From: a virus
Length of the DNA: 41,688 nucleotides
UHGV virus genome: UHGV-0112358
Strand: one strand, 5' to 3'
Each line of letters begins with the position of its first letter. Within the stretch, counting starts at the first letter, position 1. The position numbers were made by a program, and so were the translations under genes. Below, in pieces: positions 1 through 41,688 of the stretch. The notes beneath the pieces were generated by a model. That model ran no database searches and was not told the DNA's origin. It saw nothing but the letters and a program-made list of their open reading frames with translations.

Positions 1-50
1 AGGGCAGCCCGGGAACGCATCACCTGCAAAACCTTCTCTTTTACATCCAT
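1..50 (-). CDS. hypothetical protein (partial, runs off window start)
   Basis: ATG at 50..48 overlaps the stop of the upstream gene (ATGA); reading frame open to position 1. Confidence 0.3.
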   Translation of the reverse strand, partial: MDVKEKVLQVMRSRAA

Positions 51-403
51 CATTTTGCCTCCTGCGGCGGTTCTGGTAGCGGCATCCAGTGGGTTACATT
101 GCGGCTCTGTGTTTCGAAAAATTCATCACCATTACGGACGACATCAAAAAACTCACCGTCTCGATATTGCGCATAAAGAACGAATGCGCCATCACATAAA
201 ATAATTACGTGCTGACCATCATCAGGCATTCGCTCACTACAGCTTATCCAACCATCCGGAGTTACCGGAGAGTTGCCAGTCTTACGCATGGCAATCTCCA
301 CGATTTCAACCATATCTCCTGGCGGAATTTTACAATGCTGGCCAAAGCGCCTCTGCTGCCTGGCATACTCGAGGATGTGCTCCAGTTTGGTTCGATTAAT
401 CAT
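50..403 (-). CDS. DUF551-like phage protein
   Basis: 117-aa ORF ending ...THWMPLPEPP, recalled as typical of DUF551 phage proteins; SD AGGGGG before ATG at 403. Confidence 0.55.
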   Translation of the reverse strand: MINRTKLEHILEYARQQRRFGQHCKIPPGDMVEIVEIAMRKTGNSPVTPDGWISCSERMPDDGQHVIILCDGAFVLYAQYRDGEFFDVVRNGDEFFETQSRNVTHWMPLPEPPQEAK

Positions 404-852
404 GATTTATCCCCCTTAAGCATGGCTGCACGGCAGGCGTTCCATCCTCTCACCTCTGCAATAGCGGCAACAGCATCAACCGCGTACATGCTAAGAGGGT
501 TCGGCATTGGTTTTTCTTCCGGCACTACTGGCGCTGGAGGGGCGGCGTATACTTCAATTGTCCCATTATCAATAGGCCACTCCCCATCCTTGATGTAGTC
601 ACTTGTGCCATCGACCTGCTGTTCTGCAATGTGGAAAGCACCTATTGGTTTTGCTTCCAGTGATGCCAGTGCAATCCGTGCCAGCTCACGCACAACTTCC
701 GGCGGCGCGTAACGGTCATTCAGGTCATCCCACAGGCGTAGCATGTTATCGCTACCAGGGTGAACATCCTCGTTAGTTCCGGCAAGCGCACTAATAACCT
801 CATCGGCTGCCTCAATAATTTTCATAGCTTGTTCTCTGGTAATAGTGGTCAT
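400..852 (-). CDS. hypothetical phage protein
   Basis: 150-aa ORF; GAGGA about 8 nt before ATG; tightly packed in minus-strand operon. Confidence 0.5.
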   Translation of the reverse strand: MTTITREQAMKIIEAADEVISALAGTNEDVHPGSDNMLRLWDDLNDRYAPPEVVRELARIALASLEAKPIGAFHIAEQQVDGTSDYIKDGEWPIDNGTIEVYAAPPAPVVPEEKPMPNPLSMYAVDAVAAIAEVRGWNACRAAMLKGDKS

Positions 853-855
853 GTG

Positions 856-1143
856 TTAGTCCTCATCCACTTCAACGCCATCTTTCAGCGTGATGCCGTG
901 CCAATCATCAGCCCAACTGGTTAGCCCTGGCGCATCAATGCTAGGCATATAAACGCTTGCAGTGTGGTAGCCCTTATCGTTATCAATGCTGGCAACGTGC
1001 TCGCCGTTGTATGCGCTCAGCGTGTCTAGGACGCTATAAAACTTTCCTCCGGCTGCCCTGAAATCCTTTACAGCCTTCACAAGGCGATTCCACGCTTTTT
1101 CCTGTTCTGGCGTCAGGTCGATTAATTCCTGCAAAGTTGCCAT
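856..1143 (-). CDS. hypothetical phage protein
   Basis: Internal ATG at 1143 with SD AAGGAGAG, 1 nt after upstream stop; track ORF extends to 1185. Confidence 0.45.
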   Translation of the reverse strand: MATLQELIDLTPEQEKAWNRLVKAVKDFRAAGGKFYSVLDTLSAYNGEHVASIDNDKGYHTASVYMPSIDAPGLTSWADDWHGITLKDGVEVDED

Positions 1144-1144
1144 A

Positions 1145-1852
1145 TCACTCTCCTTTGATGCGAATGCCAGTAGCGCGGATTGCATCGATGACTTCAGAAA
1201 CTTTGTATGCCATTACCGTTTGGTAATCATCGTGAAAATCTGTTCGATGAAGCATGCTGCTACGTTCCGGGAGCGTTATTTCCCGAGCATCCAGTTCCTT
1301 AACGCGTTCCTCCAGTTCGTAGACCCTGCATTGTTCTCTATCATCAATCAGATATAACCCAAGACATTCGCTTTCTACCCAACCGCCAAAATCATGATCG
1401 TAACGCTCACATGAAAACTCACCGTCACCGTCCTTTGTTGGAATGGTGTAACTGTCTAATGGGCCACCGTACGTCGGCACATTTCCTAATGTCGGATGCT
1501 CAATCCACATAAAAAATGCACGTCCGGTTATTGGGCAAATATCTGGCCGCCATTGGTTACGAACAGCGTTGGTTTCTGATAATTCTTCAGCGTGTTGTTT
1601 TACTTCCTCAAGCTCAACACGCAGCTTCCCTACCGTTAGCGCAATATCCTCGTTCTCCTGATCGCGGCTTTTGATGTATTGCAGGTTTCTTTCCCGTTCA
1701 TCCAACAATGCCAGCGCGATATCTGGCGAAAAGTGCTTCATAAAATCGTTAAGCGCATTAATTCGCTGATCGAAAGGCATTACAGGTGCTTCACCAGCAA
1801 TTTTTGTTTTTTCAGCGATTTCACGAAGCTTTTGATAATCAATCTTGCTCAC
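1145..1852 (-). CDS. hypothetical phage protein (possibly Ea22-like)
   Basis: 242-aa track ORF; likely GTG start at 1852 preceded by AAGGAGG and overlapping upstream stop (GTGA). Confidence 0.5.
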
Positions 1853-2016
1853 TGGTTGCCTCCTTTGCGCCACATCGCATTCAGATATTTGTTTTGATTC
1901 ACTGACGGAAAAGAATTTCTCTTAAGTAATTCCTCTCTCGATGGCATTGGCTTTACGCGTTGGCGAATAATCATTTCTGCCGGAAGAATGCCGGGATTGT
2001 ATGCAAGTCCTCTCAT
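1849..2016 (-). CDS. small hypothetical protein (55 aa)
   Basis: In-frame ATG at 2016 with SD GAGGA 7 nt upstream; stop overlaps next start. Confidence 0.35.
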
Positions 2017-2026
2017 GGTAAATTCC

Positions 2027-2320
2027 TCAGTCATTACTGATAGCGCCATAGCGTGAGCGGTAATTACGCAGGCGCGGGTCAATTTCAGGGAAGTGGGTAT
2101 ATGTGGCTTTGCGGAATGGTCGGATTGATGTCTGGTAAATTCGCTCGCGTTCTTCTTTCTCTGCAAGCCATATACAATGGCGAAATTCCTTTTCCTCTTT
2201 CGTTTCCTGCGGTAGCGACATTATCCGGTCGTAGTTTTTTCCGAATTTATCCAGCACCTCCAATACGGAATTGCCGGAACAGCGGCGCGGGTCATCCGCA
2301 CCATACAGAGGCGCTGGCAT
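2027..2320 (-). CDS. hypothetical phage protein
   Basis: 97-aa ORF directly downstream of exonuclease gene in same operon. Confidence 0.45.
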
Positions 2321-2336
2321 GTTTTTCTCCTGTTGA

Positions 2337-2884
2337 TTATTTAGCTAACTTTTTCCAGATCGCTGAAACGTATTTGGCTTGGTGAATGGCATCATCAAGC
2401 GCGTTGTGGCGAGTTCCTTTGAATGGCATATCTCGCTTAGGGTCGAATCCTATTGCCTTCCCAAGTTCGACGATTGTTCTTACGTCGCGGTCATTCCACC
2501 ACTGCCACGGAACTGGCTGCCCTGTCAGCGAATAACTGTTGCGGAGAATAACGCAGTCAAATGATGCTCCATTCCCCCAAACCTGAACGAATTTGTGGTT
2601 AGCGTTCTTTATGATGAATTCAGATAACCATGAAAGAGCCGTTGAGAGCTCTTGAGTGTTGCTGGTTAGCGATTTTCTGGCTTCTTCACTCTGTTCCATC
2701 CACCATAAAATCGTTGAAGCGTCAGGACGCGCCCGATATCGCATTGATGACTCAAGCGAGATATTTACCGAGAACTCTTCTCCTGTTTCTCCGGTATTCG
2801 GGTCAAAGAATACCGCCCAATAGAAATAACTGGCGCGTATGGCCCGTTGCCCATTGTTTCAAGGTCAACCATCAAGTGATTCAT
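2337..2884 (-). pseudogene. DnaQ-like (DEDDh) 3'-5' exonuclease, disrupted by 1-nt frameshift near 2813-2821
   Basis: ATG 2884 gives MNHLMVDLETMGNGPYAPVISIG (Exo I D-x-E) then stops after 38 codons; other frame continues AVFFDPNTGE...HNALDDA (Exo III); one missing G in a G-run restores a ~182-aa protein. Confidence 0.6.
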
Positions 2885-2892
2885 GTAAGTCC

Positions 2893-3408
2893 TTAAATTG
2901 CGTGAATAGCGTGACGAGGGAAGGGGAGAGTTACTGGTGCAAAGGGGATGTCGTCGTCAAAATCCATAGGTGGTTCGCTGTGATTTCCCTGCTGCTGAGG
3001 TTGCTGTCTTTGTTGCTGACCATTATTTCGCTGAGGTGAAGACTGTTCATTGCCTCCTTGCTTGCCACCAAGCATTTGCATGGTTCCACCAACGCCCACG
3101 ATGACTTCGGTAGTGAACCGATCCTGTCCGCTTTGATCCTGCCATTTTCTTGTCCGCAATTTGCCTTCAAGATAAACCTCAGAGCCTTTTCGCAGATATT
3201 CGCTGGCAATTTCTGCCAGTTTCCCGCTCATTACCACGCGGTGCCACTCCGTCTGCTCCTTTTGCTCTCCAGTTTGCTTATCACGCCATTGTTCTGACGT
3301 AGCAACGGTAAGGTTTGCAAATGCCGTTCCTGATGGTGAATATCTGATTTCTGGATCATGCCCAAGGCGACCAATAATGATCACCTTATTTACGCCTCTG
3401 CTTGCCAT
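2893..3408 (-). CDS. ssb: single-stranded DNA-binding protein
   Basis: N-terminal OB-fold sequence [20 protein letters not shown]..., Gly/Gln-rich linker, acidic tail DFDDDIPF. Confidence 0.9.
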
Positions 3409-4116
3409 TTATGCCGCCTGTTTTAGCTCGTTAACTCTGATGTTCATTACCTGAACGCATTTAGCCTGCGCCTCCTCGTTTCCAGCCATTAATTGCCAGT
3501 CACGCTGATAACGCTCGATGAGTTTTTTCTTGTCAGTTTCTGTTGACGCATAATCGCTGAAGTCTTTCAGGATTTGTTCGCAGTCAACCGATGGAGATTT
3601 CTGGTTGGTATTTTCTGGTGATGGTTTGTTATCTGATGCTGGGATTGCCCATCCCGGCAGTGATGGAGGGAGCCAGTAAAATCCTGTTCCATCCTTCAGT
3701 TTTGCCCTGTGCCACCCCTGCTTTTTATCGAGAGATGTTTGTGCGAAACCTTCCTCAAGGTTATACAGATACCGACCGATTCCCCACTGAACGGCAGCGC
3801 GCTTCATTGCACCGGAACGACCACCTTTGACGGCTTCTACCTGCGTGTTTTCAGCAGCATCCCATTTGGTTACCCATTCGGAATCAATCTTTATTGATAT
3901 GCCGCATTCAACGCCGCCGTTGTTGGGAATATCGCGGTATTCATTGCGCCATCCTGCTTTGCCGCAAACATCGTCCAGGCGTTTCATGATTGCCCGGTTC
4001 GTGACATAAGCCAGCACCATAGCCCACACTTTGCCATCGCGTGTTTTACCGCTTTGCTGTATTCGCCATTCGATATCTTCAGGGCTGAATGGCTCATCGA
4101 ATTTATTCAAATCCAT
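3409..4116 (-). CDS. Rad52/Sak-type single-strand annealing protein
   Basis: 235 aa with motif AAVQWGIGRYLY; SD GAGGTG; position upstream of ssb in recombination module. Confidence 0.7.
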   Translation of the reverse strand: MDLNKFDEPFSPEDIEWRIQQSGKTRDGKVWAMVLAYVTNRAIMKRLDDVCGKAGWRNEYRDIPNNGGVECGISIKIDSEWVTKWDAAENTQVEAVKGGRSGAMKRAAVQWGIGRYLYNLEEGFAQTSLDKKQGWHRAKLKDGTGFYWLPPSLPGWAIPASDNKPSPENTNQKSPSVDCEQILKDFSDYASTETDKKKLIERYQRDWQLMAGNEEAQAKCVQVMNIRVNELKQAA

Positions 4117-4215
4117 AATTCACCTCAGAATGGACACGGCCCAAGGAAATAACGCTGATTTAATACTTCGACTCGGGACAAATTAAGGCATACCCGCATT
4201 CCTTCGCGGTCACCA

Positions 4216-4374
4216 TTATGGCGATACCAGAGAGCTTTCTGCGTGTACATGCGTCTCTGTAACTTGCTCTCCTTCACCGTGGTTGCAAGTGACATGAATA
4301 TCTCCTTCGTTACCGATTAAATCTTTCATCTGACGAATGAATTCTTCGTCTGACCAGTTATCTGTAAAACTCAT
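4216..4374 (-). CDS. small hypothetical protein (52 aa)
   Basis: ATG overlaps Kil-like stop (ATGA); ORF below track cutoff. Confidence 0.3.
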   Translation of the reverse strand: MSFTDNWSDEEFIRQMKDLIGNEGDIHVTCNHGEGEQVTETHVHAESSLVSP

Positions 4375-4523
4375 TTCCTGCGATACCACGGAAGGTTGAT
4401 AGCTGATTTCATCGCTTTATTTGCTTCAAGCCACATTTTTGAATCACCAATAAAGCTGGCTATTACTGCTTTGTTTTGTGCTGCACGAAGCATCTGGTGA
4501 TTGATGGCTATTTCATTGCGCAT
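4371..4523 (-). CDS. kil: Kil-like host-killing peptide (50 aa)
   Basis: MRNEIAINHQMLRAAQNKAVIASFIGDSKMW... resembles recalled lambda Kil (IATFIGDEKM); directly downstream of cIII as in lambda. Confidence 0.45.
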   Translation of the reverse strand: MRNEIAINHQMLRAAQNKAVIASFIGDSKMWLEANKAMKSAINLPWYRRK

Positions 4524-4639
4524 AATAAGACCTCAACTCTTTTCCATCCGTCACGTAATTTACGGGTGATTCGTTCAAGTAAAGATTCATTTAGTTGGAA
4601 GGCACCCATGCGAGCGCCTCCCGCGATTGCGTAAATCAT
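4508..4639 (-). CDS. cIII: cIII-like protease inhibitor (43 aa)
   Basis: MIYAIAGGARMGAFQLNESLLERITRKLRDGWKR matches recalled lambda CIII core; below track cutoff. Confidence 0.75.
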   Translation of the reverse strand: MIYAIAGGARMGAFQLNESLLERITRKLRDGWKRVEVLLCAMK

Positions 4640-4662
4640 GGGTGGTTCCTTATGTTGGTTTA

Positions 4663-5631
4663 TTAGTAGGTTATTTTTGTTGCGAATACTTCGCCTTTTA
4701 CGATGGCTGTTATGATATTTTTAGCAACATCTTCTGATGCGCCAACCTTGATAATGTCAGCAAGTATTTTGTTATTTACTTCTTTCCGGTGAGCTTTATC
4801 CTTTGCTCTACGCTCTTCTTCGTCCTTGATTCTTTTTTCTTCTGCTATTCTGGCTTGCTCTTTTGCTTCAGCCTCGCGCCGGATTCGTTCAGCCTCCTCC
4901 TGTGCTTTTCGGCGTTCTGCTTCAATTGCCGCCTGCTTTTCTCTTTCAGCTCGTTCTGCTGCCTCTTTTGCTTCGCGCTGTGCTCGTTGCTCGGCTTCAA
5001 TGCGTTCACGCTCTGCACGTTCCGCTGCGGCCTTAGCTTCTGCTTCTCGCCTTGCTGCTGCTTCAATTTCGGCTTTTGCCTTTGCTTCGGCTTCTGCTCT
5101 GGCTTTCTCTTCAGCTTCTCTTTTTAAGCGTTCTTCATGCTCTCGCTTTTCCTGCTCCGCTTTGAGTCTTGCCTCTTCTCTTTGGCGGTCAAATTCGCGA
5201 TCCATCAAAATCGCTATTTCATGGTCAGACTCAATTTGCTTTGCGAGAGCTTCAGCTGCTGCCTTAGCTTCTTCTTCGGCTTTAATCCGTGCCTGTTCCT
5301 CCTCATAATCAGTAAGAGGCTGGCGCGCCTTGGCTTTCAGTTCATCAAGGCGATCGCGCACTGTCTTGCGGTTAGCATCAATTAGCTTTGGAATTTCCTT
5401 CAGTTCAGCAACAAGGTCTTTGCCAAGACCATCGAGATATGTTTTCGTCTGCGCAACTTTATACGCCAGAGAAGCGATCTCCTTTCTGCCCTTTGCCGTT
5501 GTGATATCAGGCACAAAGGACATAACTTCACGTTCAACCTTTTGGAGAATTTCTTCAATCTGGTCGGCAGACTGAAATACAGTCATCGCATTTGCTTTTT
5601 CAATAACAACTAAATCTGTTACTTCACTCAT
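4663..5631 (-). CDS. coiled-coil protein with E/A/K/R-rich repeat core, unknown function
   Basis: ATG at 5631 with SD GGAGG; ~170-aa low-complexity charged central region between globular ends; track ORF extends to 5727. Confidence 0.6.
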   Translation of the reverse strand: MSEVTDLVVIEKANAMTVFQSADQIEEILQKVEREVMSFVPDITTAKGRKEIASLAYKVAQTKTYLDGLGKDLVAELKEIPKLIDANRKTVRDRLDELKAKARQPLTDYEEEQARIKAEEEAKAAAEALAKQIESDHEIAILMDREFDRQREEARLKAEQEKREHEERLKREAEEKARAEAEAKAKAEIEAAARREAEAKAAAERAERERIEAEQRAQREAKEAAERAEREKQAAIEAERRKAQEEAERIRREAEAKEQARIAEEKRIKDEEERRAKDKAHRKEVNNKILADIIKVGASEDVAKNIITAIVKGEVFATKITY

Positions 5632-5643
5632 ATATCCTCCATC

Positions 5644-5670
5644 AAAAAAAATCGCCCTCACACTGGAGGG
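5644..5670 (-). terminator. rho-independent terminator inside pL operon (tL-like)
   Basis: Minus strand CCCTC-cagtgt-GAGGG then T8, immediately before the RBS of the coiled-coil gene. Confidence 0.5.
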
Positions 5671-5922
5671 AAAAGAAGATTTCCAATAATCAGAACAAGT
5701 CGGCTCCTGTTTAGTTACGAGCGACATTGCTCACATAGCAGACTCGTAAATCTGCTATAGGCGCTTATTCGCATCGCATGACAACATCAAATTTTTCGAG
5801 ATTACTTTGTCGCAACAATCCTTTTTCTACGCGGTCAGCTTTTCTATAATTATCAAATTAGAAATGTTTAATTACTTCTTTCGTTTCTCGCTCTATAACT
5901 TCAACAATGTATTTCTTATTCA

Positions 5923-6201
5923 TCATTCTTCCCCCAGAGCCTTGCTGATGGCTGCCTTGGCTCGTTTGTATTCGGTTAACTCTCTGCACCCTTCGTCATG
6001 CTCGTAAATGAAGACAAGCTCTTGCAGTGCTTCAAGCAAATCAGGAGCTGCTGCTATCAGTAGCGCATCCTCCCTTTCATTTCTTGTTGCTGCTTCAATG
6101 TATGTGTCACCAATCGTCACACCATGGAACGTAGTCATCATCTCGTTGACGTTTCTAACCGTGTACTTCCATTTACCAGGCGTACCCTTAAACTCTTTCA
6201 T
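5923..6201 (-). CDS. hypothetical protein (92 aa)
   Basis: ATG at 6201 preceded by GAGGTGG; track ORF starts at GTG 6207. Confidence 0.45.
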   Translation of the reverse strand: MKEFKGTPGKWKYTVRNVNEMMTTFHGVTIGDTYIEAATRNEREDALLIAAAPDLLEALQELVFIYEHDEGCRELTEYKRAKAAISKALGEE

Positions 6202-6221
6202 ATCCACCTCTGTTGTTTATG

Positions 6222-6245
6222 CCAAAAATAAAGGCCGACTATGCG
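6222..6245 (-). terminator. rho-independent terminator (tL1-like)
   Basis: Minus strand AGGCCG-catagt-CGGCCT followed by TTTATTTTT. Confidence 0.45.
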
Positions 6246-6253
6246 GCCTGAAA

Positions 6254-6565
6254 TTACTTAACCAATGATGCCGCATATTCAATTAGGAATAACTTAGGTG
6301 CAAGCCAAATCTTCAACCATTCGAAATTGAAGGCAATAATTAAAACACCCATAATTGAGCCAAATATAGGAACAAATACAGTGCATATATCGTAATAAAC
6401 CGAAGATATAAAATGTTCATCATTTGGACGTCCATCGAAAGACGTCCATCTCTCGCCATTATTTCTTGCCGTTCTTGCAAAACTAGGAAGTTTAATTGCT
6501 GCAATTAAAAGCAACAATCCAGCCACTTGGAAAAGTGCGCTATGGACAAAACTCCATATTAGCAA
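6254..6565 (-). CDS. putative small membrane protein, no ATG/GTG start (TTG at 6565)
   Basis: Open frame 6254..6679 directly after N; hydrophobic segments; only in-frame start is TTG without clear SD. Confidence 0.3.
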   Translation of the reverse strand: MLIWSFVHSALFQVAGLLLLIAAIKLPSFARTARNNGERWTSFDGRPNDEHFISSVYYDICTVFVPIFGSIMGVLIIAFNFEWLKIWLAPKLFLIEYAASLVK

Positions 6566-6684
6566 CTGATGAACAACATCAGGAATCTGTGCCTGGCTAA
6601 ATGAAACAGCCGCGTCTATTCCATTGCTGGCTTTTTGCAGTAGTTCTACGAGAATCTTGTTTGCTTGTTCTTCTACATCTCACC

Positions 6685-7020
6685 TCAAATAAGTGGTTTG
6701 CTGCCTAATTTCATTTTTTGGCGACCAACACAAGTCACCCCCATTTCACTGCGTGGCTTGCGGTAGTAAATACGGTTCTGTTTACGCTCGACTTCTTCTG
6801 CCTTCTTGCAGCGAAGGCTTCCGAGTGATGCTGCTTTTTCAGAAAGGCTTAAACGCTTTCTTGGGGCTTCCTGAACAGGTTCCTCACTGTCTGTGCCGAA
6901 GATCGAATCGATGATGTTGCATATAGCATCACGCTCGATAGCCAGCTTTCTGCGCCGCTCATGACGGCGAGTTTTGGCATTTCCTGCAAATGTTGATTTC
7001 CCGTACACGATTACCGTCAT
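6685..7020 (-). CDS. N: N-like transcription antiterminator
   Basis: Arg-rich motif GNAKTRRHERRRKLAIERD (P22 gp24-like) and C-terminus ...GVTCVGRQKMKLGSKPLI (lambda N-like); ATG 7020 with SD GAGGA. Confidence 0.8.
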   Translation of the reverse strand: MTVIVYGKSTFAGNAKTRRHERRRKLAIERDAICNIIDSIFGTDSEEPVQEAPRKRLSLSEKAASLGSLRCKKAEEVERKQNRIYYRKPRSEMGVTCVGRQKMKLGSKPLI

Positions 7021-7139
7021 GATGTTTTCCTCATGTGAAATGGCTTTGGTGGTGATGCGCCAGATGCTGATCTTCTGGTTGCTGTCGTTGCAGCTGCAAT
7101 TCACATCACCGCCAAACCCATCTCGTTTGGTATCTGTTT

Positions 7140-7173
7140 GCGCTTTGTCAGCGCCCCATCGAAGTTAAAGAGC
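7140..7173 (-). promoter_or_regulatory. nutL (boxA GCTCTTTAA, boxB GCGCTGACAAAGCGC)
   Basis: Minus-strand boxA-like then P22-type boxB hairpin between pL and N. Confidence 0.55.
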
Positions 7174-7212
7174 CTGCCAATCTGTTCCGTTTGGCGTCCT
7201 GCTGATGGCTAA

Positions 7213-7243
7213 ATAGTACGATGTGTACTTTATTGAGTCAATA
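7213..7243 (-). promoter_or_regulatory. pL promoter with OL operator dyad
   Basis: Minus strand -35 TTGACT (7241..7236), 17-nt spacer, -10 TACTAT (7218..7213); dyad AGTACGATGTGTACT (7215-7229) in spacer. Confidence 0.4.
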
Positions 7244-7304
7244 CAAAATGTTCTAAATGCGGTTAGTTTTTTATAACACTTTGTATTTTATTGATTTATA
7301 TTTT

Positions 7305-7334
7305 GGAAAAAGAAAACCCGACGCTAAGGTCGGG
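7305..7334 (-). terminator. rho-independent terminator downstream of cI
   Basis: Minus strand CCCGAC-cttagc-GTCGGG followed by TTTTCTTTTT. Confidence 0.5.
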
Positions 7335-7366
7335 TTATTGTTGTGTGTTTTAGAGTGGTGAGGCTG

Positions 7367-8026
7367 TTAACTAAATGTCTCTTCAGGCCACTGGCTGGCG
7401 ATAACTTTCCCTACTACGGAACAGCTATCATTGCATGGGATCATTGGATATTGCGGGTTTAGTGGTTGTAGGAACACCTGACCGCTATCCCTGATCAGTT
7501 TCTTGAAGGTAAACTCGTCACCACCAAGTCTGGCTATGCAGAAATCACCTGGCTCAACAGCCTGCTCAGGGTCAACGAGAATTAACATCCCGTCAGGAAA
7601 GCTTGGCTTGGATCCTGTTGGTGCGGTCATGGAATTACCTTCAACTTCAAGCCAAAACGCACAATCACTGGCTTTTTTGGTTGTGCTGACCCATCTCTCC
7701 GCATCGCCTTTGGTAAAGGTTCTAAGCTCAGGCGAGAACATCCCGGCCTGAACATGAGAAAAAACAGGGTACTCATATTGTTTTTTAACGGGGGCAGATG
7801 AGTATTCGCCAACAGGTGAAAATGTACCGTCGTGGTTGAATGAGACGTTATCAATACCAAGGTATTTAAACACCACACCAATCTCGTCAAGAGATGGATG
7901 ACGAGATCCGCGCAACCAGTGACCAATTCCACCCTGCGTCATACCAAGCTCTTCAGCTAACTTCTCTTGAGTTATGCCGAGCTCTTTCATTCTGGATCTA
8001 GCCAGTTCATACCATTTCATTTTCAT
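7367..8026 (-). CDS. cI: CI-type prophage repressor (HTH N-terminus, lambda-like S24 C-terminal domain)
   Basis: C-terminal half near-identical to recalled lambda CI ([15 protein letters not shown]...GNSM...ASQWPEETF); N-terminal HTH differs; start MKMKW at 8026, track ORF extends to 8101. Confidence 0.9.
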
Positions 8027-8137
8027 ACCCTTATTATTACGCTCTGTACTAAAACCATCCATGCACAAGATGTATTTTTTGTTTGCATTCCAAAAGTACA
8101 TATCGTATTATTGTTTCATGGTTACTATGGAGGGCAT
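8027..8137. promoter_or_regulatory. OR region: pR promoter and candidate operators
   Basis: pR -35 TTGCAT (8083-8088), 17-nt spacer, -10 TATTAT (8106-8111); operator-like dyads ATTACGCTCTGTACT (8036-8050) and AGTACATATCGTATT (8095-8109). Confidence 0.45.
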
Positions 8138-8353
8138 ATGAGCAACCTACGAAAATATCGAGAGTCACTGAATATCTCTCAAACAACACTTGCTAAGGCG
8201 GTTGGATGCACACAGGGAGCTATCGGACATTGGGAATCTGGTCGTCGCTTCCCAGACCTTAAAACATGCCGTGCTCTTGTTGCGTGCCTAAACAAGTTAG
8301 GCGCAAAAGTCAGTCTTGATGACGTGTTCCCACCGGAACACAAAGCCGCTTAA
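8138..8353 (+). CDS. cro: Cro-like HTH repressor
   Basis: 71-aa HTH protein (ISQTTLAKAVGCTQGAIGHWESG) divergent from cI; SD GGAGGG; track ORF starts upstream at 7967. Confidence 0.75.
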   Translation: MSNLRKYRESLNISQTTLAKAVGCTQGAIGHWESGRRFPDLKTCRALVACLNKLGAKVSLDDVFPPEHKAA

Positions 8354-8363
8354 TAAGCGGATC

Positions 8364-8398
8364 CGCTCTTTATCAATCTGCACCGCCGACAACGCGGT
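8364..8398 (+). promoter_or_regulatory. nutR (boxA CGCTCTTTA, boxB ACCGCCGACAACGCGGT)
   Basis: boxA consensus 10 nt after cro stop, then hairpin with GACAA-type loop. Confidence 0.55.
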
Positions 8399-8462
8399 AA
8401 CTAATTAATCACTCATCGAAAGATGAGTATTAGTGATTATTTACCTATGGAAATAGTAAGAA

Positions 8463-8759
8463 ATGGAACAAACAAGTTACAGCAAACTATCACAGCGCGA
8501 CGTTGATCGCGCTGAAACAGATTTACTCATCAACCTGTCAACGCTTACACAGCGCGGTCTGGCAAAGATGATTGGCTGTCATGAATCGAAGATAAGCAGA
8601 ACGGACTGGAGATTTATTGCTTCGGTCTTGTGTGCTTTCGGAATGGCATCAGACATCAGTCCGATTAGCAGGGCTTTTAAGTATGCGCTTGATGGAATCA
8701 CAAAGAAAAAATCCCCGGTGGCCGCCGGGGACTCTAAGCAAATTGATATGCAATTCTGA
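8463..8759 (+). CDS. cII: CII-like transcriptional activator
   Basis: HTH core and C-terminus ...KKKSPVAAGDSKQIDMQF resembling recalled lambda CII (...RSEQIQMEF). Confidence 0.7.
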   Translation: MEQTSYSKLSQRDVDRAETDLLINLSTLTQRGLAKMIGCHESKISRTDWRFIASVLCAFGMASDISPISRAFKYALDGITKKKSPVAAGDSKQIDMQF

Positions 8760-8791
8760 GGGAATTACTGGATCAATCCACAGGAGTCATT

Positions 8792-9637
8792 ATGACAAAT
8801 ACAGCAAAAATACTCAACTTCGGCAGAGGTAACTTTGCCGAACAGGAGCTAAGAGTGGCTGATATCGATGATGGTTACACCAGATTCGCTAACGAGCTGC
8901 TGGAAGCTATCGCAAGTGCCGATTTAACCGCTCGCCAGTTGAAAGTTATGCTGGCCTACGTCCGGAAAACATATGGATTCAATAAGAAAACAGATCGAAT
9001 AGCCGATGAGCAAATTGCTCAGTTAACAGGACTGTCAAGGCAGAATGTTAACAAGGCTAAAAAAGAACTGATTTCAATGAATTGCCTGTTTATGGATGGA
9101 AATAAAATCGGTGTAAACAGGGAGGTATCTGCGTGGCAATTCAGCAAGTGTCTCCAAGTTAGCAACTTTGTCTCGAAGTTAGAGACAAAAAATGTCTCCA
9201 AATTAGAGACACTCAATGTCTCGAAGTTAGAGACACACAAAAGACATTCTTTAAAGACAAAAGAAAATATTAATAAACCCCCTATATCCCCCAAAAAAAT
9301 TTCTCAGAAGTTCGACCCGCTAGAAACAGAGTTGCCTGATTGGTTATCGGCAGAAACATGGTTGTCGTGGGTTACCTATCGCAAGGAGATAGGTAAGTCG
9401 ATCAAGTCTAAGCAAAGCGTCACTCAGGCTATCAACGTTCTAAGCAGAAGTCTGGAGAAGGGATATACACCTGAAGAAATTATAAACCAGAGCATCGCCA
9501 GTGGTTGGCAGGGGATTTTTGAACCCAAGACTCCAAAGGGGAAATCTCAACCGAGGCCGCAGCAGCGAGCTATGCAGGAAAACTTTGCCGCCAAAGATTA
9601 CGGGCAAACTGAAATGCCTTCATGGGCGCAGGAGTGA
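8792..9637 (+). CDS. O: replication initiator O (lambda-O-like N-terminal domain)
   Basis: MTNTAKILNFGRGNFA... matches recalled lambda O N-terminus; iterons inside the gene; C-terminal domain differs. Confidence 0.85.
   Translation: MTNTAKILNFGRGNFAEQELRVADIDDGYTRFANELLEAIASADLTARQLKVMLAYVRKTYGFNKKTDRIADEQIAQLTGLSRQNVNKAKKELISMNCLFMDGNKIGVNREVSAWQFSKCLQVSNFVSKLETKNVSKLETLNVSKLETHKRHSLKTKENINKPPISPKKISQKFDPLETELPDWLSAETWLSWVTYRKEIGKSIKSKQSVTQAINVLSRSLEKGYTPEEIINQSIASGWQGIFEPKTPKGKSQPRPQQRAMQENFAAKDYGQTEMPSWAQE
9149..9235 (+). repeat. origin iterons (ori) inside O
   Basis: TGTCTCGAAGTTAGAGACA at 9169, 9193, 9217 (24-bp period) plus degenerate copy at 9149; each palindromic TGTCTC/GAGACA; followed by A/T-rich stretch 9236-9300. 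Confidence 0.8.
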
Positions 9638-9639
9638 AC

Positions 9640-10485
9640 ATGACGCTGGATGAAAAGATCTCCCAACTGGAGAAAAAACTTGCAGAATTGAGTTCTCCGC
9701 CAATTGCTATCGAGCATACAGCTGTAGAAATTGGCACTGGCATCTGTGAAAAACATGGTGAGTTTGAGCAGCGTAACCGTTACTCGACTGGGCCAATTAA
9801 GTTTGCCTCAAGACCTAGCGAATGCCCGGAATGCATGAGAGATGAGCTTATTCGGCTACAGGCAGAGAAGATTAAAATCGACGAAGAATCACGTAAGCGC
9901 AATGTCGAGTTTCTGTTGAATAATCTTGATATTCCTGAACGATTCAAGGGTTGCACACTACAGAACTACGAGCCAGTCAACGACGATGCAAAGAGAGTGC
10001 TCAGGGTGTGTCAGGCATACGCCAGCAAATGGCCTGAGAGGTTACAGAAAGGCGGTGGGCTGGTTATGTGCGGAAAGCCTGGTACTGGAAAGAATCATCT
10101 TGCACTGGCTATCGCCCGGCACGCAATTACGGAACATCAAAGCTCAGCTATTTTCACAACGGCGCTGAAAATTGCCAGAGAATATAAATCAACATGGTCT
10201 AAAAACTCCACCCGCACAGAGGATGAAGTGATCCGACAGTTCACTAAACCTGACCTGCTAATTATCGATGAGGTTGGTGTGCAGTTTGGAAGCGAGGCGG
10301 AAAAGATGATCATGTTCGAAATCATCAACACCCGCTACGAGTGCATGAAGCCAACAATCCTGATTAGCAACCAGAGCAAAGATGAACTGTCTGCATTCAT
10401 TGGTGAGCGTGTTATTGACAGGATGAATGATGGCGGCGGGTGCACTCTTGCGTTTACATGGGATAGTTACAGGAGCAGATCGTGA
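9640..10485 (+). CDS. DnaC/IstB-type helicase loader ATPase
   Basis: Walker A MCGKPGTGKNHLA, Walker B LLIIDEVG; ATG 9640 with SD AGGAGTG; track ORF starts 9622. Confidence 0.85.
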   Translation: MTLDEKISQLEKKLAELSSPPIAIEHTAVEIGTGICEKHGEFEQRNRYSTGPIKFASRPSECPECMRDELIRLQAEKIKIDEESRKRNVEFLLNNLDIPERFKGCTLQNYEPVNDDAKRVLRVCQAYASKWPERLQKGGGLVMCGKPGTGKNHLALAIARHAITEHQSSAIFTTALKIAREYKSTWSKNSTRTEDEVIRQFTKPDLLIIDEVGVQFGSEAEKMIMFEIINTRYECMKPTILISNQSKDELSAFIGERVIDRMNDGGGCTLAFTWDSYRSRS

Positions 10486-10772
10486 CTGGAAAAGAAATCA
10501 TCCTGGAATATCTGAAAACTCATGAACAATTCTCCCCACATGAATTAGCACTGATCACCGGAATACCAAATAACAGAATCGCTCAAGCAGCAAGGCATAT
10601 GGTGAAACAAGGGAATTTGAGTGTTGTTGAGCGTAAGTGGAAGACGGTTATTTATGCAAAACGCAAAGTGAAGAAGGAGCCAATTAAAAGAAATCCAGAT
10701 GGTACGGGGTGGGGATGTGCAAATCCAATGACGGCGTTTATTAATAGGGCGCTTATGGAGGTAAGGCAATGA
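10482..10772 (+). CDS. hypothetical protein (possible winged-helix)
   Basis: 96-aa ORF, GTG start overlapping upstream stop. Confidence 0.45.
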   Translation: MTGKEIILEYLKTHEQFSPHELALITGIPNNRIAQAARHMVKQGNLSVVERKWKTVIYAKRKVKKEPIKRNPDGTGWGCANPMTAFINRALMEVRQ

Positions 10773-10798
10773 CCATCTACATCACTGAGCTAATAACA

Positions 10799-10826
10799 GG
10801 CCTGCTGGTAATCGCAGGCCTTTTTA
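10799..10826 (+). terminator. rho-independent terminator (tR2-like) before nin region
   Basis: GGCCTGC-tggtaatc-GCAGGCC followed by TTTTT. Confidence 0.6.
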
Positions 10827-10845
10827 TTTGGGGGAGAGGGAAGTC

Positions 10846-11286
10846 ATGAAAAAACTAACCTTTGAAATTCGATCTCCAGCACATCAGCAAAACGCTATTC
10901 ACGCGGTACAGCAAATTCTTCCAGACCCAACCAAACCAATCGTAGTAACCATTCAGGAACGCAACCGCAGCTTAGACCAAAATCGGAAGCTTTGGGCTTG
11001 CCTTGGTGACGTCTCTCGTCAGGTTGAATGGCATGGTCGCTGGCTGGATGCAGAAAGCTGGAAGTGTGTGTTTACCGCAGCATTAAAGCAGCAGGACGTT
11101 GTTCCTAACCTTGCCGGGAATGGCTTTGTGGTAATAGGCCAGTCAACCAGCAGGATGCGTGTAAGCGAATTTGCGGAGCTATTAGAGCTTATACAGGCAT
11201 TCGGTACAGAGCGTGGCGTTAAGTGGTCAGACGAAGCGCGACTGGCTCTCGAATGGAAAGCGCGATGGGGAGATCGGGCTGCATGA
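10846..11286 (+). CDS. ninB: NinB (Orf) recombination mediator
   Basis: MKKLTFEIRSPAHQQNAIHAVQQIL... near-identical to recalled lambda NinB; SD GGAGAGGG. Confidence 0.85.
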   Translation: MKKLTFEIRSPAHQQNAIHAVQQILPDPTKPIVVTIQERNRSLDQNRKLWACLGDVSRQVEWHGRWLDAESWKCVFTAALKQQDVVPNLAGNGFVVIGQSTSRMRVSEFAELLELIQAFGTERGVKWSDEARLALEWKARWGDRAA

Positions 11287-11810
11287 CTATCAAATCAAAT
11301 ACGCCAGCACACGACAAGGACTGCTGGCAAACGCCGCTTTGGCTTTTTGATGCACTGGATATTGAGTTTGGATTCTGGCTGGATTCGGCAGCGAGCGACA
11401 AAAATGCTCTGTGTGCTCACTGGCTAACTGAGGCCGACGACGCGCTCAATTCTGAGTGGGTAAGCCACGGTGCAATCTGGAATAACCCACCGTACAGCAA
11501 TATCAGGCCGTGGGTGGAAAAAGCTGCTGAGCAGTGCATACAACAGCGACAGACGGTAGTTATGCTTGTGCCAGAGGATATGTCAGTCGGATGGTTCAGC
11601 AAGGCTCTGGAGAGTGTCGACGAAGTTCGCATTATCACTGATGGACGGATTAATTTTATCGAACCATCGACAGGGCTGGAGAAGAAGGGAAACAGCAAAG
11701 GCTCCATGCTGCTGATTTGGCGACCGTTCATCAGTCCTCGACGGATGTTTACTACCGTATCCAAAGCGGCATTGATGGCGATCGGGCAGGGTGTCAGGAG
11801 GGCGGCATGA
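11283..11810 (+). CDS. phage-type DNA N6-adenine methyltransferase
   Basis: [14 protein letters not shown]...IWNNPPYS motif; start overlaps ninB stop (ATGA). Confidence 0.75.
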
Positions 11811-11983
11811 GGCGACAGCGACGAAGTATCACCGACATCATCTGCGAAAACTGCAAATACCTTCCAACGAAACGCTCCAGAAATAAACGCAAGCCAATCC
11901 CAAAAGAATCTGACGTAAAAACCTTCAACTACACGGCTCACCTGTGGGATATCCGGTGGCTAAGACATCGTGCGAGGAAATGA
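11807..11983 (+). CDS. ninE: NinE
   Basis: [23 protein letters not shown]...[14 protein letters not shown] matches recalled lambda NinE. Confidence 0.7.
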
Positions 11984-12384
11984 CAATGGATTATTCACAG
12001 TTAAGTGATTTTGAAATTAACGTGGCGGTATTCGAATCCATTCATAACGGATCACCGGATTACAAAGAAGGTGAGAATGGCGATATGGTGTTTGTCTCAT
12101 TTGAGGGAGACATTGTAAACGGAGACGCAGTTGAAGTAGAAGTTGAGCGCGGATCCTTTAACCCATGCGTAAACCCAGCAGACGCATGGCCGATTATCAC
12201 TGAAAACAAAATTAGCACCATGTGGATGACAGCGGAAAAAGAATGGTGCGCATGGTCAGGAGGTGATTTAGAGGAAGGTTGTTGGGAATGGGAAAATATT
12301 CCTGACTACTGCTTCTGCGGTGAATCGCCTCTCCGCGCAGCCATGATTGTATTTCTCATGATGCAGGACGCCAATAATGCTTAG
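11980..12384 (+). CDS. hypothetical nin-region protein
   Basis: ATG overlaps ninE stop; acidic/Trp-rich 134-aa product; track ORF starts at GTG 11944. Confidence 0.5.
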
Positions 12385-12553
12385 CCCATCCCAATCCCTT
12401 CAATACCAGAAAGAAAGCGTCGAGCGAGCTTTAACGTGCGCTAACTGCGGTCAGAAGCTGCATGTGCTGGAAGTTCACATGTGTGAGCACTGCTGCGCAG
12501 AACTGATGAGCGATCCGAATAGCTCAATGTACGAGGAAGAAGACGATGAATGA
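12377..12553 (+). CDS. ninF: NinF (Cys-rich, 58 aa)
   Basis: [43 protein letters not shown] matches recalled lambda NinF; below track cutoff. Confidence 0.6.
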   Translation: MLSPSQSLQYQKESVERALTCANCGQKLHVLEVHMCEHCCAELMSDPNSSMYEEEDDE

Positions 12554-13268
12554 GTTAATAAATGGCAATGCCATCAAAATGACAAGCATTGAAATCGCTG
12601 AGTTGGTGGGTAAGCGTCATGACAATGTGAAACGTACCATCGAAACGCTGGCTAAAAATGGTGTTATCCGGCTTCCTCAAATTGAGGTTTCCGAAAGAAT
12701 CAATAACTTAGGGTTCAATGTTCAGTACGAGCATTACGTCTTCGAGGGCGAACAAGGTAAGCGAGACAGTATTGTCGTTGTAGCCCAGTTGTCGCCGGAA
12801 TTCACGGCTCGCCTTGTTGACCGTTGGCGAGAGCTTGAAGAAGCTGCGGTTAATATCCCAAAAACGCTACCAGAAGCGTTGCGCCTTGCTGCTGACCTTG
12901 CTGAGCAGAAAATGCAACTGGAAAACCAGCTCGCAATTGCCGCACCTAAAGTTGAGTTTGCCGATCGCGTTGGCGAGGCCAGCGGAATTTTGATTGGAAA
13001 CTTTGCAAAGGTTGTTGGAATTGGTCCAAACAAACTGTTTGCGTGGATGCGCGATCACAAAATCCTTATTGCTTCAGGTTCCCGGCGCAATGTGCCAATG
13101 CAGGAATATATGGATCGCGGCTATTTCACAGTGAAAGAAACAGCGTTCAACACAAATCACGGAATACAGATATCGTTCACCACAAAAATCACCGGGCGTG
13201 GTCAACAGTGGCTGACCAGAAGGCTGCTCTATAGCGGAATGCTGAAAGTAACAGGGGAGGCTGCTTAA
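12546..13268 (+). CDS. Rha-family regulatory / antirepressor-like protein
   Basis: N-terminal motif SIEIAELVGKRHDNVKRTIETL; C-terminal antirepressor-like domain; SD GAGGAAG. Confidence 0.65.
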   Translation: MNELINGNAIKMTSIEIAELVGKRHDNVKRTIETLAKNGVIRLPQIEVSERINNLGFNVQYEHYVFEGEQGKRDSIVVVAQLSPEFTARLVDRWRELEEAAVNIPKTLPEALRLAADLAEQKMQLENQLAIAAPKVEFADRVGEASGILIGNFAKVVGIGPNKLFAWMRDHKILIASGSRRNVPMQEYMDRGYFTVKETAFNTNHGIQISFTTKITGRGQQWLTRRLLYSGMLKVTGEAA

Positions 13269-13558
13269 TGGCTAAACTACGCAAAGAAGCGCGCGGCAGA
13301 GAATGCCAGGTACGTATTTACGGCGTATGCAATGGCAACCCTGAAACTACAGTTCTGGCACATTACCGGATGGCTGGAATTTGCGGAACGGGAATGAAGC
13401 CTGACGACCTGATCGGAGCATGGGCTTGTAGCGCGTGTCACGATGAAATCGACCGACGCACCCATAAACTCGACAACAAAGACGCCAGACTTTACCACCT
13501 GGAAGGCGTGATCAGGACGCAGGCGATACTGCTGAAGGAGGGGAAGATTAAGCCATGA
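13268..13558 (+). CDS. YbcO-like small Cys-rich protein (DUF1364-like)
   Basis: 96 aa with Cys/His pattern (ECQVRIYGVC...CSACHDE); sits before rusA as in lambdoid nin regions. Confidence 0.5.
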   Translation: MAKLRKEARGRECQVRIYGVCNGNPETTVLAHYRMAGICGTGMKPDDLIGAWACSACHDEIDRRTHKLDNKDARLYHLEGVIRTQAILLKEGKIKP

Positions 13559-13917
13559 ACGAATATCAGTTTGTGCTTCCATACCCGCCGTCGGTGAACA
13601 CCTACTGGCGAAGACGGGGAAGCCAATACTACATCAGCGATAAAGGCCAGAAATACCGAAAAGACGTTCAGCAAATCATCCGCCAACTTAAGTTAGACAT
13701 TTTCACCAAATCACGACTCCGCATCAAAGTCATCGCAGACGTTCCAGACTCCCGCCGCCGCGACCTCGACAACATCCTGAAAGGTTTACTCGACTCCCTT
13801 ATCCACGCCGGATTTGCGGAAGACGACGAGCAATTCGATGACATTCGCGTAATTCGTGGTGTGAAAGTACCAGGCGGACGGCTTGGAATAAAAATCACCG
13901 AACTGGAGAACGCATGA
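13555..13917 (+). CDS. rusA: RusA Holliday-junction resolvase
   Basis: 120 aa, MNEYQFVLPYPPSVNTYWRRRG...DLDNILKGLLDSL typical RusA. Confidence 0.85.
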   Translation: MNEYQFVLPYPPSVNTYWRRRGSQYYISDKGQKYRKDVQQIIRQLKLDIFTKSRLRIKVIADVPDSRRRDLDNILKGLLDSLIHAGFAEDDEQFDDIRVIRGVKVPGGRLGIKITELENA

Positions 13918-14102
13918 ACGCCACAATTCAAACGATACCAGAGCTTCTTATCCAGACACGAGGCAATCAGACCGAAGTGGCGAGGATGCTTTCCTGTGCA
14001 AGAGGAACAGTGCTCAAGTACAACCGAGACAGCAAAGGCGAGCGTCACGTAATAGTTAACGGCGTCCTGATGGTCAAACAAGGCAAGAGGGGAAGACGAT
14101 GA
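13914..14102 (+). CDS. ninH: NinH
   Basis: ...YGNQTEVARMLSCARGTVLKYNRD... resembles recalled lambda NinH. Confidence 0.65.
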   Translation: MNATIQTIPELLIQTRGNQTEVARMLSCARGTVLKYNRDSKGERHVIVNGVLMVKQGKRGRR

Positions 14103-14722
14103 GACTCGAAAGCGTAGCTAAATTTCATTCGCCAAAAAGCCCGATGATGAGCGACTCACCACGGGCTACGGCTTCTGACTCTCTTTCCGGTACTGATGTG
14201 ATGGCTGCTATGGGGATGGCGCAATCACAAGCCGGATTCGGAATGGCTGCATTCTGTGGTAAGCACGAACTCAGCCAGAACGACAAACAAAAGGCTATCA
14301 ACTATCTGATGCAATTTGCACACAAGGTATCGGGGAAATACCGTGGCGTGGCAAAGCTTGAAGGAAATACTAAGGCAAAGGTACTGCAAGTGCTCGCAAC
14401 ATTCGCTTATGCGGATTATTGCCGTAGTGCCGCGACGCCGGGCGCAAGATGCAGAGATTGCCACGGTACAGGCCGTGCGGTTGATATAGCCAAAACGGAG
14501 CAGTGGGGGAGAGTTGTTGAGAAAGAGTGCGGAAGATGCAAAGGTGTCGGCTATTCAAGAATGCCAGCAAGCGCCGCATATCGCGCTGTAACGATGCTAA
14601 TCCCAAACCTTACTCAACCCACCTGGTCACGCACTGTTAAGCCGCTGTATGACGCTCTGGTGGTGCAATGCCACAAAGAAGAGTCAATTGCAGACAACAT
14701 TTTGAATGCGGTCACACGTTAG
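14099..14722 (+). CDS. Q: late-gene antiterminator Q
   Basis: 207 aa, MRLESVAKFHSPKSPMMSDSP... with zinc-finger CRDCHGTG...CGRCKG; near-identical to recalled lambda Q. Confidence 0.9.
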   Translation: MRLESVAKFHSPKSPMMSDSPRATASDSLSGTDVMAAMGMAQSQAGFGMAAFCGKHELSQNDKQKAINYLMQFAHKVSGKYRGVAKLEGNTKAKVLQVLATFAYADYCRSAATPGARCRDCHGTGRAVDIAKTEQWGRVVEKECGRCKGVGYSRMPASAAYRAVTMLIPNLTQPTWSRTVKPLYDALVVQCHKEESIADNILNAVTR

Positions 14723-14764
14723 CGGCATGATTGCCACGGATGGCAACATATTAACGACATGATA

Positions 14765-14793
14765 TTGACTTTTTGAATAAAGTTGGGTAAATT
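14765..14793 (+). promoter_or_regulatory. late promoter pR' with qut region
   Basis: -35 TTGACT (14765-14770), 17-nt spacer, -10 TAAATT (14788-14793), lambda-like. Confidence 0.6.
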
Positions 14794-14829
14794 TGACTCA
14801 ACGATGGATAAATGCACTCGTTAAATAAA

Positions 14830-14858
14830 GCCCTGAGTTAATAGCTCGGGGCTTTTTG
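14830..14858 (+). terminator. tR'-like terminator of short pR' leader RNA
   Basis: GCCCTGAG-ttaatag-CTCGGGGC followed by TTTTT about 35 nt after predicted start. Confidence 0.6.
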
Positions 14859-15832
14859 CGTTTGCACAACAGGTAAGAGCATTCTCCCTTATGGGGCTTG
14901 GCTTAAATGCACCGAGTGCTCTTATCGTTGTGGCAGCACAACGATAGTTTTCGTCAGAGTTGGCGACTTTGCGGGTTTTTAGAAACTGACCACAAAGATA
15001 AATGCAAACGATGATTTGATGTTGATGGCGGCCTAAGAAACCAAAGTCACGGGGTCTTCCGATTCCCCGCTACCAAATTCGGCGCAGTGGCCCGCTGTGA
15101 TTAATAATGGGCACCCAATAATGAGAGCGTTGGACAGTGGCGATGAGATTTCGCAACCCAGGAGCCAATAGATCGGGGATAGTGCGCATAATACCGATTG
15201 AGGTGAGTGCTGGAATAAGCATCGGGAGTCATGACCCAACATGATGCGGGAAAGCCAGCCACCGAGAGACCCGGCAGGGTAAACCGGCCTTCCGCTTGGT
15301 TATCAAGCAATAATAGCGCTCTCATTCGTGGGTAACAACGGGCATGTCGCCTTAGTAAATCCCTCAAGGGTGCGACGCATAGACCGGTACTAGCGTCGCC
15401 GTTAGCTCCACGAAACGGAGCGCACAACAGGTAAGAGTATTTGTAGAGTTCGACTCTCTACCGTGGGATTTTTTCCGCGATGCGAGCCATAAATGCTCTT
15501 TCCGTTGTGCTGAATTAAGCGAATGCCGGAAGCAGAACCGGATCACCAAATGCGTACAGGCGTCATCGCCGCCCAGCAACAGCACAACCCAAACTTAGCC
15601 GTAGCCACTGGCTATCCTGAACTCATCAGTGATAGTTATGCTGCGGCCTTCTACGCATGACCTTCGTGAAAGCGGGTGGCAAGAGGCTGCGCTAACAACC
15701 TCCTGCCGTTTTGCCCGTGCATATCGGTCACGAACAAATCTGATTACTAAACACAGTAGCCTGGATTTGTTCTATCAGTAATCGACCTTATTCCTAATTA
15801 AATAGAGCAAATCCCCTTATTGGGGGTAAGAC

Positions 15833-16156
15833 ATGAAGATGCCAGAAAAACATGACCTGTTAGCCGCCATTCTCGCGGCAAAGGAACAAGGCATCGGGGC
15901 AATCCTTGCGTTTGCAATGGCGTACCTTCGCGGCAGATATAATGGCGGTGCGTTTACAAAAACAGTAATCGACGCAACGATGTGCGCCATTATCGCCTGG
16001 TTCATTCGTGACCTTCTCGACTTAGCCGGACTAAGTAGCAATCTCGCTTATATAACGAGCGTGTTCATCGGCTACATCGGTACTGACTCGATTGGTTCGC
16101 TTATCAAACGCTTCGCTGCTAAAAAAGCCGGAGTAGAAGATGGTGGAAATCAATAA
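15833..16156 (+). CDS. S: holin S (dual-start MKM)
   Basis: [34 protein letters not shown]... near-identical to recalled lambda S. Confidence 0.9.
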
Positions 16157-16616
16157 TCAACGTAAGGCGTTCCTCGATATGCTGGCGTGGTCAGAGGGAA
16201 CTGATAACGGACGACAGAAAACCAGAAATCATGGTTATGACGTCATTGTAGGTGGAGAGCTATTCACTGATTACTCCGATCACCCTCGTAAACTTGTCAC
16301 GCTAAACCCAAAACTCAAATCAACAGCAGCCGGTCGCTATCAGCTTCTTTCCCGTTGGTGGGATTCCTATCGTAAGCAGCTTGGCCTGAAAGACTTCTCT
16401 CCGAAAAGCCAAGACGCTGTGGCATTGCAGCAGATTAAAGAGCGTGGCGCTTTACCGATGATTGATCGCGGTGATATCCGTCAGGCTATCGATCGTTGCA
16501 GCAATATCTGGGCTTCACTGCCGGGCGCTGGTTATGGTCAGTTCGAGCATAAGGCTGACAACCTGATTGCAAAATTCAAAGAAGCTGGCGGAACGGTCAG
16601 AGAGATTGAGGTATGA
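16140..16616 (+). CDS. R: endolysin R (lytic transglycosylase)
   Basis: [35 protein letters not shown]... near-identical to recalled lambda R. Confidence 0.9.
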
Positions 16617-17050
16617 GCAGAGTCACCGCGATTATTTCCGCTCTGGTTATCTGCATCATCGTCTGTCTGTCATGGGCTGTTAATCATTACCGTGATAACG
16701 CCATCGCCTACAAAGACCAGCGCGATAAAGCCACGTACATCATCGCTGACATGCAGAAGCGTCAACGTGATGTGGCTGAACTCGATGCCAGATATACAAA
16801 GGAACTTGCTGATGCTAACGCGACTATCGAAAGTCTCCGTGCTGATGTTTCTGCTGGGCGTAAGCGCCTGCAAGTCGCCGCCACCTGTGCAAAGTCAACG
16901 ACCGGAGCCAGCAGCATGGGCGATGGAGAAAGCCCAAGACTTACAGCAGATGCTGAACTCAATTATTACCGTCTCCGAAGTGGGATCGACAGGATAACCG
17001 CGCAGGTTAACTACCTGCAGGAGTACATCAGGACGCAATGCCTTCGATGA
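16613..17050 (+). CDS. Rz: i-spanin Rz
   Basis: [31 protein letters not shown]...; follows R with overlapping start. Confidence 0.85.
16812..16997 (+). CDS. Rz1: o-spanin Rz1 (embedded lipoprotein)
   Basis: Alternate frame inside Rz; [20 protein letters not shown] lipobox then Pro-rich tail; SD AAGGA. Confidence 0.7.
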
Positions 17051-17224
17051 TAGCGATAATTTTACTCATCATCCTTCACATCTGGCTCTGTAGACAGGGT
17101 GGTGATCACTTCTGGAGTGAATCCAGATTAAACATCTCATTGCTGATGCTTGATATTGAGCATCTGGCGCGCGGTAAGGGGCTGCGTTGAGATAAGAGCC
17201 AGTTCATTACAAATACCAGGATTT

Positions 17225-17250
17225 AGCCTCGCATTCGCGGGGCTTTTTAT
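17225..17250 (+). terminator. rho-independent terminator after lysis cassette
   Basis: GCCTCGC-attc-GCGGGGC followed by TTTTTAT. Confidence 0.5.
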
Positions 17251-17392
17251 ATCTGAATTTCACAGCGCATCTCACGCGCATATTAACGAGAGCCTTTCAG
17301 TAAGCGAGCCTGAGAAATGCCGTTATAGGTGGCGACCTCTCTCGGGCGGCTTTTCTGTGAGACAGGCTCACTTTCTAAAAGGTAAAGACGCT

Positions 17393-17911
17393 ATGAATCA
17401 TCAATTGGCTAATCTCGATTTCCGGGACATGGTGGTTGTTTCTGGTGATCGCGTGATCACAACCTCCCGCAAGGTAGCAGCTTACTTCGACAAGCAGCAT
17501 CACCACATCATTCAGAAAATCGAAAAGCTAGACTGTTCGGATGAATTTCTAACCAGCAACTTTTCGCGGGTTACCTATGAACACAAGGGTAATCAGTATG
17601 TTGAATATGAAATTTCCAAAGACGGCGCTATGTACATCATCATGTCGTTTACCGGCAAAAAAGCTGCCGCCATCAAAGAGGCGTTTATCAAAGCATTTAA
17701 TTGGATGCGTGACAGGCTGATGGAGATGGCTCACTCATACCAAAGAGAGCACAACGAGTTAATGCTGGAGTTCATGAAGGAAAAGGATGTTGCCAGTATG
17801 TCAGGACGCTTGCTGAACCGCTGGGGCAGGATCAAAAAACCGCAACTCATAGCAAGAATCAAAATGCTTGAGCAGCAGGCGCAAATATCGATCCCCGGAC
17901 TGCCAAAGTGA
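17393..17911 (+). CDS. Rha-family phage regulatory protein
   Basis: MNHQLANLDFRDMVVVSGDRVITTSRKVAAYFDKQHHHIIQKIEKL...FTGKKAAAIKEAFIKAFNWM; track ORF starts upstream at 17150. Confidence 0.65.
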   Translation: MNHQLANLDFRDMVVVSGDRVITTSRKVAAYFDKQHHHIIQKIEKLDCSDEFLTSNFSRVTYEHKGNQYVEYEISKDGAMYIIMSFTGKKAAAIKEAFIKAFNWMRDRLMEMAHSYQREHNELMLEFMKEKDVASMSGRLLNRWGRIKKPQLIARIKMLEQQAQISIPGLPK

Positions 17912-18266
17912 CCATTCCAAAGCCCATCTACGGGTGGGCTTGATAATGAAACCGTGATTTACATCCCCACAATCCGGGTATGTAAAAGATAGTTCAGGCG
18001 AGAACGGATTTAACTAAATCTGTGCGCCACCAGTTAACGGCAGTACCACGAAACAACCCAAGCCAGTAAGTGGGGAAATAACACTGGCAGCCACTGAAAG
18101 ATGAACCTCCTGCCTTATGGCAAAAAAGATTCTTTGTGGTGGCGGACTGATGGAAAGACATCGGTTATTGCAGAGGCCATTCAATGAGTGGTCTCGACAA
18201 TGGCTTATACCCTACACGGGATAACTTAACTGATATCCCTTTTAACGGATAAACGGAGCACAAATA

Positions 18267-18857
18267 ATGGCAAAGCTCACCGACAAACAAGAGCTGTTTG
18301 CCCGTGAGTACCTGAAAGATCTGAATGGAACACAGGCAGCTATCAGGGCGGGCTACAGCGAGAAGACCGCCAATGAGCAGGCATCTCGATTATTAGCAAA
18401 TGTTAATGTTCAAAAATTCGTTGCTGAACTTAAAACCGCCCGCGTTGAACAGACGGGCATAGATGCAGCCTATGTTCTTCGTAGATTGGTTGAAATCGAC
18501 CAGATGGATGTGCTTGACATTCTCCTGCAAGACGGTGAGCTAAAACCCATTAAAGACTGGCCTAAGGTATGGCGCACAACGCTATCAGGAATGGATGTCG
18601 TGGAGATGGTATCCGCAGATAGCGCCGCACTTCTGAAGAAAATCAAATGGCCTGATAAGGTCAAAAACCTCGAACTTCTTGGTAAGCATGTTTCTGTTCA
18701 GGCATTTAAAGAGCAAACATCTACAGAAATAACTGGCGCTGATGGTGGCCCTGTTCGTTATGCCGATATGTCAGAAGAGTTACTTGAAGAGAAACTGAAG
18801 GAGCTTGGTAATGGCAGGCGCTCCAATCAGCTTGAATCGAAACGCTCAGATTTATGA
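18267..18857 (+). CDS. terminase small subunit
   Basis: MAKLTDKQELFAREYLKDLNGTQAAIRAGYSEKTA... typical small-terminase N-terminus; immediately upstream of TerL. Confidence 0.75.
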   Translation: MAKLTDKQELFAREYLKDLNGTQAAIRAGYSEKTANEQASRLLANVNVQKFVAELKTARVEQTGIDAAYVLRRLVEIDQMDVLDILLQDGELKPIKDWPKVWRTTLSGMDVVEMVSADSAALLKKIKWPDKVKNLELLGKHVSVQAFKEQTSTEITGADGGPVRYADMSEELLEEKLKELGNGRRSNQLESKRSDL

Positions 18858-20331
18858 GTTGCACAAAGAGCTGGCTATCCGCTCAGCAAGAAAAAACCTT
18901 CTCGATTTCACTTTGTACACTAATCCGCAATACGAAACAGGTTGGTTTAACGAGCTGCTTTGTGCTGAGCTAGATCACTTTCTGGATGAAGTTAAAGCCG
19001 GAAACATGCCCAGGCTAATGGTGTTTGCCCCTCCGCGCTCAGGAAAGAGTGAGTTGTGCTCTCGCCGCTTCCCGGCGTATGTGTTAGGACAGCATCCATC
19101 ATGGAACATTATCTCGTGCTCATATTCTTCTGACCTGTCAGACCGAATGAGCCGTGACGTTAAACGCATTATCACCTCTGACAAGTACGCTGATGTTTTC
19201 CCTGACGTGAAAATACCTTCAGGACGTAGTTTGGCGGGAGGCATCAACAAAACCGAGCTATGGGAACCAGTTGATGCCAAAGGCGAACTACACGGCGGCT
19301 CATATCGTTCTGCTGGCGTTAACGGTGGTATCACAGGTCAGGGTATGAATATTGGGGTTATTGATGACCCCGCGAAAGATTACAAAACCGCATCGTCTCC
19401 AACTTACCAGGAAGCGGTGATGGACTGGTACGACACGACATTCTTCACGCGTGTTGACCCGAAGATAAACGGCATCGTCATCATTCTGACACGCTGGCAT
19501 CAAAACGATCTCGCCGGACAGTTATTAAAACTAGCTGAAGAGGGTGGGGAACGATGGCGCGTAGTTAGCTTCCCAATGGAAGCTGAAAAGGAGGAGATCC
19601 ATGAACTCAACGGTAACGTATATCGACTGCGCAATCCCGGTGAAATTCTGTTCCCTGAGCGCATGCCGAGAGAGTTCGTAGAGAAATGCAAACAGCGCGG
19701 TTCCCTTGTATGGAATGCTCTTTATCAGCAAAGACCAACCGCCAAAGGCGGGGGGCTTATTAAGTCTGAATGGTTTGGTGAATATCTGGTACTCCCTCCC
19801 ATGCAATGGCGTGCCGTCTATGGAGACACCGCACAGAAAACAAAAGAGGTCAACGACTTCTCAGTATTCGAGCACTGGGGGCTTGGTACTGACGGGTACA
19901 TCTATCTGATAGATATGATTCGCGGTAAATGGGAGGCCGATGAATTACAACGCCGTGCTGTTGCATTCTGGGAAAAGTGCAAAACTCTGAAGAATGGGCC
20001 GCTTCGCCACATGGCGATAGAGGACAAGTCATCTGGCACAGGCCTGATACAGAACATCCGTAAAAAAGCGATATGCCCCATCAAAGCAATTCAGCGCGAT
20101 AAGGATAAGTACACGCGACTGATGGATGTACAGGGTTATATCGAGTCCGGTTACATCAAGTTGCCCAGCAGCGCACCATTCATCAACGACTTCCTCGTTG
20201 AGATGGAAGCTATTAATCCTGATTTCAATACGCACGACGACCAGCTTGATCCGATGATGGATGCCATCGATGAGATGAAAAATGGCAATGGTCCGTTACG
20301 TATATCTGAAGACCTTTTGAGGCTCGCATAG
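18811..20331 (+). CDS. terminase large subunit
   Basis: Walker [12 protein letters not shown], nuclease-domain acidic residues; ATG 18811 with SD AAGGAG. Confidence 0.85.
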
Positions 20332-21866
20332 TGTTTAATTTTTTGAGAAAGAAAAAATCTGAGCCTCAGAAAGAAGAGGCGAAACAGCCAATGTCTCTGG
20401 CGAATGTTCTTGCGATTATTAACGAGCAGGAGCGAATTAAAAATGAAGGCGAGGCATTGCGTAGAATTGAGCGATACGTACCCCCGCCAGGCGTTATTCC
20501 TGAACATATTGGGGAGTCAGCTCTGGCGATGGACTCCACGCCGTACAGTTACCTTAACTCAGCAAACATCACCGCATATGGCTACGGTGGATTTCCCGGC
20601 TACCCATATCTGTCTCAACTTGCTCAGTTGCCGGAGTATCGCAAGATTACTGGCACGATAGCAGAAGAGATGACGCGAAAATGGATTGAGCTGAAGCATG
20701 TAGGTAAAGACGATGGTGACGACAAGGCCGATAAGATTCGCCAGCTTGACGACGCATTAAAGCGTTTCAGAGTGCGAGAGAAGTTTCGCGAGGCGGCGGA
20801 ACATGACGGTTACTTCGGGCGCGGACAGATTTATATCGACGTGAAGACGCCAAGCGGTAACTCAGCCTGGCTGGTTCCCGACGAACTGGATAAGAAGCTC
20901 TATATCAGCCCACGCAAGATTACCAAAGGAAGCCTGAATGGTTTCCGCGTTATCGAGGCCATGTGGACATACCCTGGTGTGTATAACGCTGATAACCCTC
21001 TCAGTCCTGATTTCTTCAATCCATCTGAATGGTATGTCATGGGGCGTACTGTTCACGCCAGCCGTATGTTGACAATGATTTCTCGCCAGGTGCCAGACAT
21101 TCTCAAAGCGGCGTACAACTTCGGCGGCTTGTCGCTGAGTCAGATGGCAGAGCCATACGTGCAGAACTGGTTGAGAACACGTGACAGCGTTAGCGATCTG
21201 GTTCATTCGTTTGTGGTCCATGGGCTGAAGACGAACATGCAGAATGCCTTGTCTGGAATTGCAGACCCAAACCTGTTTATGCGTGCCGAGCTATTCAATA
21301 AGGTTCGCGACAATCGCGGAATGTTCCTTATTGATAAGGATGGAGAAGAATTCTTCCAGTTTGTGACAAGTCTGTCCGGAGTTGATGCTCTTCAGGCGCA
21401 AGCGCAGGAACAAATGGCATCGGTATCAAGCATTCCTCTGGTTAAGCTCCTTGGCATCACTCCTAACGGGCTAAACGCTTCATCTGATGGCGAAATCCGC
21501 GTCTTCTATGACTCAATACACGCCATGCAGGAGAATCTGTTCAGGGTGCCGCTGAAAACGGTGCTGGATGTTATCCAGTTGAATGAATTTGGCGATATTG
21601 ACCCTGACATTGATTTTGAATTCCTGCCGCTGTACGAGCTTACAGAAGCAGAGAAAGCCGAGATCATGAAACATCAGTCTGAGGCTGATAAGAACTATGC
21701 CGAAGCTGGCGTGTTCGATCTTGATGCAATAAGAAGCATGCGCCAGTCGGATAAGGCCAGCCCATACCACATGATGGAATCTGAATATGACGAAGAAGAG
21801 TACGAAAACGAGTCCATCGAAGAAGGATTCGAAGACCCGGAAAACACTTCGTCCAGTCAGAGCTAA
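20331..21866 (+). CDS. portal protein (Mu gp29-like)
   Basis: 511 aa following TerL and preceding MuF-like gene; acidic C-terminus. Confidence 0.65.
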
Positions 21867-22605
21867 CGCCGGAGTTCATGAGTGGTATCGCTCTGAGCTT
21901 CTTAAACTGGTTAGGGAGATGGATAAGTCATACCGATACTGGCTTGAGGGCGCATACAAAAACAACATGGCGATGGATTCCAGTCCTGCGAATGAGTTAA
22001 GGCGCAGATTATCCAGACTAGGCATGCAGTGGGAGCATAAATTCAATGAACTGGCTAAGAAACTGGCTGATCGCTTCGTTGATAAGACACTGCGCAACAC
22101 CGACGTTTCGTTACACTCAGCGTTAAAGGCTGGCGGATTTACCGTTAAGTTCACAATGAATGACGAGCTTAAGAACGTGATGCAGGCTGTCGTTAACGAG
22201 AACGTCAACCTGATTAAATCCATACCTGAACACTATCACACACAGGTTGAGACGATAGTCATGCAGTCTGTCAGCCGTGGTCGTGACCTTGGCTATCTCA
22301 CTGATGAACTGGTTAAGCGATATGGCATTACTCGCAGACGCGCTGAGACGATTGCACGCGACCAGAACAACAAAGCTACAGCGGTAATTCAGTCTGAACG
22401 GCAGAAGAAGTTAGGCATCACCAAAGGAATCTGGCGTCACTCACACGCCGGGAAGCAGCCAAGGCCGTCCCATGTGAAAGCTGACGGTAAAGAGTTCGAC
22501 CTCGATAAAGGGCTGTATCTCGATGGTGAATGGGTGCTGCCTGGAGAGGCTATCAACTGCCGTTGTACGTGGTCTCCTGTTATCCCTGGGGTAGATAGAA
22601 AATGA
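21787..22605 (+). CDS. Mu F-like head morphogenesis protein
   Basis: C-terminal ...[25 protein letters not shown]...CRCTW motif; start uncertain, 80-nt overlap with portal. Confidence 0.7.
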
Positions 22606-22694
22606 TTGAGGTTTTATGGTCTCTGGGCTTAGTGTTAATTTTTGGTTGCTTAATGATTGCACTACTGAAAATAGCTATGTCCAAGAGGAAATAA
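22602..22694 (+). CDS. small hydrophobic peptide (30 aa)
   Basis: [30 protein letters not shown]; ATG overlaps upstream stop; terminator follows. Confidence 0.3.
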   Translation: MIEVLWSLGLVLIFGCLMIALLKIAMSKRK

Positions 22695-22720
22695 TGGCCG
22701 CTACTGCGGCTTTTTTATTG
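22695..22720 (+). terminator. rho-independent terminator
   Basis: GCCGC-tact-GCGGC followed by TTTTTTATT. Confidence 0.45.
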
Positions 22721-22739
22721 CCTGCCGAAAGGTAAATGC

Positions 22740-23966
22740 ATGCCATTACGCAAAGTTAAAGGCGACTGGCAATGGGGATATCACGGATTGGCATTCGACA
22801 AGGCAACGGTGCGCTCCTTTGATAAGGATGGGCGTTTGCATATCGAAGTGACGCCAATCAGTAAGGCTAACGTTTGCCCTTATTATGGACGTGAAATTCC
22901 TAATTACAGATCGCTAGGTTTACAGCCTGACAAAGTTTACTACCTGCTTCGCGACCCGAAAGAGTTAGCCAAAGCAGCATCTACATTCAACAACATCCCG
23001 CTCCTTAACGAACACATTCCGGTTACTGCTTCAGACCCTCAGAAGATGGCTGTGGTTGGTTCTACTGGTACTGATGCTGAGTTTGACGGGACTTATCTCA
23101 AGAACTCGCTTGTCGTCTGGGACGCAGATTCTATCGCTGGAATCGAGACAGACGAGAAGAAAGAACTTTCGTCGGCCTACAGATATGTAGCTGACATGAC
23201 CCCCGGCGTGCATGAAGGCCAGCCATACGATGGTGTAATGCGCGATATCGTCGGGAACCACGTTGCTCTCGTAACAGAGGGAAGAGCCGGATCCGACGTT
23301 GTTGTCGGGGATTCAATACCAACAGGAATGAAATCAATGTCAGAACTTACTAAAAAGTTGATGGCAGTTATCACGCCGATGCTGGCCAGTGATGAGAAGC
23401 CAGAAGAAGTGGAAAAGAAAGTGCAAAAGGTTGTTGAAGACGAAGCCACTCAGGCTGAGAGAGATAATGAGTCAGAAGCAGAGCGTCTGAAACGTGAAGA
23501 GGATGAACTAAAAGAGCGTGAAGAACGTGAGCGAAAGGATCGCGATCGTGACCGCAAAGAAGCGGAAGACGAAGATGATGACGGCAAGGATAAAAAGACT
23601 GCCGAGGATGAAGACGATGATGAGAATAAAGCAGCTATGGATGCCGCATTAATTCGAAAAGCTGAAGAGAATGTGATGGGGCGTATCCGTCAAGCCAATG
23701 AGGCTCGAGAATGCGTTCGCGCTTTGGTTGGTGATGTGAGTCTGGTAGCTATGGATTCCGCAGAGTCTATTTATCGCTTTGCTCTTGATTCAATTGGTGC
23801 TGAACATAAAGGCGTTCATCCTTCAGCACTTAAATCGATGGTTGAATTTGCTATCAGCCAGAAAGCGGTAGTTCGCAAACCATCTCATGGTATGGGTATG
23901 GATGCTGCCGCAACCAATTCTTTCGCCAAGGCATTTCCTGGCGCAACTAAACTGAAACGGAGCTAA
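22740..23966 (+). CDS. putative prohead protease / scaffold (Mu I-like)
   Basis: 408 aa with highly charged low-complexity segment typical of scaffolds; position between MuF-like and capsid genes. Confidence 0.5.
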
Positions 23967-23969
23967 GAA

Positions 23970-24449
23970 ATGAGTGGCTTTCAAAGTGTAATTAATCAGC
24001 AACAGGCGCCGGGAGTTGAGGGCGATTTCGCTTCGGCTAACCCTAAAGCAAGTCTTCTTGCAGGTGAGGGAGCTCTTGTTGCCGGTGCAAATGGGGTTGT
24101 TGTTGGTCGCTTTGCATGGGTAAGCAATGGTGTTGTCAATAACACTGGAACCGGTGCTCCTGCCGGTTTCGTTCATCGGGAAGGGCAGGCGTCTGTCACC
24201 ACATGGCTTGGTGAGTCATCTATGACTATTCAGCCTGGAGTTCAGATGACATTGATGACTGCTGGTGACTACTGGGTGAAAACGGCCGGTGCGGCAACCG
24301 TAGGGCAGAAGATTTTCGCCAAACTGTCAGATGGAACTATTACCGCCGGCGATGCCGGGGCGTCAATCTCGGATTACGTTGAAACAAAATTTGTTGTTGG
24401 CAGTGCTGGCGAGGCTGGCGAGTTGATTCAGATGGGCACCTGGAGCTAA
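23970..24449 (+). CDS. Gly/Ala-rich head protein (putative decoration protein)
   Basis: 159 aa with SD, immediately upstream of major capsid gene. Confidence 0.45.
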   Translation: MSGFQSVINQQQAPGVEGDFASANPKASLLAGEGALVAGANGVVVGRFAWVSNGVVNNTGTGAPAGFVHREGQASVTTWLGESSMTIQPGVQMTLMTAGDYWVKTAGAATVGQKIFAKLSDGTITAGDAGASISDYVETKFVVGSAGEAGELIQMGTWS

Positions 24450-24452
24450 TAC

Positions 24453-25493
24453 ATGAATAACGCAGAATTTTTACAACATAAAGCTATGGCTGAGCGAGAT
24501 TACGGTGTAATCCTTCCGGAAGCCAAAGCCTATCTGACGGATGCTGTTGCTAATAGCTATTCCTATGCAATGGATTCTCAGCCTTCACTGGTAACAACCA
24601 GTAACTCTGGCATTCCATGGTACTTCACTAATTACGTTGACCCGGAACTGATTCGCATCCTTGTCACTCCGATGAAAGCGGTGGAAATTCTGGGGGAAAC
24701 GAAGAAGGGAGACTGGACCACCATGACCGCACAATTCCCGGTTGTGGAATCAACAGGTCAGGTTTCCAGTTATGGTGACTACAACAATAATGGGCAGGTA
24801 AACGCTAACGTCAACTGGGTTGCTCGTGAGTCCTATCTGTACCAGACCATTACTCAGTGGGGTGAACTGGAGCTTGATCGTTACGGTGAAGGCCGCATTG
24901 CATGGGCTCAACAACTGAATACTGCTTCTGCGCTGACCCTGAATAAGTTTCAGAACAAGTCCTACTTCTTCGGCGTTGCTGGTCTGAAGAACTACGGCAT
25001 TCTGAATGACCCTAACCTTCCGGCATCAATCACCCCGGGCGCAACGGGTACTGGCAGTGGAACTACTTGGGCAACTAAAGACGGTCAGGCGGTGTATGAC
25101 GATATCCAGGCTCTTTACATGCAGTTAGTGAAGCAGACCAAGGGGTACGTTGAGCGAGACAGCAAGATGACGCTGGCGATGAGTCCAGAGTCAGAAGCAA
25201 ATCTGACCAAGACCAACATGTACAACGTCAACGTGTCTGATCAGCTGAAGAAAAACTTCCCGAACCTGCGCGTTGTTACTGCTGTTGAGTACAAAACCGA
25301 ATCCGGCGAACTGGTTCAGTTGATCGCCGACGATTTGGATGGTCAGGACACCGGCTACTGCGCATTTACCGAAAAAATGCGTGCGCATCCGGTTGTTGTT
25401 GACCTGTCCGCGTACAAACAAAAGAAAACCGGTGGCACCTGGGGCGCAATCATTCGCCAGCCGCTGGCATTTGCAAGCATGTTGGGAGTTTAA
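24453..25493 (+). CDS. major capsid protein
   Basis: 346 aa, position and size in head module. Confidence 0.65.
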
Positions 25494-25496
25494 TTC

Positions 25497-25844
25497 ATGG
25501 CAGAAATGGTAAGCGTTGGCTGCAAATTGCCAAATGGCCTTCAGGTAACTCTGGATGGCAAAACAGTAATCCTGAACGGGGCGGCAACAACCGCCCTCCG
25601 TGGTCTTGATGGTGCAATTCCTGAGGGGGCTTTCGGAGTTACCATGGTCGAGAAAGACTTCATGGATAAGTTCATCGAGACCTATAAGGATGCCGCGTAT
25701 ATTCAGAACAATGCAATCTTCATTCAGAAAGATATTCGCAGTCTGAATGCGCAGGGTAAAGATCTGAAAGAATCAAAAACTGGCCTCGAAGGCCTTGACC
25801 CGGAAAATCCGGCTCCGGGCGTAAAAAAGGCTGACGAAAAATAG
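25497..25844 (+). CDS. hypothetical head protein
   Basis: 115-aa ORF with SD GGGAG. Confidence 0.5.
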   Translation: MAEMVSVGCKLPNGLQVTLDGKTVILNGAATTALRGLDGAIPEGAFGVTMVEKDFMDKFIETYKDAAYIQNNAIFIQKDIRSLNAQGKDLKESKTGLEGLDPENPAPGVKKADEK

Positions 25845-25856
25845 CGGGAGCAGCAA

Positions 25857-26288
25857 ATGGGCGTCGTAATATTTGACCCCTCCGCATTTAAGCTACGCTA
25901 TCCTGAATTCTCATCTGTCGACGACGCACTTCTTCAGCAGTATTTCACGCAAGCAACCATTTATCTCGATAACACAGACTCAGGTCGTGTGTCGGATTTG
26001 GCTGTACGCTCGATGCTGCTGAATATGCTGGTTGCCCATATCGTCTGTTTGTATTCAGGAGCGAATGGGCAGTCTCCATCCGGATTGGTTGGAAGAATCG
26101 ACAGTGCTTCAGAGGGTTCGGTTAGCGTTCATGCCGATATGCCAGGGGGAACAGCAAATTCAGCATGGTACATGCAAACAAAGTACGGGGCTGATTACTG
26201 GAATGCTACGGCGCCGTTTCGCACCTTCCAGTATATAAGCGGGCATTCTCCATCAAATTACCCGAATGGGTATTACCGGAGGTACTGA
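25857..26288 (+). CDS. putative head-tail connector protein
   Basis: 143-aa ORF with SD in head-completion block. Confidence 0.5.
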
Positions 26289-26734
26289 TGGATAAGGTGA
26301 TGGATGCGCTGGATGAGGTTGAAAAGCAATTTTCCAACATTCAGCTAAAGGTTGGCTTCCTTGAGGGGGCTACTTACGGCGGTGTAATCCCGGTCCCCAT
26401 GGTTGCCGCTACCAACGAGTTTGGGAATCCGGCTCATAATCAGCCTCCTCGACCTTTTTTTAGAAATGCAATCGCAGAGCATGAAGAAGAGTGGAAAGAG
26501 CAGACTGCTTTGCTAATTGAGCGTGGCGATGACATTGAAGAAGTATTTTCAATGCTGGGAACTATTATCGCCGCTGATATACAGCAGTCGATTCGCTCCC
26601 TTGATTCTCCGCCACTTTCACCAGTTACCATCGCAAGAAAGGGATTTGATAATCCGCTGATTGATACCAAAAACATGCTGGACAGCGTCAGCTATGAGGT
26701 GAGCGAAATTGAATCTCAGACAGATAGCCAATAA
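26288..26734 (+). CDS. putative head completion protein
   Basis: 148-aa ORF, SD GGAGGT, overlapping start. Confidence 0.5.
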   Translation: MDKVMDALDEVEKQFSNIQLKVGFLEGATYGGVIPVPMVAATNEFGNPAHNQPPRPFFRNAIAEHEEEWKEQTALLIERGDDIEEVFSMLGTIIAADIQQSIRSLDSPPLSPVTIARKGFDNPLIDTKNMLDSVSYEVSEIESQTDSQ

Positions 26735-27080
26735 CGCGATCACAAGCATTAACCCTAATATCCCGGCAATCCTGAAAAAGTATGCAGGCGAAACTATCGG
26801 CCCCGGTCGCAAGCCGATTCCGTCTTATCTCCCTGACCAGCACGTTACCATTCAACTACAGCCAATCAGTCGCGGCGACATGCAACACGTCGATGGACTG
26901 AATATTCAGGGGCTGGCAAAAGTGATTTACGTCAATGGTAATTACTTCAGTGTGCAGCGAGAACTGGAGCAGGGCGGAGATATCTTCGTGATTAACGGGG
27001 AACAATGGCTTGTTGTTGAGCCAATAGAGTTGTGGGATTCATGGTGCCGACTGATTGCTGTATTGCAGGTAAGCCCATGA
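26709..27080 (+). CDS. putative tail completion protein
   Basis: 123-aa ORF, TTG start preceded by GAGGTGA. Confidence 0.45.
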   Translation: MNLRQIANNAITSINPNIPAILKKYAGETIGPGRKPIPSYLPDQHVTIQLQPISRGDMQHVDGLNIQGLAKVIYVNGNYFSVQRELEQGGDIFVINGEQWLVVEPIELWDSWCRLIAVLQVSP

Positions 27081-27592
27081 ATGATTTCACTGTCGATAAT
27101 ATTATCGATGTACTTGCTGGCTACATAGAACCTATCGCTGGTAAATGCCTGCAGGCTCAGGCTAACCGTGTACCAATGCCCAAGGATCAGTTCTGCATCC
27201 TGACCCCTTTGCGATTCACCAGACTATCCACGACGAGAGAGCTTAAGCAAGATACCGGCTCTCCGGACACAAGCGCCATGGGATATACGGAAGTCCGCCA
27301 GGCTGATATTCAGGTAGATATCTATGGTCAGGGGGCTGGGGATAGAGCTATTGCACTGGAAACAACATTCACCAGTGGATATGGCTACGACATCATCAAG
27401 GCTATTGATGCACGTCTTGCACCGCTTTACTCATCTCCTGTCATTCAGGCGCCGATGATCAACGCCGAGAGTCAGTGGCAGGAGCGTTACACGTTAACTC
27501 TTTCCCTGCAAGCACACATCACCGTGTCGTTCCAGCAGGACTATTTCGACAAAGCAGAAATTTCAACTGAACAGGTGGATAACCGCCCATGA
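27077..27592 (+). CDS. putative tail-associated protein
   Basis: ATG overlaps upstream stop; track ORF starts 27032. Confidence 0.45.
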   Translation: MNDFTVDNIIDVLAGYIEPIAGKCLQAQANRVPMPKDQFCILTPLRFTRLSTTRELKQDTGSPDTSAMGYTEVRQADIQVDIYGQGAGDRAIALETTFTSGYGYDIIKAIDARLAPLYSSPVIQAPMINAESQWQERYTLTLSLQAHITVSFQQDYFDKAEISTEQVDNRP

Positions 27593-29079
27593 GCACAATC
27601 CCTTTATCTGTAGATTTTAATATCACGCCCAATGTCGTTACGCCTGCCGGTTCTGCGGTTGATGCTAACGGCCTGATGTTGACCGATAACGAGCTTATCC
27701 CGGTTGGCGCGGTACAATCTTATTACTCCTCATCTGATGTATCAGCTTTGATGGGGAGTGAATCGAAAGAATTCCTCGCCGCACAACAGTATTTTAACGG
27801 CTACGAAAACTCATCCGTTATTCCTGGTGAACTGCTGATGTATCGTATTGTTACTTCACCAGTGGCTGGGTATCTTCTGTCCGGCAACCTGAAAGGTGTT
27901 GCCCTGGCAACACTGAAAGCGATTCCAGCAGGAACAATCACCCTTTCCATTGACGGTGAGTCGACTACCAGCACATCAATTGATTTGTCCACAGCCACAA
28001 GTTTTAGTGACATTGCGTCCAAGTTGCAGGTTGGAATTGGTGCAAGCAAGGTGGTGGTTGAATGGTTGCCAATCGCTAACCGATTCATCATTCGCTCTGC
28101 CACTACTGGCGCAGAGAGTGAAGTGTCTTATGCTTCTGCTGGCGCTCTGGCTACCGGGTTGTTACTGACGCAGGATTCCGCAGCGATTGTATCACCGGGT
28201 TCTGATGCGGTAACGCTGACAGACACGATGAACAACATCATCAACGTCAACCAGAACTGGATCCTGTTTAACTCGCTGGTCGAACTGACCGATGACCAGA
28301 AAACAGAATTGTGCGCATGGGCAAGCAGCAGTAAAAACCGGTTTGGATATGTTGTTCACGACACCACCTCAGCAGGAACGGTAGCAAATAATGCCAATTG
28401 CTTTGTGCAGAAAGTGGTTGTGGCAAATGGCTACGAGAACATTTTTCCGGTGTACGGAACATACCTGTATAGCGTTACAGCACTGGCATATGCTGCATCC
28501 GTGGATTTTGCACGCACCAATGGGCGTATCTCGTTCAAGTTCCGTGGATTTTCAGGGTTAGCACCCAACGTCAGAGATCTGGCGACCGCTCAGGCACTGA
28601 AGTCAAACGGTTACAACTTCTACGGATCATACAGCCTGAACAAAACAATGGCGCAGTACGCATCTGATGGTGCCATTACTGGAAAGTTTGTATGGCTGGA
28701 CAGTTTTATTAATCAGGTATGGATTAATGCCAATCTGGTTAGTGCTTTTGCCAACCTGTTCACCAATAACCAGTCTTACCCGTTCAATGAGACAGGATAC
28801 GGCGCAGTTTCTGCTGCTGTTATTGATGTTGCTGAACAGGCTCTCAATTTCGGGGCTATTCAGCGCGGCGTGAAACTTGATAATGCGCAAACCAGAATTG
28901 TGAATAACACAGTTGGAAAAGATATCTCATCGACGCTGTATTCACAGGGCTGGTTCCTGTACATCCCGACACAGTCAGGCTCTGCACGCATTGAGCGCGA
29001 CCTGAAAGGTGTCATTTTTTATTATGTCGATGGGCAACTTATTCAGTCCATCACGATGTCCTCAACCGCGATTTTATAA
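27589..29079 (+). CDS. contractile tail sheath protein (Mu gpL-like)
   Basis: 496 aa, size and position before tube gene. Confidence 0.65.
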   Translation: MSTIPLSVDFNITPNVVTPAGSAVDANGLMLTDNELIPVGAVQSYYSSSDVSALMGSESKEFLAAQQYFNGYENSSVIPGELLMYRIVTSPVAGYLLSGNLKGVALATLKAIPAGTITLSIDGESTTSTSIDLSTATSFSDIASKLQVGIGASKVVVEWLPIANRFIIRSATTGAESEVSYASAGALATGLLLTQDSAAIVSPGSDAVTLTDTMNNIINVNQNWILFNSLVELTDDQKTELCAWASSSKNRFGYVVHDTTSAGTVANNANCFVQKVVVANGYENIFPVYGTYLYSVTALAYAASVDFARTNGRISFKFRGFSGLAPNVRDLATAQALKSNGYNFYGSYSLNKTMAQYASDGAITGKFVWLDSFINQVWINANLVSAFANLFTNNQSYPFNETGYGAVSAAVIDVAEQALNFGAIQRGVKLDNAQTRIVNNTVGKDISSTLYSQGWFLYIPTQSGSARIERDLKGVIFYYVDGQLIQSITMSSTAIL

Positions 29080-29090
29080 GGGAATAAATC

Positions 29091-29525
29091 ATGCCTATCG
29101 ATATTACCTCGGCAAACAGTAAGCTGCGAATCGTCGTACCCGCTTACTACCCTGGCGGTTTTGATGTTGACGACTACGCAGCTGATAACATGTTTGAAAC
29201 TGGTGCGTTACAGAACAAAGAAGACATGATGTCAGCGGACGGTAAATACCATGCTGGTTTTATCTTTAACCCGACAGAGTTCACCATCAACCTGATGCCC
29301 ACATCCAATGCTGGCTCGCTGATTGATGACTGGTATGCAGCGGAGAGAACCGCAATTTCAGCGTTTCAGTGTAATGCGGTGCTTACAGTTCCGGCTCTCG
29401 GCGCGAAGTGGAATTTTGTGAACGGGGTTCTTTATACATGGACTCCAACCCCTCCGGGTCGGCGCGTACTGCAACCACGCCCGGCAGTATTTCACTTTGA
29501 GTCTGTAACACGGAGCACTATCTGA
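29091..29525 (+). CDS. tail tube protein
   Basis: 144 aa directly after sheath, SD TAAGGGA. Confidence 0.6.
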   Translation: MPIDITSANSKLRIVVPAYYPGGFDVDDYAADNMFETGALQNKEDMMSADGKYHAGFIFNPTEFTINLMPTSNAGSLIDDWYAAERTAISAFQCNAVLTVPALGAKWNFVNGVLYTWTPTPPGRRVLQPRPAVFHFESVTRSTI

Positions 29526-29932
29526 TGGCACGTAAAGAAATCTCCTTTATCGTGGAAGACGATAATCGCGACAATGGGAAGGAGTTCATTATCACAGAGA
29601 TGTCGGCATGGGATGCCGACGAACTGGCACAGGATTTATTCCGCTCCATGGGGGAATCGGGATTCTCTGGTATTCCTGCTGATGTGATTGCCATGGGGTG
29701 TGCTGGCCTTGCCACCCTTGGTCTGAATGTTATTTCTGCTGCATCGCCGGAAGTCGCCAGAAAACTTCGTGATCGCCTGATGTCAACTGTGCAAATTGTG
29801 ATTACACACGAAGGCAGCAGACAGGTGCGAACCGTGAAGCCTGTCGACTTTGAAGAGGTATCAACCATTCGTCAGGTAATGGATAAGGTATTTAAAGTCA
29901 ATTTTGATTTTTTAACGATCGCCGGAGAGTGA
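29525..29932 (+). CDS. tail assembly chaperone (G-like)
   Basis: 135-aa acidic protein before tape measure; slippery TTTTTTA near 3' end. Confidence 0.65.
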   Translation: MARKEISFIVEDDNRDNGKEFIITEMSAWDADELAQDLFRSMGESGFSGIPADVIAMGCAGLATLGLNVISAASPEVARKLRDRLMSTVQIVITHEGSRQVRTVKPVDFEEVSTIRQVMDKVFKVNFDFLTIAGE

Positions 29933-30147
29933 AGTACCCGTTCATGGAGGAGGAGACTCTTCCGGCAAAACTCGTTAGCCCCGTAAACGTCACACCATCA
30001 ATGAACGCCATTATCTGTTCAGGAAAAGCCACTTATACCGATTTGCAGGAAAGGTTATCTGTTCGTGATATGTATAACCTTCTGGAAATTATCTCGGTGG
30101 AATCATTTAACAAGCGGGTCTGGAATAAACATCAGGAGCAGCGATGA
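29929..30147 (+). CDS. tail chaperone -1 frameshift extension (T-like)
   Basis: Frame is -1 relative to chaperone and open from slippery site 29908-29914; no independent RBS. Confidence 0.55.
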   Translation: MKYPFMEEETLPAKLVSPVNVTPSMNAIICSGKATYTDLQERLSVRDMYNLLEIISVESFNKRVWNKHQEQR

Positions 30148-31919
30148 TTATCAATGAGTTGGCCTACAAGGTCACAATTAAGGCCGATGAATTCCTGAAT
30201 GGAAAACGGAAAGTAAAGCAGGAAGCACAAGACCTTAAAAACGAAATAGAGAGATCTTCATCTGCGATAGAAAGGTCAACAACCTCCTCGATGTCCAAAA
30301 CGGCTAAGGAGACCGACAAAGCTGCTGTTGCAATGAAAGGGTTGACTGCTTCATTTAATGGTTTTTTGGGGCTTTCGACACGCTTTGTGGCTGTTGGCGG
30401 TGTGTTGACTGCCGTAGCCATTGGCATTCATCGTGCATTTGAAAGTACTTCGGAGTCAATTGTAAGAGCCAGTAATATGGGGAGAATGCTTGGAACAAGC
30501 GCCAGTAACGTTCTTGGTACTCAGTATGGATTCTCCCGAATTGGTCAGAACGGCGGCGCGTTCCTTGGGGCACAGATGAGCGCCAGGATGGCGCTTGCCA
30601 ATATAGAAGACCCAACAATTTTCGGCGGACTTACACCGGAGGCTCAGAATTTACTAACAACTGGAGCGAGAACAGGCATTGATATTAGTAAGCTTGGAGG
30701 TAAATCAGAAGATGCTCTGGCGGAATTTCAGAAATATGGGAAGAACCATAACGAGAAACAGTTAATGCAAGTGCTTTCTGCTTTTGGTTATGACCCTAAT
30801 CTTGCCGGGGATATTAAAAGCGGAAAAGCTGTGCAGATGGTATCTGAGGAAGAAAAACGATGGCAGATGACCAAAGAGCAGGAAGAAGCACAGCGCAACA
30901 TTCTTGCTACGACTAAAGCCCTTGACTCGCAATTTGCTCAGGTTAAACAAGAATTAATGGCTACATTTGGCCCTGAAGTGCTTAAAGCTGAACAGGAGTT
31001 TTTAGAGTGGCTGAAAAACAACAAGGGTGACATTGTTGGGTTCTTCAGGAACCTGAGTACAGGTATTGATGGTTTTGTTAAAGCCGTTGGTGGCGCTGGA
31101 AACGCATTGGGCATTCTTGCTGCCATGGCTCTTCTTAGCGGCAAGGGGTTAGGAAGCAAGCTGGGATTAATCGGTGCTGTTGGTATTTTTGGGCAGATGG
31201 TACAAGACCAGTATAAAGATGTTCCTGATGAGATGCGGCCATTCGCATTTCAGCAGCATTGGCTTGAAAGGCTCATTGGGCTGGATTATGACGATCCAAA
31301 TAAAGAGATTCCTCCTAACAAAAATGGTGTCAACAGGCCTGACAGAAACAATAACCCATTAAATCTTAAAGCTACTGGAAACAGAAGAAGAGACAAAGAC
31401 GGATTTGCTCAATACTTCGACCCAGAAGAGGGTTGGGAGGCCGCCAGGAATCAACTGACTCTATACTACAAAAGAGATAAGCTTGATACGTTGCAAGGAA
31501 TAATAAGCAAGTGGGCACCATCCTCAGAAAACAACACAAAGGCGTATATTGACCAGGTTTCTAAGTCTATGGGCGTTGGTGCCAATGATAAGCTAAACCT
31601 CTCAGATCCAGAGGTTATGGCAAAACTTAGCGCCTATATGGCTAGGCATGAAGGTTATCCAGATTGGAAGCGGGGTCTTGATTATGGTAACCCAACGAAA
31701 AATAGCAATGCCGCTTACTACCAAACTCAGCAAAGATTGGCTAATGGATCTGCAAATCAATCCTATACCCAAAGCGTTGTTAACAATTACAACAGCCAGC
31801 ACATAGGAGAGGTAAAGGTAATTGCCAAAACGGATCAATCCTCAAAACTAACCGAAGGATTTAAGGAGTTGAATCGCAGATCATCAGTAAATCAGGCATT
31901 TTCAAGTGCAGTGCCTTAG
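30144..31919 (+). CDS. tail tape measure protein
   Basis: 591 aa with hydrophobic and Gly-rich segments, follows chaperone pair. Confidence 0.65.
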   Translation: MIINELAYKVTIKADEFLNGKRKVKQEAQDLKNEIERSSSAIERSTTSSMSKTAKETDKAAVAMKGLTASFNGFLGLSTRFVAVGGVLTAVAIGIHRAFESTSESIVRASNMGRMLGTSASNVLGTQYGFSRIGQNGGAFLGAQMSARMALANIEDPTIFGGLTPEAQNLLTTGARTGIDISKLGGKSEDALAEFQKYGKNHNEKQLMQVLSAFGYDPNLAGDIKSGKAVQMVSEEEKRWQMTKEQEEAQRNILATTKALDSQFAQVKQELMATFGPEVLKAEQEFLEWLKNNKGDIVGFFRNLSTGIDGFVKAVGGAGNALGILAAMALLSGKGLGSKLGLIGAVGIFGQMVQDQYKDVPDEMRPFAFQQHWLERLIGLDYDDPNKEIPPNKNGVNRPDRNNNPLNLKATGNRRRDKDGFAQYFDPEEGWEAARNQLTLYYKRDKLDTLQGIISKWAPSSENNTKAYIDQVSKSMGVGANDKLNLSDPEVMAKLSAYMARHEGYPDWKRGLDYGNPTKNSNAAYYQTQQRLANGSANQSYTQSVVNNYNSQHIGEVKVIAKTDQSSKLTEGFKELNRRSSVNQAFSSAVP

Positions 31920-31927
31920 CAGATTTG

Positions 31928-32386
31928 CTATTGACTAATTTCCCGCATGAATGCAATTGTTTTTGCCATTTTCTCAGAGTGATCAATTGTCTCAACGAGA
32001 AATTTTCGCGCGGGAGATTGCTCATTCTCGCCTCGGAATGTGGCGTTAATGTTTTGCATTGCTGCATTTTTCCACATGCTTACTTCTTCTATGGATTGCG
32101 ATAATGATGCTGAAGATGCAGCGTCAAAGCATATACCATACGATGAATCTCGTATATCTGACGGTGACTTGCCAATAGCACTAAGTTGATTTCCATACTT
32201 TTTTACCATGTCGTTAGCCATATCCTGACAAACTTCATCAATGCTTTTGCCCATGCCTGCAACATAAGGAGAAGCATCTTTTATTAAAGACATCATTTTT
32301 TCCTTATCTTTGTCGGATGCAGCATAAGCTGCGAGTGATAGAAGAACGGAAGAAAATATTGCTATTGTGAAAAATCTGGATTTCAT
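31928..32386 (-). CDS. secreted/periplasmic protein of unknown function (moron)
   Basis: Signal peptide MKSRFFTIAIFSSVLLSLAAYAASD; SD AGGGGAAAGA; opposite strand to tail genes. Confidence 0.6.
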   Translation of the reverse strand: MKSRFFTIAIFSSVLLSLAAYAASDKDKEKMMSLIKDASPYVAGMGKSIDEVCQDMANDMVKKYGNQLSAIGKSPSDIRDSSYGICFDAASSASLSQSIEEVSMWKNAAMQNINATFRGENEQSPARKFLVETIDHSEKMAKTIAFMREISQ

Positions 32387-32502
32387 TCTTTCCCCTTGTA
32401 ACGTTTCCTATGTTTGTATCCGTTAACTTAAGCAAAAGCACGCAACACTCGGTTTTACGCAGGATACCAGATGATACTGTGTAGTTGGAGTAGTGCGGTT
32501 GC

Positions 32503-32594
32503 AATGCAAGCATTTTGCTTTTGTTTTATGCTTGCTTGTATGTGGGTACAGTGCATATAATGCAAGCATATATCACAGCAAAGGTGCTTGCATT
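32503..32594. promoter_or_regulatory. operator array (4 copies of AATGCAAGCAT) over a consensus promoter
   Basis: Copies at 32503-32514, 32528-32535, 32559-32570, 32585-32594 in alternating orientation; -35 TTGCTT (32532-32537), -10 TATAAT (32556-32561). Confidence 0.5.
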
Positions 32595-33587
32595 ATGACT
32601 GAAAAGAAAAGTGGTGAAGGGAAAGCTAAGGGCGGAATCGCTCGCGCAAAGTCGCTGACTAAAGAGCAGCGTTCTGAAATAGCAAAGAAAGCAGCGGCTG
32701 CAAGATGGAAGGATAAACCATTAATTGCTACGCATAAGGGATCGTTCCAGCATGAATTCGGGATTGATGTTGAGTGCTATGTGTTAAATGATGATAACAA
32801 AACTGCCGTTATTAGCCAGAGAGGCATGGGAGAAGCGATTGGTCTTGGCGAAGGTGGCAGCAGGTTGCCAAAGTTTATTCAGGGGAAAACTATTTCTCAG
32901 TATATCGGGCATGAATTAAGGGCAAAACTTGAAAATCCTCTTATTTTTCAATACAAACAGGTGGGCACGAACACACCAGCTAACCCTGTAATACATGGCT
33001 ACGATGTAACAATCTTAATTGATTTATGTCGAGCAATCTCTAACGCTAAAGCTGAAGGTAAGTTGCTTTCTAGTCAGGAAGGGATTGCTAAGCAAGCCAG
33101 GATAATTATTGATGCATCAGCCAAGGCGGGAATTCAGGGGCTTGTTTATGCTTTGGCAGGGTATGACAGAACAAAAGAAGAAGTAATTCAAGCATATAAG
33201 CGATATGTTGCTGAAGAGGCTCGTGAGTATGAAAGAGAGTTCACCCCTGAACTTTATGAGCATTGGTATCGTCTGTATGGTATAGACAAACCAGTTAGAG
33301 GGCGACCGTGGGCGTTTAAATATCTTACGATAGATCACATTTACTACCCATTAGCCAGAAGTGAAGGAAAGGTATTTAATTTAGCAAAAACGTCAAAAGA
33401 AGAGAAAGGCAGCAAAAACGATAAAATACACCAGTTTTTATCAGAGGTTGGAGTTAAAGCTCTTAGAACCCAAATAGGTAAGGTTACTGGTATTGCAATG
33501 GTTTCTGATACTCGAGAAGAGTATGAGAAATACATAGATGAAAAGGTTATTGGACAAAGAACCATCGACTTAAAAGATAAAGAATAA
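32595..33587 (+). CDS. KGG-motif / P63C-like protein of unknown function
   Basis: ATG 32595 after SD; N-terminus GKAKGGIARAKSLTKEQRSEIAKKAAAARW; track ORF starts upstream at 32493. Confidence 0.55.
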   Translation: MTEKKSGEGKAKGGIARAKSLTKEQRSEIAKKAAAARWKDKPLIATHKGSFQHEFGIDVECYVLNDDNKTAVISQRGMGEAIGLGEGGSRLPKFIQGKTISQYIGHELRAKLENPLIFQYKQVGTNTPANPVIHGYDVTILIDLCRAISNAKAEGKLLSSQEGIAKQARIIIDASAKAGIQGLVYALAGYDRTKEEVIQAYKRYVAEEAREYEREFTPELYEHWYRLYGIDKPVRGRPWAFKYLTIDHIYYPLARSEGKVFNLAKTSKEEKGSKNDKIHQFLSEVGVKALRTQIGKVTGIAMVSDTREEYEKYIDEKVIGQRTIDLKDKE

Positions 33588-33616
33588 GAAAAACCCACCG
33601 TCAGGTGGGTTTTTTG
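33588..33616. terminator. bidirectional terminator between convergent genes
   Basis: A-run, ACCCACC-gtca-GGTGGGT, T-run. Confidence 0.6.
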
Positions 33617-33921
33617 TTTAGCAGTTCTCTTAACTTTTCGTTTTGCTCTCTGAACTTTTCCTGTATTTCTTTTTGCATGGCGATAACCTGGGCTTGAAGT
33701 TGAACTAGCGCATCAACATTTAGCGGAACCGAGACGCTGTTGATTTTGTCTGCTATTTCCCCAAGAGTATTTTCTGCATTCAAGGCATCTTCCAGTATCT
33801 GCACAATCTCTGAGTTCATTGATCTGCCGTTACGTTTAGCTCGTTCAGCTATAGCATCTCGCATTCCGTCAGGAAAACGGAGGTTGAACTTGTCGTAGTC
33901 TTTTACTTGTTTTTCGGCCAT
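33601..33921 (-). CDS. mnt: Mnt/Arc-type ribbon-helix-helix repressor
   Basis: KFNLRFPDGMRDAIAERAKRNGRSMNSEIVQ RHH motif; divergent from arc-ant pair; track ORF extends to 33960. Confidence 0.6.
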   Translation of the reverse strand: MAEKQVKDYDKFNLRFPDGMRDAIAERAKRNGRSMNSEIVQILEDALNAENTLGEIADKINSVSVPLNVDALVQLQAQVIAMQKEIQEKFREQNEKLRELLNKKPT

Positions 33922-33939
33922 TGCAAATCTCTCAAAAAA

Positions 33940-34012
33940 ACCATGGTGCCATATTGCCATACGATTTCAATGGTGGCATTATGGCCTTCATGGCGTCACT
34001 TTGGCACCAAAT
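33940..34012. promoter_or_regulatory. divergent promoter/operator region of immI-like switch
   Basis: Inverted half-sites GGTGCCA / TGGCACC repeated between the mnt-like and arc-like starts. Confidence 0.4.
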
Positions 34013-34027
34013 AAAGGAGATTAGATA

Positions 34028-34201
34028 ATGCAAGATACACTTTTCACTGAGCGCAAAAATATCAAACTCAACCTTCGCCTTCCATCACGGCTGAATGAAG
34101 ACCTTCGCCGCCTGGCGGAAATGGACTGTATATCTCTGAACTCTGCAATTGTTCGTTTGCTGGCAAAAGGTGTTAGGGAAGAGGTGGCGAATGGTCGCTA
34201 A
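34028..34201 (+). CDS. arc: Arc-like ribbon-helix-helix repressor (57 aa)
   Basis: [36 protein letters not shown] motif; SD AAAGGAG; below track cutoff. Confidence 0.6.
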
Positions 34202-35207
34202 AAACAGCGAAGCCCCAATGGCTGCAACCATTGAGGCTTCTAAATTACCAGTTAACTACGAGAAAACTGATATGAATAGTATAGCAATTTTAGAAGCAGT
34301 GAACACCTCTTACGTACCCTTCAACGGTCAGCAAATTATCACCGCCATGGCTGCAGGAGTTGCATATGTTGCGATGAAGCCAATCGTTGAAAACCTCGGA
34401 ATGAGCTGGGGTACTCAGCAACAAAAACTTATGAAACAACTAGATAAGTTCAACTGTATTCATATGAATATGGTTGCTGCTGATGGGAAGCTTCGTAAGC
34501 TACTCTGCCTTCCTTTGAAGAAGTTAAATGGATGGCTGTTCAGCATCAACCCTGAGAAAGTTCGTGCTGACATCCGCGATAAACTGATTCAGTACCAGGA
34601 AGAATGCTTTACTGTGCTGCATGACTACTGGACTAAAGGCCATGTGGTTAACCCGCGCAAAGCTAAAAAGGCGTTGCCGGGCAAAATCACCACTGAACAG
34701 CAGGAAGCCATTAAACAACTTGTCATGAGTCGCGGTCAGTCTCTGCCAAAAGAAAAACAGGCGAAGGCGATGATCACCATGTGGTCGTCACTGAAATCCC
34801 ATTTTGGATGTTCGTACAAAGAAATCAGTGAGGAGCAGTTTACCGAAGCACTGTCACTTGCAGCTCGAGTTCCACTTGAAGGTGAGTTCATTAGCAAACA
34901 AGAGAAGAGCACCAACGAGCTTTCCGCAAAAGAAGCAAACAGCCTTGTATGGTTATGGGATTATGCCAACCGCTCACAGGCATTATTCCGCGAACTGTAT
35001 CCGGCATTAAAACAAATTCAATCGAACTATTCCGGCAGATGCTACGACTACGGTCATGAGTTCTCGTATGTTATCGGAACGGCGAGAGACGTTTTAATCA
35101 ACCACACACGAGATGTTGATATCAATGAGCCAGACGGACCAACAAATCTTTCTGCATGGATAAGGCTTAAGAATAAAGAATTACCGCCTTCTGTTCATCT
35201 GTATTAA
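34191..35207 (+). CDS. ant: antirepressor (Ant-like, AntA N-terminal domain)
   Basis: [23 protein letters not shown]... resembles recalled P22 Ant; ATG 34191 with SD GAGGTGG overlapping arc end. Confidence 0.65.
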
Positions 35208-35291
35208 TGACGCATCTGGTGGTGAAAAAAAACCGCCAGTGTGCAGCTGGCGGCCTATGTCACACCCTTACTACCACATAAGGAATGCCTA

Positions 35292-36020
35292 ATGACTTTT
35301 AAGAATGTAGCAAACATCGGATCCGTTGTCACGGATAAAACCATTGATAGCCAGTACCTGTTAGAGATGGTCAATCATGCTCGTAGACAGTGCGGGGAAA
35401 AAGAAGTCCGCAATAACGACTTTATTGCACGCATTAAGGATGAACTTGAAGGTGAGCACTACGAAATTTTCGTAGTTCAAAAATCAAACAAGACAACTTC
35501 TGAAAAAGTTGTTATGTCAATTAAGCAAGCCCTTCGAGTGGCTGCTCGTGAATCTAAAGCTGTTCGCCGCTCACTTGTAGACCAACTTGAAAGTATGCAA
35601 GAAGCGCACATTAAAAGCGGTAAATCGTCTAGTGGACTTGTTGAGTATCGCCAGGCGCGAACATTGAAAATGACGGTTGAAGCTGTTACCAATCTGTTCG
35701 ATTTGATGCCAAATCTTGCGCCGGAAGCAAAGCAGACTGCGGCAGCAAGCATAATCAACCCGATCGTTGGTTTTAATGCAATACCTCTTCCAGCAATAGA
35801 AGAGCATTACTACTCAGCAGGGGAGGTTGCAGAGCAGCTTGGAGTAACGGCCAACAAGATTGGTCGCATTGCTAACGCAAACAACCTCAAAACTGAGCAG
35901 TACGGGAAGTTCTTCCTGGATAAATCTGCGCATTCCAGCAAACAGGTGGAAGCATTCCGCTACAATGCGGAAGGTGTTAAAGCACTACAACACCTGGTTC
36001 ATGGGAGTAATGTTGCATAA
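35292..36020 (+). CDS. hypothetical DNA-binding protein (possible antirepressor-like)
   Basis: ATG 35292 with SD AAGGA; HTH-like segment near C-terminus; track ORF starts 35241. Confidence 0.45.
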   Translation: MTFKNVANIGSVVTDKTIDSQYLLEMVNHARRQCGEKEVRNNDFIARIKDELEGEHYEIFVVQKSNKTTSEKVVMSIKQALRVAARESKAVRRSLVDQLESMQEAHIKSGKSSSGLVEYRQARTLKMTVEAVTNLFDLMPNLAPEAKQTAAASIINPIVGFNAIPLPAIEEHYYSAGEVAEQLGVTANKIGRIANANNLKTEQYGKFFLDKSAHSSKQVEAFRYNAEGVKALQHLVHGSNVA

Positions 36021-36241
36021 TGGCAAAGAAAAAATATGGCATTATGCCGCCAAGAATCAAAGGAAGAGCCAGGGTAAAAGGCGATGCTGGGAGATATCAC
36101 ATTCTTGGTGTTTTGTGGCATGAGAGAGCTTTAATTTTAAGCAGACCTCATGGGTACATTGAAAAGGTATCTATAGATAGAATTGAGATTCTTCCCCTTA
36201 CTCCTGAAGAAGAAGAAACGTACGGACTTTTTGATAACTAG
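36020..36241 (+). CDS. hypothetical protein (73 aa)
   Basis: ATG overlaps upstream stop; basic N-terminus. Confidence 0.4.
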   Translation: MAKKKYGIMPPRIKGRARVKGDAGRYHILGVLWHERALILSRPHGYIEKVSIDRIEILPLTPEEEETYGLFDN

Positions 36242-36252
36242 CCAATTCACTA

Positions 36253-36276
36253 AACCCAGCTTCGACTGGGTTTTTG
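36253..36276 (+). terminator. rho-independent terminator closing accessory island
   Basis: CCCAG-cttcga-CTGGG followed by TTTTTG. Confidence 0.55.
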
Positions 36277-36291
36277 TTTAATGGAGAGTAG

Positions 36292-37107
36292 ATGAGCATA
36301 ATCGATTTAAACACAGCAGACATATTCAATGCTATCGGTGGTGGCTCTCCGCTTTCGATCATCGACAGCGTTCTGCATCCCCAGTATGTGATTCGTGACA
36401 GGGAAACTGGCGAGGTTGCTCTTGAGTTCAGTGGTATGGCATCCGTACAGCCAAGCGGAAGGGCGCAAATAACAAATGCTCCGGTGGAGAAAGGGAAATA
36501 CCAGTCCATCAACAAAGTTAAAGAACCAGCCAGAGTAAGATGCGCAATCATCGTAAATGGTCTTACTGGTTTTTCCGGCAATATCCCGAATATTTTCGAT
36601 CTCACATTCACAAGCCAGAACAGCACGCTGAACACAATCAAAACGATGCTGTCCTCTGCAAAAACATACGATATTGAAACGCCAAAGGAAACTCTGGAGA
36701 GTTTCGACCTTGTTGACCACTATTACGAAGTTAACTCTCAAAAAGGGGTGACTCTTCTGACGGTTTATCTTGATTTTCAGGAGGTCATTCAGCAAATGGA
36801 GGTTATCCTCTCTGGATCTCAGTCAGAACAGAAGCCAACGGATAACAATAAGTCACAGGGAGATGTAGGAGTTGATCCGCAAATAACCAATGGCGGAGCC
36901 AGGGAATCTACTGTCGATGAGCTAAGTAAATCATGGTCATCACTGAAGTCATCTGTTGGCGACATCACTGGAAAAATCTCCGACACAATCAAGACTGAAT
37001 TTCAGAGTGCTCTTGATACGGTGTCCAAACCAATACTCGAAGTTACAAACAGCGCAACAAAAAAAGCGGCAGATATTGCAAAAAATATAGTTAAGGCGAG
37101 CACATGA
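36292..37107 (+). CDS. putative baseplate/tail protein
   Basis: 271-aa ORF with SD GGAGAG resuming tail gene block. Confidence 0.5.
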   Translation: MSIIDLNTADIFNAIGGGSPLSIIDSVLHPQYVIRDRETGEVALEFSGMASVQPSGRAQITNAPVEKGKYQSINKVKEPARVRCAIIVNGLTGFSGNIPNIFDLTFTSQNSTLNTIKTMLSSAKTYDIETPKETLESFDLVDHYYEVNSQKGVTLLTVYLDFQEVIQQMEVILSGSQSEQKPTDNNKSQGDVGVDPQITNGGARESTVDELSKSWSSLKSSVGDITGKISDTIKTEFQSALDTVSKPILEVTNSATKKAADIAKNIVKAST

Positions 37108-37406
37108 TTACAGTATCTGTTCTTCCCAGCAAATCTCAGTCCATTTCGGTAAGTCTGGCTGGTCAGCAATGTAATATAAAACTTGTTCAGCGACAGAGTT
37201 TTATGTACATGGATTTAACTGTTAATGAAGTCCCAATTATGCAGGGCGTTCCATGCCTGTATGGGAATAAGATGGTAAGATATTCCTACCTTGGATTTAA
37301 GGGAGACCTTATTTTCATTGATAACGATGGGGAGTCGGACCCGCAATGGGAAGGCTTGGGTGGCCGTTACTTGCTGTATTACATTGAGGAAAACGAGCTT
37401 GTATAA
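37104..37406 (+). CDS. hypothetical tail protein
   Basis: 100-aa ORF, ATG overlaps upstream stop. Confidence 0.45.
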   Translation: MITVSVLPSKSQSISVSLAGQQCNIKLVQRQSFMYMDLTVNEVPIMQGVPCLYGNKMVRYSYLGFKGDLIFIDNDGESDPQWEGLGGRYLLYYIEENELV

Positions 37407-37417
37407 AAATCACAGTC

Positions 37418-38280
37418 TTCGGTTTGACTTCACGAATGAATCATCAGCATTTGATAAAAATGGAAACAATAAAATCTCCATCAGAAATGTTAAGTCAACA
37501 GTATCCCTGAACTTTGTTACCGGTCGGGGAGGTGCTCAGGCTGATATATCTCTTTACGGCTTAGGAATTGAAAGACTTGCTGATATATCAGGGAAGGCTG
37601 ATGGTATTGTTGGGGAAGGTCAGAAGTTAAATGTTGAGGTATTTGCTGATGATTCTCTTGTTTTCTCCGGCACGATGCTTTCATCAATAGCAAACATGAA
37701 TTCTGCTCCTGAAAGCAGTTTGATGATAACAGCCTCTTCTAATGTTGATTTACAGAACATGCCAGCAAGTCCGTTTACAGCGCAGGGTGCGCAAAGTGTT
37801 GAAGATGTCATCTCATCCATTTGTGCAAGTGCAGGTTATGAGGCTGTGTTTAATAATGTAAAAGGGATGACAACATCAGGAAGTCCGCATTTTGAAGGAA
37901 GTGTTTTTGAACAACTTTATAGGGTCTGTTCAGATTATGGACTTGCGATGTCAGCCACGCCACCGACAAAAGTAGAGTTCTGGCCTTCAGAAAAAAACAG
38001 AGACGATGTAATTCCGTTTATATCCAGAGAATACGGACTTGTTGGATATCCTGTATTTTCAAATGGGGGACTGATGTTTCAGTCGCAATATTCATCTCTC
38101 CTTTGCATTGGAAGATATGTGGATATCAAAACAGAACTACCACATGCAAGCGGAAGGTATAAGTTAACCTCCGTTCGGCATGAATTATCATCATGGATGC
38201 CAAATGGTTCATGGCACTCAATATGTATTGCCGCCAGAACAGCGGAACAAAGAGCAGAGGCGCAACAGAATAATGGATAA
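37418..38280 (+). CDS. putative baseplate hub protein (Mu gpP-like); start uncertain
   Basis: Track ORF 37291..38280 overlaps previous gene by 116 nt; TTG at 37418 preceded by GAGGA is the first start after upstream stop. Confidence 0.45.
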
Positions 38281-38965
38281 GCAACTATTTACTCCAACGA
38301 CTGCTCAGGTAAGTGAGGCTCAATCTCAGGAATATATTTTTGAGATGATGATGTCTGGATATTTCTTCATTGAGTTAGCGATAGTTCATGAAGTCAGGGG
38401 GGAAGCACCGGATTTAGTTGTTGACGCTCTTCCTTTACTAACCAGAACAGACCGTACAGGAAAAATGATTTCTAACTCGGTTTTATATGATATTCCTGTA
38501 TGGCGGTTGCAGAGAGGCAACAGTGCTGTAATTATGGACCCTGTGGCAGGTGATATTGGTCTGATTGCTGTCTGCGACAAAGACACATCACTGGTAAGAA
38601 AAAATCGTAAAGAATCAGTACCTGGAAGCAAAAGGCGACACAGTAAATCTGATGCAATTTATCTTGGTGGGGTATTAAATATTGCACCTACTCAATTCAT
38701 TGAATTTGCTGATGGTGCAATAAACATAACCACACCTAACCCACTAAATATTAAATGTTCATCGTTAAATATTGATGCTCCTAATGGGGTCAACATGAAT
38801 ACTCCTTTACTTAAAGTTAGCGGTGATATTCAGGATAACGCAAGTTCACAGTCATCTACTGTTAAAAATTTAAGGGACAACTATAACAATCACAAACATT
38901 CTGTTTCAGGAGTACAAAGTGGTGGGTCAACAATAAATTCCAATGCAACGGATAAACCGACATGA
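38273..38965 (+). CDS. putative baseplate spike protein
   Basis: ATG 38273 overlapping upstream stop; track ORF starts 38180. Confidence 0.45.
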   Translation: MDKQLFTPTTAQVSEAQSQEYIFEMMMSGYFFIELAIVHEVRGEAPDLVVDALPLLTRTDRTGKMISNSVLYDIPVWRLQRGNSAVIMDPVAGDIGLIAVCDKDTSLVRKNRKESVPGSKRRHSKSDAIYLGGVLNIAPTQFIEFADGAINITTPNPLNIKCSSLNIDAPNGVNMNTPLLKVSGDIQDNASSQSSTVKNLRDNYNNHKHSVSGVQSGGSTINSNATDKPT

Positions 38966-39321
38966 CATACAGAACTATGCAACTGGACACTTCTACGTGG
39001 GACTTGACGCTTGACGGAAATGGCAATCTGGCGATCGCAGAAGAATCATATTCTGTTGCTCAGGATGTCGCCAGTGCGTGCCTGGTGTTTTCAGGAGAGT
39101 GTTATTACGACAATACACTTGGGATCCCATGGAAGGCAGAAGTTCTTGGCAGGCGACCATCTCCTGGTTTTATTGCTCAGAAAATGCAGGCTGAAGCACT
39201 CAAATTACCCGTCGTTGAGGATGCTCTGGCATCAGTTTTCTTTGACAAGAATACACGCACAACTCGCGGCACAATCCGCGTTACAGATATCAATGGTAAT
39301 ATTGCACAGGCCACCTTATGA
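38962..39321 (+). CDS. baseplate wedge protein (gp25/W-like)
   Basis: 119-aa ORF immediately before J-like gene. Confidence 0.5.
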   Translation: MTYRTMQLDTSTWDLTLDGNGNLAIAEESYSVAQDVASACLVFSGECYYDNTLGIPWKAEVLGRRPSPGFIAQKMQAEALKLPVVEDALASVFFDKNTRTTRGTIRVTDINGNIAQATL

Positions 39322-40547
39322 CGATATTAAATACGGCTGTTCCTGATGTAACCATCACTGAAAACGGTCTTTCAGTTCCCGACATAGCGGATGTGCTGGC
39401 GGGAAGACTTACAGACATGTCAACGGCTCTTGGCGGTGGTGCTAGTCAATCACTGAGTTCACCGCAAGGGCAGATCGCACAGTCTGACACTGAAATTATT
39501 GCTCAGGAATACGACAAACTTCTTTGTTTGTTTAATCAAATTAACCCTGACTTCTCAACTGGCAGATTCCAGGACGGGATTGGTCGGATTTACTTTATGG
39601 AGCGGATCGCTGCTCAGGGGACAGTTGTTACAGCAACATGCATTGGTCAGGTTGGAACAACAATACCAGCAGGGAGTACCGCTGTGGATACGAGCGGGTA
39701 TATATATCAGTCAATTGATAATGCTGTAATACCCTCATCAGGCTCTGTTGATGTGCAGTTTGTCAACACAACAACCGGGCCGATTCCGTGTGCCGCCGGT
39801 TCACTGAACCAGATTTATCGAGCCGTTTCCGGGTGGGATGCTGTAAATAATATTAGCCCTGGAGTCGTTGGTGTTGATGTTGAATCACGTATCGCCTTTG
39901 AAACTCGCCGGAGACAATCAGTTGCCAGAAACAGTCGAAATCAGGACGCATCTACATTAGCAGCGTTACTTGCGACTGATGGTGTGCTTGATGCTTACGT
40001 ATGGTCAAACAGAACTGCAGAAACAGTAAATAAAGGAACAACGAATTTCCCGATTCTTGCGCATTCTGTTTATATTTGTGTTTATGGCGGGGCTGATACG
40101 GATGTTGCCGAGTCAATATTCAATACTTATAACCCCGGCGCCAATATGAATGGTAATACAACGTTCACTGTTTACGATAACGTTAATTACATGCCGCCAT
40201 ATCCATCTTATGTAATGCAATGGCAAAAGGCATCACCTACGCGGGTTTACTTTAAGGTAAATGTCGATGCTTCACTAAATCCCCCAAGTGATATTACTAA
40301 ACAAGTAAAGGAAATGATTGTCACTGTGTTCAATGGAGGGTATGAGGGTATTGGAAAGTCACGAATTGGTTCGACGATAAATGCTGGTAAATACTATGCC
40401 CCTGTTATTTCAATATCTCCTGATACAGTTGGAATTTTGTCTCTTGAAGTTTCCATAGATGGTTCACTATACGGACCTGCTGTGACTATGGGCATAGACC
40501 AGGTTCCAACCATTCAGGAATCAGATATCACTGTTACATTATCGTAG
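39318..40547 (+). CDS. baseplate J-like protein
   Basis: 409-aa ORF in baseplate block. Confidence 0.55.
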   Translation: MTILNTAVPDVTITENGLSVPDIADVLAGRLTDMSTALGGGASQSLSSPQGQIAQSDTEIIAQEYDKLLCLFNQINPDFSTGRFQDGIGRIYFMERIAAQGTVVTATCIGQVGTTIPAGSTAVDTSGYIYQSIDNAVIPSSGSVDVQFVNTTTGPIPCAAGSLNQIYRAVSGWDAVNNISPGVVGVDVESRIAFETRRRQSVARNSRNQDASTLAALLATDGVLDAYVWSNRTAETVNKGTTNFPILAHSVYICVYGGADTDVAESIFNTYNPGANMNGNTTFTVYDNVNYMPPYPSYVMQWQKASPTRVYFKVNVDASLNPPSDITKQVKEMIVTVFNGGYEGIGKSRIGSTINAGKYYAPVISISPDTVGILSLEVSIDGSLYGPAVTMGIDQVPTIQESDITVTLS

Positions 40548-40557
40548 GGGGAGCGGT

Positions 40558-41196
40558 ATGTGGGAAGACACAATTCTTACCCAATACTCGGCAAGCAAAA
40601 AATTATTATCTATCATTGACACTTTTAATCAGGCGGTAAGCCTCGATGACTTCACAGATGAATTCATCAAAAAGGTATGGGATTTGACAACGTGTGAATC
40701 TTTTGGCCTTGATATGTGGGGGAAAATAGTAGGTATAAGCAGATACATTGTCGCTTCAATTGACAGTGACTCATTTGGGTTTAGTGAGGCTGACGATGGA
40801 GGCACTGATTATCCTTCACCATTTAATGATTCTCCTTTTTATGGTGGCGTGCAGGAAACAACAAATGTCAGGCTCGGGGATGACGCTTACAGAACATTAA
40901 TACTCTGCAAGGCTTTTGCTAACATCAGTGTGGCAACCATTCCTGATATAAATAAATTTCTTAAAATACTTTTTTATCAACGAGGCAGAGCATATTGTGT
41001 CAATTACAGAGATATGACCATTGGTATAAATTTTGAGTTCTCACTTGCTCCCTACGAAGAATCGATTTTAACAAATTACGATGTGACTCCTGTACCAAGT
41101 GGAGTTCAGGTAAATATCAAACAAATTGTAAGCCCATACTTTGGTTTTGCTACAGATGCATATCCATTTAATGACGGCACATTTTATAGGAATTAA
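40558..41196 (+). CDS. putative tail protein (gpI-like)
   Basis: 212-aa ORF with SD GGGGAG before tail fibre gene. Confidence 0.5.
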   Translation: MWEDTILTQYSASKKLLSIIDTFNQAVSLDDFTDEFIKKVWDLTTCESFGLDMWGKIVGISRYIVASIDSDSFGFSEADDGGTDYPSPFNDSPFYGGVQETTNVRLGDDAYRTLILCKAFANISVATIPDINKFLKILFYQRGRAYCVNYRDMTIGINFEFSLAPYEESILTNYDVTPVPSGVQVNIKQIVSPYFGFATDAYPFNDGTFYRN

Positions 41197-41197
41197 G

Positions 41198-41688
41198 CAT
41201 GAATCGTTCTGACTCACCTAAAAAACAACCTAAGCCATTTGGAGTTAATGGACAGAGAGGGGCAATATTGCCAACCACCCCTGCAGGTGATAACTCAGCA
41301 TCGTATGAACAGGGGTTTCCTCCAATAACAATGATCCTGAAATCTGCTGGCGGTTTGCCGCCAAAAGGCCAGGATATGAACCAAATTTTATACGAACTTT
41401 CTGCTCTGGGGAGATGGTCGAGCACCGGGGCGCTGAATACTTTTGATTCTGAATTTGCTTCGGAGATTTCTGGATATCCGTCAGGGGCGATGCTCATCTC
41501 GGACGATGGGGAAAGAATATTTATTAACACAACAGAAGGAAATCTATCTGATCCAAACAGCAATGGTGCCGGGTGGAAAGATGTTCTTTCATACCTTGGT
41601 TTGGGGGAAGGCTCTGCATTACCGGTTGGGGTGCCTGTTCCGTGGCCTTCAGCCACTCCGCCAACAGGCTGGCTGAAATGCAATGGTG
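41198..41688 (+). CDS. tail fibre protein, N-terminal part (runs off window end)
   Basis: ATG 41198; open to window end; absent from ORF track because no stop. Confidence 0.5.

Follow-up and report, generated by a model that had tools for sequence, protein, structure and literature searches.

Small myoviruses that combine a lambda-like region with a myovirus virion module have been on record since Aaphi23, and in the group of PhiPLPE, Aaphi23 and ZF40 a conserved structural module is joined to a variable lambda-like module for lysogeny and replication (PMC3391216). Edno5 is temperate and of myovirus morphology, and PhageTerm classified its DNA as circularly permuted with no defined termini (PMC6372524). 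A different combination is found in SfV, SfI and phiP27, lambdoid phages with Mu-type morphogenesis genes; in the annotation of SfV, genes are noted as similar to Mu gpL, N, P and gp45–48, and SfI, also lambdoid, is morphologically a myovirus (PMC3636060).

The window (the whole 41,688-nucleotide stretch analysed, UHGV-0112358) has the first, already known, layout. It is an ordinary mosaic temperate E. coli phage, with lambda-type regulation and lysis genes followed by virion genes for a contractile tail, which are of a type known from small myoviruses. The core idea of the initial annotation, a lambda-type late-regulation and lysis cassette fused to a non-lambda contractile-tail module, is correct. 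Judged from its sequence, the window very probably represents the greater part of a temperate lambdoid phage, or prophage, from Escherichia whose virion module is of the small-myovirus type, to the exclusion of a lambda/Mu hybrid. It contains N-like, Erf, SSB, CI (HTH and S24 peptidase), CII, O and DnaC-like loader genes together with Dam, NinB, NinX, Roi, RusA and Q. Both of its ends are truncated, and it lacks an integrase gene and the last part of the tail-fibre region.

Late regulation and lysis genes

The features between Q and the Rz terminator are as follows.

14099..14722, + strand: Q antiterminator, lambda type (206/207 aa identical to lambda Q, 99.5%; Pfam Antiterm, E=1e-57)
14765..14793, + strand: pR' late promoter (TTGACT-17-TAAATT) with Q-binding and pause region (promoter scan)
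14823..15493, + strand: non-lambda segment in place of lambda 44610-44846 (lambda homology break)
15833..16156, + strand: holin S, S107/S105 dual-start type (98.1% aa identity to lambda S)
16140..16616, + strand: endolysin R (97.5% aa identity to lambda R)
16613..17050, + strand: Rz i-spanin, chimera (58.6% aa identity to lambda)
16812..16997, + strand: Rz1 o-spanin, embedded in the +1 frame, lipobox LGVSAC (frame translation)
17225..17244, + strand: intrinsic-terminator-like hairpin 3' of Rz (terminator scan)

Two blocks of DNA are closely related to lambda: window 14089-14822 is 96.3% identical to lambda 43875-44609, and window 15494-16861 is 93.0% identical to lambda 44847-46235. Q, S, R and Rz/Rz1 had all been described as near-identical to lambda, and this is so for Q, S and R, but not for the spanins. 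Rz departs from lambda because the homology stops at 16861, within the gene; its first ~83 codons lie inside lambda-homologous DNA (two residues differ over aa 1-39, followed by a 7-aa deletion and scattered changes), and the remainder is of the Gally/P22-like type. Rz1 is identical to lambda Rz1 at 23 of 63 aligned positions (about 37%). From 15662 to 18160 the window is 98% identical to phage Gally, and HK106 has a rho-independent terminator annotated at the same relative position as the hairpin at 17225-17244.

When pR' is aligned to lambda 44510-44610, the -35 and -10 hexamers are the same, as is the early transcribed region to about +17. The 671 bp that follow, up to 15493, are non-lambda and match other phages only in patches; the ORF list holds no convincing ORF there, and the terminator scan identifies two intrinsic-terminator-like hairpins (14827-14855 and 14922-14947). 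A lambda-type Q would be expected to load onto RNA polymerase at the pR'/qut region, which keeps the lambda -35, -10 and pause element, and by virtue of this identity to lambda the modified polymerase should pass the terminators at 14827, 14922 and 17225. Transcription would then extend through the lysis genes (holin, endolysin and spanins) and Rha into ~23 kb of packaging, head, tail and baseplate genes in the same orientation. With the late genes in a single transcription unit driven by Q, whatever virion module lies downstream would be expressed, which would explain why such modules are exchanged at gene boundaries. Two genes of an accessory island within the late operon (31928-36241) are on the minus strand, so the picture of a single transcript is a simplified one.

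The virion module and its relatives

The virion genes and the island are listed below.

18267..18857, + strand: small terminase, Terminase_2 (SF6/SPP1 G1P-like), mosaic (Pfam, E=1e-37)
18805..20331, + strand: large terminase (Pfam Terminase_6N/6C)
20331..21866, + strand: portal, Phage_portal_3/DUF1073 (Pfam, E=1e-91)
21787..22605, + strand: head morphogenesis protein with Phage_Mu_F domain (Pfam, E=3e-15)
22740..25493, + strand: DUF2213 scaffold/protease-like, cement/minor capsid and major capsid proteins (Pfam DUF2213, XM1_gp53, Phage_cement)
25497..27592, + strand: head-tail connectors, namely DUF4054, Neck1-like, E217_gp28-like and tail terminator (Pfam including Phage_tail_terminator_9, phrog)
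27589..29525, + strand: tail sheath (DUF3383) and tail tube (E217_Gp32 family) (Pfam, E=1e-106 and 5e-17)
29525..30147, + strand: tail assembly chaperone pair (Pfam Phage_TAC_15)
30144..31919, + strand: tape-measure-like lytic tail protein (phrog_873, phrog_2013, phrog_2276)
31928..36241, mixed strands: immI-like accessory island within the tail operon (Pfam Arc, P22_AR_N/C, P63C; phrog_1726)
36292..41196, + strand: baseplate, namely Dit-like, Pam3_gp18 plug, hub, spike, wedge, Baseplate_J and DUF2612 (Pfam, phrog)
41199..41688, + strand: tail fibre gene, N-terminal part only, running off the window (phrog_12796, phrog_1396)

The terS, terL, portal, Phage_Mu_F-domain, sheath, tube and baseplate genes are thus present as initially annotated, all on the + strand, and the stated absence of lambda head and tail genes is confirmed by the lack of any lambda tblastn match among the proteins encoded in 18267-41688. 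The description of the module as Mu-like, in contrast, fails. There are several reasons to regard a lambdoid phage with Mu-type morphogenesis genes, of the kind seen in SfV, SfI and phiP27, as highly improbable here. First, tblastn against Mu (E<0.1) gives no supporting match for the virion set: the Phage_Mu_F-domain protein has no match to Mu gp30, and the only hits are a marginal one of the Baseplate_J protein to gp47 (21.9% over 128 aa, E=0.004) and two short ones (40-47 aa, E=0.014 and 0.078) to non-corresponding parts of Mu. The same test is strongly positive for SfV, a true lambdoid phage with a Mu-type tail (E=2e-82, 5e-54 and 7e-40). Second, none of the about 30 virion proteins matches Mu or SfV virion genes beyond this, save for one marginal match of the spike to SfV gpV (E=0.001). 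Third, the portal, protease/scaffold, capsid, sheath, tube, hub and TerS belong to Pfam families other than those of their Mu counterparts; Portal_Mu, Mu-like_gpT, Mu-like_Pro, Phage_sheath_1, Tail_tube, GpP/Gp44 and Phage_Mu_Gp27, the families of the Mu proteins, have no Pfam match in the window, and two of ten Mu morphogenesis families are shared. The presence of Phage_Mu_F and Baseplate_J proteins would fit a hybrid, but these families do not discriminate, because each is found both in Mu and in the non-Mu module. At the level of sequence families the lambda/Mu hybrid is refuted. The module is of the DUF1073-portal/DUF3383-sheath type of E217, Pam3, XM1, GF-2, Edno5 and PA-1.

The structural representatives of this 'simple myovirus' virion type are E217, Pa193, Pam3 and XM1. 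The portal has PDB sequence matches to E217 gp19, Pa193 gp19 and the Pam3 and XM1 portals, the sheath to E217 gp31 and Pa193 gp32, and the major capsid protein (phrog_264) to 9b40 and 8frs, with sequence matches to E217/Pa193; the PDB matches of TerS are the Pam5 and SF6 small terminases. By the relatives that it shares with them (Aaphi23 in the case of TerL, Aeromonas phage 56 at 34% in that of the sheath) rather than by a formal phylogeny, the module is assigned to the small myoviruses known as the PhiPLPE group (Aaphi23, ZF40).

Its present-day representatives are the Edwardsiella phages GF-2 and Edno5 (genus Gofduovirus) and Pantoea phage PA-1. In Edno5, 22 of the 24 non-island virion genes from portal to DUF2612 have matches in the same order (28-79% aa identity; tail 53-79%, hub 41%, tape measure 28%), with sheath and tube at 75% and 72% and a syntenic set of baseplate genes at 41-78%; the two terminase subunits of the window have no match there. 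The matches to PA-1, 23 in number and running from Rha to DUF2612, all keep the same order (25-80%), and the GF-2 sheath is 73.5% identical to that of the window. TerL is 79.5% identical to PA-1, 49.5% to Aaphi23 and S1249, and 39.6% to XM1, and has no match in Edno5 or Mu. The early regions of Edno5 and PA-1 are also lambda-like (cIII, cI, cro, cII, O, P and nin genes, with N in PA-1 and Q in Edno5). A homologue of the tape-measure-like protein is annotated in E. coli genomes as an SLT-domain transglycosylase.

Among complete E. coli genomes, 20 of 5426 carry the capsid-to-tube block. The same virion module follows a lambda-family S-R-Rz cassette in the EC16 prophage, which has a lambda-type Q (96.6% nt identity) and an integrase at tRNA-Arg, and in the KCJ3K291 prophage, where Q is of a different type. 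This rarity, the absence of the module from isolated E. coli phages in the phage collection searched, and the truncation of the window at both ends could reflect a prophage of this architecture that is defective and no longer makes particles. We consider this unlikely, however, as the expected virion genes are all intact ORFs with full-length family matches, genes are 97-100% identical between unrelated strains, and a conserved -1 frameshift site is present (T TTT TTA at 29908-29914, a slippery heptamer in the zero frame inside the chaperone overlap).

The island contains an orphan ORF (-), a P63C protein, Arc (-), a P22-type Ant, a second antirepressor-like gene and a small ORF, and is 94% identical in nucleotide sequence to Stx-phage ant regions. 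Edno5 has an island at the same position, and that of EC16 differs in content.

The joint at terS and the conserved non-coding stretch

Three features adjoin the start of the virion module.

17394..17911, + strand: Rha-family regulator in a variable accessory-gene slot (Pfam Phage_pRha and ORF11CD3)
17912..18266, + strand: conserved lambdoid non-coding stretch (355 bp) 5' of the first packaging-region gene
18266..18275, + strand: recombination joint, AATGGCAAAG (local blastn and alignment)

The junction had been placed broadly in 17051-18266. Lambdoid homology stops at 18275 and homology to PA-1 terS starts at 18266, such that the joint is a 10-nt stretch at the terS start codon, with its point at 18275/18276, three codons into terS. 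The Rha gene reported in that interval is present, its true start being the ATG at 17394 with a ribosome-binding site, and so is the non-coding sequence of about 350 bp, which has no credible ORF. Both are 95-98% identical to P22-like Gally and HK620 and to HK97-like HK106, and by this affinity they belong to the lambdoid side of the joint. The Rha slot holds KilA-N in HK620 and a GIY-YIG nuclease in g341c, and EC16 has no Rha gene, with a small hypothetical ORF after Rz.

It was also suggested that this stretch holds the packaging site, that is, a pac or cos site recognised by the phage's terminase. The stretch is directly 5' of terS, and pac sites of SPP1-type phages begin immediately upstream of terS. 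It is also unusually self-complementary and folds strongly on the + strand (folding z=-5.6, against -2.1 for the - strand), ranking second of 118 sequence windows. Nonetheless, a packaging role seems very unlikely because the stretch, found in 212 phage records, is 90-99% identical in >200 phages with unrelated terminases. Three unrelated terminase systems follow it: besides the one here, it precedes hkbM/orf80 and a P22-type terminase in HK620, g341c and P22, and the gp74 HNH gene in the cos-packaging HK97-like phages HK106, HK022 and HK97. Conversely, PA-1 TerS has nearly the same N-terminus (one difference in the first 36 residues), yet its upstream DNA is unrelated and the stretch is absent. 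KCJ3K291 retains the stretch, but its TerS differs in the N-terminal domain and an HNH gene has been inserted between the two, and two E. coli prophages whose TerS N-terminal domains differ both carry it. Finally, the stretch is interrupted at about 18160-18176 by a Gp49-family gene in EC16 and by about 257 bp in Gally, and in IME10 and Sf6 the matching sequence is split in two across about 760 bp, suggestive of an insertion. Judged from its relatives, packaging is most likely headful, with the pac site inside terS or beside it and not in the non-coding stretch. Edno5 is the one relative with end-mapping data, and its terminase is unlike that of the window phage.

The abrupt change of database affinity at 18275, and the fall in G+C to about 0.40 at places among the tail genes, might suggest that the remnants of two prophages, adjacent or nested, abut at terS, or that the assembly is chimeric there. 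This is scarcely credible given that the window has one set of functions, arranged in the canonical lambdoid order and free of duplicated modules, that the joint has no attachment sites or integrase, and that independent finished E. coli chromosomes have the identical arrangement. The isolated phages Edno5, PA-1 and GF-2 likewise carry the same virion module, and the two genomes inspected, Edno5 and PA-1, share the overall layout. The joint at terS is one of several in a single mosaic phage genome, others being at 14822/14823, 15493/15494, 16861/16862 (within Rz), inside terS and around terL. In terS, the N-terminal part is 62-67% identical in nucleotide sequence to that of the KCJ3K291 prophage and the C-terminal part 97-100%.

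Lambdoid regulation and lysis genes

The genome is that of an Escherichia lambdoid phage whose contractile-tail virion module (18267 to 41688) is PhiPLPE/Gofduovirus-like and of the E217 type. The initial annotation described a mosaic, and the joining of lambda-type regulation and lysis to a contractile-tail module stands; the assignment of that module to the Mu type and the position given for the junction do not. The left 14 kb has the make-up typical of a lambdoid early region, and patches of it are 92–98% identical to numerous P22-like and lambda-like coliphages; the window shares several kb with Gally, N7 and HK620 at 97–98% identity. The gene types of the early region and their order are those of lambda, running from CI/CII through O and a helicase loader, nin, Q, pR′ and lysis to the virion genes, and near-identical stretches of DNA are common to the window, lambda and other lambdoid phages, giving a capacity for homologous exchange. 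From 14099 onward all long ORFs lie on the plus strand except for two genes of an accessory island.

Features of the early, Q and lysis regions
Left 14 kb: early-region genes for an N-like protein, Erf, SSB, CI (HTH and S24 peptidase), CII, O and a DnaC-like loader
Left of the lysis cassette: further early and late-regulation genes, Dam, NinB, NinX, Roi, RusA and Q
6685–7104, minus strand: N-like antiterminator gene
7367–8101, minus strand: cI
14827–14855: strong terminator-like hairpin at the start of the non-lambda segment
14922–14947: second terminator-like hairpin, within the non-lambda segment
16812–16997: Rz1, embedded in Rz, with lipobox LGVSAC
17225: terminator-like hairpin

Similarity to lambda is concentrated in two blocks, window 14089–14822 against lambda 43875–44609 (96.3% DNA identity) and window 15494–16861 against lambda 44847–46235 (93.0%), so that Q, pR′/qut, S, R and the 5′ third of Rz are 93–96% identical at the nucleotide level over 2.1 kb in total. 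Q, S, R and Rz/Rz1 had all been described as near-identical to lambda. This is borne out for Q (206 of 207 residues) and for S and R (98.1% and 97.5% amino acid identity), and fails for the spanins: Rz is 58.6% identical overall, and Rz1 matches at 23 of 63 aligned positions (~37%). The cassette is of the lambda type, with holin, endolysin and an embedded two-component spanin, without all four proteins being near-identical to those of lambda. The N-terminal part of Rz is lambda-derived (two differences within residues 1–39), and because lambda homology ends inside the gene, Rz is a chimera. Other departures from lambda are the absence of its head, tail and terminase genes, the bor gene and the cos region, and the replacement of 237 bp of lambda by 671 bp (14823–15493) after pR′.

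The first lambda block holds pR′, with the same −35 and −10 hexamers as in lambda, and the early transcribed and pause region is identical to lambda up to about +17. The 671 bp segment sits between pR′/qut and the region upstream of S, and elsewhere has patchy matches only. A terminator with a 13 bp stem starts only ~27 nt past the predicted transcription start, so a Q-independent short transcript would be ~60 nt; lambda 6S RNA is 194 nt. Stx and SfI phages have an accessory gene or tRNAs in the gap between Q and S, and 14823–15493 holds neither a convincing ORF nor a tRNA; ARAGORN found neither tRNA nor tmRNA.

A contractile-tail virion module that is not Mu-like

The morphogenesis genes had been described as being of a Mu-like type with no lambda head or tail genes among them. 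When 35 window proteins were compared by tblastn with the complete Mu and lambda genomes, those from 18267 onward gave zero matches to lambda, in agreement with the second part of this description. The first part finds little in its favor: the sole match between corresponding proteins is that of the Baseplate_J protein to Mu gp47 (21.9% over 128 aa, E=0.004), and two further short Mu matches at E<0.1 are both in non-corresponding regions. That tblastn is able to detect Mu-likeness is evident from SfV, a lambdoid phage with tail genes annotated as Mu-like, which served as a control and matches Mu strongly (sheath E=2e-82, hub E=5e-54, gp47-like protein E=7e-40). Comparison of the window proteins with the virion genes of SfV itself gave only one marginal match, between the spike and SfV gpV (E=0.001).

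The Pfam families of the two phages are also largely different. Those of Mu are Phage_Mu_Gp27, Portal_Mu, Phage_Mu_F, Mu-like_Pro, Mu-like_gpT, Phage_sheath_1 (/1C/domII), Tail_tube, GpP/Gp44 and Baseplate_J. Those of the window are Terminase_2, Terminase_6N/6C, Phage_portal_3 (DUF1073), Phage_Mu_F, DUF2213 and XM1_gp53/Phage_cement in the packaging and head genes, and DUF4054, E217_gp28 (weak), Phage_tail_terminator_9, DUF3383, E217_Gp32, Pam3_gp18, Baseplate_J and DUF2612 in the neck, tail and baseplate genes. There are several telling differences. First, the small terminase subunit belongs to Terminase_2 rather than to the Mu gp27 family. Second, the portal is Phage_portal_3/DUF1073 (E=1e-91) rather than Portal_Mu (PF06074, Mu gp29), with no tblastn match. 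Third, in place of the Mu-like gpT and the Mu-like gpI protease there are DUF2213 and a phrog_264 capsid protein. Fourth, sheath and tube are DUF3383 and E217_Gp32 rather than Phage_sheath_1 (gpL) and PF10618 (gpM), and the window sheath has no tblastn match to Mu gpL. Finally, the hub is phrog_196, without GpP or Gp44 domains. Only Phage_Mu_F (E=3e-15) and Baseplate_J (E=4e-11) are common to both phages, and these are broad, widespread families that are not diagnostic of Mu; domain names such as 'MuF' or 'Baseplate J/gp47' are a tempting source of mis-annotation and do not prove a Mu-like module. The SfV/SfI lineage has long provided examples of lambdoid phages with contractile tails (PMC3636060). 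SfV, SfI and phiP27 resemble the window in joining a lambdoid regulatory backbone to a contractile tail but differ from it in their tail gene families, SfV matching Mu strongly whereas the window does not.

The module instead has the composition of the PhiPLPE/Gofduovirus-like group: a terminase-portal-head-tail-baseplate-fibre order, with a DUF1073 portal, DUF2213, a cement protein, a DUF3383 sheath, a Pam3_gp18 plug, Baseplate_J and DUF2612 all present. It is syntenic with those of the Edwardsiella phage Edno5 and the Pantoea phage PA-1. Its capsid, sheath and portal match by sequence the solved proteins of the Pseudomonas phages E217 and Pa193 (Pbunavirus), the portal also those of cyanophage Pam3 and Vibrio phage XM1 (PDB matches, E=1e-3 to 3e-32, the comparison with these four phages covering virion proteins only); a PDB sequence search with TerL gave no matches. 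Pfam places the cement, tube and plug proteins, and weakly the collar proteins, in families based on E217, Pam3 and XM1. E217, Pa193, Pam3 and XM1 are lytic or non-lambdoid, and the E217 and Pa193 genomes are ~66 kb.

Megablast of 18267–41688 against 50,697 phage records matched no virion genes, only the ant/arc island and, inside it, a KilA-like gene (JEP4). At the amino acid level the sheath is 75% identical to that of Edno5, 73.5% to that of a second Edwardsiella phage, GF-2 (for which the sheath alone was compared), 66.5% to Vibrio phage IKEMa6-1, 40% to PA-1, ~37% to a group of Klebsiella phages and 32–34% to small myoviruses of Burkholderia, Aeromonas, Xanthomonas and Ralstonia. The window provides an Escherichia example of a virion type for which the searched phage collection holds no close isolated E. 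coli phage, 'close' meaning a megablast-level match or sheath identity above 75%.

Edno5 is similar in layout throughout. A lambda-like int-rec-cIII-cI-cro-cII-O-P-nin-Q-lysis region precedes a virion module ordered terS-terL-portal-MuF-DUF2213-cement-capsid-neck-sheath-tube-chaperone-lytic tape measure, followed by an Arc/Ant island and the baseplate genes. The collar-like, terminator, sheath, tube, chaperone and most baseplate proteins are 53–79% identical, with lower values for the hub (41%), the tape measure (28%) and the head genes (30–50%). Edno5 differs in its host, in having a Q of another type (31%), and in lysis genes and a terminase to which those of the window, TerS and TerL alike, have no detectable similarity. 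By blastn ~9.4 kb of the 41.7 kb window aligns with Edno5 at 64–72%, mainly in parts of the tail region. The ICTV convention for a genus is ~70% nucleotide similarity over the genome; because similarity is limited to ~64–72%, and is not genome-wide at genus level, the window is not a member of Gofduovirus (GF-2, Edno5). Edno5 itself is temperate, with myovirus morphology and a circularly permuted genome that has no defined termini by PhageTerm (PMC6372524).

PA-1, which is unclassified and has a lambda-like early region and contractile tail genes, is syntenic from Rha through DUF2612. Its TerL shows 79.5% identity to that of the window, and the two terS genes are 100% identical over their first 55 nt, but the remaining module is only 25–54% identical, its lysis cassette is unrelated to that of the window, it has no annotated Q gene and it lacks the conserved non-coding stretch before terS. 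The PhiPLPE-like 'dwarf myoviruses' (Comeau et al. 2012), which include Aaphi23, ZF40, Aeromonas phage 56 and PY100 with genomes of 43–50 kb, combine a conserved structural module with a lysogeny and replication module that is variable and often lambda-like, and that study did not cover E. coli elements (PMC3391216). They share the bipartite design but are distant in sequence (TerL 49.5% to Aaphi23, sheath 34% to Aeromonas phage 56). Given the layouts of Edno5 and PA-1 and the 2012 PhiPLPE-group and SfV/SfI descriptions, the architecture is not new: modular mosaicism of lambdoid phages is textbook knowledge, a lambda-like backbone with a small-myovirus module is already present in Edno5 and PA-1 and has been reported for Aaphi23 and ZF40, and the finding is of little significance for biology in general.

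The virion module is, to judge from its patchwork of identities, itself a mosaic. Identity to Edno5 is high for the genes from collar-like to chaperone and for most baseplate proteins, low for the head genes, and absent (zero matches) for terS and terL; identity to PA-1 is 79.5% for TerL and only 46% and 40% for the neighboring TerS and portal. TerL stands out from its flanks in this way and has no Edno5 counterpart, a pattern that suggests exchange of the TerL gene (18805–20331) separately from the remaining virion genes. The terS gene (18267–18857) is likewise uneven when compared with that of a prophage in the complete E. coli chromosome KCJ3K291, which has a window-type virion module: the N-terminal DNA-binding third is 62–67% identical at the nucleotide level, and the remainder 97–100%. 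In the terS region of KCJ3K291 (L001 13042–14131) an inserted HNH gene immediately precedes terS, and the beginning of this HNH gene duplicates the 5′ end of the window-type terS (ATGGCAAAGCTCAC...). The tail assembly chaperone gene has a slippery heptamer, T TTT TTA, in its zero frame at 29908–29914, within the overlap with a −1 frame ORF ending at 30147. This heptamer is a predicted programmed −1 frameshift site of the classic G/GT type.

The junction at terS and the conserved non-coding stretch

The junction had been placed in 17051–18266, in a region described as containing a Rha-family gene and about 350 bp of non-coding DNA. Both are present, the Rha gene at 17394–17911 (Phage_pRha and ORF11CD3) and an ORF-free stretch of 355 bp at 17912–18266, but the break in homology maps to 18275, leaving both on the lambdoid side. 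Positions 15662–18160 are 98% identical to the P22-like phage Gally, 17906–18275 are 95.4% identical to non-coding DNA upstream of hkbM in HK620, and 17913–18275 are 95.9% identical to HK106; lambdoid homology ends in every case with the ninth base of terS, 18275. From 18266 onward the window is identical to PA-1 terS, and the exchange point can therefore be pinned to the 10 nt stretch AATGGCAAAG at the start codon. The junction is a gene-boundary joint. Gally, HK620, Sf101, HK106 and HK022 share with the window a slot for Rha, KilA-N or GIY-YIG genes but have virion modules of the podovirus P22 type or the siphovirus HK97 type.

The stretch or its sub-blocks are present in 212 phage records at 84–99% identity; by distant-mode blastn seven of the 212 fall at 80–90% and the rest at 90% or above, with no homologue below about 84%. 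The genomes inspected have it between the lysis/accessory-gene slot and the first packaging-region gene, both in P22-like pac phages (P22, HK620, g341c) and in HK97-like cos phages (HK106, HK022); Sf6, HK97 and ES18 also have it. Accessory genes insert into it at about 18160–18176 in other phages.

It had been proposed that this DNA may hold the packaging site. This is probably not so, as the stretch and the TerS type are doubly dissociated: PA-1 has a TerS N-terminus nearly identical to that of the window and lacks the stretch, whereas in the KCJ3K291 prophage the stretch is present, the N-terminal domain of TerS is different, and the HNH gene lies between them. This argues against specific recognition by the window terminase. 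A prophage in a second E. coli chromosome, EC16, with the same type of virion module, has a Gp49-family gene inserted in the stretch at about 18162 and no Rha gene. By analogy with related phages, a headful mechanism is the most likely one for packaging, with a predicted pac site in or next to terS. The window TerS is SF6/SPP1 G1P-like. Aaphi23, a nearer TerL relative than Edno5, is said to have been found circularly permuted and terminally redundant by Resch et al. in 2004. PhageTerm shows the Edno5 genome to be permuted, but its terminase differs from that of the window, and five newly sequenced PhiPLPE-group genomes were reported to be circularly permuted (PMC3391216).

The stretch is predicted to fold strongly as sense RNA (−119 kcal/mol, z=−5.6, 0 of 100 shuffles as stable) and much less so as antisense (z=−2.1). 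Among 117 consecutive windows of 355 nt that were scanned, equally extreme folding was seen only at ori, within the O gene; this region, 8876–9230 (z=−5.5), was the strongest of the folding scan, serves as an internal positive control, and is presumably an iteron and inverted-repeat replication origin. Rfam searches of the whole window (gathering scores) and of 14700–18400 (E≤1) returned nothing credible and no match for the stretch. An anchor scan of IMG/VR gave at least 120 contigs with the stretch and 20 unique full-length variants. Because all of these homologues are at least 90% identical, covariation is not demonstrable: among the variants listed there is one compensatory change, and eight substitution columns keep the predicted pairing and seven break it. 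Variable columns are rarer in paired positions (17 of 204, vs 37 of 152), the structure being derived from the same sequences.

Sense-only folding and identity of at least 90% in more than 200 lambdoid phages, whichever terminase follows, are the grounds for a tentative and rather unlikely proposal, that the ~355 nt act as a structured leader in the late mRNA and are functional, perhaps with two domains that meet at about 18162, the point where accessory genes insert. Such a leader could be a processing or stability element, exert translational control of the first packaging-region gene, or alternatively act as a conserved 'linker' promoting exchange of virion modules. The stretch might also consist simply of remnants of accessory-gene terminators.

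Late expression, prevalence and the accessory island

The lysis, Rha, packaging, head, tail and baseplate genes form a co-oriented run downstream of pR′, and a promoter scan found no strong consensus promoter between 14800 and 19000. By analogy with lambda, Q-modified RNA polymerase would read through the terminators at 14827, 14922 and 17225 and so express the whole late region, and a virion module placed downstream of the lysis cassette would be expressed at the right time. Timely expression of any module in this position would explain why exchange at the lysis/virion boundary is tolerated.

Of 5426 complete E. coli genomes, 20 (~0.4%) carry the capsid-to-tube block, at 95–99% nucleotide identity and always on the chromosome. 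EC16 has a lambda-type Q-S-R cassette before the module (96.6% nucleotide identity) and an integrase adjoining tRNA-Arg, and KCJ3K291 has a different Q type before a window-type module, confirming that regulatory and virion modules assort independently.

The tail operon is interrupted, after the tape measure gene and before the baseplate genes, by an immI-like accessory island with a G+C content of ~0.40–0.45.

Content of the accessory island
31928–36241: orphan ORF (minus strand), P63C-domain protein, Arc (minus strand), P22-type Ant and a second antirepressor-like gene

PADLOC gave no match for 10 accessory ORFs, and searches of Pfam, PHROGs and PADLOC with the 152 aa ORF at 31928–32386 (minus strand) found nothing, nor did tblastn against the KCJ3K291 and EC16 prophages. 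Both prophages have a 474 bp hypothetical gene at the corresponding position. In Edno5 the Arc/Ant island occupies the same position, likewise flanked by tape measure and baseplate genes, and in EC16 the content is swapped for a Panacea-domain protein and a LexA-family protein.

Follow-up and report, generated by a model that had tools for sequence, protein, structure and literature searches.

The late leader of phage genome UHGV-0112358, analysed here as a window of 41,688 nucleotides, holds about 490 bp that are absent from lambda and enclosed by two copies of a stable hairpin (Table 1), which raises the question of what this segment encodes. The distance from the end of Q (14722) to the start of S (15833) is 1110 bp as against 676 bp in lambda, bearing out the first-pass annotation, which had put the spacer at about 1.1 kb. 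When the two leaders are aligned, lambda has a single hairpin at this site and UHGV-0112358 has 558 bp extra, offset in part by a pR'-tR' segment that is shorter here; from the A' arm (about 15494) onward, the leader is near-identical to that of lambda. Whether the whole stretch is ordinary leader thus has a divided answer, as the 16-mer hairpin is present in the lambda leader but the spacer is not. The segment lies downstream of pR'/tR', and a tR'-like terminator also precedes the element in many lambdoid loci. Its description as GC-rich holds only mildly (0.52 versus 0.46 in the whole window). A protein-coding reading was rejected, the four ORFs tested in the segment, including the longest of 108 aa, being without a Pfam match; the segment is ORF-free as far as protein genes go, but it does contain a conserved 10-codon tag frame of the tmRNA type.

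Table 1. Features of the Q-S interval of UHGV-0112358 (window coordinates).
Feature	Position	Strand	Basis or details
pR'-like late promoter, TTGACT-17-TAAATT	14765..14793	+	consensus scan; aligned with lambda pR' region
tR'-like intrinsic terminator hairpin	14827..14855	+	13-bp stem then T run
Junction hairpin 1 (A1-X1-A1'), CACAAC-A-GGTAAGAGCATT ... AGTGCTCTTATC-GTTGTG	14864..14932	+	repeat families D2 and D4; folding
Terminator-like hairpin, 11 bp, then UUUU	14922..14947	+	inverted repeat I16; overlaps A1' and first 5 nt of arm
Predicted anti-tmRNA arm, 41 nt, antisense to E. coli tmRNA nt 107-65	14943..14983	+	duplex prediction, shuffles, family conservation
A-rich linker ending in resume context AUAAAU (14998-15003)	14984..15003	+	sequence; family alignment
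tmRNA-type tag frame, GCA AAC GAT GAT TTG ATG TTG ATG GCG GCC TAA (ANDDLMLMAA*)	15004..15036	+	
Small helix-5-like hairpin, stop codon in loop (UGG/CCA here)	15026..15043	+	inspection of family alignment
Pseudoknot a	15050..15082	+	S1 15050-15054/15065-15069; S2 (loop) 15059-15062/15079-15082
Pseudoknot b	15083..15112	+	S1 15083-15087/15095-15099; S2 15090-15093/15109-15112
Long-form extension part 1, stem 15113-15129/15317-15333 with hypervariable tip	15113..15333	+	inverted repeat I2
Long-form extension part 2, hairpins 15372-15399 and 15405-15421	15372..15421	+	
Junction hairpin 2 (A2-X2-A2')	15422..15510	+	holds T arm 15443-15461 and closed hairpin CGUGGGA-UUUUUU-CCGCG 15462-15479
Lambda-type late leader up to S start codon	15511..15832	+	context, outside inserted cassette

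The segment is bounded by a genuine duplication. The repeat GCACAACAGGTAAGAG[C/T]ATT occurs at 14864-14883 and 15422-15441 (20 nt, 95% identity) and the 3' arm repeat TGCTCTT..CGTTGTG at 14917-14932 and 15494-15509 (88% identity), with a chance expectation of about 0.0002 for exact 16-mer repeats within 1.3 kb. The duplicated 16-mer and the 3' arms are present where they had been reported, and the two hairpins that they close are very stable, junction hairpin 1 at -31.0 kcal/mol (z -5.5) and junction hairpin 2 at -38.7 kcal/mol (z -6.1). Similarly, the T-arm-like hairpin described inside the second copy, GTAGAG-TTCGACT-CTCTAC, was confirmed, and its stem carries compensatory changes in homologues (GAAGAG/CTCTTC, GCAGAG/CTCTGC). 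No tRNA cloverleaf with an anticodon arm was detected, ARAGORN returning 0 genes in the window, and only the T arm and the adjoining closed hairpin were seen. The junction hairpins are generic cassette junctions that also accompany phage tRNA genes: in unrelated phages the same hairpin stands next to a variety of modules (tRNAs, 'domain 3'), phage P1 carries a 94% identical copy of junction hairpin 1 adjoining its tRNA genes, and the T-arm hairpin module was seen in 41 contexts, most of which lack the core. The tips of the hairpins are hypervariable and in many cases resemble decayed tRNAs. The earlier suggestion of a tRNA or moron remnant therefore retains a link to tRNAs, but an indirect one, through hairpins that flank phage tRNA genes and in one case hold a T arm; the body of the segment resembles tmRNA, not tRNA.

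These borders also bear on the proposal of a small non-autonomous mobile element whose insertion into the leader brought about a target duplication. The extra DNA is indeed flanked by direct repeats, and the cassette occurs in many unrelated genomes. However, the repeat is a whole hairpin of 70-90 nt that already stands once at lambda's site and borders varied modules elsewhere, the core is flanked by a junction hairpin on one side only in many phages, and the insert has neither terminal inverted repeats nor a transposase. We consider such an origin extremely improbable.

Inside the hairpins, the core is organized around a tag frame. Ahead of the frame stands the tmRNA-style context AUAAAU|GCA, whose U (-5) and A (-4) correspond to U85/A86 of E. 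coli tmRNA and which agrees with the tmRNA model consensus aUAAAuGC; TAAAT is invariant in the family alignment. From the upstream in-frame TAG to GCA there is no ATG, GTG or TTG start codon. All family sequences examined (82 loci, 59 unique cores) have a frame of exactly 10 codons, which exists in 22 distinct nucleotide versions with synonymous variation at Ala, Leu and Val codons, such that all four GCN codons are used at codon 9 (Ala), three at codon 10, and three synonyms each for Leu and Val. Substitutions fall in the order third, first, second codon position, and the other reading frames lack conservation. With the second codon position most conserved, hydrophobic residues persist, as does a degron-like ...[LMV][AV]A end. 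Because the search pattern fixed codons 1-4 in most sequences, it is codons 5-10 that carry the coding signature. The tag ends in a hydrophobic residue plus Ala-Ala and thus resembles a ClpXP degron; C-terminal Ala-Ala and hydrophobic tails make potent ClpXP degrons. Around the stop codon, the stem variants GGC/GCC, UAGCC/GGCUA, CCUAA/UUAGG and CGC/GCG were recognized by eye rather than by a formal pair count.

Two H-type pseudoknots follow directly, and together they leave 92.9% of cells paired versus 38-55% when slid. In pseudoknot a, helix 1 is 99.3% paired with 3 compensatory pairs and helix 2 is 94.8% paired with 4/4 compensatory pairs (covariation count on A2); in pseudoknot b, helices 3 and 4 are 93.8% and 81.9% paired, with 2 and 4 compensatory pairs, and S2 varies in length (GCCC/GGGC, GCCCUGA/UCAGGGC, GGCGGGAG/CUCCCGCC). 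Overall, 13 of the 18 pseudoknot pairs are compensatory, and 0/500 shuffles reached the observed value. The long-form extension is more variable. Its first part folds with z -2.8, and the 191-nt tip insert found here (15128-15318) recurs in 2/5426 E. coli genomes and 0 phage records, the tips of other long forms being unrelated to it. Stems of the second part covary among long forms (GCUCC/GGAGC, GCCAC/GUGGC, AUUCC/GGAGU), and hairpin 15405-15421 consists of 5 bp with the conserved loop ACGAAAC. Minimum free energy folding of whole long forms was uninformative because of the pseudoknots. A further pseudoknot 1 upstream of the tag (AGUUU/AAACU, GUCA/UGAC) was unsupported, its single changes being uncompensated, and a long-range helix GGCGAC/GUCGCC closing the long form was not kept in L084 or L107. 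Among the three readings first offered for the segment, that of a structured RNA from the late transcript comes closest, the RNA being conserved, built on covarying pseudoknots and located downstream of pR'/tR'.

The likeness to tmRNA extends to database models. Top matches among 4227 Rfam families were tmRNA_permuted (RF04321, 22.9-27.3 bits against a gathering threshold of 47) and beta_tmRNA (RF01850, 12.5-17.3 bits against 84), over the tag and first pseudoknot only; in the window, no tRNA or tmRNA gene was called and no Rfam family reached its gathering score. ARAGORN, which did call the genuine tmRNAs of control loci, detected none either in the window or across about 80 family loci, and manual candidates for a tRNA-like domain lacked both G3:U70 and CCA. 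As no tRNA-like domain is detectable, the element is not a tmRNA. A degenerate tRNA-like domain was also sought by homology, as the 5' flank (UUCGUC, GACUUUGCG, GAAAC) and 3' end (GCAUGU, AGCUCCAC) looked collinear with E. coli ssrA; the candidate was dropped because this sense similarity gave p 0.18-0.25 in local alignment versus shuffles.

A self-sufficient, diverged two-piece or permuted tmRNA would draw its tRNA-like domain from the junction hairpin, with the CACAAC/GUUGUG base as acceptor stem, the T arm in X and CCA added after processing, and its match to host tmRNA would be incidental. The permuted-tmRNA models are the best Rfam matches, and beta_tmRNA aligns to the tag plus the pseudoknot after it; the 7-bp stem of the hairpin, with a bulged A next to it, recalls an acceptor stem and its discriminator; and in L107 the T arm and closed hairpin lie between A and A' directly upstream of the core, as in permuted topology. 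However, L107 is the only such arrangement among the 41 contexts of the T-arm hairpin, G3:U70 and CCA are missing, the similarity of the flanks to ssrA is not significant, and ARAGORN, although it detects real permuted tmRNAs at unrelated loci, calls none in family members. Furthermore, lytic phage transcripts are predicted to begin at the arm with nothing upstream, and a 35-bp antisense match is left unexplained. Permuted tmRNA with the T-arm hairpin as its tRNA-like domain is thus kept only as a low-probability rival, and we regard it as quite improbable.

That antisense match lies immediately upstream of the linker. The arm forms 35 Watson-Crick pairs in three blocks with nt 65-107 of E. 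coli tmRNA at a predicted -39.5 kcal/mol, compared with a mean of -20.2 (sd 3.4, best -33.7) for 1000 dinucleotide shuffles (z -5.6), and this target is its best site on the whole ssrA. The footprint covers the 3' half of PK1, the linker with A86, the resume codon G90 and tag codons 1-6, whereas the arm pairs with the element's own tag region at only -15.5. All arms of the main class reach -33 to -43 kcal/mol with E. coli tmRNA, a minor class (L013, L120, L033) pairs less well (-20 to -28), and unrelated tmRNAs give -16 to -23 kcal/mol with the arm, so that complementarity is specific to enterobacterial tmRNA. Across 33 unique arms the conserved tmRNA footprint is nt 68-80, 86-91 and 93-105; the paired blocks are conserved and the spacer between blocks varies from 2 to 11 nt. 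In Erwinia phage Faunus, GAAG replaces UAG in the arm, which pairs at -36.4 with a tmRNA whose tag has ...AAC UUC versus -31.1 with E. coli tmRNA, the single case in which arm and tmRNA variation were compared. The UUC-type tmRNA was located by a gapped pattern search, and a 14-mer scan of viral contigs for the predicted Faunus target gave chance matches only, none in tmRNA context. Arms are about 40-50% paired in predicted ensembles, and here the first 5 nt fall within the 11-bp terminator-like hairpin. Pairing with tmRNA by other parts of the RNA was dropped, at z 0.13 for the pseudoknot region and -0.76 for the 3' extension. On these grounds, which are comparative and thermodynamic, the RNA probably acts through pairing with tmRNA. 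Two decisive features, the 41-nt antisense match and the tag-like frame, were absent from the first-pass annotation.

The element is widespread. At least six phage groups carry it, in about 480 phage records, and it is present in 670/5426 complete E. coli genomes (about 12%), its carriers including textbook phages: P1, lambdoid prophages, and T1-like, N4-like and ViI-like phages, as well as prophages of Erwinia, Pantoea, Rosenbergiella and Rouxiella. Every record lacks an RNA annotation for it, and in hundreds of phage annotations the region is blank or placed under spurious small ORFs. In Bas78 and Vibrio phage pYD38-A, a consensus promoter, TTGACA-16/17-TAGATT, would make the arm the 5'-terminal part of the transcript. 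This distribution argues against a cis-acting leader feature or recombination scar without trans function, that is, a graveyard of tRNA and tmRNA fragments offering at most processing sites or stabilisers for the S-R-Rz mRNA. The single hairpin of the lambda leader, the hypervariable tips like decayed tRNAs and the nearly unique 191-nt insert are what such a scar might look like, but compact virulent phages from unrelated families (Drexlerviridae, Schitoviridae, Ackermannviridae, Chaseviridae) have conserved the core, which has its own promoter in some phages, and a scar would decay instead of keeping compensatory changes and conserved arm blocks. We therefore judge it improbable.

We favour, at roughly even odds (probability about 0.5), a reading in which the segment is a cassette, with generic junction hairpins as its borders, for a phage RNA aimed at host tmRNA, one that would anneal to it, mask its tag template and offer another. 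A front end antisense to tmRNA combined with a tag frame in the middle suggests that phages may block or re-program ribosome rescue; directly downstream of the arm sits a second, non-complementary copy of what it masks, namely the tmRNA-style resume context, a tag frame and a stop in what looks like a small hairpin. In the proposed mechanism, the RNA would be made from pR' within the Q-antiterminated late leader in this prophage, and the flanking hairpins would release or stabilise it. Annealing to tmRNA would block the host tag template, as synthetic anti-ssrA oligonucleotides do in vitro, and tether the phage RNA beside PK1, where it would therefore present its own template. Once rescued by host Ala-tmRNA-SmpB, ribosomes would continue translation on the phage frame and append the phage tag. 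That the element's own frame is translated after pairing is a step about which we lean slightly towards doubt. More tentatively still, phages could re-program ribosome rescue through a hybrid two-piece tmRNA, composed of the host tRNA-like domain and a phage message, that places a phage-specified tag on rescued proteins; the phage tag would then lack the N6-Y7 part of AANDENY. A 35-bp side arm replacing half of PK1 might not be tolerated on the ribosome.

The main rival is a pure antisense inhibitor that pairs only to block or destroy tmRNA, for instance through RNase III cutting of the 35-bp duplex, with the tmRNA-like part serving as an untranslated scaffold or mimic that recruits tmRNA partners. 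The complementarity data fit this equally, and the element has no tRNA-like domain. In vitro, trans-translation is suppressed when oligonucleotides complementary to tmRNA are present (PMC3384345), and for mycobacteriophage DS6A, whose tmRNA consists of a TLD only, inhibition of host tmRNA by titration of SmpB has been proposed (PMC4131195). Inhibition leaves unexplained, however, why a 10-codon frame should be constant, why Ala, Leu and Val codons should change synonymously around a conserved second codon position and a degron-like end, and why the U-5/A-4 resume context should be preserved; moreover, if rescue were blocked and no substitute template offered, ribosomes needed by the phage would be trapped. 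An inhibitor pure and simple accordingly seems to us rather unlikely, though worth serious attention.

tmRNA-SmpB is the main bacterial ribosome-rescue system and a drug target. If the favoured reading is true, phages manipulate trans-translation during late infection, tmRNA can receive its tag template in trans, evolution has tuned a natural anti-tmRNA sequence, and an unexplained non-coding stretch in hundreds of phage genomes is accounted for. Direct and cheap experiments are feasible in E. coli with P1 or an inducible prophage.

To our knowledge, neither a natural RNA that pairs with tmRNA nor a hybrid tmRNA with a template supplied in trans is known, and no phage counter-measure of this kind against tmRNA has been described. 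The literature on phage tmRNAs, tmRNA-like RNAs, tmRNA mimics or decoys and anti-tmRNA gave no account of the element. A partial precedent lies in the phage anti-sRNAs of Stx prophages (AgvB/AsxR), prophage RNAs whose 5'-proximal region pairs with a host non-coding RNA. Relative to these and other trans-acting antisense sRNAs, the element differs in its predicted tmRNA target, its much longer pairing (35 bp in three blocks) and its tmRNA-like module with a tag frame. tmRNAs, especially the two-piece and permuted ones (RF04321, RF01850), share with it AUAAAU and the GCA codon without an initiation signal, the 10-codon tag with its AND(D/E) start and hydrophobic plus Ala-Ala end, and the pseudoknots directly downstream, and the small hairpin seen by eye around its stop codon resembles theirs. 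In contrast to tmRNA, the element has no G3:U70 acceptor stem, no properly placed T arm and no CCA, and its 5' arm is antisense to host tmRNA, which is true of no tmRNA. Synthetic anti-ssrA oligonucleotides, used in cell-free translation and ribosome display, are complementary to the tmRNA tag-coding region as the arm is (PMC3384345), but the arm is natural and phage-encoded, covers PK1 and the resume codon too, and is fused to a substitute tag template and pseudoknots. Phage tmRNAs and the DS6A RNA are likewise phage genes acting on trans-translation (PMC4131195, PMC9004378), and surveys of phage tmRNAs do not report tmRNA genes in enterobacterial phages (PMC4131195, PMC9004378). Whereas phage tmRNAs are complete and DS6A encodes a tRNA-like domain without a tag, the element has the tag domain and an antisense arm but lacks a tRNA-like domain.

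The stretch between Q and S is a lambda-like late region, as the first-pass annotation had stated, and from the 3′ arm of hairpin 2 onward it is nearly identical to lambda. The repeats lie where that annotation placed them, and each pair closes an irregular, very stable hairpin. In lambda, a single hairpin of this kind separates tR′ from S (988-1062 of the fetched lambda locus, L124). From this and the near-identity to lambda beyond hairpin 2, the extra DNA amounts to one repeat period of 558 bp, made up of hairpin 1 and ~490 bp. The segment yielded no tRNA or tmRNA calls and no Rfam matches at gathering score; Pfam gave no match for the four ORFs tested, including the longest.

Coordinates of features in and around the Q-S late leader
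Feature	Position	Remark
Q	14099-14722	
pR′-like promoter	14765-14793	
tR′-like terminator	14827-14855	
Repeat, 5′ arms	14864-14883/15422-15441	95%
Repeat, 3′ arms	14917-14932/15494-15509	88%
Junction hairpin 1	14864-14932	-31.0 kcal/mol (z -5.5)
Junction hairpin 2	15422-15510	-38.7 kcal/mol (z -6.1)
Terminator-like hairpin	14922-14947	11 bp, TTATCGTTGTG GCAG CACAACGATAG, then TTTTCG
Core	14943 to ~15122	
Antisense arm	14943-14983	against tmRNA nt 107-65
Tag frame	15004-15036	ANDDLMLMAA
Pseudoknot 1 after tag	15050-15054/15065-15069 + 15059-15062/15079-15082	
Pseudoknot 2 after tag	15083-15087/15095-15099 + 15090-15093/15109-15112	
Stem in long-form extension	15113-15129/15317-15333	
Insert at tip of that stem	15128-15318	191 nt
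Hairpin 5′ of junction hairpin 2	15405-15421	5 bp, 7-nt loop
Shortened domain 3	15511-15560	also in lambda
S	15833-16156	R next

BLAST of the segment found the core in ~480 phage records, spanning Drexlerviridae-like siphoviruses (CS01), unclassified siphoviruses (Bas77-81, C1), Schitoviridae (IME11), Ackermannviridae (Ag3, Magnus and many ~157 kb Salmonella phages), Chaseviridae (Faunus), Vibrio phage pYD38-A, P1, P7 and RCS47, and lambdoid prophages. Of 5426 complete E. coli genomes, 670 carry it too, for the most part on P1-like plasmids, and it is present in prophages of Erwinia, Pantoea, Rosenbergiella and Rouxiella. None of these records annotates an RNA; the core is left blank or lies under short hypothetical CDSs. 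Such CDSs, often on the opposite strand (Bas78_0056/0057, Faunus gp29, PJ16_048; loci L002 1455-1981 and L128 1108-1242), are likely annotation artefacts.

The highest sequence conservation in the family, without covariation, falls in its 5′ region (GUUUUCGUC ... GCGACUUUGCGG. UUUUUAG). In the window this arm is complementary to the E. coli ssrA gene, confirmed as an annotated tmRNA, with 35 Watson-Crick pairs and -39.5 kcal/mol; 1000 dinucleotide shuffles gave -20.2 ± 3.4 (best -33.7). The site is the best on the whole tmRNA, and pairing with the element's own tag region reaches only -15.5. The paired blocks cover tmRNA tag codons 3-6 (GACGAAAACUA), positions -4 to +2 including A86 and the resume codon (AGUCGC), and the 3′ half of PK1 (CCGCAAA, UAAAAA). 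Main-class arms (P1, lambdoids, Bas78, CS01, IME11, Ag3, Magnus) all score -33 to -43, and across 33 unique arms the footprint comprises tmRNA nt 68-80, 86-91 and 93-105. The blocks are kept, whereas the spacer separating them can be anything from 2 to 11 nt long. In unrelated tmRNAs the corresponding regions give -16 to -23, versus -38.9 for a Pectobacterium-type tmRNA. The Faunus arm carries GAAG in place of the UAG of E. coli phages and fits an AAC UUC tmRNA better than the E. coli AAC UAC (-36.4 versus -31.1).

The only Rfam similarities of the element, tmRNA_permuted and beta_tmRNA, are both sub-threshold, and the matched stretch consists solely of AUAAAU followed by GCA AAC GAU GAU ... 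GCG GCC UAA and the next pseudoknot. In every one of 82 family loci this frame has 10 codons. P1 encodes ANDDLMMVAA, Rosenbergiella ANDDYKLAAA, Faunus ANDSEMRMVA and pYD38-A ANEEMYLAVA with a TAG stop; ANDDVVLMAA and ANDDQFLAVA also occur. At the nucleotide level the frame comes in 22 distinct versions, in which Ala codon 9 appears as GCG, GCC, GCT and GCA and codon 10 as three GCN codons, Leu as CTT, CTG and TTG, and Val as GTT, GTA and GTC. Substitutions rank third > first > second position, so that hydrophobic residues are kept, and the two other frames show no conservation. Between GCA and the in-frame TAG 5′ of it there is no ATG, GTG or TTG. By inspection, the stop codon sits inside a small hairpin of variable sequence. 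In an alignment of 29 sequences, the tag is followed by two H-type pseudoknots in tandem. Their helices are 92.9% paired versus 38-55% with partners slid; 13 of 18 pairs vary at both members, and none of 500 shuffles attains the observed score. On this comparative evidence the element is a real structured RNA.

Is the element itself a tmRNA? ARAGORN called none among family members, while in unrelated loci fetched with the same pattern it called genuine tmRNAs, permuted ones included. Hand-built tRNA-like domains (a permuted domain inside the hairpin, a CACAAC/GUUGUG acceptor stem, a 3′ end at AGCUCCAC) contained neither G3:U70 nor CCA, and a seeming sense-strand resemblance between the flanks and E. 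coli ssrA was not significant. The T-arm hairpin, which turns up in 41 contexts, is a generic module. A predicted consensus promoter (TTGACA-16/17-TAGATT) in Bas78-type phages and pYD38-A places the transcript start at the conserved 5′ sequence, and in several prophages the core lies directly 3′ of a terminator. On these observations the element is not a tmRNA.

The junction hairpins share a CACAAC/GUUGUG base, a bulged A, a GGUAAGAG/CUCUUUCC upper stem and a hypervariable tip, with the stem of variants kept by compensatory change (e.g. loci L033, L165, L167). They are found 3′ of tR′, of tRNA-Thr in P1-like plasmids, of a tRNA-shaped 'domain 3' and of the long-form extension. We read them as cassette junctions common to phage tRNA cassettes and, probably, as processing sites; the duplication in the window would be accounted for if two such hairpins had recombined. 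In P1-like elements (L005/L007/L138/L142/L150) the T-arm version of the junction hairpin directly follows the tRNA-Thr CCA end. The late leader of lambdoids resembles an array of tRNA cassettes that has decayed. The conserved domain 3 (GTGGTGAATGCGCAGGCTGATGCGC ... GCCGGAGATCAGCACCGGCCACCAC(A); L002 ~1905-2035, L126 ~1440-1590, L129 ~1505-1735) is closed by a stem of 7-10 bp, contains hairpins of D-like and T-like form around a variable middle, lies 3′ of the junction hairpin in unrelated phages, and in locus L009 terminates in ...CACCACAGCCA. Locus L056 carries, 3′ of the core, a tRNA-like unit (acceptor TCCAGGA/TCCTGGA, T arm GGTGGTTCGATTCCTCC, encoded ACCA) that is broken by ~150 nt and draws no ARAGORN call. 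Just 2 of the 5426 E. coli genomes, and no phage record, carry the 191-nt insert; other long forms have unrelated tips of 50-70 nt, one with a T-arm-like GGCAGGTTCGATTCCTGAC. Immediately 5′ of junction hairpin 2, long forms share a strictly conserved (A/U)CGAAAC loop on a covarying stem (GCUCC/GGAGC, GCCAC/GUGGC, AUUCC/GGAGU).

The sequence establishes the antisense arm, the adjoining non-complementary resume context and tag frame with its peptide-type constraint, and the pseudoknots; it also shows that the element lacks a tRNA-like domain and lies 3′ of the late promoter. An RNA of this design, produced late, would pair with tmRNA and mask the host tag template, an effect that synthetic anti-tmRNA oligonucleotides have in vitro (PMC3384345). 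Its 3′ continuation would exit the duplex next to PK1, presenting its own resume codon in place of the host codon, and Ala-tmRNA-SmpB could then resume on the phage frame. The constraint on the peptide favours such template swapping over pure antisense inhibition, with a confidence limited by its want of precedent. The terminator-like hairpin has the score of an intrinsic terminator. Because it shares sequence with the 3′ arm of junction hairpin 1 and with the antisense arm (its first 5 nt), it could gate arm accessibility or make Q antitermination necessary.

Surveys report phage tmRNAs from mycobacteriophages, Bacillus phage G and marine phages, as well as a TLD-only form (PMC4131195, PMC11915505, PMC9004378); ARAGORN and Rfam, on which they are based, both overlook the present family. 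Full-text searches, which did not extend to ~1.4 million PubMed Central manuscripts or to subscription-only literature, gave no account of these tags or of any natural RNA directed against tmRNA; an earlier account may exist. Genuine circularly permuted tmRNA genes with tags ANDDSFTPMALAA and ANDDFAPVDYALAA do occur on viral contigs (L012, L014, L086 and ~30 other IMG/VR loci), consistent with reported marine phage tmRNAs (PMC9004378), and these genes (L012, L014, L086 and others) have a 17-mer, TAAATGCAAACGATGAT, in common with the element family.

SspB binds the AANDENY motif of the ssrA tag, and the phage tags lack the N6-Y7 part of that motif. ClpXP degrons are enriched in Ala at the final two positions, with a hydrophobic residue before them (Beardslee and Schmitz), and the ends of the phage tags resemble such degrons.

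Follow-up and report, generated by a model that had tools for sequence, protein, structure and literature searches.

Two small open reading frames (ORFs) lie between the tail tube gene and the tape-measure gene in the window, the 41,688-nucleotide stretch of viral DNA that was analysed. Are they two independent genes, or are they the parts of one tail assembly chaperone pair joined by a programmed -1 frameshift, as an earlier note on this DNA had claimed? The overlap of the two ORFs, the conservation of the putative slip site, the coding character of the second ORF and the RNA downstream of the site were examined, and the locus was compared with known frameshifted pairs.

Gene order and anatomy of the overlap

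The element that carries the locus is a myovirus-type prophage of E. coli. A near-identity DNA search of a phage collection gave no match to the locus; it was found through E. coli genomes and through a protein-level search of phages. All features described here are on the plus strand. ORF calls together with Pfam and PHROG matches gave the order tail sheath, tail tube, ORF1, -1 frame ORF2 and tape-measure/lytic tail protein. The sheath gene (27589-29079; DUF3383/E217 gp31-like) matches Pfam PF11863 (E = 1e-106) and PHROG 205 'tail sheath'. The tube gene (29091-29525; E217 gp32-like), directly 5' of ORF1, matches Pfam PF22764 (E = 5.5e-17). The tape-measure/lytic tail protein gene (30144-31919; 591 aa) matches PHROG 873, 2013 and 2276. 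Phages Edno5, PA-1, AsaM-56 and phiAC-1 have the identical gene order. The genes are tightly packed: the ORF1 ATG shares bases with the tube gene stop (TGATG), and the TGA of ORF2 overlaps the tape-measure ATG in an ATGA junction (30144-30147) that is kept in most relatives.

ORF1 (29525-29932), the candidate 'G'-type chaperone, begins with ATG 29525, ends with TGA 29930-29932 and specifies a protein of 135 aa. This protein matches PHROG 1932 'tail assembly chaperone' (E = 1e-51), a label that may itself rest on gene position. Its score against Pfam PF21822 (Phage_TAC_15), 20.2 bits, is under the 22-bit gathering cut-off. With an AF2 model of ORF1 (pLDDT 75), the best BFVD matches were predicted phage tail assembly chaperones (E 1.7e-5 to 1e-4, TM ~0.6). 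Sequence and fold searches of the PDB with ORF1 gave no meaningful match to a solved structure.

The letters at 29908-29914 are TTTTTTA, and the ORF1 frame reads them as GA[T TTT TTA], the canonical X_XXY_YYZ phase. The UUA codon (29912-29914) stands exactly six codons before the ORF1 stop, in agreement with the earlier note. The heptamer is therefore in zero-frame phase inside the overlap, where ORF2 covers the 3' end of ORF1 in the -1 frame. A -1 frame stop, TGA 29905-29907, abuts the 5' side of the heptamer; from 29908 the frame is open for 79 codons to TGA 30145-30147, which bears out the claim that it is open from the heptamer onward. Because this upstream TGA and the ORF1 stop bound the overlap, a -1 shift joining ORF1 to ORF2 is possible only within an 8-codon interval, and the heptamer occupies the start of that interval. 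The idea that the -1 stop at 29905-29907 is a designed feature was dropped, as the stop is not conserved and relatives are open for up to 154 codons upstream. A dnaX-type internal Shine-Dalgarno stimulator upstream was also rejected; the only candidate is AAGG, ~21 nt upstream and badly placed.

We considered whether the heptamer and the -1 ORF might be coincidental, in which case ORF2 would be a small ORF that is unrelated or lacks a function, and recoding would be absent. Coincidence would fit the frequency of bare TTTTTTA in the window, 14 copies against an expectation of 11.7, which is no significant enrichment. The argument for recoding rests on phase, position and conservation. In-phase X_XXY_YYZ heptamers occur 28 times per 8,761 codons in the genes of the window, which puts the probability of finding one within an 8-codon interval at ~0.025. 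The longest -1 read-through opened by any of these in-phase heptamers, 79 codons, is the one found here; the next is 56.

Conservation of the putative slip site and of the -1 frame

To examine conservation, 64 complete related IMG/VR viral loci (66-100% protein identity; 61 distinct sequences) were aligned. The heptamer is in phase in 64/64 loci (63 TTTTTTA, 1 TTTTTTG) despite differing flanking codons. Among the 61 distinct sequences, which are phylogenetically related and so do not count as independent events, the three heptamer codon columns are xxT in 61/61, TTT in 61/61 and TTA in 60/61. The xxT column contains GAT, AAT, TCT, GGT and AGT, never GAC. Other columns of the same alignment served as an internal control. 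In five further invariant Phe columns both TTT and TTC occur (16/45, 6/55, 36/25, 35/26 and 24/37 in the 61 sequences), the Leu columns of ORF1 use 5-6 codons with TTA in at most 4/61, and its Asp columns mix GAT and GAC. Judged against these synonymous sites, the slip site is conserved beyond what the protein sequence needs.

Other phages carry heptamers at the homologous spot as well: T_TTT_TTC in Pantoea PA-1 and Pseudomonas Amjad_SA, T_TTT_TTA in Acinetobacter phiAC-1 and Vibrio IKEMa6-1, and G_GGT_TTT in Aeromonas vB_AsaM-56 and Burkholderia PE067. All lie at a homologous position, ...L(H/N)(L/F)(D/G)F, and each T ORF is in the -1 frame. At 27-36% identity, relatives show U-rich heptamers in the corresponding alignment position; the exception is Klebsiella ST15-VIM1phi2.1 (only GCT TTT GTA).

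ORF2 (29908-30147), the candidate 'T' segment, matches PHROG 3976 ('unknown function') with E = 1e-15. Its diversity by codon position in the -1 frame is 0.21/0.12/0.46, a pattern from which we conclude that the -1 ORF is evolving as coding sequence. The junction peptide FFN(D/H)R(R/S)RV(K)YPF is conserved upstream of any possible ORF2 start. A coding signature and a PHROG family are not expected of a chance ORF, nor is 64/64 conservation with an internal synonymous-site control, nor an architecture that recurs in relatives at 27-36% identity. The statistical weakness of the stem-loop described below would suit coincidence, but the comparative data have effectively refuted that explanation, which we regard as exceedingly improbable.

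If frameshifting occurs at the heptamer, the predicted trans-frame product GT (29525-30147) would comprise ORF1 residues 1-130 followed by 77 codons of the -1 frame from 29914, 207 aa in all, with the junction ...KVNFDF(L/F)NDRRRVKYPF.... This predicted fusion aligns contiguously with the single-ORF families phrog_18181 and phrog_4774. One single-ORF homologue, P0015 (210 aa), has 52% identity over 100% of the predicted fusion and reads NFSFFFNRRRVEYPF at the junction; a second, P0234, is also a 210-aa single ORF that spans the predicted junction. Among the representative homologues, taken as the best 150 of 240 with E<=0.001, nearly all end their match near query residue 133 or are separate T proteins of 56-91 aa.

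The contig that encodes P0015, L071, from ERZ28575314 scaffold_1438, has T9 at the position of the heptamer, with G and T apparently fused in a single frame. Runs of this length are known to support polymerase slippage (reviewed in PMC5009743). It was considered whether the same fusion might arise by transcriptional slippage in our locus, where the site is likewise a homopolymer run: RNA polymerase would stutter on T6 and produce mRNAs lacking one base or carrying two extra. Productive slippage by bacterial RNA polymerase, however, usually needs a run of ~8-9 or more, for which six is short. Furthermore, the distant heptamers G_GGT_TTT and T_TTT_TTC suit tandem tRNA slippage and are poorer as homopolymers. 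Directly 3' of the run the base is restricted to A or G, so that the A-site codon is UUA or UUG; this restriction fits tRNA re-pairing and not stuttering. Transcriptional slippage is thus a very unlikely source of the fusion.

Could ORF2 be translated alone, making a frameshift unnecessary? RefSeq records a separate 67-aa protein begun at ATG 29944, and PGAP gives two separate CDS in all matching E. coli genomes. This ATG sits 12 nt past the ORF1 stop, so weak direct initiation or termination-reinitiation after ORF1 can be envisaged, and in 33/61 distinct relatives codon 13 of the -1 ORF is ATG, codon 8 is GTG, or both. The earlier note held that ORF2 has no ribosome binding site of its own. 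This is nearly right: a GGAG is present at 29924-29927, the sole Shine-Dalgarno-like sequence, but its spacing to GTG 29929 (1 nt) and to ATG 29944 (16 nt) is poor in either case. Neither start is conserved. GTG 29929 is GTA in most relatives, and ATG 29944 is replaced in many by ATT, ATC, CTT, CTC or TTA. In 28/61 distinct relatives codons 1-21 of the -1 ORF include no ATG, GTG or TTG, and in 14/61 there is no start codon before codon 46 of ~79, yet the full-length conserved ORF is kept. Independent translation would not account for the peptide FFNxRRRVKYPF, conserved in the -1 frame upstream of the ATG, or for homologues in which a single ORF spans the junction. It also leaves the frozen heptamer unexplained, including the silent third-position T of the preceding codon. 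ORF2 has no conserved start codon or ribosome binding site, and we consider its independent translation in place of a frameshift very unlikely. In the window itself, some initiation or re-initiation at ATG 29944 may still yield a T-only protein of 67 aa.

Because gene order, homology and comparative evidence agree, ORF1 very probably represents the G part, and the -1 ORF the T part, of a tail assembly chaperone pair that is expressed by programmed -1 frameshifting, with a predicted fusion product. The likeness to the frameshifted chaperone pairs that precede tape-measure genes, which had been proposed at the outset, is upheld by synteny, the PHROG 1932 match, the 64/64 heptamer and the ORF2 coding pattern.

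A candidate stem-loop downstream of the heptamer

A downstream stimulatory stem-loop or pseudoknot had been suggested as a further check on frameshifting. A hairpin of 10 bp with a 1-nt bulge (29921-29966) begins 6 nt after the heptamer. Its MFE is -18.8 kcal/mol (z = -1.98), and 4/200 shuffles were as stable. A 76-nt fold (z = -0.40) and a 181-nt fold were no more stable than shuffles; only the local 50-nt hairpin was marginally so. In 31 distinct sequences, the stem is paired in 82% of cells compared with 28-51% for slid partners. One stem pair covaries from A-U to G-C in these sequences, with both arms coding, which confounds covariation. RNAalifold found no family-wide consensus structure in the same 31 sequences, and Rfam had no match to the downstream region. 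A hairpin at 6-nt spacing is present in most relatives, but it is absent from the Edwardsiella GF-2-like clade. These results weakly suggest that the candidate stem-loop acts as a frameshift stimulator. A possible downstream stem-loop is also a difference from phage lambda, whose slip site is not known to depend on a downstream structure.

Predicted products and comparison with known systems

The proposed mechanism is as follows. Most ribosomes would finish ORF1 at its TGA and yield the 135-aa chaperone. A minority would slip back one base on U_UUU_UUA, the P-site tRNA-Phe re-pairing from UUU to UUU and the A-site tRNA-Leu moving from UUA to UUU. Alternatively, the P-site tRNA might slip before the rare UUA codon is filled. 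Slipped ribosomes would read 77 further codons in the -1 frame and end at the TGA that overlaps the tape-measure ATG, producing the fusion. In E. coli, U_UUU_UUA is known to promote shifting to a modest degree, less than A_AAA_AAG does (PMC5009743), so the fusion yield may be only a few per cent. The product of a shift at this site may carry Leu or Phe at the shift codon (PMC5009743), hence the predicted junction ...FDF(L/F)ND.... By analogy with lambda gpG and gpGT, coating of the tape-measure protein would fall to the G part that both forms share, and recruitment of the tube protein to the T extension; the efficiency of frameshifting would set a low, fixed G:GT ratio.

In lambda, gpG and gpGT come from a programmed -1 frameshift at G_GGA_AAG (Levin, Hendrix & Casjens 1993; Xu, Hendrix & Duda 2004, 2013, 2014; reviewed in PMC5009743), and G/GT frameshifting is widely conserved among long-tailed dsDNA phages (PMC5009743). 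Like lambda G/GT, the present locus has an overlapping ORF pair between the major tail or tube gene and the tape-measure gene, a second ORF in the -1 frame without a conserved start of its own, and a canonical X_XXY_YYZ heptamer within a few codons of the stop that closes the first ORF. The predicted proteins are alike as well: a short chaperone and a fusion extended at the C terminus. In contrast to lambda, the heptamer is U_UUU_UUA, the viral tail is contractile, with sheath and tube of the E217/PB1 type, and no sequence similarity to lambda G or T could be detected. Contractile-tailed phages are represented by P2 E/E+E' and other myovirus G/GT analogues (Christie et al.; Xu et al. 2004, cited in PMC5009743), which, like the pair predicted at our locus, are -1 frameshifted and lie upstream of the tape-measure gene. 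Their protein families differ from those found here, and no homology was detected. The P2 frameshift efficiency is reported to be 2-3 fold above that of lambda (PMC5009743). The HIV-1 gag-pol slip site is the identical heptamer U_UUU_UUA; as that system is eukaryotic and has a different stimulator, the resemblance is mechanistic only.

The nearest sequenced phages are Edwardsiella GF-2 and Edno5 (Gofduovirus; gp16 and gp17) and Vibrio IKEMa6-1, with 60-65% identity over the whole predicted fusion. They resemble this locus in gene order and in an in-phase T_TTT_TTA. In GenBank/RefSeq the GF-2 and Edno5 ORFs are separate, gp17 is shortened to 48 aa and slippage is unannotated. A literature search found no paper describing a chaperone frameshift in GF-2, Edno5 or E217-like phages. 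Unlike our locus, the GF-2-like clade is without the stem-loop at 6-nt spacing, and it has an additional in-phase heptamer, A_AAT_TTC, 9 nt upstream.

A speculative and unlikely idea is that the chaperone family has evolved lineage-specific tuning of the G:GT ratio. In the enterobacterial clade, U_UUU_UUA would act together with the stem-loop at 6-nt spacing, which compensatory changes would preserve (GGAGAG/CUCU-U-CC to GAAGGG/CCCUU-C-C). The GF-2-like clade may have dropped the stem-loop and gained the second in-phase heptamer. At least one lineage, that of L071 with its T9 run, would depend on transcriptional or +1/-2 slippage for any free G, reversing the usual logic. If tuning of this kind were real, the family would offer a small natural series on which to study what determines frameshift efficiency.

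On the comparative evidence, the locus adds a new member, so far unannotated, to the well-known lambda G/GT class; it is ordinary but real, with a predicted fusion. Its value lies mainly in annotation, and the concept of phage tail assembly is unchanged. RefSeq and GenBank record the two ORFs of this prophage group as unrelated hypothetical proteins, some with ORF2 cut at an arbitrary start. Annotation as two hypothetical genes was found in 20/5,426 complete E. coli genomes, in many matches from Citrobacter, Cronobacter, Enterobacter, Salmonella and Yersinia, and in phages Edno5, GF-2, PA-1, vB_AsaM-56 and phiAC-1. A joined CDS with ribosomal slippage would yield the correct 207-aa product and would allow PHROG 3976 to be named as the chaperone T segment. 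The locus also supplies training sets for frameshift predictors with a well-conserved example of U_UUU_UUA that carries its own synonymous-site control.

Probable slip site in the overlapping frames

ORF1 (29525–29932), a 'G'-type tail assembly chaperone gene, and ORF2 (29908–30147), the 'T' segment in the −1 frame, very probably form the −1 frameshift pair that long-tailed dsDNA phages conserve for tail assembly (Levin et al. 1993; Xu et al. 2004; reviewed in PMC5009743), with a GT fusion predicted from the sequence. The earlier note's frameshifted chaperone pair ahead of a tape-measure gene is borne out by position, frame, slip site and conservation, and the pair is a previously unannotated example of a known frameshift class. 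Its practical value lies in correcting the annotation and in providing a clean, well-controlled example of U_UUU_UUA.

ORF1 encodes 135 aa from ATG 29525, which overlaps the stop of the preceding gene (TGATG), to TGA 29930–29932. TTTTTTA occupies 29908–29914. From there to its end the ORF1 frame reads GA[T TTT TTA] ACG ATC GCC GGA GAG TGA, which puts the heptamer in canonical X_XXY_YYZ phase. As had been noted earlier, its UUA is six codons ahead of the ORF1 stop. The −1 frame, closed by TGA at 29905–29907, is open from 29908, for 79 codons to TGA 30145–30147. This stop shares bases with the start codon of the long gene that follows (ATGA, 30144–30147). Only within eight codons could a −1 shift link ORF1 and ORF2, and the heptamer lies at the start of that interval.

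The bare motif TTTTTTA is not enriched in the whole window (14 observed against 11.7 expected from shuffles). The window's plausible genes, 8,761 codons in all, contain 28 in-phase X_XXY_YYZ heptamers, giving a probability of ~0.025 for one in a given eight-codon interval, and the −1 read-through from 29908 is the longest of the 28 (79 codons against 56 for the runner-up). The weight of the heptamer argument is phase and place, not motif count, and a coincidental pairing of heptamer and −1 ORF is extremely improbable. The second-longest read-through, a 56-codon −1 ORF, opens at an in-phase A_AAA_AAC (37992–37998) inside a 329-aa ORF (37291–38280) and is probably a chance occurrence.

Conservation of the heptamer

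A scan of viral contigs yielded 65 loci with ORF1 66–100% identical, 64 of which include its end. All 64 carry the in-phase heptamer (63 TTTTTTA, 1 TTTTTTG) with the −1 frame open from there to the tape-measure start. The codons before it (AAT TTT GAT, AAC TTC GAT, AAT TTC TCT) and after it (ACG ATC, ACC ATC, TCA ATC, GCA GTA) vary. Synonymous codons of the same gene provided an internal control (61 distinct sequences). Five other invariant Phe columns mix TTT and TTC (16/45, 6/55, 36/25, 35/26 and 24/37), conserved Leu columns use 5–6 codons with CTG dominant and TTA at most 4 times, and conserved Asp columns mix GAT and GAC. In the heptamer, Phe is TTT in 61/61 and Leu is TTA in 60/61, while the preceding codon ends in T in 61/61 (GAT, AAT, TCT, GGT or AGT, never GAC). 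Because these codons are fixed where other Phe, Leu and Asp columns mix, selection acts on the heptamer at the nucleotide level. The T at 29908 is silent and of no use to frame 0, and upstream of the shift the −1 frame is unread; its retention is explained only by a need for the P-site tRNA-Phe to re-pair with UUU. In an Edwardsiella GF-2/Edno5-like clade (L068 2884–2899; also loci L051, L058–L062 and L067) another in-phase heptamer, A_AAT_TTC, precedes T_TTT_TTA by 9 nt.

The layout is kept in distant phages at 27–36% ORF1 identity, and their homologous ...L(H/N)(L/F)(D/G)F position has a U-rich heptamer: T_TTT_TTC in Pantoea PA-1 and Pseudomonas Amjad_SA, T_TTT_TTA in Acinetobacter phiAC-1 and Vibrio IKEMa6-1, G_GGT_TTT in Aeromonas vB_AsaM-56 and Burkholderia PE067, and G_GGT_TTT_TTA in Acetobacter phiAO1. 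Their −1 peptides are mutually related, for example GFFRNWRRVDWP and RFFHRRRRLDIP. The exception is Klebsiella phage ST15-VIM1phi2.1 (L070 2501–3198), in which the −1 T ORF is present and the canonical heptamer absent at the homologous position; its site, GCT TTT GTA, would allow at best a one-tRNA U_UUU slip. In this phage a gene for a Rha-family regulator further separates the tube gene from the chaperone genes, as an insertion. No joined CDS is annotated in the related-phage records examined. Two GenBank product names in PE067 (L072 1–1499) look wrong: 'cobalamin biosynthesis protein' for the sheath homologue and 'two-component system response regulator UvrY' for the tube homologue.

Predicted translation of the −1 ORF

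Candidate ORF2 starts in the window are GTG 29929 and ATG 29944. The earlier note's statement that ORF2 has no RBS of its own requires qualification, since there is a single SD-like GGAG at 29924–29927; it holds as regards spacing, 1 nt to GTG 29929 and 16 nt to ATG 29944. Most relatives have GTA in place of the GTG, and many have ATT, ATC, CTT, CTC or TTA in place of the ATG. ATG, GTG and TTG are all missing before −1 codon 22 in 28 of the 61 distinct relatives, and before codon 46 of ~79 in 14. The −1 peptide is kept from the slip site on, as FFN(D/H)R(R/S)RVKYPF. Diversity by codon position in the ORF2 frame past the overlap is 0.21/0.12/0.46, a clear coding signature. Independent translation of ORF2, or re-initiation, is very unlikely.

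The conceptual fusion, used as the query of a protein search, matched P0015, a 210-aa single-ORF homologue (52% identical, 100% coverage) whose ...NFSFFFNRRRVEYPF... corresponds to the predicted junction ...NFDFFNDRRRVKYPF.... Its DNA (L071 3394–3402; ENA ERZ28575314 scaffold_1438) has T9 at the slip site against T6 in the heptamer, fusing G and T as one 210-aa ORF. Were the run T8, the zero frame would close as ORF1 of the related locus L056 does, a normal G termination; therefore the fusion reflects either a homopolymer (assembly) error or a genuine variant of one base, a lineage where free G would need transcriptional slippage. As the source of the fusion predicted here, transcriptional slippage is very unlikely. 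An exhaustive P0015 search of 1.84 billion representatives gave 240 proteins with E≤0.001. In the listed subset of 150, nearly all ORF1-type matches end at the junction (query residues ~132–136), T-type matches are separate proteins of 56–91 aa, and P0234 (210 aa) is the only other full-length match; judged from these sequences, the two-ORF layout is the rule.

With a −1 shift, most ribosomes would complete ORF1 and release the 135-aa product, while a minority would slip on U_UUU_UUA and make the 207-aa fusion. UUA is rare in ORF1-type genes of relatives, as seen in the codon-column comparison. In E. coli it is decoded by a minor tRNA, which could favour pausing. Either Leu or Phe may be incorporated at the shift codon, following the description of the HIV-1 site, which is identical (PMC5009743). 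U_UUU_UUA is reported to be less shifty than A_AAA_AAG in E. coli, in keeping with lambda's requirement for a low G:GT ratio, about 30:1 (PMC5009743). By analogy with lambda, the tape measure would carry the G part, and the T part would recruit tube protein.

Of the stimulatory structure that the earlier note proposed looking for, a candidate was found: a 10-bp hairpin with a one-base bulge (29921–29930/29956–29966), 6 nt past the heptamer, with no family-wide RNAalifold consensus. Folded alone it has −18.8 kcal/mol (z=−1.98, 4/200 shuffles equally stable); in longer contexts its stability is indistinguishable from shuffles. It can form in most relatives, and 82% of cells in its columns are paired against 28–51% with slid partners (31 distinct sequences), both arms being protein-coding. 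One pair changes from A-U to G-C, the bulged base moving along (GGAGAG/CUCU-U-CC to GAAGGG/CCCUU-C-C). The 6-nt-spaced hairpin is missing from the Edwardsiella GF-2/Edno5-like clade, and an Rfam search for downstream RNA gave no match.

Protein families and prophage setting

The window is a prophage of E. coli: among 5,426 complete genomes of this species, 20 carry prophages with 98.5–99.4% identity to the region. Upstream of ORF1 lie genes for a neck terminator (PF23961), a DUF3383/E217-gp31-type tail sheath (27589–29079, E=1e-106) and an E217-gp32-type tube protein (29091–29525); downstream of the pair is a 591-aa tape-measure/lytic tail protein (30144–31919). ORF1 matches PHROG 1932 'tail assembly chaperone' (E=1e-51) and scores 20.2 bits with Pfam PF21822 Phage_TAC_15, just below the gathering score of 22 bits. 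ORF2 matches PHROG 3976, of unknown function (E=1e-15), and two single-ORF PHROG families (170 and 177 positions) align without a break to the conceptual fusion. The ORF1 AlphaFold model (pLDDT 75) had no match in a fold search of solved structures; among predicted viral structures it comes closest to proteins that bear the name of tail assembly or tape-measure chaperone (E 1.7e-5 to 1e-4, TM ~0.6). Chaperone-family membership is supported by PHROG and the predicted fold, against a score below the Pfam cut-off and no solved structure. RefSeq lists ORF1 and a 67-aa ORF2 (from ATG 29944) as two distinct hypothetical proteins and annotates no slippage.

At least 10 of 21 matching E. coli records, probably up to 16, align only to position ~30217, beyond which they have a different 'transglycosylase SLT domain' tape-measure allele of 1818 nt. 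These endings indicate a recombination breakpoint just inside the tape-measure gene, directly after the chaperone pair. The allele is 1776 nt in the window and 1695 nt in NZ_CP148427, the top full-length match. In that nearest E. coli prophage (L001 850–1328) the gene for 'structural cement protein Gp24' is, according to PGAP, a pseudogene with a frameshift; its counterpart in the window (23970–24449) is intact.

An accessory, immunity-like island (31928–36020) lies between the tape-measure gene and the baseplate genes, a Dit-like gene (36292–37107) and a Pam3 gp18-like plug (37104–37406). Encoded in it are a 152-aa ORF on the minus strand whose N-terminus resembles a signal peptide, a P63C-domain protein, two Arc-family repressors (33601–33960, minus strand; 34028–34201, plus strand) and a P22-type antirepressor (34149–35207). 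The island resembles P22 immI but is embedded in the tail module, and related prophages have other cargo at this position.

Follow-up and report, generated by a model that had tools for sequence, protein, structure and literature searches.

The whole stretch of viral DNA analyzed here (41,688 nt, hereafter the window) very probably carries, at positions 33601-35207, an intact homologue of the immunity-I (immI) antirepressor switch of phage P22, present as a mobile cassette ("ant moron") in the tail-gene operon of an E. coli myovirus prophage with lambdoid regulation. By sequence, a leftward mnt-like gene is divergent from a rightward arc-like gene followed by ant, a sar-type antisense RNA gene lies between arc and ant, and the rightward promoter is overlaid by three related operator-like boxes (Table 1). 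An earlier note on this DNA, made from the letters alone, had likened the arrangement to P22 immI, and the elements it described were all found where it had placed them. The gene order and orientation are those of P22, all three proteins are homologous to immI components, and the sar RNA and the terminator of mnt are conserved as well. Alignment with P22 Mnt, Arc and Ant, one of the checks named in that note, gave identities of 50% (ribbon-helix-helix (RHH) domain), 30% and 68%, respectively. The immI-type switch of P22 has stood in textbooks since the 1980s. The feature is real but largely ordinary, a heteroimmune allele of a switch already known, and the textbook picture of the immI system is unchanged by it.

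Table 1. Coordinates of the predicted elements of the immI-like cassette in the window
Element	Position	Strand	Remarks
Bidirectional hairpin terminator	33589..33614	.	Terminator scan; ends transcription of mnt-like gene (minus) and upstream P63C gene (plus)
Mnt-like maintenance repressor gene	33601..33921	-	106 aa; N-terminal RHH, beta-strand KFNLRF; Pfam Arc 1.4e-20
Operator-like box O1, CCATGGTGCCATATTGCC	33941..33958	.	Repeat search; holds ATGGTGCCAT quasi-palindrome; overlaps Pant -35 hexamer
Predicted Pant	33954..33982	+	-35 TTGCCA (33954-59), 17-nt spacer, extended -10 TGgCATTAT (33974-82); promoter scan 9/12 with TG
Operator-like box O2, CAATGGTGGCATTATGGC	33968..33985	.	Direct repeat of O1, 27 bp away; covers Pant -10
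Operator-like box O3, TTTGGCACCAA	34000..34010	.	Inverted O1 copy; overlaps candidate Pmnt -35 (GTGCCA, 34007-34002)
Arc-like RHH repressor gene	34028..34201	+	57 aa; beta-strand KLNLRL; first gene of rightward operon
sar-like antisense RNA	34201..34271	-	~70 nt; two hairpins as in P22; Rfam sar RF00262 below threshold; terminator scan
Antirepressor gene ant	34272..35207	+	311 aa from P22-equivalent ATG; 338 aa if from ATG 34191
Psar-like promoter, within ant 5' end	34278..34306	-	Inferred; position identical to annotated P22 Psar by alignment

The two RHH repressor genes

The leftward Mnt-like RHH gene reported in the earlier note was recovered on the minus strand. Its ORF spans 33601-33960 in the ORF list, and the true start of the protein is, on the evidence of related sequences, ATG 33921, because a +A indel at 33933 breaks the upstream extension in 21 of 29 related cassettes; RefSeq also calls the protein at 106 aa in a sister prophage. 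The 50% identity to P22 Mnt covers the RHH domain (P22 Mnt residues 3-44, E=6e-13), and 1mnt and Arc are matched in the PDB. Beyond residue 48, no sequence similarity between the C-terminal part and the P22 Mnt tetramerisation domain was found; a single-sequence AlphaFold model of the Mnt-like protein, of low confidence (mean pLDDT 64.5), places a long helix at residues 69-102. Substitutions in mnt among 29 cassettes comprise about 19 synonymous versus three rare non-synonymous changes, and the gene is under selection. The last Mnt-like codons and the stop (KKPT-stop) lie in the stem of the terminator, which is almost the same as that of P22 mnt and forms the left boundary of the cassette, homology to other cassettes beginning at ~33594.

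The rightward 57-aa Arc-like RHH gene, also named in the earlier note, is preceded by a Shine-Dalgarno (SD) sequence, AAGGAG, at 34014-19. Its product scores 22.1 bits with Pfam Arc, over the GA cut-off of 20.4, and the match to P22 Arc has a BLASTP value of 7e-6. Profile-profile comparison (hhalign) of its family with the Arc-position proteins of other immI alleles gave a probability of 96.7% (E=4.7e-10), and members of this 57-aa family are found across Enterobacteriaceae. Compared with diverged relatives, the gene has 24 synonymous and six non-synonymous differences, and K13, N15 and R17 are invariant. The earlier note had held that an untranslated arc-like ORF would speak against its reading; as far as the sequence tells, this small ORF is not of that kind, because its dN/dS of 0.05-0.08 shows selection.

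Operator-like boxes and promoters in the divergent region

The mnt-like and arc-like genes are separated by 106 bp (33922-34027). The inverted half-sites noticed there earlier, GGTGCCA at 33945-51 and TGGCACC at 34002-08, are indeed present and form an inverted repeat (I1) whose 13-nt arms show 85% complementarity. Counting both strands, the 8-mer TGGTGCCA has only four exact copies in the 41.7-kb window, two of them within these 106 bp, where simple arithmetic predicts ~0.01 exact copies; a third one, at 33971, has a single mismatch. O1 and O3 do not vary among 29 cassettes, and the CAATGGTG part of O2 (33968-75) is invariant in eight diverged loci. When O1 and O3 do differ, in diverged relatives, they change together: the replacement of TGGCACCA by TGGCCCCA in O3 mirrors exactly that of TGGTGCCA by TGGGGCCA in O1. 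All three boxes are changed in concert in the WS4437A allele, O1 and O2 of which match at 17 of 18 positions (boxes of WS4437A-1, CAATGATGGCAT). A sister prophage has a Mnt-like protein that is 97% identical to that of the window and differs only at D10E, N14V and L15V, in and next to the DNA-reading beta-strand, and its three boxes occupy the same positions but differ in sequence; it may well represent a natural specificity swap. Assigning the boxes to either the Mnt-like or the Arc-like protein by their beta-strand residues failed, since both proteins read K-N-R.

The -35 hexamer of the predicted Pant has the consensus TTGACA in relatives, and three alleles retain TGn with a -10-like hexamer (an extended -10) at this position; transcription from Pant is predicted to start at ~33989. 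For the leftward promoter Pmnt, with a predicted start at ~33964-33971, there are only two weak candidates: a promoter-scan match, GTGCCA-18-CATAAT (34007-33978), and a mirror -35, GTGACG (33999-33994; TTGACA in relatives), with a poor -10. The best consensus match, TTGGCA-17-GATAAT (34001-34029, 10/12), was rejected as the arc promoter because transcription would start inside arc. A sigma-54 reading of TGGTGCCATATTGCCA was likewise set aside, the GG-to-GC spacing being one base short and relatives lacking the GC. Antirepressors of the Gifsy type are controlled by LexA through a LexA box in the antirepressor promoter (PMC3121763). Control of this kind was discarded, as no LexA box (CTGT-N8-ACAG, at most one mismatch) was found in 33922-34027 or upstream of a second gene that follows ant (35292-36020).

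The P22 operators O_arc (ATGATAGAAGCACTCTACTAT) and O_mnt (GGTCCACGGTGGACC) are not conserved, and the intergenic regions of P22 and the window show no meaningful alignment. Because the P22 operators are absent and ATGGTGsCAT-type boxes stand in their place, the Mnt/Arc/operator part is a specificity allele other than that of P22, and heteroimmunity of the module towards P22 immI is expected.

A predicted sar-like antisense RNA over the ribosome-binding site of ant

A sar antisense RNA, missed by the earlier note, is predicted across the ant ribosome-binding site. Its first hairpin exposes the loop UUUUCUC, which is complementary to the ant SD region, and its second forms a terminator of 14 bp with a U-run after it. 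An Rfam search of the whole window at gathering thresholds gave no match, the sar model (RF00262) scoring 28.6 bits against a gathering score of 43; with permissive settings in a 301-nt search, this model aligns over its full length with both stems (28.6 bits, E=6.6e-4; P22, 97.8). The region has a fold z-score of -6.8, the two-hairpin fold is common to 10 alleles, and compensatory changes affect six of 12 pairs of the terminator stem. Among window-type cassettes, all three substitutions inside sar keep the structure (G.U to A-U at 34215, A-U to G.U at 34231, and one in a loop at 34257). The Psar-like promoter has a -10, TATACT (reverse complement of 34278-83), identical to that of P22, and a weak -35, GTGTTC (reverse complement of 34301-06), with one change relative to GTGTTA in P22.

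The antirepressor and its start codon

Ant aligns with P22 Ant over 311 aa (E=6e-159) and contains both Pfam domains, P22_AR_N (1.5e-44) and P22_AR_C (7.5e-30). The AntA-type N-terminus proposed earlier was not borne out: the N-terminus is P22_AR_N, and no AntA match was obtained in Pfam at E<=0.1. No sequence relative of Ant was found in the PDB, and none of the NCBIfam models match Ant, the Arc-like protein, P63C or the second gene.

An open frame for ant spans 34149-35207, and the most likely start, judged by comparison with relatives, is ATG 34272, as in P22, rather than the arc-overlapping ATG 34191. Were translation to begin at ATG 34191, an 11-nt overlap would couple ant to arc, the hairpin region would be coding and sar would not gate initiation. 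Such a start is preceded by a strong SD (GAGGTG) 4 nt upstream in a frame already open from 34149, it is the one used in the RefSeq annotation of phage 2851, and one related cassette has ATA for ATG at the P22-type start. Against it, the 27-codon extension has four substitutions, every one of them non-synonymous, versus ~19 synonymous to three non-synonymous in mnt (hypergeometric p ~0.002), and stop codons close the extension in other alleles, two of which (L113 and L117) have TAA three codons upstream and an ant called 70 nt after arc. In addition, residue 1 of P22 Ant aligns at MNSIAIL of the window. We therefore regard ATG 34191 as an unlikely start. The overlap of ant with arc described in the earlier note holds for the open frame but probably not for the translated gene, and database annotations of window-type Ant probably carry a wrong start codon.

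Genomic setting and alternative readings

The cassette sits between the gene for the tape-measure/lytic tail protein (30144-31919) and the baseplate genes (36292 onward), all on the same strand, which is the same kind of late-operon site as in P22 and Stx phages. It is found in many E. coli prophages at 94-98% identity, including Stx phages, and a 2-kb query matches roughly 1,200 E. coli genomes; the allele is very common in this species, Shiga-toxin phages included. At least seven genomic contexts were seen; those of window-type cassettes include a siphovirus context (between L and K), three myovirus baseplate contexts and a nin region (L097). The module evidently decays in some prophages, because one related cassette has ATA at the P22-type ant start and others elsewhere have a truncated ant with mnt and arc intact.

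These truncated forms would suit a reading in which the cassette is passive and Ant dispensable, the main effect falling on the late operon, where the terminator, bound repressors and convergent or antisense transcription would throttle read-through from the tape-measure gene to the baseplate genes. The position of the cassette between these same-strand genes and the bidirectional terminator at its left edge agree with such a role, which has been raised for P22 tailspike expression (PMC2629481). We consider it highly unlikely, given that ant is intact in the window and 68-100% conserved, that the cassette also occurs outside tail operons, as in the nin region, and that compensatory change maintains both sar and its complementarity to the ant ribosome-binding site, which is sensible only if Ant translation matters. 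Even less credit is due to the idea that the two RHH genes have nothing to do with antirepressor control and form an antitoxin, partition or HicB-like pair. It draws on the names of close homologues ("HicB family antitoxin", "partition protein ATPase"), on PHROG labels and on weak Pfam HicB matches; the latter reach 17.3 and 18.7 bits, below the gathering threshold of 21, and neither a toxin nor a ParA gene adjoins the pair in the ORF list. Synteny with ant and sar is kept across alleles and the homology to P22 Mnt and Arc is direct, so the context effectively refutes this idea, which we give hardly any chance of being true.

Relation to known antirepressor systems

An immI-type switch, the preferred reading, has in common with P22 the gene order and orientation, two RHH regulators, the mnt terminator, a two-hairpin sar, the position of Psar inside ant, an Ant with both P22_AR domains at 68% identity, and a late-operon location beside tail genes. 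The differences are also clear. The operators of the window, three ATGGTGsCAT-type boxes, are unrelated to O_arc and O_mnt; the Mnt-like protein has 106 aa versus 83, with an unrelated C-terminal part; the Arc-like protein of 57 aa is only 30% identical; sar is too diverged for the Rfam threshold; and the host phage has a contractile tail, whereas P22 is a podovirus. The cassette further resembles the "ant moron" known from epsilon34, ST64T and other P22-like phages (PMC2629481). That late-operon insert is variable, is regulated independently and in many cases comprises ant with mnt, arc and sar; a high turnover of alleles and gene content is common to both. Unlike that moron, however, the window-type cassette extends beyond the gap between gene 16 and the tailspike gene, to siphovirus, myovirus and nin contexts.

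The Arc-Ant cassette of Stx-converting lambdoid phages (2851, YYZ-2008 and 1717) and of E. coli O157 prophages is the same allele, with 94% nucleotide identity. It is annotated as an Arc-like repressor plus an anti-repressor Ant and also lies between tail genes, but differs in the 5' end of ant (77% Ant variants) and in its flanking genes, the lambda-like L and K. Some phage records omit the mnt-like gene, which is unannotated in that of phage 2851 (NC_049943).

In phage P1, the c4 RNA blocks antirepressor (ant) synthesis. The window is similar to this c4 RNA-ant system of P1/P7 and to the CA RNA-antA system of N15 in that a small antisense or processed RNA blocks antirepressor synthesis; the proteins and RNAs are unrelated, however, and those systems have no RHH pair. 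N15 and P22 have been cited together as cases of RNA-gated antirepressors (PMC10732415). Edwardsiella phage Edno5 is among the sequenced phages closest to the window in the tail module, with 68-69% nucleotide identity. An immI with Ant, Mnt and Arc is reported for Edno5, by annotation alone (PMC6372524).

Proposed working of the switch

The mechanism of the P22 immI switch is summarised in PMC11016777 and PMC2629481. By analogy with P22, the Mnt-like repressor bound to the boxes would keep Pant shut in a lysogen, and no Ant would be made. Upon infection or loss of Mnt, Pant would fire and yield the Arc-like protein and Ant, after which Arc would close the promoter again. The sar RNA would pair with the ant ribosome-binding site (GAGAAAA at 34260-66, ATG at 34272) and block Ant translation from read-through late transcripts. 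Ant, once made, may bind CI/C2-type repressors non-covalently and inactivate them, favouring lytic growth or cross-induction. Its probable targets would be the phage's own CI (7370-8026), a CI-type S24 repressor that is 37% identical to P22 C2, and the corresponding repressors of co-resident lambdoid prophages. Antirepressors can cross-induce other prophages; an intact, RNA-gated, heteroimmune cassette is thus relevant to prophage induction and toxin release.

Possible exchange of parts and a second antirepressor-like gene

The mnt-arc-sar unit could be a portable control cassette of which specificity, payload and insertion site are swapped independently, and the second, antirepressor-like gene may be gated by a separate sar-like antisense RNA (~35297 to 35222), hitherto undescribed, giving two tandem RNA-gated antirepressors; we put this forward tentatively, as somewhat less than an even chance. 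A Pfam search of the second gene gave no match, and the view that it is the ORF6N gene found after Bro-N in another locus (L119) was dropped, BLASTP showing no real similarity (E=0.025). As to the insertion site, the unit occurs in tail operons of podoviruses, siphoviruses and myoviruses as well as in a nin region; as to the payload, it drives a P22-type Ant in the window and Bro-N plus ORF6N proteins in other prophages. For specificity, changes in beta-strand residues go together with changes in all three operator boxes, as the N14V/L15V sister allele shows. With boxes that change together with two beta-strand residues, this natural allele series offers a ready-made system for the evolution of RHH specificity.

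An immI cassette in a hybrid prophage

The window derives from a temperate contractile-tail phage and is a hybrid prophage, in which a lambdoid early region (Cro- and CII-like genes, O/DnaC-like replication genes, NinB and a CI-type S24 repressor at 7370-8026 with 37% identity to P22 C2) is combined with tail sheath and baseplate genes. This phage is rare, occurring in only 20 of 5426 complete E. coli genomes. The sequenced phages closest to it are Edwardsiella Edno5 and GF-2, and for Edno5 an ImmI region comprising Ant, Mnt and Arc is already on record (PMC6372524). Between the tape-measure/lytic tail protein gene and the Dit-like baseplate gene, in the same orientation, lies a genuine, intact and heteroimmune member of the P22 immI family. 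The cassette is already annotated piecemeal in databases, and its interest is modest, consisting of corrected details and side observations. An IMG/VR contig (3300029567_000333) is 100% identical over the compared cassette region (33560-34330), and its Ant and second-gene proteins are identical to those of the window.

Features of the immI cassette and of compared loci (Pant, predicted rightward promoter; Pmnt, leftward promoter)
Feature	Coordinates	Strand	Remarks
Hairpin terminator	33589-33614		bidirectional
Leftward Mnt-like ORF	ATG at 33921	-	106 aa; conserved start
Divergent control region	33922-34027		106 bp
O1, operator-like box	33941-58		over Pant -35
O2, operator-like box	33968-85		over extended -10 TGgCATTAT, kept in 3/3 alleles
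O3, operator-like box	34000-10		~+12 to +22 of Pant; over candidate Pmnt -35
Rightward Arc-like ORF	34028-34201	+	57 aa; preceded by AAGGAG
Long rightward ORF (ant)	open frame from 34149, stop at 35207	+
Bro-N/ORF6N payload locus L119	3001-4640		arc-like gene 89% identical; sar-like hairpin
Bro-N/ORF6N payload locus L120	3001-4650		arc-like gene 89% identical; sar-like hairpin
L201, E. coli WS4437A-1 sister prophage	NZ_CP035822.1 39511-41080		compared with window 33601-34272

The P22 immI-like arrangement of the three genes, which an earlier note had read from the sequence, is borne out by homology to the annotated P22 genome. Alignment with the P22 proteins, proposed in that note as a check, revealed homology in all three cases: Ant is 68% identical over 311 aa, with the alignment starting exactly at P22 residue 1 (MNSIAIL), the Mnt-like protein is 50% identical to Mnt, confined to the ribbon-helix-helix (RHH) domain, and 37% identical to Arc, and the Arc-like protein is 30% identical to Arc. 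Pfam Arc (PF03869) matches both the Mnt-like protein (1.4e-20) and the 57-aa protein (22.1 bits versus a cut-off of 20.4). The best PDB sequence matches of the former are Arc, Mnt (1mnt) and AmrZ; those of the latter are Arc variants and weak. The AntA-type N-terminus that had been ascribed to the antirepressor has to be abandoned, because Pfam gives P22_AR_N (1.5e-44), together with P22_AR_C (7.5e-30), and no AntA match in the long ORF.

A homologue search placed the Arc-like protein in a family of constant length (57 aa) found in E. coli, Salmonella, Citrobacter, Klebsiella, Atlantibacter and Serratia, whose profile matches that of Arc-position proteins from other immI alleles with 96.7% probability. 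Because differences from relatives are mostly synonymous (24 versus 6 non-synonymous; dN/dS 0.047, and 0.076 for a second relative, with synonymous sites near saturation), the arc-like ORF, which could have been untranslated, is at the sequence level a gene encoding a protein under selection. The mnt-like gene shows ~19 synonymous versus 3 rare non-synonymous changes in 29 near-identical cassettes. Starting the leftward ORF at 33960 would give 119 aa; this version was rejected because an extra A at 33933 puts the extension out of frame in 21 of 29 related cassettes, and RefSeq calls the Mnt-like protein of the sister prophage as 106 aa.

Antisense RNA and the start of ant

The earlier note overlooked a putative antisense RNA between arc and ant. 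A strong terminator-like hairpin on the minus strand (34240-34209) occupies the position of P22 sar, and the Rfam sar model aligns at full length (positions 1-68), with both stems, to 34206-34272 of that strand; the score of 28.6 bits is below the 43-bit threshold (P22 sar itself, 97.8 bits). The predicted fold consists of two hairpins (z-score -6.8) and is shared by all 10 immI alleles compared, with differing stem sequences. In an alignment of 14 distinct sequences, compensatory double changes affect 6 of the 12 terminator-stem pairs, and the hairpin-1 loop keeps UUUUCUC, which is complementary to the Shine-Dalgarno region of ant. The -10 element of the sar promoter (TATACT, 34278-83), inside ant, is identical to that of P22 and at the same position, and the -35 element differs by one base.

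In a near-identical cassette in databases, Ant is annotated from the ATG equivalent to 34191, overlapping arc by 11 nt. We think that this start is probably wrong and favour the P22-type start at 34272, because the frame upstream of 34272 is open in the window allele only (in other alleles it is interrupted by stops within a few codons), all four substitutions in the 27-codon extension are non-synonymous, as against the near-purely synonymous changes in mnt (hypergeometric p ~0.002), and the three that fall inside sar (34215, 34231 and 34257) all preserve its structure. In diverged relatives and the sister prophage, gene callers likewise leave 70 nt between arc and ant. Translation from the arc-overlapping ATG is unlikely, yet is retained as an alternative because the P22-type start is ATA in one cassette (L074/L085). 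In the record of phage 2851 (NC_049943), Ant starts at the arc-overlapping ATG and the mnt-like gene is not annotated.

Control region and a natural allele replacement

The GGTGCCA/TGGCACC inverted repeats reported earlier in the divergent region proved real in a repeat search and non-random. Four exact copies of TGGTGCCA occur window-wide, two of them in the control region with a single-mismatch copy in between. Among 29 near-identical cassettes, variation is confined to 33972-33994, flanked by invariant blocks (33942-33971 and 33995-34033). Where relatives have an Arc of 74-89% identity, box 1 is TGGGGCCA versus TGGTGCCA in the window and box 3 is TGGCCCCA versus TGGCACCA, so that both arms show one change in mirror image. 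These relatives also have the consensus -35 TTGACA in place of TTGCCA (33954-59), and no variation in CAATGGTG (33968-75). Comparison with three other cassette sets therefore led us to propose three operator-like boxes (O1-O3). As the Mnt-like and Arc-like proteins both show K-N-R on the beta-strand, each box could be assigned to either. The position of Pmnt is tentative, given by a candidate -35. The top sigma-70 consensus match of the region (TTGGCA-17-GATAAT, 34001-34029, 10/12) has its predicted transcript start inside arc, past the ATG.

The E. coli WS4437A-1 prophage, whose tail genes are 99% identical to those of the window, would be a case of specificity swapped naturally on a phage backbone of 99% identity. 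Recombination, with its breakpoint inside mnt, has replaced the Arc gene and the three boxes: Arc there is another protein, of 53 aa and 35% identity, and the same three positions carry CAATGATGGCATAT twice (direct, 27 bp apart) and, inverted, ATGCCAT. The Mnt-like protein of this prophage has 97% identity and differs solely at D10E, N14V and L15V, in and next to the beta-strand by which RHH proteins read DNA.

The anatomy of the switch can be read from the sequence; binding and regulation are inferred at each step from what is described for P22 (PMC11016777, PMC2629481). In the lysogen, the Mnt-like protein would hold off Pant; upon infection, a burst of Arc and Ant would be expressed from Pant, after which Arc would shut the region down again. 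The sar-like RNA would block translation of Ant from late-operon read-through transcripts, and Ant would bind CI/C2-type repressors.

Mobility and payloads

Similarity to other genomes places the cassette edges at the mnt terminator (~33594) and just before the ant stop (~35191-35198), and on the left the conserved terminator hairpin seems to serve as the recombination joint. The last codons and stop of the Mnt-like gene (KKPT-stop) form part of the stem, which likewise contains the end of mnt (KKTT-stop) in P22 and other alleles. Of 5426 complete E. coli genomes, 1215 matched some part of a 2-kb query, at 1-6 places per genome; the best 20 matches covered mnt, arc and ant at 94-98.5%. Stx phages 2851, YYZ-2008 and 1717 have the cassette inserted between tail genes L and K of lambda type. 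In IMG/VR, the left flank of the window-type allele takes at least seven forms, comprising siphovirus L/K (19 loci), myovirus baseplate regions of three kinds, a nin region and the window's own phage type. This behaviour is that of the 'ant moron' described for P22-like phages (PMC2629481), here seen with other tail types as well.

In 80 viral contigs that encode Ant, many unrelated Mnt/Arc alleles are joined to 75-100% identical Ant. Bro-N and ORF6N genes can replace Ant downstream of the same arc-like gene and sar-like hairpin; one such locus (L119) belongs to a phage related to that of the window, and its insert occupies the same place in the tail operon. Several window-type cassettes (L087, L100, L105, 201 aa; L110, 286 aa; L106, 297 aa) have a truncated ant with mnt and arc whole, which suggests recurrent payload loss.

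A second antirepressor-like gene and minor observations

Downstream of ant, 35292-36241 contains a 242-aa antirepressor-like gene (PHROG 1726, 'anti-repressor'; no Pfam domain found) and a 73-aa gene (PHROG 4977). With 89% identity, the two genes match a 'KilA'-plus-hypothetical pair in the ant-moron region of P22-like phage JEP4; the pair is an insertion separate from the immI cassette, because a related phage (L110) has the cassette at the same site without it. A second sar-like arrangement is present on the minus strand (35222-35332). Combining a promoter-like GTGACA-17-TACATT (35332-35304), within the 5' end of the gene, with a strong minus-strand terminator upstream of it (35256-35230 plus U-run), we predict an RNA of ~76 nt antisense to its Shine-Dalgarno sequence (35280-85) and ATG (35292). 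Rfam has no family for this RNA, and covariation is weak; 31 distinct homologue sequences, with protein identities as low as 69%, retain both hexamers, their distance of 17 nt and the terminator, while the sequence of the spacer varies.

Elsewhere in the window, a promoter-like TTGCTT-18-TATAAT (TATAAT at 32556-61) precedes a P63C-domain gene (ATG 32595). Its spacer contains a LexA-box-like TTGTATGTGGGTACAG (32536-51, one mismatch), whose match frequency genome-wide equals chance, and four copies of GCAAGCA/TGCTTGC lie near 32500-32600.
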